A stretch of DNA of 64,000 bases from Macrostomum hystrix (lineage: Eukaryota; Animalia; Platyhelminthes): NCBI GenBank assembly GCA_950097015.1, contig CATNEN010000014.1, forward strand, positions 1,426,001 to 1,490,000. Reading direction: 5' to 3'. Positions within the stretch are counted from its first letter, which is position 1; the number at the start of each line of letters is the position of its first letter. This document shows positions 1 through 64,000 of this stretch, in pieces. Under the pieces are notes generated by a model. That model made no database searches. It was not told the origin of the DNA and saw only the letters and a program-made list of their open reading frames with translations. Made by a program: the position numbers and the translations under genes.

Positions 1-3000
1 ATCATGGCCAAACCAGAGTTTAAATCATGGCTAAACCAGAGTTTGAATCATAGCTAAACCAGAGTTTGAATCATGGCGAAACCAGAGTTTGAATCATGGC
101 TAAACCAGAGTTTGAATCATGGCTAAACCAGAGTTTGAATCATGGCTAAACCAGAGATTGAATCATGGCTAAACCAGAGTTTGAATCATAGCCAAACAGA
201 GTTCAAGCTAAACCAGAGTTTGAATCATGGCTAAAACCGTGCTTGAATCATGGCTACACCAGAGTTTGAATCATGGCTAAACTAGCGTTTCAATCATGGC
301 TAAACCAGAGTTGAATCATGGCTAAACTCGAGTCTGAATCATGGCTACACCAGCGTTTGAATCATGGCTAAACCAGAGATTGAATCATGGCTAAACCAGA
401 GTTTGAATCATGGCAAAACCCGAGTTTCAATCATGGCTAAACCAGAGTTTGTTTCATGGCTAAACTATAGCTTGAATCATAGCCAACCAGAGTTCAAGCT
501 AAACCAGAGTTTGAATCATCGCTAAACCCGAGCTTGAATCATGGCTAAACTAGCGTTTCAATCATGGTTAAACTAGCGTTTCAATCATGGCTAAACCGGA
601 GTTTCAATCATGGCTAAACCAGAGTCTGAATAGTGGCTAAACCAGAGTTTGAATCATGGCTAAACCAGAGCTTGCATCATAGCCAACCATAGTTTGAATC
701 ATGGCAAAACCAGAGCTTGAATCATGGCTTAACCAGAGCTTGAATCATGGCTAAAACCGTGCTTGAATCATGGCTAAACTAGAGTCTAAATCATGGCTAC
801 ACCAGAGTTTGAATCATGGCAAAACCAGCGTTTCAATCATGGCTAAACCAGAGTTTGCATCATAGCCAACCTGAGTTTGAATCATGGCTAAACCAGAGTT
901 TGAATCATGGCAAAACCCGAGTTTCAATCATGGCTAAACCAGAGTCTAAATCATGGCTAAACCGGAGCTTGAATCATGGCTTAACCAGAGCTTGAATCAT
1001 GGCTAAAACCGTGCTTGAATCATGGCTAAACCAGAGTCTGAATCATCGCTAAACCAGAGTCTGAATCATGGCTAAACCAGAGTCTGAATCATGGCTAAAC
1101 CAGAGCTTGAATCCTGACTAAACCAGAGCTTGCATCATGGCTATAACCGAGCTTGAATCATGGCTAAACCAGAGTTTGAATCATGGCAAAACCAGCGTTT
1201 TAATCCTGGCTAAACCAGAGTTTGAATCATGGCGAAACCCGAGTTTCAATCATGGCTAAACCAGAGTCTAAATCATGGCTAAACCAGAGATTGAATCATG
1301 GCTAAACCAGAGCTTGAATCATGGCTAAAACCGTACTTGAATCATGGCTAAACCAGAGCTTGAATCATGGCTAAAACCGTACTTGAATCATGGCTAAACC
1401 AGAGTTTGCATCATGGCAAAACCAGCGTTTCAATCATGGCTAAACCAGAGTTTGCATCATAGCCAACCAGAGTTTGAATCATGGCTAAACCAGAGATTGA
1501 ATCATGCCTAAACCAGAGTCTGAATCATGGCTAAACCAGAGTCTGAATCATTGCTAAACCAGAGTTTGAATCATGGCTAAACCCGGGCTTGAATCATCGC
1601 TAAACCAGAGTTGAAACAAAGCTAACCAGAGTTTGAATCATGGCTACACCAGAGTTTTAATCATGGCTAAACTGGCGTATGAATCATGGCTAAACCAGCG
1701 TTTGAATCATGGCTAAACTAGAGCCTGAATCATGGCAAAACCAGATTCTAAATCATGGCTAAACCAGAGTCTGAATCATGGCTACACCAGAGTTTGAATC
1801 ATGGCTAAACCAGAGTTTGAATCATAGCTAAACCAGAGTTTGAATCATGGCAAAAACAGAGTTTGAATCATGGCTAAACCAGAGTTTGAATCATGGCTAA
1901 AATGGAGTTTGAATCATGGCTAAACCAGAGTCTGAATCATGGCTAAACCCGGGCTTGAATCATGGCTAAACTAGAGTTTGAATCATGGCTAAACTAGCGT
2001 TTCAATCATGGCTAAACCAGAGTTTGAATCATGGCTAAACCAGCGTTTGAATCATGGCTAAACTAGAGCCTGAATCATGGCTAAACCAGAGTTGAATCAT
2101 GGCTAAACCAGAGTTGAATCATGGCTAAACCCGAGTCTGAATCATGGCTACACCAGCGTTTGAATCATGGCTAAATCAGAGTCTGAATCATGGCTAAACC
2201 AGAGTTTGAATCATGGCCAACCAGAGTTTGAATCATGGCTAAACCCGGGCTTGAATCATGGCTAAACCAGAGTTGAATCGAAGCTAACCAGAGTTTGAGT
2301 CATGGCTAAAATGGAGTTTGAATCATGGCAAAACCAGAGTCTGAATCATGGCTAAACCCGGGCTTGAATCATGGCTAAACCAGAGTTCGAATCATGGCCA
2401 AACCGGCGTTTGAATCATGGCTAAACCAGCGTTTGAATCATGGCTAAACTAGCGTTTCAATCATGGCTAAACCAGAGTTTGAATCATTGCTACACTTGAG
2501 CTTGAATCATGGCTAAATTAGCGTTTCAATCATGGTTAAACCAGAGTTTGAATCATGGCTACACTTGAGCTTGAATCATGGCTAAATTAGCGTTTCAATC
2601 ATGGCTAAACCAGAGTTTCAATCATGGCTAAACCAGAGTTTGAATCATGGCTAAACCAGAGTTTGAATCATGGCTAAACCAGAGTTTGAATCATAGCAAA
2701 ACCCGAGTTTCAATCATGGCTAAACCAGAGTCTAAATCATGGCTAAACCAGAGCTTGAATCATGGCTAAACCAGAGCTTGAATCATGGCTAAAACCGTGC
2801 TTGAATCATGGCTTAACCAGAGCTTGAATCATGGCTAAAACCGTGCTTGAATCATGGCTAAACCAGAGTCTGAATCATCGCTAAACCAGAGTCTGAATCA
2901 TGGCTAAACCAGAGTCTGAATCATGGCTAAACCAGAGCTTGAATCCTGACTAAACCAGAGCTTGCATCATGGCTATAACCGAGCTTGAATCATGGCTAAA

Positions 3001-6000
3001 CCAGAGTTTGAATCATGGCAAAACCAGCGTTTTAATCCTGGCTAAACCAGAGTTTGAATCATGGCGAAACCCGAGTTTCAATCATGGCTAAACCAGAGTC
3101 TAAATCATGGCTAAACCAGAGATTGAATCATGGCTAAACCAGAGCTTGAATCATGGCTAAAACCGTACTTGAATCATGGCTAAACCAGAGCTTGAATCAT
3201 GGCTAAAACCGTACTTGAATCATGGCTAAACCAGAGTTTGCATCATGGCAAAACCAGCGTTTCAATCATGGCTAAACCAGAGTTTGCATCATAGCCAACC
3301 AGAGTTTGAATCATGGCTAAACCAGAGATTGAATCATGCCTAAACCAGAGTCTGAATCATGGCTAAACCAGAGTCTGAATCATTGCTAAACCAGAGTTTG
3401 AATCATGGCTAAACCCGGGCTTGAATCATCGCTAAACCAGAGTTGAAACAAAGCTAACCAGAGTTTGAATCATGGCTACACCAGAGTTTTAATCATGGCT
3501 AAACTGGCGTATGAATCATGGCTAAACCAGCGTTTGAATCATGGCTAAACTAGAGCCTGAATCATGGCAAAACCAGATTCTAAATCATGGCTAAACCAGA
3601 GTCTGAATCATGGCTACACCAGAGTTTGAATCATGGCTAAACCAGAGTTTGAATCATAGCTAAACCAGAGTTTGAATCATGGCAAAAACAGAGTTTGAAT
3701 CATGGCTAAACCAGAGTTTGAATCATGGCTAAAATGGAGTTTGAATCATGGCTAAACCAGAGTCTGAATCATGGCTAAACCCGGGCTTGAATCATGGCTA
3801 AACTAGAGTTTGAATCATGGCTAAACTAGCGTTTCAATCATGGCTAAACCAGAGTTTGAATCATGGCTAAACCAGCGTTTGAATCATGGCTAAACTAGAG
3901 CCTGAATCATGGCTAAACCAGAGTTGAATCATGGCTAAACCAGAGTTGAATCATGGCTAAACCCGAGTCTGAATCATGGCTACACCAGCGTTTGAATCAT
4001 GGCTAAATCAGAGTCTGAATCATGGCTAAACCAGAGTTTGAATCATGGCCAACCAGAGTTTGAATCATGGCTAAACCCGGGCTTGAATCATGGCTAAACC
4101 AGAGTTGAATCGAAGCTAACCAGAGTTTGAGTCATGGCTAAAATGGAGTTTGAATCATGGCAAAACCAGAGTCTGAATCATGGCTAAACCCGGGCTTGAA
4201 TCATGGCTAAACCAGAGTTCGAATCATGGCCAAACCGGCGTTTGAATCATGGCTAAACCAGCGTTTGAATCATGGCTAAACTAGCGTTTCAATCATGGCT
4301 AAACCAGAGTTTGAATCATTGCTACACTTGAGCTTGAATCATGGCTAAATTAGCGTTTCAATCATGGTTAAACCAGAGTTTGAATCATGGCTACACTTGA
4401 GCTTGAATCATGGCTAAATTAGCGTTTCAATCATGGCTAAACCAGAGTTTCAATCATGGCTAAACCAGAGTTTGAATCATGGCTAAACCAGAGTTTGAAT
4501 CATGGCTAAACCAGAGTTTGAATCATGGCAAAACCCGAGTTTCAATCATGGCTAAACCAGAGTCTAAATCATGGCTAAACCAGAGCTTGAATCATGGCTA
4601 AACCAGAGCTTGAATCATGGCTAAAACCGTGCTTGAATCATGGCTAAACCAGAGATTGAATCATGGCTAAAACCGTACTTGAATCATGGCTAAACCAGAG
4701 TTTGGATCATGGCTACAACAGAGTTTGCATCATGGCAAAACCAGCGTTTCAATCATGGCTAAACCAGAGTTTGCATCATAGCCAACCAGAGTTTGAATCA
4801 TGGCAAAACCCGAGTTTCAATAATGGCTAAACCAGAGATTGAATCATGCCTAAACCAGAGTCTGAATCATGGCTAAACCAGAGTCTGAATCATGGCCAAA
4901 CCAGAGTTTGAATCATGGCTAAACCAGAGTTTGAATCATAGCTAAACCAGAGTTTGAATCATGGCAAAACCAGAGTTTGCATCATGGCTAAACCAGAGTT
5001 TGAAGCATGGCTAAACCCAGGCTTGAATCAAGGCTAAACTAGAGTTTGAATCATGGCTAAACTAGCGTTTCAACCATGGCTAAACTAGAGCCTGAATCAT
5101 GGCTAAAGCAGAGTTGAATCATGGCTAAACCAGAGTTGAATCAAAGCTAACCAGAGTTTGAATCATGGCTACACCAGAGTTTTAATCATAGCTAAACTAG
5201 AGCCTGAATCATGGCTAAAGCAGAGTTGAATCAAAGCTAACCAGAGTTTGAATCATGGCTAAACCAGCGTTTGAATCATGGCTAAACTAGAGCCTGAATC
5301 ATGGCTAAAGCAGAGTTGAATCATGGCTAAACCAGAGTTGAATCAAAGCTAACCAGAGTTTGAATCATGGCTACACCAGAGTTTTAATCATAGCTAAACT
5401 GGCGTTTGAATCATGGCTAAACCAGCGTTTGAATCATGGCTAAACTAGAGCCTGAATCATGGCCAAACCAGAGTTTAAATCATGGCTAAACCAGAGTTTG
5501 AATCATAGCTAAACCAGAGTTTGAATCATGGCGAAACCAGAGTTTGAATCATGGCTAAACCAGAGTTTGAATCATGGCTAAACCAGAGTTTGAATCATGG
5601 CTAAACCAGAGATTGAATCATGGCTAAACCAGAGTTTGAATCATAGCCAAACAGAGTTCAAGCTAAACCAGAGTTTGAATCATGGCTAAAACCGTGCTTG
5701 AATCATGGCTACACCAGAGTTTGAATCATGGCTAAACTAGCGTTTCAATCATGGCTAAACCAGAGTTGAATCATGGCTAAACTCGAGTCTGAATCATGGC
5801 TACACCAGCGTTTGAATCATGGCTAAACCAGAGATTGAATCATGGCTAAACCAGAGTTTGAATCATGGCAAAACCCGAGTTTCAATCATGGCTAAACCAG
5901 CGTTTGAATCATGGCTAAACTAGCGTTTCAATCATGGCTAAACCAGAGTTTGAATCATTGCTACACTTGAGCTTGAATCATGGCTAAATTAGCGTTTCAA

Positions 6001-9000
6001 TCATGGTTAAACCAGAGTTTGAATCATGGCTACACTTGAGCTTGAATCATGGCTAAATTAGCGTTTCAATCATGGCTAAACCAGAGTTTCAATCATGGCT
6101 AAACCAGAGTTTGAATCATGGCTAAACCAGAGTTTGAATCATGGCTAAACCAGAGTTTGAATCATGGCAAAACCCGAGTTTCAATCATGGCTAAACCAGA
6201 GTCTAAATCATGGCTAAACCAGAGCTTGAATCATGGCTAAACCAGAGCTTGAATCATGGCTAAAACCGTGCTTGAATCATGGCTAAACCAGAGATTGAAT
6301 CATGGCTAAAACCGTACTTGAATCATGGCTAAACCAGAGTTTGGATCATGGCTACAACAGAGTTTGCATCATGGCAAAACCAGCGTTTCAATCATGGCTA
6401 AACCAGAGTTTGCATCATAGCCAACCAGAGTTTGAATCATGGCAAAACCCGAGTTTCAATAATGGCTAAACCAGAGATTGAATCATGCCTAAACCAGAGT
6501 CTGAATCATGGCTAAACCAGAGTCTGAATCATTGCTAAACCAGAGTTTGAATCATGGCTAAACCCGGGCTTGAATCATGGCTAAACCAGAGTTAAATCAA
6601 AGCTAACCAGAGTTTGAATCATGGCTACACCAAAGTTTTAATCATGGCTAAACTGGCGTTTGAATCATGGCTAAACCAGCGTTTGAATCATGGCTAAACT
6701 AGAGCCTGAATCATGGCAAAACCAGATTCTAAATCATGGCTAAACCAGAGTCTGAATCATGGCCAAACCAGAGTTTGAATCATGGCTAAACTAGCGTTTC
6801 AATCATGGCTAAACCAGAGTTTGAATCATGGCTAAACCAGCGTTTGAATCATGGCTAAACTAGAGCCTGAATCATGGCTAAACCAGAGTTGAATCATGGC
6901 TAAACCCGAGTCTGAATCATGGCTACACCAGCGTTTGAATCATGGCTAAACCAGAGATTGAATCATGGCTAAACCAGAGTTTGAATCATGGCTAAACCAG
7001 AGTTTGAATCATGGCGAAACCCGAGTTTCAATCATGGCTAAACCAGAGTCTAAATCATGGCTAAACCAGAGCTTGAATCATGGCTAAACCAGAGCTTGAA
7101 TCATGGCTAAACCAGAGTTTGAATCATGGCTAAAACCGTGCTTGAATCATGGCTACAACAGAGTTTGAATCATGGCTAAACCCGAGTCTGAATCATGGCT
7201 ACACCAGCGTTTGAATCATGGCTAAACCAGAGATTGAATCATGGCTAAACCAGAGTTTGAATCATGGCAAAACCCGAGTTTCAATCATGGCTAAACCGGA
7301 GTTTCAATCATGGCTAAACCAGAGTCTGAATAGTGGCTAAACCAGAGCTTGAATCATGGCTAAACCAGAGCTTGCATCATAGCCAACCAGAGTTTGAATC
7401 ATGGCAAAACCAGAGTTTCAATCATGGCTAAACCAGAGTCTAAATCATGGCTAAACCAGAGCTTGAATCATGGCTAAACCAGAGCTTGAATCATGGCTAA
7501 AACCGTGCTTGAATCATGGCTAAACCAGAGCTTGAATCATGGCTAAAACCGTACTTGAATCATGGCTAAACCAGAGTTTGGATCATGGCTACAATAGAGT
7601 TTGCATCATGGCAAAACCAGCGTCAATCATGGCTAAACCAGAGTTTGCATCATAGCCAACCAGAATTTGAATCATGGCAAAACCCGAGTTTCAATAATGG
7701 CTAAACCAGAGATTGAATCATGCCTAAACCAGAGTCTGAATCATGGCTAAACCAGAGTCTGAATCATTGCTAAACCAGAGTTTGAATCATGGCTAAACCC
7801 GGGCTTGAATCATGGCTAAACCAGAGTTGAATCAAAGCTAACCAGAGTTTGAATCATGGCTACACCAAAGTTTTAATCATGGCTAAACTGGCGTTTGAAT
7901 CATGGCTAAACCAGCGTTTGAATCATGGCTAAACTAGAGACTGAATCATGGCAAAACCAGATTCTAAATCATGGCTAAACCAGAGTCTGAATCATGGCCA
8001 AACCAGAGTTTGAATCATGGCAAAACCCGAGTTTCAATAATGGCTAAACCAGAGATTGAATCATGCCTAAACCAGAGTCTGAATCATGGCTAAACCAGAG
8101 TCTGAATCATTGCTAAACCAGAGTTTGAATCATGGCTAAACCCGGGCTTGAATCATGGCTAAACCAGAGCTTGAATCATGGCTAAACCAGAGCTTGAATC
8201 ATGGCTAAACCAGAGTTTGAATCATGGCTAAAACCGTGCTTGAATCATGGCTACACCAGAGTTTGAATCATGGCTAAACCCGAGTCTGAATCATGGCTAC
8301 ACCAGCGTTTGAATCATGGCTAAACCATAGATTGAATCATGGCTAAACCAGAGTTTGAATCATGGCAAAACCCGAGTTTCAATCATGTCTAAACCAGAGT
8401 TTGTTTCATGGCTAAACCAGAGTCTGAATCATGGCTAAACCCGAGTTTCAATCATGGCTAAACCAGAGTTTGTTTCCTGGCTAAACTAAAGCTTGAATCA
8501 TAGCTAACCAGAGTTCAAGCTAAACCAGAGTTTGAATCATGGCTAAAACCGTGCTTGAATCATGGCTACACCAGAGTTTGAATCATGGCTAAAACCGTGC
8601 TTGAATCATGGCTAAACCAGAGTTTGAATCATGGCAAAACTAGCGTTTCAATCATGGCTAAACCAGAGCTTGAATCATGGCTAAACCAGAGTTGAATCAT
8701 GGCTAAACCCGAGTTTGAATCATGGCTACACCAGCGTTTGAATCATTGCTAAACTAGCGTTTCAATCATGGCTAAACCAGAGTTTGAATCATGGCTACAC
8801 TTGAGCTTGAATCATGGCTAAACCCGAGTTTGAATCATGGCTACACCAGCGTTTCAATCATGGTTAAACTAGCGTTTCAATCAAGGCTAAACCAGAGTTT
8901 CAATCATGGCTAAACCAGAGTTTGAATCATGGCATACCCGAGTTTCAATCATGGCTAAACCAGAGTTTGTTTCATGGCTAAACAATAGCTTGAATCATAG

Positions 9001-12000
9001 CCAACCAGAGTTCAAGCTAAACCAGAGTTTGAATCATGGCTAAACCCGAGTTTCAATCATGGCTAAACCAGAGTCTAAATCATGGCTAAACCAGAGCTTG
9101 AATCATGGCTAAACCAGAGCTTGAATCATGGCTAAACCAGAGTTTGAATCATGGCTAAAACCGTGCTTGAATCATGGCTACAACAGAGTTTGAATCATGG
9201 CTAAACCCGAGTCTGAATCATGGCTACACCAGCGTTTGAATCATGGCTAAACCAGAGATTGAATCATGGCTAAACCAGAGTTTGAATCATGGCAAAACCC
9301 GAGTTTCAATCATGGCTAAACCGGAGTTTCAATCATGGCTAAACCAGAGTCTGAATAGTGGCTAAACCAGAGCTTGAATCATGGCTAAACCAGAGCTTGC
9401 ATCATAGCCAACCAGAGTTTGAATCATGGCAAAACCAGAGTTTCAATCATGGCTAAACCAGAGTCTAAATCATGGCTAAACCAGAGCTTGAATCATGGCT
9501 AAACCAGAGCTTGAATCATGGCTAAAACCGTGCTTGAATCATGGCTAAACCAGAGCTTGAATCATGGCTAAAACCGTACTTGAATCATGGCTAAACCAGA
9601 GTTTGGATCATGGCTACAATAGAGTTTGCATCATGGCAAAACCAGCGTCAATCATGGCTAAACCAGAGTTTGCATCATAGCCAACCAGAATTTGAATCAT
9701 GGCAAAACCCGAGTTTCAATAATGGCTAAACCAGAGATTGAATCATGCCTAAACCAGAGTCTGAATCATGGCTAAACCAGAGTCTGAATCATTGCTAAAC
9801 CAGAGTTTGAATCATGGCTAAACCCGGGCTTGAATCATGGCTAAACCAGAGTTGAATCAAAGCTAACCAGAGTTTGAATCATGGCTACACCAAAGTTTTA
9901 ATCATGGCTAAACTGGCGTTTGAATCATGGCTAAACCAGCGTTTGAATCATGGCTAAACTAGAGACTGAATCATGGCAAAACCAGATTCTAAATCATGGC
10001 TAAACCAGAGTCTGAATCATGGCCAAACCAGAGTTTGAATCATGGCAAAACCCGAGTTTCAATAATGGCTAAACCAGAGATTGAATCATGCCTAAACCAG
10101 AGTCTGAATCATGGCTAAACCAGAGTCTGAATCATTGCTAAACCAGAGTTTGAATCATGGCTAAACCCGGGCTTGAATCATGGCTAAACCAGAGCTTGAA
10201 TCATGGCTAAACCAGAGCTTGAATCATGGCTAAACCAGAGTTTGAATCATGGCTAAAACCGTGCTTGAATCATGGCTACACCAGAGTTTGAATCATGGCT
10301 AAACCCGAGTCTGAATCATGGCTACACCAGCGTTTGAATCATGGCTAAACCATAGATTGAATCATGGCTAAACCAGAGTTTGAATCATGGCAAAACCCGA
10401 GTTTCAATCATGTCTAAACCAGAGTTTGTTTCATGGCTAAACCAGAGTCTGAATCATGGCTAAACCCGAGTTTCAATCATGGCTAAACCAGAGTTTGTTT
10501 CCTGGCTAAACTAAAGCTTGAATCATAGCTAACCAGAGTTCAAGCTAAACCAGAGTTTGAATCATGGCTAAAACCGTGCTTGAATCATGGCTACACCAGA
10601 GTTTGAATCATGGCTAAAACCGTGCTTGAATCATGGCTAAACCAGAGTTTGAATCATGGCAAAACTAGCGTTTCAATCATGGCTAAACCAGAGCTTGAAT
10701 CATGGCTAAACCAGAGTTGAATCATGGCTAAACCCGAGTTTGAATCATGGCTACACCAGCGTTTGAATCATTGCTAAACTAGCGTTTCAATCATGGCTAA
10801 ACCAGAGTTTGAATCATGGCTACACTTGAGCTTGAATCATGGCTAAACCCGAGTTTGAATCATGGCTACACCAGCGTTTCAATCATGGTTAAACTAGCGT
10901 TTCAATCAAGGCTAAACCAGAGTTTCAATCATGGCTAAACCAGAGTTTGAATCATGGCATACCCGAGTTTCAATCATGGCTAAACCAGAGTTTGTTTCAT
11001 GGCTAAACAATAGCTTGAATCATAGCCAACCAGAGTTCAAGCTAAACCAGAGTTTGAATCATGGCTAAACCCGAGCTTGAATCATGGCTAAACTAGCGTT
11101 TCAATCATGGTTAAGCTCGCGTTTCAATCATGGCTAAACCAGAGTCTGAATAGTGGCTAAACCAGAGCTTGAATCATGGCTAAGCCAGAGCTTGCATCAT
11201 GGCTAAAACCGAGCTTGAATCATGGCTAAACCAGAGTTTGAATCATGGCTAAACCAGAGATTGATTCATGGCTAAACCAGAGTTTGAATCATGGCTAAAC
11301 TAGCGTTTCAATCATGGCTAAACCAGAGCTTGAATCATGGCTAAACCAGAGTTGAATCATGGCTAAACCCGAGTCTGAATCATGGCTACACCAGCGTTTG
11401 AATCATGGCTAAACCAGAGATTGAATCATGGCAAAACCCGAGTTTCAATCATGGCTAAACCAGAGCTTGTTTCATGGCTAAACTATAGCTTGAATCATAG
11501 CTAACCAGTGTTCAAGCTAAACCAGAGTTTGAATCATTGCTAAACCCGAGCTTGAATCATGGCTAAACTAGCGTTTCAATCATGGTTAAACTAGCGTTTC
11601 AATCATGGCTAAACCAGAGTTTCAATCAGGGCTAAACCAGAGTTGAATCGAAGCTAACCAGAGTTTGAGTCATGGCTAAAATGGAGTTTGAATCATGGCA
11701 AAACCAGAGTCTAAATCATGGCTAAACCAGAGTCTGAAACATGGCTAAACCCGGGCTTGAATCATGGCTAAACTAGAGTTTGAATCATTGCTAAACCAGA
11801 GTTCGAATCATGGCCAAACCGGCGTTTGAATCATGGCTAAACCAGCGTTTGAATCATGGCTAAACTAGCGTTTCAATCATGGCTAAACCAGAGTTTGAAT
11901 CATGGCTAAACTTGAGCTTGAATCATGGCTAAACTAGCGTTTCAATCATGGTTAAACTAGCGTTTCAATCATGGCTAAACCAGAGTTTCAATCATGGCTA

Positions 12001-13113
12001 AACCAGAGTTTTAATCATGGCTAAACCAGAGTTTGAAGCATGGCTAAACCAGAGTTTGAATAATGGCAAAACCCGAGTTTCAGTCATGGCTAAACCAGAG
12101 TTTGTTTCATGGCTAAACTATAGCTTGAATCATAGCCAACCAGAGTTCAAGCTAAACCAGAGTTTGAATCATGGCTAAACCCGAGCTTGAATCATGGCTA
12201 AACTAGCGTTTCAATCATGGTTCAACTAGCGTTTCAATCATGGCTAAACCAGAGTTTCAATCATGGCTAAACCAGAGTCTGAATCATGGCTAAACCAGAG
12301 CTTGAATCATGGCTAAACCAGAGCTTGCATCATGGCTAAAACCGAGCTTGAATCATGGCTAACCCAGAGTTTGAATCATGGCAAAACCAGCGTTTGAATC
12401 ATGGCCAAACCAGAGTTTGTATCATGGCTAAACCAGAGTTTGAATCATAGCTAAACCAGAGTCTGAATCATGGCTACACCAGAGTTTAATCATGGCTAAA
12501 CCCGAGTCTGAATCATGGCTATACCAGCGTTTGAATCATGGCTAAACCAGAGATTGAATCATGGCAAAACCCGTGTTTCAATCATGGCTAAACCAGAGTT
12601 TGCATCATAGCCAACCAGAGTTTGAATCATGTCTAAACCAGAGATTGAATCATTGCTAAACCAGAGATTGAATCATGGCAAAACCCGAGTTTCAATCATG
12701 GCTAAACCGGCGTTTTAATCATGGCTAAACCAGAGTTTGTTTTATGGCTAAACCATAGCTTGAATCATAGCCAACCAGAGTTCAAGCTAAACCAGAGTTT
12801 GAATCATGGCTAAACCCGAGCTTGAATCATGGCTAAACTAGAGTTTGAATCATGGTTAAACTAGCGTTTCAATCATGGCTAAACCAGAGTTTCAATCATG
12901 GCTAAACCAGAGTCTGAAGCATGGCTAAACCAGAGCTTGAATCATGGCTAAACCAGAGCTTTAATCATGGCTAAACCAGAGTCTGAATCATGGCTAAACC
13001 AGCGTTTTAATCATAGCTAAACCAGAGTTGGAATCATGGCGAAACCCGAGTTTCAATCATGGCTAAACCAGAGTCTAAATCATGGCTAAACCAGAGCTTG
13101 AATCATGGCTAAA
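1..13113. repeat. Satellite array, 23-bp monomer GAATCATGGCTAAACCAGAGTTT (~570 copies, open at the window start) with higher-order duplications
   Basis: Continuous 23-bp periodicity. Diagnostic variants recur at fixed offsets of 1832 bp (1041/2873, 1111/2943, 1611/3443, 2271/4103), 2025 bp (7591/9616, 8931/10956) and 5455 bp (6/5461, 186/5641). Confidence 0.98.
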
Positions 13114-13521
13114 CGAGTGTCGCTTGGACAACAAACTAATTAGCAGTTTGGATAGAGTTTATTTAGTGGCAGCGGAAGCAAAAGGTAAGGCAGATAGAAA
13201 GGAACATGGACACGCTTGAGGGCACGCTTACACGCTAAGAGAACCTGTAACGGAGAGGTGGTCTTGTACATAGATATAAAATTGGTAAACGCAAATGGAT
13301 GAGGTCACAGACAATTGACCGAGGCGAAGCCGAGGTCAATGATCGAGACACCGAGTGCTTTTGGCCCTAGACATCTAAATGAGTGGGGAATATGATATGT
13401 ATCCCCCGTTCGGTGTGTGTAGCTTTTGTGTGCTACACTTTTTTGCTAGTTTTTGTTAGTCTATGGTTGTTGTCTCGAATTTATCAGTCCGCGGGGCAGC
13501 GGGAAATAAATGATTTATTTA

Positions 13522-14849
13522 CACTCAGCAACATTGAAAAGTTTCCACCCTCGCGCAAGTTGTATATTTAGAGTTTCAAAACTGGTTTTTGTCGCCAGAC
13601 TTGTGCCATAGACGATTGATGATTTCGTCAACACGCACTTGGGCCATAGACGCCAGACAAGTCGAAGGAAACATTCGCATGTAGCAGACAGCAGTCAGCT
13701 TACAGGAGTCTATGATCCACGTTCGCAACCAAACGGAATGGTTCGCCAAATGACCGACCTGGAACGAGCGCGCGCCGTTGGCATGCTGGACGCTGGGGTG
13801 TCCATCCGAGCTATTACTCGCCAAATTGGGCGGTCTCGCACAGCAATCCGCAAACTGCAGATCAAGTGCAGAGAAACTGGCAGCGTGGCGCTAGCCGGCC
13901 GGCGGCTCAATTTGCGCAGTACAACTAGGAGGGCGGACCGGCGATTGCTGCGAATGTCGAATGGAAGCCCCACATTGCCAGCCACCCTGCTACGGCTGAT
14001 GTGGGCTGAAAGAAGCAGGCGAGGGGATTTCTGAGCGCCCAAACCATCCGACGACAATAGCGGGAGTCGGGGCTCTGATCCCGTAAGATGCGCAAACGGC
14101 CACGCCTGACCCCAACCCATGTGGCCAGCCGGCAACAATGGGCAATGCAAAGGGTCCAGTGGAGGCAGCAGCAGTGGCGGCGAGTGATTTTCGCGGATGA
14201 GAACCGCTTTCGATTGTTCCGTGCCGACGGCCGCATTCGCGTGTGGCGCCAGCCACGCCAGGAGATGCTGCCGCAGCACGTGCAAAACTCAGAGAGCTGC
14301 AGCTTCTATTCACGTGTGGGCAGGCATCACAATGCACGCAAAGACGGAGCTTGTGTTCCTGGATGCGACTGTGACTGCCGAGTCGTATTTGCCAATTTTT
14401 TTGCCAAGCCAACCTTCTACAGACGCTGCTGCCCTTCATTGATGCTTCATGTGGTGGCGTGGGGAACAGCGTCCTCCAAGACGACAACGCCCCACCGCAT
14501 CGCGCAGCCGTTGTGGTGCATCTGATGGACTGACTACTTCGGAATCACTGTCTACCGCGAATCACTGTCTACTGCATGGCAACAGCTACCGCAAGATTTT
14601 CTGCGACGCCTGGTTGTGGGTATGCCCGGAGAGTGTGCGCTCTGCTGCACGCACGTGGCTGCTGTACGCGTTACTGACCCTGTTCTGGGCCAGTTGGCAC
14701 CAGATGCTCGCGTACTTTCTTTGCTGTTCGTTTGCTTCGTTCGAATCCGGATTTTATATCTGTCTATGGCTCAAACCACAAATATCTCCACCTACCAAAA
14801 CGTTGACCCATCGTGCGCTAGGGTGGAAACTTTTCAATGTTGCTGAGTG
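13522..14849 (+). mobile_element. Tc1/mariner DNA transposon, defective, with TIRs and TA target duplication
   Basis: TIR CACTCAGCAACATTGAAAAGTTTCCACCCT at 13522 and its reverse complement ending at 14849, flanked by TA on both sides; 1328 bp. Confidence 0.93.
13738..14700 (+). pseudogene. Tc1-family transposase pseudogene
   Basis: N-terminal HTH (MTDLERARAVGMLDAG...), W..VIFADENRF, IHVWAGIT and QDDNAPPH spread over several frames, with stops and frameshifts near 14030-14090 and 14280-14470. No SPDLNPIE motif is visible. Confidence 0.9.
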
Positions 14850-14933
14850 TACCTAGGGAAATAAATGAAAATATGCGTCACATAGACACTCGCCCGGTGC
14901 AAAAGGGGGATACATAAGGTTAGCTGCAACTAA

Positions 14934-17764
14934 TGTGTTAAGGGGACTACAAGTACATGAAAACGTAAGACGAAGGCGAAGGCCCAAAAGAGGCGAAGAA
15001 TTGGAGGATTATAATCCGACAGGTTCGGGGTGGCACGAATGACACAAACATTGGAAGATGAATTCTGACATTTTTTTCCGGGGGGGTGGAGGACAACAGG
15101 CAAAACTGAGTTCACGACGAAAAGTAGTTGGCTAGCACGGTGGTCGGATGAAATTCGGAAGCGGTAAAAGCTTTAAACATAGTCAATTGGGCAATTTATT
15201 CGTCACAGTAGTAAAATTGATAGGCATTAGTCACATGTCACAGATGCCATCGCGAATCACCTGGCGGCGAAAGGCGCGAAGATCTCTGGCAGAGAGGCCG
15301 TCGGCGGTGCCGGCCGCTTCGGTGGTGCTAGCCGACGAGCCGGCGGACGAACCGGCTGATAAGCCGGCGGATGAGCTGGTGGACGAGCCTGTGGACGAGC
15401 CTGTGGACGAGCCGGGTAGACCCGCCGCCAGAACGATGCGCTGTGCAGCGCCGGCGTCGCACTCGAGCGGAACGAGGTGGGCAACGGATCGGCAGACCTC
15501 GTGGCCTGAAGTTGTGCGGATGGTGACGTACCGGATGATGCCAGCGGGATCCGGGTGCAGTTGGAGGATGCGGCACAGCTTTCATGTCGCTCTGGGCGTC
15601 GGTTCGGCAAGGAGGCAGCCCTGGTCGAGGTGGAACTCACTGGCGTTCTGGCGGTGGCGGCGCCGCTCTTGAAGATGGACAGAACGGAGGTGATTGAGGT
15701 ACTCTTGGTTCCACCGGTCCCAGAACGCGTTGAGGATGGCGTCGCGGCGGCGATGAAGAGCTCGAAGATGGTCCGCTGCGGAGGTGCCGGCTGGCAGAAA
15801 GGTGTCGTCGTTGACTCGAAGGAGCAGGTGAGGGCCAACCCCGAGGAGATGAGCCGAAGTCAGCGGTGATGGATCTGCCGGGTCGTTGGAGACGGTTGTC
15901 AGTGGCCGGCAGTTTAGTATGGCCTCGATCTTGACGAGGAGAGTGTGCAGCTCTTCATCGGATATATGCTTGCGCCAGAGGGCAGGACGAAGGCTGGACT
16001 TGGTGAGGGCGACGAGCCGCTCGACTGCCCCTTGGTGCCAGGGAGCTCGGACTGGCTCGAACTTAAACACGAGGGGTCGTGCTGCAGCCAGCGGCTGAAG
16101 GTCGGCATGAAGCTTTTCTGGAAGGCGGTGGCGATGCCATATGAAGCTTTTTCTGGAAGGCGGTACTTGCCGGCGGCTTGGAAGACGGTGGCCTGGTCGA
16201 GGTAGACAGCACATTTGGTGAGACCGCGGCGGTACCAGAAGCGCTCGAAGGCATGGAGTACAGCATCGGCGGAGTAGTCGTACAGGGTCTCGATGTGAAG
16301 AGCTCTTGTCGTGCAGCAAGTGACGAGCAGGACCCAGCGCTTGGTGGAGAGTCGAAGCTTGCGGTCGTAGGTGAAGACGGGCCCGAGCTGGTCGACGAGC
16401 ACGGAGGCGAAGGGACCAGCTTCAGCATCGAGTCGCTCCTTGGGTAGCTGGCCATGTCCTGGTGGTGCACGGGTTGAGCCTTTGGCGAGGCGGCACTGGA
16501 TTCAGCTTGAGAGTGCTTCACGGACTGTCGGTAGGCCTTTCGGCACCCAGTATTTGTCGCGGAGCATTGCGAGGACGGTTGAGGCACCAGCGTGGCTGCT
16601 TTGACGGTGGAGGAGCAGGGCAAGCAGCCGGGTCAGGCAGAGGCCAGGTGGCAGCAGGAGCGGGTACTTGGAGTCTTCGTCCATAAAAGCGTAGGCAAAG
16701 CGACTACCCAAGCGGATGAGGCCGTCACAGAGATGAAGGTCCAGCTGGGCAATGATCTTCTCGGATTTAGGTCGGCCGGACTCGAGGGCTCGGATGACAG
16801 CACCGTAGCACTCAGTCTGGGCTGATCGAATCCAAAGAAGCAAGGCCGCCTGACGCTCAGCATGGGAAGGCGGGAAGTCCTTTGAGAATGGCCGGCGCAG
16901 CATGAAGGCCTTCAGACGGAGGAAGTAGCAGGTGACACCAAGAATGCGTTCTAGCCGGTCGGAGCGTCTGAGGCTCAGGTGGCCAGGTGTCGTGTGGGTG
17001 GTGGATCCCGCAGCGAGTAGAGTGGCGACGGATGCTGTAGCCGTCTTACTGGTCGGAACGCCGTCCAGAAGACGAGGATCAGGCATTGCAGCGGTCCAGG
17101 AAGGCCACTCGGTGAATGGCTCCTTGAGGAAGGCAGGTCCCTCGTAGTAGTTGGACTGTTGCAGTTGAGCAAAGCTGAGCGGCTTTGTGCAGTTCGGCTG
17201 TGGGCACGTAGCGGTAGTCACGGGTGACGTCGGAGTCGAGGATCTGCTGAACGCGACGTGACTCGTTGGCACAGAGCTTTTTCCCGTTGGCAAGCCAGTA
17301 GAGCAAGATTTGGCTGTCGATAAAATGAGTGACCCCTTCGAACTTAAGGTGGTTTCGCAGAGCATCGAGAATGAAAGATGCGGCGCGGGTGGCGATGAGG
17401 GCGGACCAGAGCTCGAGGCGTGGGACGGTGACGAGCAGGCTTTTCCTAGCTGTAGGGGCAAGGCGGGTCTTGGCAAAGACGAGGCGGCAGGTGATGTTAG
17501 AGCCAAGGCACTGCCAGATATAGATGGTGAACCCGTAGGCGCCTGGGGCACCGTCAGAAAAGACAACGAGGCGGACCGGTTGGTCAGCATCCTGGAGAGC
17601 GAAGCGTGGGACAGTGATCTCGTCGAGGCGGAGGAGGTCGGGCAAAAGCTTGGCCCATGCCGCACGGACCTCGGGACGGACGGCTTCATTCCAGGAGTCT
17701 GAGGCTTGGAAGCTCTGGCGATAGAGGAGGCGGGCGCCGAGGATGAGCGGAGTGGCGTAGCCAA
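14934..17764 (-). mobile_element. pol: BEL/Pao LTR retrotransposon 3' fragment (RNase H-integrase, frameshifted), possible short 3' LTR ~14934-15070
   Basis: Pao RNase H (VVFSDGA.GAYG, LVFAKTRLAP, PRLELWSA), H2C2 zinc finger (HRQSSHAG...KYWVP...C..C) and integrase (APWHQGAVERLV, EAILNCRPLT, FWDRWNQEY). A purine run (GGAAAAAAA on the minus strand) precedes a TG at 15070; the LTR limits are tentative. Confidence 0.88.
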
Positions 17765-17979
17765 CCGGGTCGAAAGAAGTCAGAAGATTCAGAAGAATCT
17801 GAATCGCAGCGAGACGATCGACTAAGCGGAATAGGTTAGGCTAGGCTAGGCGAAGTGTCCCTGGTTCGACTCTGCACTGCGTTAAATCATTTAAATTAAT
17901 TGTTAGTCAGTAGTGATGGATGCGAAGCAATAAATTTTTATTTATTTTGAAAATAAAGGGAAAACTTTTAATTCACTTT

Positions 17980-18180
17980 TGCATAGCCAAACCAGTGTCT
18001 GAATCATTGCTAAACCAGAGTCTGAATCATGGCTAAACCAGAGTTTGAATCATGGCTAAACCAGAGTTTGAATCATGGCTAAACCAGAGTCTGAATCATG
18101 GCTAAACCAGAGTTTGAATCATGGCTAAACTAGAGTCTGAATCATGGCTAAACCAGAGTCTGAATCATGGCAAAACCAGA
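17980..18180. repeat. Short array of the 23-bp satellite monomer
   Basis: Same GAATCATGGCTAAACCAGAGTTT unit as 1-13113. Confidence 0.95.
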
Positions 18181-18845
18181 GTTGGTTCTTTGCTGCTGAC
18201 GGAACATCGGTTCTCTGCTGCTGGGGGGAAATTAGTTCTCTGCTGCTGGGGGGACACTGGTTCTCTGCTACTGGGGGGGGGAATTAGTTCACTGCTGCTG
18301 GGGGGGGAATTAGTTCTCTGCTGCTGAGGGGGGAATTAGTTCTTTGCTGCTGAGGGGGGAATTAGTTCTCTGCTGCTGAGGGGGGAATTAGTTCTCTGCT
18401 GCTGAGGGGGGAATTAGTTCTCTGCTGCTGGGGGGGGGGAATTAGTTCTCTGCTGCTGGGGGGCAATTAGTTCTCTGCTGCTGAGGGGGGAATTAGTTCC
18501 CTGCTGCTGAGGGGGGAATTAGTTCTCTGCTGCTAGGGGGACACTGGTTCTCTGCTACTGGGGGGGAGAATTAGTTCTCTGCTGCTGGGGGGGAATTAGT
18601 TCTCTGCTGCTGAGGGGGGAATTAGTTCTCTGCTGCTGAGAGAAGAATTAGTTCTCTGCTGCTGGGGGGGAATTAGTTCTCTGCTGCTGGGGGGGAATTA
18701 GTTCTCTGCTGCTGGGGGGGACACTGGTTCTCTGCTACTGGGGGGGGAATTAGTTCTCTGCTGCTGGGGGGACACTGGTTCTCTGCTACTGGGGGGGAAT
18801 TAGTTCTCTGCTGCTGGGGGGAATTAGTTCTCTGCTGCTGAGAGA
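18181..18845. repeat. G-run minisatellite, ~23-25 bp unit GGGGGGAATTAGTTCTCTGCTGCT
   Basis: Direct tandem periodicity with variable-length G tract. Confidence 0.95.
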
Positions 18846-19035
18846 GGAATCATCATCAACTGGGTGATCATCATTTACTGGGGGATCATTGTCAACTGGG
18901 GGAACATTGTCAACTGGGGGATCATTGTCAACTGGGGGATCATTGTCAACTGGGGGATCATTGTCAACTGGGGGATTATTGTCAACTGGGGGAGCATTGT
19001 CAACTGGGGGATCATTGTCAAGTAGTAGATCATTG
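18846..19035. repeat. 18-bp minisatellite GGGGGATCATTGTCAACT
   Basis: Tandem units; the same unit occurs at 39865-40620 and 59668-59706. Confidence 0.95.
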
Positions 19036-19128
19036 TAACTTTAAAAAAGCTGAAAATACAGCTGCTAAAAAGTATATACTAGACGAATTAAAAATATTTC
19101 TGCTCCCCGAAGGGGGAAAAACTTGTAG

Positions 19129-19932
19129 TTAACTCAAAAGTAAAAAACGCTATTGTTTTTTGTAAAATGGCACAACTTCTGGCTCTAGATTTCGTTAGAT
19201 CAGTCGTATAGACGTGAAAGTGATGTTCAAATGAGCGTCTAAGTGTCTACTTTCCAAATACGTGCCACTAAGACTGTTATATATATGCATGTGTCGCTAA
19301 TGCAAAATAACTCGTGTCTTGATGCTAAAATGATGCTAAAGAGGAAGTTTCTATTGCGAATTGCATACTAATATGCGGATGTCGCAGTTCATGCTAACAA
19401 CTTCTGAAACTCAGCGGTGTCTGCCTGTGTTGAGAGTGGCCCAGGTTCGAGTCATACTCGTACTTCTTATTTATATATGTACTTTTAATAAACTTTATTA
19501 TAAATAAATTTATTTATTTTGAAAAGATTTTACACTCGTATTTTTATAACTCCGTTTGCAGTATCTAAAACAACTATGTCATAGTGTATACTATACTATA
19601 TCATAATATACTATATAATTTGCTCAAATAATGCCTTACTGAGGTACATATTTTTCTTAACGTGACGTTGTCACTTCCTGCAGTAGGCGCTATGAAATTT
19701 AAATTAATGTAACGCTGTCCCATTTTTTGCAATTCCGTTTACTTCTTAGATTGCTACTGGAAGTAGACGTCAACGTACATTGAGTCCCTTGCGCCACCCG
19801 TGATGATTACTTTCTTCTCAGCCAATCGCTCATGCCAATCGTCCACGCTCATGTGCAAAGTTCAACTGGCTGTTCATTTTCTAGCCAATCCCCCACTGCA
19901 GATAAATTTTGTTAAAATTTGCGCTGGCCTAT
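19129..19932 (+). repeat. Dispersed repeat (~800 bp), inverted partner of 51340-52150
   Basis: For example CAGTCGTATAGACGTGAAAGTGATG (19201) vs CATCACTTTCACGTCTATACGACTG (52051); colinear along its whole length. Confidence 0.9.
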
Positions 19933-20325
19933 AATTTAAAGGCAAGGCATATTTCTTCAACCTTTCTTCAAGCCTTACTGGAAGCATTTGACATTCAATA
20001 TTTCAACATAAAAAAATATGTTGAGACTTCGTTCAATACTGTGGATCGGAATACTGTCTGCAAGTTAGTCAAGTCGTTCTCATTATTCTTCCATTTTCCA
20101 TTTTGAAATTAAGCTTTCATAAATTAAGCTTGCTAGCACGAAATTCAACATTTTAGTTTGCATCGCTGGAACCAACGCCATCAAGTGCTGGTCCTGCCAA
20201 CATTGCCTAAGAGCTGACCTTGACCGTAGAACCGGCACACTGGAAGGACTTTACTGCGTTGTGAGTCATGTATCACGAACCTAAAAACATGTGCTGCAGT
20301 GGACAAAAGCGCTATCTCATTCCAG

Positions 20326-20778
20326 TAGCTTTGCAGCCCTGAAGACTCTCAGTCCATAGCTTTGCAGCCCTGAAGACTCTCAGTCCATAGCTTTGCAGCC
20401 CTGAAGACTCTCATTCCAGTAGCTTTGCAGCCCTGAAGACTCTCAGTCCATAGCTTTGCAGTCCTGAAGACTCTCAGTCCATAGCTTTGCAGTCCTGAAG
20501 ACTCTCAGTCCATAGCTTTGCAGTCCTGAGGACTCTCAGTCCATAGCTTTGCAGCCCTGAAGACTCTCAGTCCATAGCTTTGCAGCCCTGAAGACTCTCA
20601 GTCCATAGCTTTGCAGTCCTGAAGACTCTCAGTCCATAGCTTTGCAGTCCTGAAGACTCTCAGTCCATAGCTTTGCAGCCCTGAAGACTCTCAGTCCATA
20701 GCTTTGCAGCCCTGAAGACCCTCAGTCCAGTAGGTTTGCGGTCCTGAAGAATCTCAGTTAAGTAGCTTCGCAGTCCTG
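20326..20778. repeat. 31-bp minisatellite TAGCTTTGCAGCCCTGAAGACTCTCAGTCCA (~14 copies)
   Basis: Period of 31 (20326, 20357, ...). Confidence 0.95.
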
Positions 20779-21584
20779 TCATTAGGATTCAAAAAAACAC
20801 AAAAAAACTAAACTTTTCATTATCTGGGGCTGAGGGAGAGATTTGTTCGCACGTTTGCCTCTCACACCAAGGTCCCTTGTGCTGGAATCTTTGGGAGGCC
20901 ATGCACATAGACTTGAGTCTGCCACCAAATGATATGATTTCTAATCCTTAAGTCTTCAAAAAAAACAGAAAGCGATTTTTAGAGGAAAAGTCGGTCGAAC
21001 CGCTGCTCACGTTTGCAAGCAGGAAAAGAATTATTACTGCTGCCAATCTGACCTGTGCAACACCGGCCATCAAGTGTCTGGTGCTCTGTTCCTTTTGATA
21101 GCTTCGGTTGTCCTGACCATCCTGCAGCAGTTTGTCAGCAGCTGGAGCCTGTAAAGCAATGTCCCATGGATGATTTTCTAGTTTCCGGGCTTCGATTTTA
21201 TTATACTCGTACAAATATCCGCGTGTTCTGTGCAGCCTAAAAAGAATGACTAAAACACCACAGTGCTTATGGAGTATAATCACGAATAAGATGAAACTGT
21301 TAAAAATGTTTGTTTTTGTAAGTCTAGCAAATTTAAGCCCATTTTTACTCTACAGCCCCGCAATTGTAATAGTTTTTTGTGTGCAATAAAAAACTTAGCA
21401 AACACTTAGCAAACACTAATTTTTTCCGACGTGTAAGTGTACCGGCAAATACAATTGAAATGGACAAATACTAATAGATTTCACGAGCAAAGGATTAAAG
21501 CGTTGCTAAAGTTAAATACGGCTCATAATTATTTTCCTGGCGAAACCGATAAGTACGCTCGTAGTAGCGAACGCTATGAAGCAG

Positions 21585-21862
21585 GTGAGTGCTGGTAGAG
21601 CGGTTAAAGTGTTTGCCTCTCGCACCAAGGTCCCTGAGCTCGATTCCGCAGCGAGGCCGCATTATTTTCAGACGCAGCCGCAAACAGAGGGCTTGGGGGG
21701 CTTGTCGTGCAATTTATGCCCTTGAGGACAAACCTCCAAGGCCTGACGATGAGAAAATCAGTGCTGATGTTCACACCTGTGAGAGCGTATTTGCCAACTT
21801 ACGGTATTTGTGTGCGTGTGTGCTCAGGAGTCAGCAAATAATTTGCCATACCCGCAGCCCTC
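21585..21862 (+). mobile_element. tRNA-derived SINE (tRNA-Val-like head)
   Basis: A-box-like GGTAGAGCGGTT, then GTTTGCCTCTCGCACCAAGGTCCC and B-box-like G.TCGATTCC, resembling tRNA-Val GGTTATCACGTTCGCCT...AGGTCCCCGGTTCGA. The body is shared with 55877-56235 (minus) and 60343-60450. Confidence 0.7.
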
Positions 21863-22083
21863 CTTTAGTTATAAATTATACCTGGTGACCAAAGCTAAGT
21901 TCACACAGCCTCCTCTAGTCTCCTTTCTTCGACCTTGCTGGGATTATTACCTGGCGGTTCAGTAATTCGTACTGATTGTTTTCTATTCTACCATTCTGCC
22001 ACTCAGCGGACGGGATCATTTAGAGTACATGCTGTCTAGTTTTTACCTACGCGAAAGGCGTTAGGTGTTGGTTTCTTACCATA

Positions 22084-22799
22084 AAACTGGGTACTTGGGA
22101 TCGGAACCTTATAGAGAGAATCAATTTTAGAATCTGCAAGTCGATTCTGCAAGTTAGTCCAAACACTGACAGCAATGGTGCCCGGTCCGAATTAGGAAGA
22201 CTACCACTATTATATAGTATTCAAAAAAGAAGCCTTCAATACTGGTCCTCAGTTCGGAGCCGACCAGACTCCATCGTCGCGAAATTGGTGGCAGATACAG
22301 AATACAGCGATGTTGGCATTGGGGAAAAATGAATAGTAAAGTAATTCGGAATTGTCAACAGACTAGAAAAACAAAGTCCATCAAAACGCACAGGGAGAAC
22401 TTTGAGTCAGAGTTCCGAAGGCACTGGACTCAGAGGATGGAAAATCAGCCAAGCTCAGCCACTTCTATTATGCGTTTAAGGAAGATTTCTCCCGAGAAAT
22501 GTACCTAACAATAATCTCTAACCCAGAACAAAGGCGCACAATTTCCTGATTTCGTCTAGAAAACCACAAACTGGCCTGTGAGACATTGTGCACTGTAAGA
22601 CCGAAAATCGCCTATGAAAACAGAACATGTCAAAAATGTAGAGTCGAGGTAGAGAACGAAACTCATATTCTCTTTAGATGCGGTTGGTCCGTTAATGTTC
22701 CAATTAAAAATAAATTATAGATACTGTTCGAAATTTCGAAAGCCTAACAGCTGATGACAAAATTGTACATTTAATAACACAGGAAAGCACAGAATTAAC
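22084..22799 (+). repeat. Left arm of a near-perfect inverted duplication of the LINE 3' region
   Basis: Reverse complement of 24245-24972, differing by a few substitutions and one 12-bp deletion. Confidence 0.95.
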
Positions 22800-22877
22800 T
22801 GTGACGTTGTCACTTGGCTTCACTTGGTTTCTCGCTTTTAAGTTTCTGTTAATTAAGTTTTTCTATTGTTACTGTCA

Positions 22878-23236
22878 AGTAGTATGCAAAGGGGGCTTTC
22901 TGGTGCAAAAATTATCGAAGCCTCAACAAATGTACAAACCATTACCTTTATTCTTCCCGTAGAGATCAGGAAAAAAGAGTCCCCGCCTTTTTTGTGAGTT
23001 GCATATCTGGGACAAAAAATTATCGCAGCCGCCATAATCAACAAACTATTCCCTAAGAGATCCGGAACTGAACCTACAAAAGGCGTGCCAAATCCATAAA
23101 ACTAACTCCCAGATTCCCAATCCCAAATCTCAAGATCCCAAACCTAGGGTGCTCATCCTCCGAAAAAAAATTATATTTTCATTAAAAATGCTCTCTCTAG
23201 ATTAAAATAGCCATGAGCCTAATTACAAGAGTAAGT
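22878..23236 (+). mobile_element. Short fragment homologous to the left end of the Polinton-like element, starting AGTAGT
   Basis: Colinear but diverged match to 25457-25985 (TTATCGCAGCC, CCCTAAGAGATC, CTCAAGATCCCAAACCTAGGGTGCTCATCCTC, CATGAGCCTAATTACAAGAGTAA). Confidence 0.7.
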
Positions 23237-24139
23237 AGATGCGATTGGTCCGTTAATGTTCCAATTAGAAATAAATTCATAGAGAAAGTGGCAGGTACTG
23301 TTCGAAATTTCGAAAGCCAAACAGCTGATGACAAAACTGTGTATTTAATGACACAGGAAAGCACAGACTTGCGACCATGTTCGGCCCTGACCTTAGCCAT
23401 TGTGTTGTATACCCTTTCTCCCCCGTTCGATGTGCTTACCCGTCGCTCGCCTTTTTGTTGGTACCCTTTCTTTTTTTGGAAGAGGCGAGTGTGACGTTGT
23501 CCCTTGGCTTCACTTGGTTTCTCGCTTTAAAGTTTCTGGTAATTAAGTTTTTCTATTGTTACTGTCAGTAGACGTCAACGTACATCGTGCAGCCCTAAGA
23601 TGTTTTCGCAAATGTATCAATGTTTTTTCCCTCAGCCAATGAGCGTGCGAGCTCTGTGTTGTTCAATTTATCGATCGCCCTTGTTTTCAGTCGGCCCAGC
23701 CTATGAAACTAGGGCCCCTGGGCCCGCTCGCGTTCCACCACCTCTCCGCTCGCGCTCCACCTGCCTTTGTCCACCGCGCTCTCCTTTTCAAACCGGCCCC
23801 TCCTCACCTCCGTTGCTATTATCGTCGCTGTCACTTCACTGTTACTTTCACAATGCCTTTGTACTGACTCCTCCGCCGTGTTACTTCACTTCTGTCATTA
23901 TTATTATTATTATTACGAGTATTATTATTGAGGTGCGCACGCCGATTGGGTGCTGATTTTTTTGTTTATTTTATGTTTGAGGTTAAACAAATCGATTTTT
24001 TAAAGAGAAGGCGATAGGAAAACAATAGCATGCGTAATTTTAGGTTAATAAAAGAAAAAAAACAAATTTTTGAAATAAACAAAGGCATTAAAACAAAAAA
24101 TGATATATTAAAATTTAAAGAGAAAATTAAAACTGACCG

Positions 24140-25450
24140 AAAGGAGAATAGCTATTGTGTTTTCGCATTCTAACTATGGGCCTCAGGGCAGTGGCTTTTT
24201 ATCTAGCTTTAATTATGCTTTCTATGAAGTCCACAAAACTTTCTGTTAATTCTGTGCTTTCCTGTGTTATTAAATGCACAACTTTGTCATCAGCTGTTAG
24301 GCTTTCGAAATTTCGAACAGTATCTGCCACTTTCTCTATGAATTTATTTCTAATTGGAACATTAACGGACCAATCGCATCTAAAGAGAATATGAGTTTCG
24401 TTCTCTACCTCGACTCTACATTTTGGACATGTTCTGTTTTCATAGGCGATTTTCGGTCTTACAGTGCACAATGTCTCACAGGCCAGTTTGTGGTTTTCTA
24501 GACGAAATCGGGACATTGTGCGCCTTTGTTCTGGGTTAGAGATTATTGTTAGGTACTTTTCTCGGGAGAAATCTTCCTTAAACGCATAATAGAAGTGGCT
24601 GAGCTTGGCTGATTTTCCATCCTCTGAGTCCAGTGCCTTCGGAACTCTGACTCAAAGTTCTCCCTGTGCGTTTTGATGGACTTTGTTTTTCTAGTCTGTT
24701 GACAATTCCGAATTACTTTACTATTCATTTTTCCCAATGCCAACATCGCTGTATTCTGTATCTGCCACCAATTTCGCGATGATGGAGTCTGGTCGGCTCC
24801 GAACTGAGGACCAGTATTGAAGGCTTCTTTTTTGAATACTATATAATAGTGGTAGTCTTCCTAATTCGGACCGGGCACCATTGCTGTCAGTGTTTGGACT
24901 AACTTGCAGAATCGACTTGCAGATTCTAAAATTAATTCTCTCTATAAGGTTCCGATCCCAAGTACCCAGTTTCCAGGAGACAAAAGCTCCCCAGGCCTCT
25001 GATGTATAGAGAACTTATAGCGAACAAGATGAGCTGTTAGTGTTTTGCTCTCTGAAATCCTGCCAACTTTCTCAGAAGCATTATTGGATGTCCACTTTTT
25101 TACCTAGTTCTATGGCATGAGTATCTATTGTTCCCTTCACGTTCATGTGAAACCAAAGATATTTCCACTGTCGTACGGGTTCAACAAGTTGCCATGTAAA
25201 AACAGTCTATGTGTTGCCCTTGAGTGGAGGTTGCAGCTCAGAAGCTTTGTATTCTGAATGTTTATTTCTAATTTATGAGTATTGCAAAAGTCTGCTACAT
25301 TGTAGAGGCCTTTTTGTAATTCTGTCAGGTCCTCACCAAAAATGACTAAATCGTCCCAATAAAGCAGGTAATTGTTTAATTCTTCATTTAATATAGAGGT
25401 ATGGCTTTGAAATGAGTATTTTAGAATTGTTCTTAGCGGGGTATAGGGAG
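24140..25450 (-). pseudogene. Non-LTR retrotransposon (CR1/L2-like) ORF2 3' fragment: RT core end plus C-terminal zinc-knuckle region
   Basis: Minus strand reads LLYWDDLVIFGEDLTELQKGLYNVADFCNTHKLEINIQNTK (degenerate YADD motif, ~25250-25370) and RFRLENHKLACET...RTCPKCRVEVENETHILFRC (24199-24516). Confidence 0.8.
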
Positions 25451-25921
25451 AATATCAGTGGAGATAGGGGGCTTCTAGAACAAAAATACTCGCAGCCTCC
25501 ATTATCCACAAACCATTACTTTTATTATTCCCGAAGAGATCAGGAAAAAAGGGTCCCCGCCTCTCTCTAAAAAACTCCGTCTCCATATTCTAAATTCTCT
25601 ACTTTTAATATTCCACAACAGTTTCTGAGTTGCATATCTAGGACAAAAATTATCGCAGCCTCCTTAATGCACAAACCATTACCTTTATTCTTCCCGAAGG
25701 AAAAAGGTTCCCCGCCAAAATAAATCTGTCTCTACTTTCCAGTTTGTAAACTTGGACAAAAAAAATTATCGCAGCCACTCCCTAAGAGATCATGCTCAAA
25801 ATAGCGAAGCTGCAAAAGGCGTGATAAGACAATCAAATTAGCACTAAAATCCCAATCCCCAAACTCAAGATCCCAAACCTAGGGTGCTCATCCTCCAAAA
25901 AAAATTATATTCTCATTAAAA

Positions 25922-26173
25922 ATGCTCCCAATCGTCTCTCCAGGATCTTATTACAAAAGTCATGAGCCTAATTACAAGAGTAAATACCGATGCAAACAAG
26001 AATGCAGCGAGTACATGAGAAAATATTGGCCCGGCGTGGATATCAATGTCCCTAATATTAATCAAGCTCTCCAAAGTCACTGGTTTCATAAGTATGGAGT
26101 AACCTACGTAAAGGACTATGACAGCTACTATAACTTTGCAGAAATCATTAGGCAGCTCACATTCTCTCAATGA
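25922..26173 (+). CDS. Small viral ORF of unknown function (83 aa, Tyr-rich)
   Basis: ATG in the same TTAAAAATG context as other viral genes; its stop overlaps the penton stop convergently. Confidence 0.4.
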   Translation: MLPIVSPGSYYKSHEPNYKSKYRCKQECSEYMRKYWPGVDINVPNINQALQSHWFHKYGVTYVKDYDSYYNFAEIIRQLTFSQ

Positions 26174-27014
26174 TCAACGTCAATACAAACTCTTCACCGA
26201 TGAAATCAACGCCAACACCATCTTCCGTCTCAAACTGCAGCACAATCTCGTGAATCTCCTTATTACTTAGCACAACTCTTTTCACTGGATTTGGTTTCTC
26301 TACCAGCATCTGTCCTCCAGGAACAGAGTTTGAGATGTTGTACAAAATATTCGTTCGCTTTCCCTTAAACACCCAATCAAGACTGAGATTACTTCTAATT
26401 AGAATATTCAAACCCTTTACAATGTCTGCGATATTGGGTGCTAAGAACAAGCCGCTTAGCAGGGTCCTCGAAACTGCCTCCGGTGATGCAGTCTGTGCTT
26501 CCGCCTTATAAACTTTCTTCTCGAATCCAAATTCCCTATACCATGTGTCATCTTTAAATTCAACCTCAGCATCTTTGTGAACTTGCATGACCACTCTCAT
26601 TACAGTGAGATCATAGGATAGTTTGACAGGGAACAGTTTCTTCTCTGGCTTACTCGCATTGGGTGTCTCAAAATGGCCTCTTTTAGTAAAAACACTTTCT
26701 AGAAAGTAATTGTAGGTATCCACACTTCTCGTGCTCACAGGGAATACCACAGCTTCTGCTGCTGCACCTTTCCATTTGTAATGAAACTTATTATTTGCTG
26801 CTGTCACATTGGGAACGTTTGACCAACCAGTGAAGTCGTTAAGATATACATGGTAATTAGCACTTGGATCCAGGCGAATCGCCTGCTCTAATTTTTCAAC
26901 AAATATCCCGTTTGCGTCATTAATTCGCCCAGCTATTGTAATAGGAATGCTCTCCTTAGAGTGAGAAATAATATTATTTAGTCTTTCAGCAATCGCTTCT
27001 ATTTTTTCACCCAC
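26157..27014 (-). CDS. Minor capsid protein (penton, single jelly roll), Polinton/adintovirus type
   Basis: N-terminal IRLDPSANYHVYL.DF..WSNVPNVTAANNKFHY and C-terminal GQMLVEKPNP...IHEI.LQFETEDG.GVDFIGEEFVLTLIIER match the Polinton penton pattern. The ORF is open but starts with GTG. Confidence 0.82.
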   Translation of the reverse strand: MGEKIEAIAERLNNIISHSKESIPITIAGRINDANGIFVEKLEQAIRLDPSANYHVYLNDFTGWSNVPNVTAANNKFHYKWKGAAAEAVVFPVSTRSVDTYNYFLESVFTKRGHFETPNASKPEKKLFPVKLSYDLTVMRVVMQVHKDAEVEFKDDTWYREFGFEKKVYKAEAQTASPEAVSRTLLSGLFLAPNIADIVKGLNILIRSNLSLDWVFKGKRTNILYNISNSVPGGQMLVEKPNPVKRVVLSNKEIHEIVLQFETEDGVGVDFIGEEFVLTLIIERM

Positions 27015-27029
27015 GAAAAAAATATTTAA

Positions 27030-38734: not shown

Positions 38735-39795
38735 ATAGCACACCAGAGTTTGAATCATGGCTGAACAAGAGTTTGAATCATGGCTAAACCAGAGTTTGAA
38801 TCATGGCAAAAACAGCGTCTGAATCATGGCTAAACCAGAGCTTGAATCATGGCTAAACCAGAGTTTGAATCATGGCTGAACCAGCGTTTGAATCATGGCT
38901 AAACCAGAGTTTGAATGAAGGCTAAACCCGAGTTTGAATCATGGCAAAACCAGAGTTTGAATCATGGCAAAACCAGAGTTTGAATCATGGCTAAACCAGA
39001 GTTTGAATCATGGCTAAACCAGCGTTTGAATCATGGCTAAACCAGAGTTTGAATCATGGCTAAACTAGAGTTTGAATCATGGCTAAAACAGAGTTTAAAT
39101 CATGGCAAAACCAGAGCTTGAATCATGGCAAAACCAGCGTTTGAATCAAGGCTAAACCAGAGCTTGAATCATGGCTAAACCAGAGCTTGAATCATGGCAA
39201 AATCAGAGTTTGAATCATGGCTAAACCAGAGTTTGAATCATGGCTAAACCAGAGTTTGAATCATGGCTAAACCAGAGCTTGAATCATGGCTAAACCAGAG
39301 TTTAAATCATGGCTAAACCAGAGTTTGAATCATGGCAAAACCCGAGTTTCAATCATGGCTAAACCAGAGTTTGAATCATGGCTAAACCAGAGTTTGAATC
39401 ATGGCTAAAACAGAGTTTGAATCATGGCAAAACCAGAGCTTGAATCATGGCTAAACCAGCGTTTGAATCATGGCTAAACCAGAGCTTGAATCATGGCTAA
39501 ACCAGAGTCTGAATCATGGCTAAACCAGAGTCTGAATCATGGCTAAACCAGCGTCTGAATCATGGCTAAAGCAGAGTTTGAATCATGGCTAAACTAGAGT
39601 CTGAATCATGGCTAAACCAGAGTTTGAATCATGGCTAAACCAGAGTTTGAATCATGGCTAAACCAGAGTTTGAATCATGGCTAAACCAGAGTTTGAATCA
39701 TGGCTAAACCAGAGTTTGAATCATGGCTAAACCAGAGTTTGAATCATGGCTAAACCAGAGTTTGAATCATGGCAAAACGAGAGTTTGAATCATAG
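38735..39795. repeat. 23-bp satellite array inside the Helitron (~46 copies)
   Basis: Same monomer as 1-13113. Confidence 0.96.
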
Positions 39796-39864
39796 CCCAC
39801 CAGGGTTTAAAACAGGGTGAAATCTGAGTTTGAATCTTGGCTTACCCAGCGTTTGAAAAATCAA

Positions 39865-40620
39865 CGTCAACTGGGGAGTCATCATCAAAATGGGGATCAT
39901 GGTAAACTGTGGGATAATCGTCAACTGGGGGATCATGGTAAACTTGGGGATCATTGTCAACTGGGTGATCATCATCAACTGGGGATCATCATCAACTGGG
40001 GGATCATCATCAACTGGGGGTTCATTGTCAACTGTGGGATCATTGTCAACCGGCGGGATCATTGTCAACTGGGGGATCATTGTCAACTGGGGGATCATTG
40101 TCAACTGGGGGGTAATGGTCAACTAGGGGATAATTGTCAACTGGGGAATCATCATCAAATGGGGGATCATGGTCAACTTGGGGATCATTGTCAACTGGAT
40201 GATCATCATAAACTGGGGGATCATTGTCAATTGGGGGAACATTGTCAACTGGACGAACATTGTTAACTGGGGATCATCATCAATGGGGAGTCATCATCAA
40301 CTGGGGGATCATTGTGAACTGGAGGATCTTTGTCAACTGGGGGATCATTGTCAACTGGGGGATCATTGTCAACTGGGGGATCATTGTCAACTGGGAGATC
40401 ATCATCAACGGGGGGATCATTGTCAACTGGGGGATCATTGTCAACTGGGGGATCATTGTCAACTGGGGGATCATTGTCAACTGGGGGATCATCATCAACT
40501 GGGGGATCATTGTCAACTGGGGGAACATTGTCAACTGGGGGTTCATTGTCAACTGGGGGATCATTGTCAACTGGGGGATAATTGTCAACTAGGGGATCAT
40601 CATCAACTAGGGGATCATTG
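39865..40620. repeat. 18-bp minisatellite GGGGGATCATTGTCAACT inside the Helitron
   Basis: Tandem periodicity; explains the repetitive ORFs listed at 39790-40639. Confidence 0.96.
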
Positions 40621-41105
40621 TTGCTATAAAAGTCTGTAAATTCAGCTGCTAAAAAGTATATACTAGACGAATTAAAAGTATTTCTGCTCCCCGAAGGGGG
40701 GCAAAACTTGCTAGTAGAGTACTATACGTATTAGAGATTGAACAAGGGGGTGACATCTCAGATACACTGAAGGCTTGCTAAAGTACCACTTGGCAACGTC
40801 AGCCAACTGTAACTTCACCTTAGTAATTGATTTTAACTGACGAGCACTTGACAAGTAAACTTCAAAGTCAGTGTTCTTTGTTTTCTGTATTTCATTTTCT
40901 AAATCGCTAATAAGACTTCTGCAGATAGCCAGCAGATAAGGAAGAGAATAACTATATGGAGCCCCGATCAGTTCAAGATCTTCATAGTGCTCTAGACATC
41001 CAATGATTTCTCTGACAGTTATGTAAGGGTTTGTGTGATGCATTTCTATTTCTTATATTAAAAAATTAATTTTTTCAGACTAAAAATGATTTCTTTCTAA
41101 CTCTT

Positions 41106-41455
41106 TCAGATGTGGGTCATTGCATACAAAACGGCCATACACAGCTCGCCACAAACATCACTGTTAAGCCCTTGGAGTAAAAAATCAGAGCGGTATATCT
41201 TATGTTCCATATAATTTCTCAGTTCTTCAGGCACGGCCGTATCATAACTATCAAAGTAGTAGTACAATTATGTTTGCGGTTCGGATTAATTACCCAACAA
41301 ACCCAATGAGAACCTGGTTTTTCTGCAGGGTCAAAGTTCATGATTCCACATTCTGTTTCTAGTGGAGATTCTGGCAGTGCATCTCTCATAGACTCCACGG
41401 AAGTTTGGGATTTGCGATTATTGAGCTAGCTCTTCTAAAAAATATTTGTTGTCAT
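41106..41455 (-). pseudogene. Adenain-type (adenovirus-like) cysteine protease, frameshifted; absent from the ORF track
   Basis: Hand translation across frames gives PNFRGVY..MRDALPESPLETECGIMNFDPAEKPGSHWVCW...YYFDSYDTAVPEELRNY...QGLNSDVCGELCMAVL, containing the catalytic His, Asp, Gln and Cys. Confidence 0.88.
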
Positions 41456-41470
41456 GTTTTTGGTATTTTT

Positions 41471-43399
41471 TTAAGCACATAATAATCTATTGTGTCCAAA
41501 TGGTAGGCTGTTAATGTTGTCAGCAAAGATATATCGCTTGTTATCAGCACCTGAGAGGCCTATCTTCTTCTGTTGAATTGTGCGAATTTTGTGGTCCTTA
41601 GACTGTAGTTTCACAAAATGATGGGTGGTGCGTTTATTATTGATCAATGCATTCATGTATGAAGCTTTATGGAGATCGTTTTTAACAACATGTTTTGGGA
41701 TTCCTTTTGACTTTTTAATGGTAGAATTACAACTTTCAACACAGTAGGACTTGGATCTCAATCCGATAAACTCTGTAATGAGGGTGCCAGCCGTTTCATC
41801 CCTCATTTTTTCTACAACTTTTTGATTCGTTGTGTCGCGTACTTGATCACCTTTCTAAGCCTTGAAGGACTCTGGATATTCGGATAGGTGGTACAGATGT
41901 TTTTGCTTCAGCATATCCTGATAGACATCCTCAGTCTGTATGTTTAGAATTAGGGTGTAAGTGTCAGTATAGAGAAGATTCACTTGTTCACCATATTGCC
42001 GCTTCATGTCATAGAAGAATTTATACATCAGGCGCTTAGATTCTCCAAGTACAGTTACACCTGTGAATATTGGCTTGCAGAGGGTTGTTTTGGTTTTATA
42101 AAACAATACTGCGCCCAAGTAACCAATAAAGATATGAAACTCTTTGAATGTAGGTTTAGAGATATTCCGAAGCAGTTTGTCAGGTTGTGCTGATGTAACG
42201 ATTTTCAGGTTCGTGCGTTTGCGTTCGTTTCCTAGGGTCTTGCAATAGACAGTTGTTTGCAAGCTTAAACAGGTCCTTGTCAAAGCTGTTTGTTGCTTTA
42301 ATTCTAATCTGGGTGTTTTTTTCTATATATGGCTTCATCCACGCTTCTTCTGTAAATGTGTGAGCCCTGTGAACTCTCGTAACCCTACAGCCTAGGGAGA
42401 TAAAATCCCGCAACAGTTTGTAATGAATGATGTAGCGTGTCTGGTTCATGAAATTTTTTGTTAACTTTTTTACATGCTCTTTTTCTGTTGATAGCCGCCA
42501 GCTTCCATCACCATTCTGGATTATCTTTGGACAGTTAATGTTCTCAGGGAAGGGGGCAAAGTCAGAGAAATAGTCGTGAAGTTCCCATGGGATTTCAACA
42601 TCAACTTCATAGATCGCAGGTGTTGAAAAGTCTGTGTTGCATTCTGTTAGCCACTGGAAATCTTTAACAGGTAAATCTTGGCTCATAGCCCAACCATAGA
42701 GGTTGTTCGCATCATGGTAAAGTATATAGTTTGATGGCTGCTCATTGTTATAGTCTTCCAAATACGGATACGCCTTAGCATACCTATAGAAACAAATAGA
42801 GATGCCACCTCTCTTAGATGAATCTATAAAGTTGTACTTGTCTATGTCTGTAAGCAACTCGATGTACCAGTCGGGATTATTTTGATCCGATTTAATTTTA
42901 AGCAACGATTCCCAACTGGTAGCAGGCAAAGACACATAATGAGCGGGGTCAAAACCATAAGCAGAGTACCAGAGTAGTCTGTGTTGTGGATTGTGTACTC
43001 AATATAATGCTCTGTGAATTTTCTCTGTGCAAATTTAATGTCTCCAGGTTGTTCTGACTCAACCGAGCGGATTAAACATTTTAGATTTTCTTGCTCCTGC
43101 TTGTTTTGGGGATATTTACAAGTCTAACCTGTGAGAGTGTCATATTTATTGACTAAGGCTTGGCTCTCTCGTTTGTGCTCAGCTGCAGGGTTCATCACCG
43201 GTGTGTACTGCTGTGATATTTGAAGCTGATTAATAATATCTTGCTGCCTTGCATAGCTCCCGAGGTAGCCTGGATCTATAATTAAATTCTGCTTACAGGG
43301 CCCTTGCAGAACTTTACTTTTCTGCTGAAAAGAAGAGGCTTGAGGACAATTATTTTGAAAGAAAGATTCGACAATTTTTTTCTGGACTTAATTTGGCAT
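41471..43399 (-). pseudogene. polB: Protein-primed family B DNA polymerase, frameshifted and apparently internally deleted
   Basis: FDPAHYVSLP, KRGGIS, YHDANNLYGWAMSQDLP, KDLFKLANN..VYCKT, LLYTDT, EFIGLRSKSY, KSKGI and DNKRY...SLPFGH. No exonuclease motifs are visible between the putative ATG (43399) and 42990. Confidence 0.92.
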
Positions 43400-43522
43400 T
43401 TATTAAGGAAAAAAATCTAGGGTGGTCAAATTTATGTGTCAAGAATGAGAAACTACTACCAACAGTTACAGTTAAATACAGTTAAATACAGTTATGAGAG
43501 CAGATTCTGTTCTGTTCTGTTT

Positions 43523-43997
43523 TCACATCCGGAGAATTGTAAATCCTGCATTATGCAGTGTCATGATGGCTTTAGCGATTTCTGATTTGCTGACTGATTC
43601 ATCAGCTGATTTATCAACTGATTCACAACTACCCATTCCGATTCTGACTCCTTTTTCTCTAGCGATTTTCTCCATCTCTCGTTGATGTGCTCTGTCATTG
43701 CCAGCCTTCACAGCTGATGCAACTCCGCCGGCTACACCTCCTGCAGCACCAAGAGCACCTGCGATGATTGGGATAAGAGTTAGCAAAGGAAGAATCCCGC
43801 CTGTCTTCTCATCAGTGATATTGTGTGTTTGATTGTTACAATGGATTAGATGCTGGATTGGATCTACTTTGAGTTTGACACCTTTAATTGATAAAACACC
43901 TGGCTTCCTAGAGTCGATAATTCTGCTGATTTTATTCACGGTTCTGGTTTCAATCAGAGTACCCCGATCGCATACTACTCGAAGACTATTCCTTCAT
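43523..43997 (-). pseudogene. Adenovirus pX-like core/membrane-active precursor
   Basis: KTGG|ILPLLTLIPIIAGALGAAGGVAGGVASAV resembles the adenovirus pX C-terminus RGG|ILPLLIPLIAAAIGAVPGIASV. The probable ATG at 43997 is one base out of frame. Confidence 0.7.
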
Positions 43998-44014
43998 TTA
44001 TTAAATTGCTTTTA

Positions 44015-44200
44015 GATTTAAAGTGCGCAGGATTTCTTAGTATATATTTTATTAAATCTCAAAACATCCGATATTTGAGAAACTAAGGTGCGTAGCTGTA
44101 AAAACCGGTCTGACCAAAGATGCTATATAATTATAGAAGAACAATTCTATATTGTAAATTATGTAGCATAGTATAGCATGTCCTTATTCCTCAGCCCTCA
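44015..44200 (+). repeat. Dispersed repeat, inverted partner of ~52550-52790, leading into a 23-bp minisatellite
   Basis: ATATTTGAGAAACT...TATGTAGCATAGTATA...TCCTTATTCCTCAGCCCTC matches the reverse complement at 52570-52790. Confidence 0.8.
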
Positions 44201-44736
44201 TTCAGTCTCTCCCTCAGCCCTCATTCAGTCTCTAACTCAGCCCTCATTCAGTCTCTCCCTCAGCCCTCATTCAGTCTCTCCCTCAGCCCTCATTCAGTCT
44301 CTCCCTCAGCCCTCATTCAGTCACTCCCTCAGCCCTCATTCAGTCTCTCCCTCAGCCCTCATTCAGTCTCTCCCTCAGCCCTCATTCAGTCTCTCCCTCA
44401 GCCCTCATTCAGTCACTCCCTCAGCCCTCATTCAGTCTCTCCCTCAGCCCTCATTCAGTCTCTCCCTCAGCCCTCATTCAGTCTCTAACTCAGCCCTCAT
44501 TCAGTCTCTCCCTCAGCCCTCATTCAGTCTCTCCCTCAGCCCTCATTCAGTCACTCCCTCAGCCCTCATTCAGTCTCTCCCTCAGCCCTCATTCAGTCTC
44601 TCCCTCAGCCCTCATTCAGTCTCTCCCTCAGCCCTCATTCAGTCACTCCCTCAGCCCTCATTCAGTCTCTCCCTCAGCCCTCATTCAGTCTCTCCCTCAG
44701 CCCTCATTCAGTCTCTCCCTCAGCCCTCATTCAGTC
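44188..44736. repeat. 23-bp minisatellite CAGCCCTCATTCAGTCTCTCCCT (~24 copies)
   Basis: Period of 23; sequence unrelated to the giant-array monomer. Confidence 0.95.
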
Positions 44737-44742
44737 GATTCC

Positions 44743-47700
44743 TCAGCGCTCCTTCTCGATCAGTATGTGGGTCTGGCACAGGTTTCTGCACAGCAGTAAC
44801 AGAAGCAGGGCGGTAATCATCAGCAGCAGCAGCGCCGCCGCCAGGACAATCTCCCTCAATCTCGGGGACATCACCTTGCCCTAAAGCAAGAGAATGACAT
44901 GGATGATTTTACCAAAAGTCGGGACATCAGGTGCATATAGAACTGGAAGTGGAATATCAGGTGAATATAGAACTGGAAGTGGGATATCAGGTGAATATAG
45001 AACTGGAAGTGGGATATCAGGTTAATATAGAACTGGAAGTGGGATATCAGGTAACTATAGAACTGGAAGTGGGATATCAGGTGAATATAGAACTGGAAGT
45101 GGTATTTCAGATGAATATAGAACTGGAAGTGGGATATCAGGTAACTATAGAACTGGAAGTGGGATATCAGGTGAATAAAGAACTGGAAGTGGGATATCAG
45201 GTAAATATAGAACTGGAAGTGGGATATCAGGTAACTATAGAACTGGAAGTGGGATATCAGGTGAATATAGAACTGAAAGTGGGGATATCAGGTGAATAAA
45301 GAACTGGAAGTGGGATATCAGGTAAATATAGAACTGGAAGTGGGATATCAGGTAACTATAGAACTGGAAGTGGGATATCAGGTGAATATAGAACTGGAAG
45401 TGGGGATATCAGGTGAATAAAGAACTGGAAGTGGGATATCAGCAGGGATCAGAAGTGCTGAACATCCCAGCGCATTATTCATAGAAACAGGCAAAGGCGC
45501 ACCTGGAAGTCGATGCTCAGGACGATTGACTGCAGACTGCTGGTCACATCAAAGTCAGTTGAGTAGAAGCAGCGAGGATCGGCCCTGCAGTCTTTGTCAC
45601 CGGCAGCTACGTCCTTAGAACCGTACCTGTCTTTGTGCATCCGAAGGTTCGCCAGATCGGCGAGGCTGACGGAGCCGGGCCGGTAGCGGAGGTTGAAAAC
45701 AGGCGTGAGGGTTTTGCGCTTCTGCAGCTCGGCAAGAACTTTCTCGTCTGAGATTGGCAGGACCTGTCGGGCGGTGAAGAGTCGGTAAAGTCGCGAGTGA
45801 GTGAGGGCGGGAAATAACGGGTCCATTAAATTTTATTTCCAACCGCGCACCTTAAATGACAGTCGATTTGTGTTGCTATCGAATAAGATTTCGGACACGC
45901 CTGGCTGGTTGATGATGGCTAGGTCAGTGAGGTAGACATTGTCAATCTTGAACATGGCGACCACTTCGACGTCGAATTGCTTCAGATAGGCAGTCAATTC
46001 CGGTTTGAAAGCTACTGCGAACTCGGCGCCGGTGATGGTGGAGCAGTGCTGCATGGAGCAGTTCCTGGCCATACTCAAATCAAAGCTCTCAGGCCCTGGA
46101 CGCTGCAAGAAGAGGACATTGCTGCCAGACTCTACCGAGTATTTCGGCATGCCGATCTTCTCCGCATCGCCGGGGCTCACGGTGGCGCGGCACACAATGC
46201 GATGCGAGAAATCCCTGCCCATGGACGATTTGCGCGGCGGGACACTGTCAATCGTTATGTTGATGGTTCTCCTGCCCGGCACTGAGGTCACCGTGTCAAC
46301 AGTGACAGTCTGGCGCGGACTAAACAGCGAGTTGAATTCGTTCAACTGCAGCTCCTTCCACGCAGAGGCTTCACGAACAACCGATGTTGAGAACACGGCA
46401 CTGGCAACCACCTGGTCCAAGTTGCTAAAAAATGTGGTGCAGTTGTAAGACATGGACTCGCCTTCCATTGCGTAGATCCTGGGCGGCAGGTTGCCGGATA
46501 CTACACTGGAGCTTTCAAATGGCTTATAGCTGAAATGTGGCATGCTGACAATATGTACATTGAATATGAAGCTAACACCACCGGCCTCGCAAGTGTACTG
46601 GCCAGAGTGACTGTTGTCCACGGTCTCCGTGAACTCAATGACATTGCCAGTCTTTGAGACTCGGATGCCGTCAACATTTGACCAACTGTATGGCGACCAT
46701 GCCACTAACGTCCGTCGATTATTGTCTTTGCTGATGTGCGTAAATTTGTAGGTCGTCAGGGGGTCGGTGCAGATGATCGGGCAGACAAGAGGCGTGGCGT
46801 CCATGCCAGAGAAGATAAAAATAGGATCATTGCTCAGGTTGGCCGGCAGCTTGCAACCGGCATTTGTGCCCTGCCTGGTGTACATCACTTTATCTTTGTA
46901 TATCCTCTCTTTGACAGCAAAATGGCGGTCATAGGGCCTTACAATACCGGAGAACGAGAGTTTGGCGCAGATGTTGAATTCAAAGAAATAATTCTTACGA
47001 AAGCTGCTAGCAAAGGTGCTGCTGAGGCCGTAGGCTGCATAGTGCAGCTCGCCAGTGGCTAGATTCAAGTGCATATGCTTCAGCAGCTGCAGTCTTTGTT
47101 CGTCCAGCTTTGAATTATAATTGACAATCGTGGCGGTTCTTGCCCAATCGAAAAACGGGTAATCACAGCCCACATCGTCAAATATGAGCACTGCACCAAT
47201 GTTGATTTTTGACCTGAGAAAGGCTGGTGCCGACTTAAGCGCACTAACAATGCTTTGATCAATGAATTTCACGCTGCCAAAATCTGATGTCATCCTCAAA
47301 TTTAACAAGAATTCATATGCTTCTGGAGTGAGGAATCTCAGCATGACATTTGAGCCAGACACCGGTTCGCTGTTCCAGTTTCCCAGGGGCTCCAGGCTCC
47401 ACACGAAGACGCTATTGGACTGGAGCTTCAAATCCGGCTGCCCAGACACGCGGACCTGCACGGAGAGCTCTAGCTTCTTCCTAAAGACATCAACCGACGG
47501 CAATGAAGAAGGCTCAAGAATGAATTTGAATGCGTTCGGCTTGCCTTCAACTGGCTGCAAGGAGAATGGGATCATTGTGTTTTCACACTGCAGCTCGCGA
47601 CCGGTCACGGCTGACAAGTCAAGATCGAGCTCGTCGTTGGTATATGGGCACTTGTACTTGAGAACAGCTGAGTAGCCTATCTGCTGGTTTCTTTTGCCAA

Positions 47701-47905
47701 CAAGAGAAATGTTGATTGTAAAGCTTTGCTTCGGCTTCAGAATGGCGAACATGTTGGGGCCGCCAACCTCCCACACATAATACGAGGAGAGGAGGATCTT
47801 GCCAGTCTGTGAATAACTGAATCGCACGTTCTCGGTGTCAACATCCTTGGACACTACAAAGCTGGCGCATGCCAGCCAGAGCAACAGAATGCTTTGGGAA
47901 AGCAT
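44743..47905 (-). CDS. Host gene: Ig-domain type I membrane protein, 3 exons (47905-45851, 45763-45503, 44880-44743), ~817 aa
   Basis: Signal peptide MLSQSILLLWLACASFVVS, Ig-like motif (C...W...HSGQYTC), phase-0 GT/AG introns of 87 and 622 nt that keep the frame, and a last exon encoding TM IVLAAALLLLMITALLLLLLC plus a short tail. No stops or frameshifts. Confidence 0.8.
44925..45441. repeat. 30-bp intronic minisatellite GGTGAATATAGAACTGGAAGTGGGATATCA (~17 copies)
   Basis: Period of 30; lies inside predicted intron 2. Confidence 0.95.
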
Positions 47906-49349
47906 GGGCTGCAACAAATGAACTTCTGTAATTAGGCTTAACATTCATTGTTCTACAGTATTACACAGGTGGTAATTGGAATGCATTAAAAAAATAATTA
48001 CTCAGATTATAATAAAAGAGTCAATGAGCTCATTACAAAAAATAGAATTGGCATTTAAATAAGCCAACAGCTGATGGCTTTTTGAGTATCACTAGATTAA
48101 AAGAGAAACTCGAAGAGAAAGAAATACCGTAAAAATGAATTTAGAAGAAATTAACAACTGATAAATTAAAATACATACATTTTCTATAAACAAAGATTCT
48201 GTATAATCTTGGAAGGCTATAACGCTACTGCAATACTCCATGAAAATTAAAAAAGTTACATTTTCTAGCAAATTTTTTTAGAGGATGTGGCCTACAGCTT
48301 AATTGATATAATTGGTCATATATGATAATATATTCAAACAGGGACTATACATTGACACATGTAACATTCGAACATTAATCAAAGATTTGCAATTACCTGA
48401 GAAGACTAAATTTTGAATCTAGGAGCCCATTAGACTAGCTTCATTTAATTGTGAAATGATTAATAATGACTGAGCTAGTATGAACTTAATTGTTTATTGA
48501 TAATAAGTACAAAAGTACAAATAGGACAGCAATGAAACAACAACATCCAAAATGCAGTGGTGTTTTATGCACATAAATATACGAGTATTTTTAGTCGAAA
48601 TATATCAATTGATTTTAAATTTATAATCAGGTGATGTTTTGTTTTTGAGCTTCTGAAAAAAAATTGAAATTTAGAGTTTTAGTTCATATCTTTGAGGTTA
48701 TGGAAAGGTGCAATTCGATTATTTAAATAATATGACTGTAAATTTTGAAATTGATTATTACTAGCTTATAGGGAGCATATTTCTTTTATAACAGTGGATC
48801 TGTTGATTTGACTATGAGTGGATTTTCTTAGATATTTAAATGCAAATATGTTCTCTTTTACAATCAGATATCTTATATAGTAAACATAGTTTACCAGCAA
48901 CTTGAACTGATTCGGTACAGAAGCAGATTCTGACGCATCAATGACTGGAAGAATTCGTCTTGTAAAAAGGCAAGGGTCTTCCTGCTGCCAGATTATCCCA
49001 AAGCCGCTTTGAGCTTTTGGAAAAGTGCAACTCGATTATTTAAATAATATGACTGTAAATGTACTTGTACATCAAAGCTGCGGACTGTGAAGTGATTTAA
49101 GATCTGATAAAAAATGAGATAAAATCATAGCAATATTGACAAAATACTTCAGCTTTGGGGCAATCAACACCTTAGAGAGAAGTCTGCTAAAATAGACTGG
49201 AATACAATTTACCATATTTTGGAAAGTAAGGAAACTTTGTTGGTTATTATTTCTTTTTCTCATTCCCCACTTACTTTTCTGATCTACATTTTTACCTTCT
49301 CTCATTCATGACTTATTCTCCCTTGTCATAGATATCGTTTTGCCTCAAA

Positions 49350-49650
49350 AGAGAAGAAAAGCAGAGAGAGAGAAGTGATAGATAATGAAGAAGACAGAAA
49401 TAACAGAGAGAGTAGAAAAGAAGAAAAAACAAAAAGCAAAAGAGAAGGAGAAAAAGCTGAGTAGAAGAGACAGAGAATAAAACAGCGAGAGAGAAGAAGA
49501 GAAGAAAAGCAGAGGGAGATAATTGAGAAGAATAATTAAATGAAGGAAAACAGAAAAATAGTAGAAGAGAAAGAAAGTGAAAGTAAAGGAGAAGAAAGTC
49601 AAAGAGTTAAGGAGAATAAAAAGAAAGAAGTAAAAAAGAAGAGTTTTTGC
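49350..49650. repeat. Purine-rich (AG) low-complexity tract
   Basis: Almost entirely A and G on the plus strand. Confidence 0.85.
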
Positions 49651-49659
49651 CATCCACAT

Positions 49660-51339
49660 GAGTTCCTCACTCACTATCGGTCTCTTGGTCCCAGATGATG
49701 AGTTTTTCAGCGAGATCGTTGTTTCTCAGACCATGGCAGAACCGAGCTCTGATCAGGGACTTTGCTTCAGTGAGCGAGAGACACGCCAATCTGGTGTAGG
49801 ACACTAGTCTGTCAAAGACTGACATAGACTTATTGCTGGTCTGGGCTGCGGCTTCCTGTTCCACATATTCTTTGTCCTTCTTTGTCCGTCAGTGTACCTA
49901 TCCTTGAGCACACCGAGAGCAGTCTCAAAAGGCGTCTGGTCGCCGGTGAATGATCAGGTATGACACCAGTTGGGCCTCCCAGGAGTCGAACTTCATTTTC
50001 AACTGATAAGCCGGTGGAGGGCGGAGCTTAGTCATACCCGACAGCGACGGCGACGGCGAGGAATGAGAGGATGGGGAGGACTGGCAAGGTGCTCCTCCAG
50101 CATCCTATGAAGGTTGCCAAGGTCTGGGCGAGCATGACCTGCTTGTTAAAACAAGGGGCAGCGGCGGCAGCTTCGCCAGCATGCTCTGGGAATTTGGATT
50201 CGGTGGATGCCGACACTGCGGCGTTTCCACCGCCCGGTGGCGCCATGACCTGGTTTTCCCCGTTGTCTGACATGGTGTCGCAACGGCAGACAGCAAGAGC
50301 AACCACAGGGAGAGGCCTGTGTCAGGCAGTTGGAACAGAATGGAGTGAAAGCAGAATCAAGCTAAATCGAAGTGATGCCGAGGATTGCGGGTGTGTAGGG
50401 CGAGATGGCGAGGGAAGGTGAGTTTAATACTTGCCTGACTGGGTCAAACCACCCAAATCCTCCTACAGGGGAGAATCCTATCACGCAAATCCCTAAGCTA
50501 ACAGTCAGGCGATAGTCCCTGCAAATAATTTTACACAGCGGGACAACCTGGCACTGCGGAATAGCTCAACGCCTTGTCGACAGCTGACGGTGACCGGACT
50601 GCTTGCTCAGCGCGGTACACTCGCTCGCCACGGATCTTCGGACCGGGGCCGGACTCTTTAAGAGTCACGCAGTCGAGCCCACCTTGATGTAGCATACCCG
50701 AAACCCACGGGCTGAACTCCTCCATAGTCACGCAGTCGAGCCCACCTCGATGTACTCGTAGCATACCCGAAACCCACGGGCTGAACTCCTCCAGAGTCAC
50801 GCAGTCGAGCCCACACGATGATGCGGCAACAGCGGTGCTCACACCCATGGCACGATGATGGCCGCTGGTCTCGCAGTTGGAAGCCGACAGTGCAGAGCAG
50901 AGCCTCGGTGGGACCTCCAAAATTTATGTGACGATGAGTTCCGGCTGTGCTGGATTGGCAATGGCAAATTGACTTACCATTTATATCGTTATAACAGAGA
51001 TATAACTTTTCTACAGCACTAAGTAAAGTGCTGTAGCGGTATCTCTAAGTTTGTATTTGTAGATTTCATTTGCTCTGCTGGTGACGATATTGTATTTGTA
51101 CACGGCGAACAAGGTCGGGTTGCAACGCAGATGGGTGGCGTGACTCGTCAATGAATGGCAGTGGCAATAGTAGACGAACAGATCGTTGCAATGATGGATT
51201 TACAGATAGTGGCAGTGGTGGACTAACAAAGAGTAGCTATTGTGACTAACTCAGGAGAACAGGTGGCGAGTCTTGGCAGGCAGAGCAGCGCAGTGCGAAG
51301 CGGCAGTGGAAGAGTTCGCTCGGGCGGGGATCGGCAATA
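49660..51339 (-). mobile_element. gag: Gypsy-like LTR retrotransposon 5' fragment (LTR remnant, tRNA-Gln PBS, degraded gag)
   Basis: PBS TGGAGGTCCCACCGAG (minus strand, 50904-50919) is complementary to the tRNA-Gln 3' end and lies 7 nt after a CA at 50927; gag-like IRARFCHGLRNNDLAEKL follows. The outer LTR edge is uncertain. Confidence 0.7.
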
Positions 51340-52150
51340 AATAGGCCGGCGCAAATTTTAACAAAATGTATACTGCAGTGCGGGATTGGCTAGAAAATGA
51401 ACAGCCAGTTGACCTTTGCAGATGAGCGTGGACGATTGGCATGAGCGATTGGCTGAGAAGAAAGTAATCATCACGGGTGGCGCAAGGGACTCAATGTACG
51501 TTGACGACTACTTCCAGTAGCAATCTAAGAAGTAAACGGAATTGCAAAAATTGGGACAGCGTTACATTAATTTAAATTTCATAGCGCCTACTGCAGGAAG
51601 TGACAACGTCACGTTAAGAAAAATATGTACCTCAGTTAAGGCATTATTTGAGTAAATTATATAGTGTATTATGATATAGTATAGTATACACTATGACAAA
51701 GTTGTTTAAGATACTTCAAGCGGAGTTATAAAAATACGAGCGTAATATCTTTTCAAAATAAATAAATTTATTTATAATAAAGCTTATAAATAAATAAATA
51801 TATAAATAAGACGTACGAGTATGACTCGAACCTGGGCCACTCTCAACACAGGCAGACACCGCTGAGTTTCAGAACTTGTTAGCATTAACTGCGACATCCG
51901 CATATTAGTATGCGATTCTCAATAGAAACTTCCTCTTTAGCATCAATTTAGCATCAAGACACGAGTTATTTTGCATTGGCGCCACACGTATATATCTAAC
52001 AGCCTTAGTGGCACGTTTTTGGAAATTAGACACTTAAACGCACATTTAAACATCACTTTCACGTCTATACGACTGATCTAACGAAATCTAGAGCCAGAAG
52101 TTGTGCCATTTTACTAAAAACTATACCGTTTTTTTCTGTAGAGTTAAGTA
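51340..52150 (-). repeat. Dispersed repeat, inverted partner of 19129-19932
   Basis: Colinear reverse-complement match. Confidence 0.9.
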
Positions 52151-53010
52151 AAGTTGTATTTGTCCTAGCACTTTCACGTACGTGATAGTTCAGCTATTTG
52201 AGCATCGAATAAAAAAATCTCAAAAATCGTTGCGCAAAAAAATAATTCGACTTTAAAACTTCTACCCCCTGTTTTGTACATTTTATATGTCACATGTGAA
52301 AAGTACCTGTTAGAAATGGTCATCTACTCAAGTGCTTGGCGTCGTTGGAAAGACCATTTGACACCAAACTCAAAATAATTGGGTCCCTTTTCTATAAAAT
52401 CATAACACAACGTCTGTCTGAGAAGAGAGACCCTCGCCTCAAATTTATCTGGATTTTGAGTCGCTGCTCAGCCACCGTTCGATTTGAAGACTAAAAAGTG
52501 TACTCGATTGTGCTACCATGTGTTTGACACAAGGCTATGAAGGTCCCATGTCAGCAGCTGAGGGAGTGACTGAACGAGGGCTGAGGAATATGGACATACT
52601 ATGCTACATAAGGATATACTATGCTACATAACTTACTAGATATAATTGTTTTTCTATAATTTTAGCAACCGTGGTCAGTTTGGTGTTTTTATTCCAGCAA
52701 CGCGCTTCAGTTTCTCAAATATCAGACGTTTTGTGATTCAATAGAGTATATACTAAGCAATCGTCCGCACTTTATTTTGAAAAGCACTTTAAAAAGGAAA
52801 ATTGTGTTCGCTACTGGTACTACGCGTTCGCCGGTGGAGATGCACTGTCTATGGCACAAACGCTGCAGAATTTATGCTCTTAGCCTCGGCAGGCAGTCGT
52901 ACAAACTACTTTTGTTGCACTCGCTCTGAAGTTTCGTTTGTATGCGCAGATCAGTAACTCTGCGAACATGGAATAGTTTTTTCTGTCCCTAGACAGTGCC
53001 TGAGATATGG

Positions 53011-55037
53011 CACTAGACCTCAGATCTGACACTAGAACTCAGATCTGGCACTAGACCTCAGATCTGGCACTAGAACTCAGATCTGGCACTAGACCTCAGA
53101 TCTGACACTAGAACTCAGATCTGGCACTAGACCTCAGATCTGACACTAGAACTCAGATCTGGCACTAGAACTCAGATCTGGCACTAGACCTCAGATCTGA
53201 CACTAGAACTCAGATCTGACACTAGAACTCAGATCTGGCACTAGAACTCAGATCTGGCACTAGACCTCAGATCTGACACTAGAACTCAGATCTGGCACTA
53301 GACCTCAGATCTGACACTAGAACTCAGATCTGGCACTAGACCTCAGATCTGGCACTAGACCTCAGATCTGGCACTAGACCTCAGATCTGACACTAGACCT
53401 CAGATCTGGCACTAGAACTCAGATCTGGCACTAGACCTCAGATCTGACACTAGAACTCAGATCTGGCACTAGACCTCAGATCTGGCACTAGAACTCAGAT
53501 CTGACACTAGAACTCAGATCTGGCACTAGAACTCAGATCTGACACTAGACCTCAGATCTGACACTAGACCTCAGATCTGGCACTAGAACTCAGATCTGAC
53601 ACTAGAACTCAGATCTGACACTAGAACTCAGATCTGACACTAGAACTCAGATCTGGCACTAGAACTCAGATCTGACACTAGAACTCAGATCTGGCACTAG
53701 AACTCAGATCTGACACTAGACCTCAGATCTGACACTAGACCTCAGATCTGACACTAGAACTCAGATCTGACACTAGAACTCAGATCTGACACTAGACCTC
53801 AGATCTGACACTAGAACTCAGATCTGACACTAGACCTCAGATCTGACACTAGAACTCAGATCTGACACTAGACCTCAGATCTGACACTAGAACTCAGATC
53901 TGACACTAGAACTCAGATCTGACACTAGACCTCAGATCTGGCACTAGAACTCAGATCTGGCACTAGACCTCAGATCTGGCACTAGAACTCAGATCTGACA
54001 CTAGACCTCAGATCTGACACTAGAACTCAGATCTGACACTAGAACTCAGATCTGACACTAGACCTCAGATCTGACACTAGAACTCAGATCTGACACTAGA
54101 CCTCAGATCTGACACTAGAACTCAGATCTGACACTAGAACTCAGATCTGACACTAGAACTCAGATCTGACACTAGACCTCAGATCTGACACTAGAACTCA
54201 GATCTGACACTAGAACTCAGATCTGACACTAGAACTCAGATCTGACACTAGACCTCAGATCTGACACTAGAACTCAGATCTGACACTAGACCTCAGATCT
54301 GACACTAGAACTCAGATCTGACACTAGAACTCAGATCTGACACTAGACCTCAGATCTGACACTAGAACTCAGATCTGACACTAGAACTCAGATCTGACAC
54401 TAGAACTCAGATCTGACACTAGAACTCAGATCTGGCACTAGAACTCAGATCTGGCACTAGACCTCAGATCTGGCACTAGAACTCAGATCTGACACTAGAC
54501 CTCAGATCTGACACTAGAACTCAGATCTGACACTAGAACTCAGATCTGACACTAGACCTCAGATCTGACACTAGAACTCAGATCTGACACTAGACCTCAG
54601 ATCTGACACTAGAACTCAGATCTGACACTAGAACTCAGATCTGACACTAGAACTCAGATCTGACACTAGACCTCAGATCTGACACTAGAACTCAGATCTG
54701 ACACTAGAACTCAGATCTGACACTAGAACTCAGATCTGACACTAGACCTCAGATCTGACACTAGAACTCAGATCTGACACTAGACCTCAGATCTGACACT
54801 AGAACTCAGATCTGACACTAGAACTCAGATCTGACACTAGACCTCAGATCTGACACTAGAACTCAGATCTGACACTAGAACTCAGATCTGACACTAGAAC
54901 TCAGATCTGACACTAGAACTCAGATCTGACACTAGACCTCAGATCTGACACTAGACCTCAGATCTGGCACTAGAACTCAGATCTGGCACTAGACCTCAGA
55001 TCTGGCACTAGAACTCAGATCTGGCACTAGACCTCAG
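53011..55037. repeat. 19-bp minisatellite CACTAGAMCTCAGATCTGR (~107 copies)
   Basis: Exact 19-bp period; variation is essentially confined to two positions. Confidence 0.98.
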
Positions 55038-55194
55038 ACGGAAATTACCGTTCACTAATTACTTGTCAAGCCTGTAGTTTGTAGATTGAGGGCTTCCTGG
55101 ACACTTATGTTTTCGCATACCTGAGCAACCGAACACTTTTCCTGGAAGTCTCGGCCAAGTTCACACCGCATGACAAGTGCTGCGAGGGTCGCAA

Positions 55195-55875
55195 ACCCTA
55201 CGATAATTCATGCTTTATGCAACTCCGTGGATAAATCATGCTTCCTCCTCGATAGTTCATGCATCCCTCTTGATAATTCATGCTTTCCCCCGATAATTCA
55301 TGCGACCCTCTCAATTATTCATGCTTATCCCTCGATACTTTTGGTAACCGCTTTGATAGTTTATGACTTCCCCTCAATAATTCATGCTTCCCATAGATAA
55401 CTTCTGCTATTCAGTCGATAATTCATGCTTCCCATAGATAACTTCTGCTATTCAGTCGATAATTCATGCTTCCCATAGATAATTTCTGCTATTCAGTCGA
55501 TAATTCATGCTTCGTCATGGTCCCTCGACAAAGCATGCTACCCTCTCGACAAATCTTGCTACCCCTCGATAATTTATGCTACCCCCACTATAAATCATGC
55601 TACTCTCAACATTTGATGAAGTTCCCTCAAAAGTACTTGCTGTTCCCTCGAAAATGCATGAAACAACCTTAAGTAATCAAGCTATTCTTGATTACTAGGG
55701 GGAAGTAAATAACGCTCTGAAGCCCTGACAAACATGCAAAAATCATTTAAATTTTCAATCACAATTTTATACTTATCTTTTCTTGAGATATCTCCTTAAT
55801 AAATCGTGCTGTCTCCCGGATAATTCATGCTTCCCCTTAATAGTTCATGCTAACCCCCTTGATAATTCATACCTT
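55195..55875. repeat. Degenerate tandem repeat with core GATAATTCATGCT
   Basis: The core recurs more than 10 times with irregular spacing, including a 37-bp triplication at ~55376-55515. Confidence 0.75.
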
Positions 55876-55876
55876 A

Positions 55877-56545
55877 ATAATAATTGCAGGAGGGCTGTGG
55901 GCTATTGCACATCATCTGGTGACACTAGACCCTCAGCCAGCGGGAGGCAATTCTGCCCATTTCGCTGACTCCTGAGCACAAACGCACACAGATACTGTAC
56001 ACAGGCATACACTCACACAGGTGTGTACATCTGCCCTGACTGTCTCATCGCCAGGTAGTGTACATGCAATTAACTGTGCCTTGGAGGTTGGCCCTCAAGG
56101 GCGTAAATTGCACGACAAGCCCCCAAGCCTTCTCTCCGCGGCTGCGCCCCAAATAAATGTGGCCTCGCCGTGGAATCGAACTTAGGGACCGTGGTGCAAG
56201 AGGCAAACGCGATAACCGCTCTTCCACCGACCCCCGTTTACTTAAGTAAGTTGAGACGGTCTATTTGAGTAGGCTGAGACTCTTCATTTCAGTATTTCCC
56301 TGCAATCTTTATGAATATTAGGTTTTATTCATTCAGTGATCCCCTGAGGGGCACTGCCATTTTGTGAGCCGATGGTCACCAGGGGCTAGCGAAATGTGCG
56401 GTTCCTCCGCCTCCTCGCTGCGTCTGCCGGTCGGGCGCACCCTGCAGCTCAGTCAAGAACGGCAGGCTGCGACTAACTCTCTAGCTGACGGACAGCTGAC
56501 TAAACTATAAGTTTCAGTAAACATTTAATTTTTAATTAATTAAAA
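55877..56545 (-). mobile_element. tRNA-Val-like SINE (55877-56235) plus ~300-bp upstream flank shared with 60070-60460
   Basis: Reverse complement of the SINE at 21585-21862; the flank matches 60070-60340 in inverted orientation. Confidence 0.75.
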
Positions 56546-58016
56546 ACAGGAATCCGTATATGAAAAGACAAAAAACAGTCACGCAGCTGGAGTTCGCGTA
56601 AAAGGCTGCATTCCTTATCTCAATTTCTATTTACAAAAGAGAATGCTGCATTGAAAGGCACAGTTTTTAGAAAGATATTTTTGCATGCGTTAAGCAAAAA
56701 TCAATATAAAATTATTTTACTCGAATAGCTGGTGGAGTCTTCAACAGAAATTTAGATAGAAGTCGAAGTGAAAAAAACTTACCGAAGTCAGTTTGCGCAT
56801 TCAACAGGACTAGGCAGCCCACACATGTAAAATTCGGAATTCCTTGCCTTTAATTTCTGTTTACAAAATAATGCTGCTTTTTATGAATAGTGAAAAGTGA
56901 AAAAAAAAGAAATTTTCTTGCATACGTTAAGCAAATAATCAAGCAACCAAGCAACATAGGGATTCCTACCCAAAACAATTTTTAGGAAACTTTAAAACCT
57001 GTCTGGTACTTATGCCAGCTCTACTCAGCACTCTCTTTTCACTTCTCTCGCGTGTCGGAAAAGACAAGAAACATTTTGAGAGGAGAGTGGTGGGCGCGAA
57101 TAGGAATAATATCCCTCGCGGACGGTAGAGAAGGCAATGGATGGTCTTGAATTGGGTGGGCGAACTTTGATGGCATATTAGCACGGTGTTTTAAATTGCG
57201 CTTCACGGTAAAATCTGAATTGAAAATGCAGTCATAATTTTCGGGTAACTTTTTCCGCAAATTTCCGAAAAGTTTTGTTTCTTCAGGGCTTTCAATTTTA
57301 AGAAAGAGAACGAAATTCGCTCGTTATTTTTTAACAGTCGGCACCAGCTCAAAATATCAAATATCAAAATATAACCAGCTCACAACAAAGAGCAGTGTTG
57401 TCTATGGAGAAACTTAACTTGTGGCTACACAAAAATCAGTGCTGGAATGCTGTTGCGGCATTCCTGCACCCCATGGAACGAATGTATTTAATCATAAAGA
57501 AACATAGAACAAGAATAAAATTGCAAAGTGACGATAAATTCAAAGTAGTAACGCTCAGGTCACTTGAGTCTGCATGAAGTCAATATTGGAGCGTAGTAGA
57601 CTGCATCACATATCACTCAAATGCAAACTCCACTACGTTGCGTTCGCCGATAGCTATACGATCTTCATGCGCTTTGTTAAGGCAGTAGAAACCGTCACAG
57701 TGGATCAGTGGATGCGCCGGCGCTTGGCGCTGTTGTAATGACAGGCTGGTTACCAGTAGAAACCGCGGTGTCAAAGCAGTCTCACTGCCACCGAACTACA
57801 CGTTGTCGCTGTCAGTCAGGGCACGTGAACAACCGTTGTGAAACCGCTTACAGAGCAGTAGTTCAAGTGAATTAGTGGAGGTGCTATGGTGGAGTTAATA
57901 ATTTGTTAGGCGAGCGTATTGATAAGAAACTTCTTAACTAGATGTGCATAGCTGTGTCAACACCACAGGCGAAAGTGCGAATTTATAAATAGATTACATC
58001 ACACAGCTTTTCTCGC

Positions 58017-58061
<45 letters not shown>

Positions 58062-58194
58062 ATTTGAACACGTATAATGTGCATGGCAGACTTCAATTCA
58101 ATGATAAATTGCTAAATGCCAGCGAGACATATACTCCTTCCTTAATTACTACAACTTATATAAACCATCCAATTTTGTTTCAATTTCAATCGGT

Positions 58195-58835
58195 AAATGC
58201 GTCCAAAAGTTTTCTTAATGTGTCCAACCATTTTCTTTATGTGTCCAAAGGTTTTCTAAATGTGTCCAAAGATTTTCTAAATGTGGCCAACAGTTTTATA
58301 AACGTGTCCAACAGTTTTATAAATGTGACCAAAAGTTTTATAAATGTGACCAAAAGTCTTATAAATGTGACCAACAGTTTTATAAATGTGACCAAAAGTT
58401 TTATAAATGTGACCAACAGTTTTATAAATGTGCCCAACAGTTTTATAAATGTGACCAAAAGTTTTATAAATGTGTCCAACAGTTTTATAAATGTGACCAA
58501 CAGTTTTATAAATGTGACCAACAGTTTTATAAATGTGACCAACAGTTTTATAAATGTGTCCAACAGTTTTATAAATGTGTCCAACAGTTTTATAAATGTG
58601 ACCAACAGTTTTATAAATTTGTCCAACAGTTTTATAAATGTGTCCAACAGTTTTATAAATGTGTCCAAGAGTTTTAAAAATGTCTCCAACAGTTTTATAA
58701 ATTTGTCCAACAGTTTTATAAATGTGTCCAACAGTTTTATAAATGTGTCCAACAGTTTTGTAAATGTGTCCAACAGTTTTATAAATGTGTCCAAAAGTTT
58801 TCCTAAATGTGTCCAAAAGTTTTCCTAAATGTGTC
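58195..58835. repeat. 21-bp minisatellite ATAAATGTGTCCAACAGTTTT (~30 copies)
   Basis: Period of 21; gives spurious heptad ORFs on both strands. Confidence 0.96.
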
Positions 58836-59194
58836 TATCAGTTGCCTGCTATAGGGGTGTCATAAAATAGCTGCTAAATAGCTGTCATTAGTTATCTGCC
58901 ACTAAACGGGGTCATAGGTTACCTGCTAAATGTGTCATTAGTTCTTTGCTAAAGGAAGACGTTCGTTGCCTGCTTCGGGGCATTTATTACCTACTGAGAG
59001 ACATTCATTACCTGCTGAGGGACTTTGGTCGACATCCTTGCGTAGCAGTTTGTGTAAATCTTTCTCAATTGTTCCTGGCGTACTTATTTTTATTTTTCTT
59101 ATTTTAAATTTAAATACTTAAAACGTGTTATTGGAAAATTACCTTTCTGGTAAAAGAGGACATTCTTCTCTGCTGAAGGGGATCATCGGCCACC

Positions 59195-59425
59195 TGCTTA
59201 AGGCATTGGTTACCTGCTTAACGCTTTAGTAACCTGCTTAAGGCTTTGATTACCTGCTTAAGGCATTGGTTACCTGCTTAACGCTTTGGTAACCTGCTTA
59301 AGGCTTTGATTACCTGCTTAAGGCATTGGTTACCTGCTTAACGCTTTGGTAACCTGCTTAAGGCTTTGTTTACCCGCTTAAGGCATTGGTAACCTGCTTA
59401 AAGCATTGGTTACCTGGTTAAGGCA
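59195..59425. repeat. 20-bp minisatellite AGGCATTGGTTACCTGCTTA with a 3-unit (60-bp) higher-order period
   Basis: The 60-bp blocks starting at 59221, 59281 and 59341 are nearly identical. Confidence 0.92.
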
Positions 59426-59800
59426 TTCGTTCTCTGCTAAAGGGAGACATTGATTGAATCCTGCGAAGGGATATTGGTTGACTGCTGGGAGATATTTGTT
59501 GCCTGCTGGGCCGAGTAAAATCGTTTCTCTGCTATATGGGGGCAATGGTTTCCTGTAAAAAAGGGACAAAAAATTTGTGCTGCCGGTTTCGTAGCCTGGT
59601 ATTATGGTGGTTCTCTTCTGTTTGGAGGTAATTGGTTACTTGCTGCTGGGGGAACAATGGGGAATCGATGTCAACTGGGGGATCATTGTCAACTGGGGGA
59701 TCATTGTAGCTTAAAAAAGCTGAAAATTCAGCTGCTAAAAAATAAATACTAGACGAATTAAAGATATTCTTGCTCCCCGAAAGGGGGCCAAACTTGCTAG

Positions 59801-60035
59801 TCTAATATACTAAAAATAAAATCTTGCTTGGTCGCTTGTAACTGATTTTCTCCCGAACGGCTCAACCGATTTTCAACATTTCTTCACCAAAAGATGCCAA
59901 ATATGGGGACATAGGGGATTGTTTTCTGCTGCTGAGGGAATTCGTTCTTTGGTTTTGGACAGACATTTGTTATTTACTGCCGGGGGGACATTGGTTATTT
60001 GCAACTGAGGGGACTTTAGTTCTCTGCTACTGCTG
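59801..60035 (+). mobile_element. 5' portion of another Helitron copy, fused head-to-tail to the previous one
   Basis: TCTAATATACTAAAAATAAAATCTTGCTTGG...CTCCCGAACGGCTCAACCGATTTTCA...AAATATGGGGACA matches 38152-38259. Confidence 0.82.
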
Positions 60036-60069
60036 TCTATTCGAATATGGATATCCTGTCTTTACTTAA

Positions 60070-60460
60070 TTTGAAATTAAATGTTTACTAAAACCTATAT
60101 TTTAGTCAGTTGTGATTCAGCTAGAGAGTTAGTCGCAGCCTGACGTACTGACTGAGCTGCTGGGTGCGCCCGACCGGCAGACGCAGCGAGGAGGCGGAGG
60201 AACCGCACATTTCGCTAGCCCCTGGCGACCAACGGCTCGCAAACAAGGCAGCGCACCTCAGGCGATCCCTGAATGAATAAAACCTAATATTCATAAAGAC
60301 TACAGGGAAATACTCAAATGAAGAGTCTCAGTCTCAAATAAACGGGGGTCGGTGGAAGAGCGGTTATCGCGTTTGCCTCTCGCACCATAGTCCCTAAGTT
60401 CGATTCCACGGCGAGGCCACATTTATTTGGGGCGCAGTCGTGGAGAGAAGGCTTGGGGCT
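60070..60460 (+). mobile_element. Repeat with tRNA-Val-like SINE head (60343-60450), inverted partner of 56110-56545
   Basis: GGGGTCGGTGGAAGAGCGGTTATCGCGTTTGCCTCTCGCACCATAGTCCCTAAGTTCGATTCC. Confidence 0.75.
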
Positions 60461-61409
60461 TTGACAGTTATATATATTATTTCACAATTACATGTTGTCA
60501 AACATTGTCTTGACTTTGATATTTTCATCTAGCTCCGAATAGAAGTACGTTTATTATTTTGCAGAAGGACCCTTAATTATTATTCTGGTAAAGTTTCAGC
60601 ATCAGGTTTTTAATGTTTTTTTCTTCTACTCTTCTATCATCAACAGTTGAAAATTTAAATTGTTAATTTGATTTATTTGGCTTTTTGGTTTCGGGTATAA
60701 ATTGTGAGCACTTTCGATTAGTTACTGTCGAAGCGTATATTTGCTTGCTTTTTATCGCTCTTCTGCCAATTAAAAAAAACTTTGAGTGCAGCAGCAAGTG
60801 ATATTCGATACAAAACTGAGAAAATAATTTTCGAGCATATAGCTGCCATATGTAATTATATTCAGAATATATTTTAACATTTTTTCGTGCAACGCGCCTT
60901 ATAGCGTTTTTGTTTCAAAACTTCGTAAAGACTGATCAATCATGTCGAGCTGTTAGCGTTTTATACGAGCTATTTTCAAAACGAAAGAAAAGTGAATTCC
61001 TGAAATTCTTGTTATATTCAAAACTAGGAGTACTTCAAAACTAGCTATTCATAGCAGGCATTATTCTTTTTTTAAATTAGGTGTTTTTAGCAGGGAAGCA
61101 ATCATTTTGAAAGCATAATAATTCAAAGGAAAACATGAAATAAAATATAATAGCGCAAGATATCAACGGATGGCGTACATGAGATAACAAGAAAATTCTT
61201 GTTACCAAACAAATAGCACAGTAAATAACGATAGAAGAAAAGGACACAGATGGATTAAAGAGCTGGTTGAACTGAGAAATTAAAAGACCGGAAAAGAAGT
61301 GCGATAAATGGAGGATGAAATCCGACAGGCTCTGGGGGCGTCATAACAGATAAAAGTGCAAAAGTCGAAGCATTTAGTGGATTTTAGTAATTTTTGTTGT
61401 ACGTCTAGA

Positions 61410-62975
61410 CAACATCACGTTAGTATCAAAGATGCCATCACGGATTTTTTATGACGGAGGGCCCGGCAGTCGCGGTCTGATTGTCTGATCGACGAGTCGG
61501 CAGATGGGTCGTTAAAAAGGTTGTCGTCCGAACCGGACGAGTGGACAGGCTGCAACTGGGTCAGCGGCCGGGCTCCTGGGCGGGGCAGGCAGCTGAGCCG
61601 GTGGGTTAACCACCGGCTTGGTGGGAGGACGATTCGTTGAGTTGGCAAGCGTCGACATCGGACTCCAGGGGAACTAGATGACTAGATGACTAGGGGCATA
61701 GACCGGCGGACCATGTGACCGGAAGCGGTGCGGAGGGTGACGTATCGGATGACGCGAGCGGGATCTGGGTAGAGTTGGACGATCCGACACAGCCTCCAGG
61801 TGGCCTGACGCGTCGGCTCGGCGAGGAGGCAAGCCTGGCCGGGCTGAAGATTTTGGGTGGGAGATCGCGTTTTGTTGCGGCGTCGTTTCTGCAGATGGAC
61901 CGAGCGTAGATGGCTGAGGTATTCACGGCTCCATCGGTTCCAGAATTCGTTCAGGATGGTTTCACGACGGCGGTGGAGGGCTCGAAGACGGTCAGCGGTT
62001 GGGGAGCCAGCATGGAGGAGCTTGTCGTTGAGGGCCGGAAGCATGTGGTGAGGACCGACACAGAGGAGGTCAGCTGGAGTCAGCGGTGACGGGTCTGCTG
62101 GGTCGCTGGAGACGGTAGTCAGTGGCCGGCAATTGAGGATGGCTTTGATCTTGACGAGAAGAGTGTGGAGCTCCTCGTCTGAGATTTGCTTGCGCAAAAA
62201 GGCAGGACGTAGGCTGGACTTGGTCAGTGCGACGTTTGACTGCTCCTTTGACTGCTTGACTGCAGTTTGACTGCAGTTTGACTGCTCCTTGATGCCACGG
62301 GGCGCGGACTGGAACGAGTTTGAATTCAAGGGGCCGTTGTGCGGCCATCGGTTGGAAGTCGGCGTGTGCAGCTTCCTCTAAAACGCGGTACCAATGTGGT
62401 TCGTCAGAAACTCGCTAGCTGCTTGAAAAGCAGTGGCCCGGTCCAGAGAGATAGTGCATTTTGTGAGGCCGCGACGGCTCAAGAAGCGCTCGAATGCGTG
62501 AATGATATCGTTAGCGGAGTAGTCTTAGAGGACCTCGATGTGAACTGCGCGGGTCGTACAGCAGGTAATGAGAAGGTGAAGACGGGACCAAGTTGGTCGA
62601 CAAGCACAAATTAGCAAAAGGGCCGGCTTCGATTTTGAGGCGCTATTTGGGCAGTGGGCCGTGTGCTGGCAGCTGGTGTGGTGAACCTTTTGCAAGGCGA
62701 CACTGGATGCAGCTGGCGAGGGTGTCGCGGACAGTGAGGAGCCCTTTCGGGATCCAGTATTTTTGGCGGAGCATGGCGAGAACGTTAGAAGCACCGGCGT
62801 GGCAGTTTTCACGGTGGATGAGCAGGGCAAGTAGCGGCCGTGTCAGGCGATGGTCGGGTGGCAGCAACAGCGGGTACTTGGAACCCTCGTCCATGGAGGC
62901 ATTGGAAAAACGGCTACCAAGGCGAAGGAGACCGTCGGAGAGGTGCAGGTCCATCTGGGGGATCCGTAGCTGAAT
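61410..62975 (-). mobile_element. pol: BEL/Pao integrase-region fragment related to 14934-17764
   Basis: KYPLLLPPDHRLT, HRENCHAG...KYWIP, CCTTRAVHIE, EELHTLLVKIKAILNCRPLT and FWNRWSREY; multiple frameshifts. Confidence 0.88.
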
Positions 62976-63390
62976 ATCGGGTGAAAGGCGCTGCGCAGCT
63001 GAGCTCCGCTAAGGTGGCGGAAGTTCTCATGACGTTACAGCTGAATCCGCTGTTGACCAGCACGACGTTTAGCTTAGTGTGGTGCGAAGAAAACGTAAGG
63101 CCCCAGCCGGCCAAGCATGCGTCATTTTATTAGAGCAAACCGGGGGGTGGTGCAACTATCGATTGGCATATCGACGTACATATCGCAAGCAGATAATTGG
63201 TTGGGCCAATGCACGCGGTTCTAGGCACAGCTAGCCAACATTCCGAGCACACATGTTAGATTAGAATATTACACTATCCTATCCAAGATGCTAATCATGA
63301 TTTTAAGCGGAAAAAGATAACCTCGCTTTAAAGCCATGAAAAAGAAAAATCAGAAAAAATATGCGACCTATTTTAACTTATTTCAAAACA

Positions 63391-64000
63391 TATCCCCTCA
63401 ACCCAATAGACCATGCTAGCACTTTGATATATTATAATATCCATTGACAAAGCTTGATAACCCCTCAACCCAATAGACCATGCTAGCACTTTGATATATT
63501 ATAATATCCATCGACAGAGCTTGATATCCCCTCAACCCAATAGACCATGCTAGCACTTTGATATATTATAATATCCATCGACAGAGCTTGATATCCCCTC
63601 AACCCAATAGACCATGCTAGCACTTTGATATATTATAATATCCATTGACAAAGCTTGATATCCCCTCAACCCAATAGACCATGCTAGCACTTTGATATAT
63701 TATAATATCCATCGACAGAGCTTGATATCCCCTCAACCCAATAGACCATGCTAGCACTTTGATATATTATAATATCCATCGACAGAGCTTGATATCCCCT
63801 CAACCCAATAGACCATGCTAGCACTTTGATATATTATAATATCCATCGACAGAGCTTGATATCCCCTCAACCCAATAGACCATGCTAGCACTTTGATATA
63901 TTATAATATCCATCGACAGAGCTTGATATCCCCTCAACCCAATAGACCATGCTAGCACTTTGATATATTATAATATCCATTGACAAGGCTTGATATCCCT
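63391..64000. repeat. 67-bp minisatellite (at least 9 copies, open at the window end)
   Basis: CCCCTCAACCCAATAGACCATGCTAGCAC recurs at 63461, 63528 and onwards. Confidence 0.96.

Follow-up and report, generated by a model that had tools for sequence, protein, structure and literature searches.

The question raised by this locus is whether a single Helitron family carries, and perhaps generates, tandem repeats that can become satellite DNA. The window analysed is a 64,000-nt stretch of the Macrostomum hystrix genome (assembly GCA_950097015.1, contig CATNEN010000014.1, positions 1,426,001 to 1,490,000, forward strand); in it, three segments were predicted to share a terminus while holding different internal arrays, and a very long 23-mer array occupies its start. 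The features referred to below are, in window positions:

1–13114, plus strand: right-hand 13.1 kb of the 23-mer array, unit CATGGCTAAACCAGAGTTTGAAT (TRF, unit tiling)
13116–13315, plus strand: 198-bp LTR of an LTR-retrotransposon family of ~6.3 kb, which cuts the 23-mer array mid-unit
17829–19128, plus strand: Helitron copy 1, 5'-truncated (TRF, alignment, motif search)
38152–40714, plus strand: Helitron copy 2, a complete non-autonomous "A" element of 2563 bp (TRF, termini, empty sites)
57942–59800, plus strand: Helitron copy 3, without canonical 5' terminus (TRF, alignment, motif search)
59801–60032, plus strand: 5' part of a fourth element (TCTAATATACTAAAAAT...), followed by 25-mer-like units; the range covers the 5' part only

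Copy 2 shows the layout most clearly: a 5' terminus (TCCACTATACTAAAAATG) and 5' body (38152–38730) are followed by TRF arrays of a 23-mer (49 units, 38731–39857) and an 18-mer (42 units, 39866–40621), the hairpin (40686–40700) and CTAG (40711–40714). In copy 1, a remnant of the 5' body (17829–17981) precedes arrays of the 23-mer (8.7 units, 17982–18182), a 26-mer (24.5 units, 18210–18840) and the 18-mer (10.3 units, 18856–19040), with the hairpin at 19102–19116 and the end CTTGTAG. The start and end proposed for this segment hold, but it is not a complete element: its homology begins at 17828/17829, which is ~640 nt inside the full element, so that ~640 nt of the 5' end are absent. Copy 3 carries a 21-mer array (31 units, 58194–58843), degenerate units of 20–25 nt, a 20-mer array (12.6 units, 59192–59443) and a short 18-mer array (2.8 units, 59658–59707) before its hairpin (59772–59786) and CTAG (59797–59800). 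Its homology to other genomic copies begins at 57942 and not at ~57982 as proposed, and the TC...ATACTAAA 5' terminus is absent from it. Four of the array sizes originally named (23, 18, 21 and 20 bp) were recovered by TRF, while the "~24-bp" unit is the 26-mer. The fourth element abuts the CTAG of copy 3 exactly, forming a CTAG|TC junction at 59801.

The common hairpin and CTAG-type terminus claimed for the three segments is borne out by both motif search and alignment. The window contains just three occurrences of GCTCCCCGAAGGGGG (allowing up to 2 mismatches), at 19102, 40686 and 59772, where 0.06 would be expected by chance, and the last ~95 nt of the segments align with 86% column identity. 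They end in CTTGTAG (19128), CTTGCTAG (40714) and CTTGCTAG (59800), and T is the next base in all three. A generic hairpin-plus-CTRR scan of the window gave no additional convincing 3' ends; it also missed the three known ones, because of a T-G pair in their stem.

These termini are those of a canonical Helitron of the Kapitonov and Jurka type, as restated in PMC4778049. The 3' CTRR terminus is CTAG at 40711–40714 and 59797–59800, with TGTAG as the variant in copy 1, and a GC-rich hairpin (CTCCCC-GAA-GGGGGG) lies 11 nt ahead of the CTAG. Its stem is predicted to have a minimum free energy of -4.5 to -6.6 kcal/mol in the three window copies and -8.7 kcal/mol in the autonomous element described below; the hairpin z-scores are modest because the folded stretches are short. 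The 5' TC is found at 38152 (TCCACTATACTAAAAATG) and 59801 (TCTAATATACTAAAAAT), and TC begins all sampled 5' ends except five identical junctions on C2, where the first T is missing, and one junction on L001 (AG). Direct reading of the first 30 nt (TCCACTATACTAAAAATGAAATGCTTGCTT) against the reverse complement of the last 30 nt (CTAGCAAGTTTTGCCCCCCTTCGGGGAGCA) revealed no common register and hence no terminal inverted repeats.

The mode of insertion could be read directly from two paralogous empty sites, C1:11584731|11584730 and C11:2296377|2296376, in which the flanks of copy 2 are exactly adjacent: at both, insertion was precisely between A and T, with no target duplication and no loss. Genome-wide, T is next to 410 of 412 exact 3' ends (hairpin to CTAG). 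At the exact 5' ends (n=234, defined by a 5' 23-mer), the preceding base is A in just 55, G in ~52% (trains of elements) and C or T in ~24%. The prediction that the termini lie at A|T sites without target-site duplication is thus upheld by the empty sites and the 3' flank, while the low count of A at the 5' flank speaks against the account we favor below. Our first guess had been a Helentron (DINE-1-like) element, which we discarded once the empty sites showed A|T insertion. Helentrons and HINEs are characterized by T|T insertion, subterminal inverted repeats and an apurinic-like endonuclease partner; here insertion is at A|T, no inverted subtermini were seen on reading the element ends, and no match to an endonuclease family was found among eight ORF pieces (ORFs of at least 70 aa) of the autonomous element. 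The window elements are therefore copies of a true canonical Helitron family, with 5' TC, hairpin-CTAG and A|T insertion without target duplication.

This family is abundant: the genome-wide search with both termini returned hundreds of copies, represented by at least 610 candidate 3' ends and at least 965 candidate 5' ends. The copies characterized below are a biased sample, namely the best 40 matches to the ends of copy 2, and the census was built from 3-kb loci using coordinates and pattern counts.

An autonomous RepHel partner was also found. One autonomous element lies 22.7 kb past the window (L065:2661 to L066:4040); its exons, searched separately, contain Helitron_like_N (2.3e-51), PIF1 (2.2e-35 and 1.1e-18), Pif1_2B, UvrD_C_2 and OTU domains. 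Upstream of the gene it carries 21-, 25-, 23- and 18-mer arrays, and over the first 1340 bp it matches the adjacent 4.9-kb non-autonomous "B" copies with 100% identity. The second, at C1:3511283-3531437, has the exact A-type 5' 24-mer and 3' 20-mer and is thus the expected partner with the same ends; its RepHel gene is preceded by 32 units of the 23-mer and followed by 31-, 22/44- and 23-mer arrays. There are 63 Rep-domain matches in the genome, and at four loci a Rep exon is preceded, at a distance of 2.8–6 kb, by an A-type 5' end; the one of these that was read through has the same 5' body, 23-mer array and 3' end. Since autonomous RepHel elements bear the same arrays, the repeats belong to the transposon lineage.

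The original prediction held that different monomers are amplified in each copy. What we observe instead is a small recurring repertoire (21-, 25/26-, 23- and 18-mers, plus a 20-mer found only in copy 3), in which modules are common to several subfamilies and inherited by subfamily, while the unit number and the modules retained vary greatly among copies. The module order is 23 then 18 in A elements, and 21, 25, 23, 18 in B elements and their autonomous relative. All 30 sampled 5' ends continue for ~580 bp and then into a 23-mer array, and all 30 sampled 3' ends have an 18-mer array just before them, with widely differing unit numbers. Some monomers are related: the 26-mer of copy 1 corresponds to the B 23/25-mer (z 24), the 21-mer of copy 3 to the B 21-mer (z 18), and the 18-mer shows kinship with the autonomous element's 22-mer (z 5.4). 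The 23-mer showed no significant similarity to the other Helitron modules. The proposed role of the family as a vehicle for tandem arrays is accordingly well founded, because arrays are carried wherever it inserts.

Array length is far less conserved than the termini. Among copies whose 79-nt 3' termini are 100% identical, complete 18-mer arrays contain 23, 37, 38, 47, 48, 56, 58, 67, 75, 76 or 79 units, and further copies with the same termini exceed 82 units; 23-mer arrays range from 7 to ~150 units among such copies. From this we infer that unit number changes quickly. It is conceivable, if unlikely, that the copies merely inherited their differences from several masters, with no appreciable change of the arrays after insertion, so that the family would be a vehicle and not a nursery. 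The fixed module orders within subfamilies fit this idea, as do neighboring train members that are nearly identical (three 4.9-kb B copies, 99.6–100%), yet it is at odds with the range of 23 to >82 units behind identical 3' termini, the in-place block duplications of the giant array or a C2 locus where a 2-kb unit comprising the 5' end and the 23-mer has been locally amplified.

We thus consider it very probable that the arrays are borne by the Helitrons themselves and evolve with them. In the autonomous masters, a spliced RepHel-OTU gene is flanked on one or both sides by fields of short tandem repeats, and the non-autonomous copies are internal-deletion derivatives that retained the two termini and the repeat fields; because masters and derivatives keep these fields, every transposition brings arrays that are already formed to a new A|T site. 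Subfamilies retain differing subsets and orders of the same few modules (21-, 25/26-, 23- and 18-mer), and unit numbers would shift quickly by slippage or unequal exchange, during or after insertion.

Arrays and trains might instead grow mainly by faulty rolling-circle replication, in which termination is missed, rather than by unequal crossing-over or slippage; we regard this as a tentative and somewhat doubtful possibility. A case in point would be C2:7176379-7190463, where six 5' ends lie ~2 kb apart with one identical junction and are accompanied by only one 3' end. "Many 5' ends, one 3' end" is the signature proposed for plant centromeric Helitrons, as far as the account in PMC12628747, citing Xiong et al. 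2016, goes; moreover, ~52% of exact 5' ends adjoin CTAG. The five identical junctions, however, fit a single event followed by unequal crossing-over equally well. Trains also mix families, since 330-bp elements that have another hairpin stand next to A copies in some of them, so single-template read-through cannot explain them. Solo insertion sites, in addition, bear a motif resembling the 5' end of the element itself, a hint that insertion is targeted to positions beside resident copies.

The giant array was predicted to be a runaway expansion from such a Helitron copy. The array at the window start is indeed built from the exact 23-mer of copies 1 and 2, but it is larger than the 13 kb seen in the window: it extends 10.8 kb upstream of the window start, and as a whole (C14:1415229-1439114) it measures 23.9 kb and holds ~1030 units, placed with a local-minimum tiler, with a mean of 2.1 mismatches per unit against the consensus. 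Block duplications occur within it at lags of 134, 311, 177 and 82 units. Its left edge adjoins a truncated LINE RT fragment, and its right edge is cut by the LTR, which was recognized from genomic matches that span query positions 22/24–221 and are paired ~6.3 kb apart. From the LTR to 17828 there is nested TE debris, including a Tc1-like element with 43-nt TIRs (13520–14851) and BEL/Pao fragments. No Helitron sequence was found at either edge, so the claimed runaway expansion is not borne out at the array itself, and this absence also counts against our account.

The same 23-mer nonetheless occurs in copies 1 and 2, in each of the 30 A copies sampled, in B copies and in the two autonomous elements; it is thus found both within elements and as a 23.9-kb array without Helitron ends. 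For TE-borne satellite DNA, PMC12628747 distinguishes TE-incorporated, intermediate and standalone forms. Whether 23-mer arrays are generally flanked by the termini was assessed on a small, position-ordered sample, the three C1 arrays among the matches listed, and by a bulk estimate: all three are tied to Helitron ends (one to both ends, one to an exact 3' end only, one to an exact 5' end with an 18-mer array), and the giant array accounts for only 50 of the 9417 exact 35-mer matches in the genome. Two further possibilities were rejected on inspection. An element at C1:2772588, considered as a possible copy with a 10-kb array, is not giant, as its 23-mer stops near 2776600 and is followed by at least 1.5 kb of 18-mer; and a LINE broken by the giant array does not resume past the 3' end of copy 1, that flank being the inverted terminal repeat of a 33-kb element.

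It could be argued that the 23-mer was a host satellite first, of which the 24-kb array is a remnant or relative, and that an ancestral Helitron captured a piece and has since been only its carrier; Helitrons capture host DNA, which is the premise of this alternative. The giant array lacks Helitron ends, is more diverged (2.1 mismatches per unit) than most in-register Helitron-internal arrays (~1.0–1.9), and consists of a unit unlike the other modules, some of which resemble one another. The higher divergence also suits an older, independent satellite and so weighs against our account. We nevertheless judge a satellite origin unlikely: the 23-mer is already present in both autonomous lineages examined, the three C1 arrays among the matches listed are all tied to Helitron ends, and the giant array contributes so few of the exact matches. 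Its first unit, CATACTACACC... (22 nt), also resembles the first unit of the Helitron array, CATAGCACACC..., a weak match in that 25–41 of the ~1030 units fit as well (chance ~2–4%), which limits what it can add to our account. That the length of the array is an assembly artefact, by collapse or over-expansion of the repeat, is highly improbable; long low-complexity arrays are error-prone in assembly, but ~9% unit divergence, many distinct variants and non-periodic block duplications give an assembler anchors. Descent of the giant array from a Helitron copy is plausible: most likely, an internal array grew in place by block duplications and would later have lost both Helitron flanks through rearrangement and TE insertion.

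The locus was put forward as a candidate for an undescribed system, a claim that does not survive comparison with the literature. The same concept has been published for Helentrons and Helitrons, and TE-borne seeding of satellites has been described in oysters, flies and plants (PMC7492417, PMC12628747); the idea of satellite-carrying rolling-circle elements is known already, and there is no new class here. The closest parallel is Cg_HINE, non-autonomous Helentrons of the Pacific oyster (Vojvoda Zeljko et al. 2020, PMC7492417; satellitome follow-up PMC8268682). In both systems, conserved end modules surround central satellite-like arrays, with one or two array types in a row per oyster element, and flanks and repeats are combined in a modular way; repeats found within the elements also exist as free satellite, and Cg_HINE is likewise seen as a system that spreads tandem repeats. 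Here, however, the carrier is not a Helentron but a canonical Helitron (A|T, TC...CTAG, and a RepHel in which no endonuclease was seen), its units are 18–26 bp compared to ~170 bp for the oyster satellite Cg170, it has up to four modules per element, and autonomous masters with the same arrays were found.

DINE-1/DINE-TR1 of Drosophila (Thomas et al. 2014, PMC4067079) is similarly a non-autonomous rolling-circle element of very high copy number whose center is occupied by a variable block of tandem repeats; in D. virilis DINE-TR1 this block expanded into satellite-like arrays, according to the passage of PMC12628747 that cites Dias et al. 2015. DINE-1 derives from Helentrons, having subterminal inverted repeats and inserting at T|T, while the family here is canonical. 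Plant tandem arrays of truncated Helitrons (Xiong, Dooner and Du 2016, to the extent summarised in PMC12628747) and the Helitron trains of bat and maize are joined head to tail by CTAG|TC as here, and C2:7176379-7190463, with many 5' ends and one 3' end, resembles them; in that summary the repeated unit is the Helitron itself, whereas here, besides trains, each element contains minisatellites with short units. Helraiser/Helibat (Grabundzija et al. 2016, PMC4778049) shares the 5' TC, 3' CTAG, hairpin near the 3' end and A|T target, as well as a preference for AT-rich targets that is strongest on the 3'-end flank; internal satellites were not reported for it, and the downstream preference here looks like a defined motif, T-N(4-9)-CTAA. 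We see the value of this family in being a clean case, in which a canonical Helitron rather than a Helentron spreads several minisatellites through an animal genome, with masters bearing the same arrays identified and the insertion mode proven by empty sites. The genome is well suited to measuring the rate at which arrays carried by transposons change, and the point at which they turn into free satellites.

A further reading is that the arrays are working parts of the transposon and not passive cargo, combined with target sites that mimic the element's own 5' end. Arrays adjoin the RepHel gene in both autonomous lineages examined, all sampled derivatives keep arrays beside their ends, and in the 30 copies sampled with the 3' end of copy 2, the array next to the 3' terminus is the 18-mer. 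The arrays might serve as binding platforms, for example for a weakly STPR-like repeat region at the RepHel N-terminus, or as promoter or termination aids; we consider this combined reading quite improbable. The target motif T-N(4-9)-CTAA (mostly N6–7) is present at 13 of 19 solo sites and at 2.7% of control sites. As it mimics the 5' end, resident Helitron starts would be the best targets, building CTAG|TC trains, and this 5'-end-like motif is the most useful by-product of the analysis, offering a testable reason for Helitron trains.

The original prediction that three segments of the window, here called copies 1, 2 and 3, end in the same hairpin and CTAG-type terminus was borne out. TRF finds many short-unit arrays in the window. 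The hairpin word GCTCCCCGAAGGGGG has just three occurrences (19102, 40686, 59772; chance expectation 0.06); the terminal ~95 nt of the three segments align with 86% column identity, and the small GC stem folds as a Helitron 3' hairpin should. The ends share the form CT(A)G, and the next base is T in 3/3 cases:

38152-40714, copy 2, 2563 bp, with flanks ...GTGCA and TAGAGT...
19128, 3' end of copy 1, CTTGTAG, then T
40714, 3' end of copy 2, CTTGCTAG, then T
59800, 3' end of copy 3, CTTGCTAG, then T

The genome was queried with 300 nt of each copy 2 flank, and two empty sites were found: on contig C1 the left-flank match runs to 11584731 and that of the right flank begins at 11584730, and on contig C11 the flanks meet at 2296377 and 2296376. 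Since the flanks are exactly adjacent at both sites, copy 2 must have entered at an A-T boundary and neither duplicated nor removed target bases. The exact 3' word is followed by T 410 times genome-wide and by another base 2 times. The expected insertion between A and T without a TSD thus stands for the empty sites and the 3' side, but A precedes only 55 of the 234 genomic occurrences of the exact 23-nt 5' end. The preceding base is G (from the CTAG of a preceding element) in ~52% of all cases, C in ~12% and T in ~13%, as judged from 100 listed of the 179 non-A cases; in a letter-level sample, the C- or T-preceded ends mostly carry extra TCC or CCT stubs before the true start. The family is abundant, with at least 610 3'-end and at least 965 5'-end first-look candidates.

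A conserved 5' end, TC(C/T)A(C/A)TATACTAAAAAT... then ATTTTCTCCCGAAC(C/G)GCTCAACCGATTTTCA, lies at 38152 and again at 59801, so that a fourth element directly follows copy 3, CTAG being joined to TC. All three copies are real, but the descriptions of copies 1 and 3 needed correction. Copy 1 is 5'-truncated, because its homology with all other family members starts at 17828/17829, a point that, in a complete element of this subtype, is reached only after ~640 nt; to its left lies transposon debris (a 198-bp LTR, a Tc1-like element with 43-nt TIRs, and BEL/Pao fragments). Copy 3 is homologous to more than 20 genomic copies from 57942, immediately past a CTAG, and lacks a TC...ATACTAAA terminus; its first ~100 nt are similar to an internal piece of another subtype's 5' body.

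Internal arrays were surveyed at 60 loci sampled via the ends of copy 2. A 5' body of ~580 bp and then a 23-mer array follow 30/30 of the 5' ends, and an 18-mer array precedes 30/30 of the 3' ends. The reading of this family as a Helitron and as a vehicle for arrays is right. Downstream of the window runs a train of 4.9-kb elements (type B, as distinct from the copy 2-type or A elements) whose 5' body differs and whose 3' end is the same as the family's; their arrays come in the order 21-mer x5, 23/25-mer x28, 23-mer x16 and 18-mer x136. In pairwise comparisons of consensus units against shuffles, the 26-mer of copy 1 equals the 23/25-mer of B (z 24), the 21-mer of copy 3 equals that of B (z 18), and the 18-mer shows kinship with a 22-mer of an autonomous element (z 5.4); the 23-mer showed no significant likeness to other units. 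The arrays thus form a small repertoire of modules common to the subfamilies; the idea that different monomers are amplified in each copy was wrong. What differs is unit number: in copies whose 79-nt 3' termini are 100% identical, the count for complete 18-mer arrays runs from 23 to 79, with many arrays above 82, and 23-mer arrays range from 7 to ~150 units.

The genome contains 63 Rep-domain matches, and at four loci a Rep exon follows a same-strand A-type 5' end at a distance of 2.8-6 kb. Two autonomous elements are relevant here:

L065:2661 to L066:4040, 11.4 kb, beginning 22.7 kb past the window end
C1:3511283-3531437, A-type, the one of the four loci that was read

The first is 100% identical to neighbouring B copies over 1340 bp of its 5' region, and then carries 21-, 25-, 23- and 18-mer-like arrays followed by a spliced gene whose exons, each searched separately, match OTU, Helitron_like_N (2.3e-51), PIF1, Pif1_2B and UvrD_C_2; its 3' end, GTGCCCCCCAACGGGGGGCTAAATTGCTAT, is built like that of the family. 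The C1 element begins after an A with TCCACTATACTAAAAATGAAATG; its 5' body matches that of copy 2 at 92% identity and is followed by 23-mer x32 and a RepHel gene with 71-77% DNA identity to that of the first element. Past the gene come 31-mer x68, 22/44/88-mers, 23-mer x50 and 31-mer x30, and the element closes with the A-type 3' terminus, then T; motif scans of the element detected no Helitron boundary inside it. Family A therefore has an autonomous relative that shares both of its ends and has the 23-mer already aboard. We also observed a 69-bp coding tandem repeat in the first RepHel exon (L065:5807-6454 and L067:2014-2938), present x6 and x13.4 in the two autonomous elements, whose resemblance to the STPR DNA-binding repeat family is faint (E 0.01, below cut-off).

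The array at the window start, thought to exceed 13 kb, does consist of the same 23-mer, but its true extent is 23.9 kb (~1030 units), from L062:9229 upstream of the window to window position 13114. Its units differ from the consensus at a mean of 2.1/23 positions, and identical variants reappear 134, 311, 177 and 82 units apart, which indicates that the array grew in place via block duplications. That it is a runaway expansion from a Helitron copy is unproven. Helitron sequence was found at neither edge: on the left lies a fragment of a LINE reverse transcriptase, whose homology with ~20 other LINE copies ends mid-gene at L062:9219-9221, and on the right a 198-bp LTR cuts the array mid-unit. 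The first unit, CATACTACACCAGAGTCTGAAT (22 nt), is similar to the odd first unit CATAGCACACCAGAGTTTGAAT of copy 2-type arrays, a likeness that lends weak support to Helitron descent because 25-41 of the ~1030 units fit this signature equally well. In a small position-ordered sample, the first three 23-mer arrays on C1, 3/3 are tied to Helitron ends (one with both ends, one with an exact 3' end only, one with an exact 5' end and then an 18-mer array). Of the 9417 exact 35-mer matches genome-wide, 50 fall in the giant array. Young Helitron arrays contain roughly 6-25 such matches per kb; given several hundred or more elements, arrays inside Helitrons can account for most of the 23-mer DNA, as a bulk estimate and not a census.

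Solo insertions (3' flanks of L001-L030, window 40715-40740 and L068:4939) have CTAA 6-11 nt past the insertion T in 13/19 unique flanks, compared to 2.7% of 1682 control sites with A next to T (binomial p about 8e-17), and most other solo flanks have near-variants such as CTTAAA, CTATAA or CTGAAA. This downstream motif is similar to the element's own 5' end, TC-N(6-7)-ACTAAA; given this resemblance, resident 5' ends would be favoured as targets, which would account for the trains in which CTAG is joined to TC. At C2:7176379-7190463 (minus strand; L035, L039, L045-L048), six A-type 5' ends lie ~2 kb apart with a single exact 3' end downstream, and 5/6 connect with the preceding 23-mer array through one and the same junction, GAATCATG to GCCACTATAC, which lacks the first T; here a Helitron 5' part and satellite together make up a 2-kb higher-order repeat. 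A second family of ~330 bp, with the similar 5' end TCT(A/T)ATATACTAAAAATGAAAATCTTG and another 3' hairpin, GGCTACCCAGAGGGTAGCGAAGGCAGCTAG, forms trains mixed with A copies (seen at L001, L026, L035, L049, L050 and L054).

The concept of a Helitron-borne satellite is already known, and the present family adds a further case. Oyster Cg_HINE elements are described as combining end sequences and one or two central satellite-like arrays in a modular way, and as dispersing tandem repeats (PMC7492417). For a 2025 review, the internal arrays of Helitrons and Helentrons are 'a common example' of how satellites are born; it distinguishes TE-incorporated, one-sided and standalone satellite forms, and, in its account of Xiong et al., gives arrays with 'many 5' ends, one 3' end' (PMC12628747). 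In contrast to those systems, the present family is a canonical Helitron (insertion between A and T, TC...CTAG, no endonuclease seen) with short units and identified masters in which the gene has arrays to its left and right. In a limited literature search Helitron-borne satellites in Macrostomum were not found described, which does not prove their absence.

Other elements surround the copies:

33260-37270 and 61682-62329, minus strand, BEL/Pao LTR-retrotransposon genes (Peptidase_A17, RVT_1, Integrase_H2C2, DUF5641, DUF1759)
13520-14851, element of ~1.3 kb with 43-nt inverted ends (93% complementarity), in the debris right of the giant array, probably a Tc1/mariner-type transposon

Copy 2 is enclosed by a ~33-kb element (window 19129-52147) that has inverted terminal repeats of ~350 bp starting TTAACTC, with a TTAA at either outer edge. 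The left repeat abuts the 3' end of copy 1, and the repeat has six copies, all on the window's own contig, C14. On that contig, at ~1.37-1.67 Mb, parts of the window recur at ~80-105 kb spacing with 92-98% identity, including this terminal repeat and the copy 3 region, which suggests large local segmental duplications.
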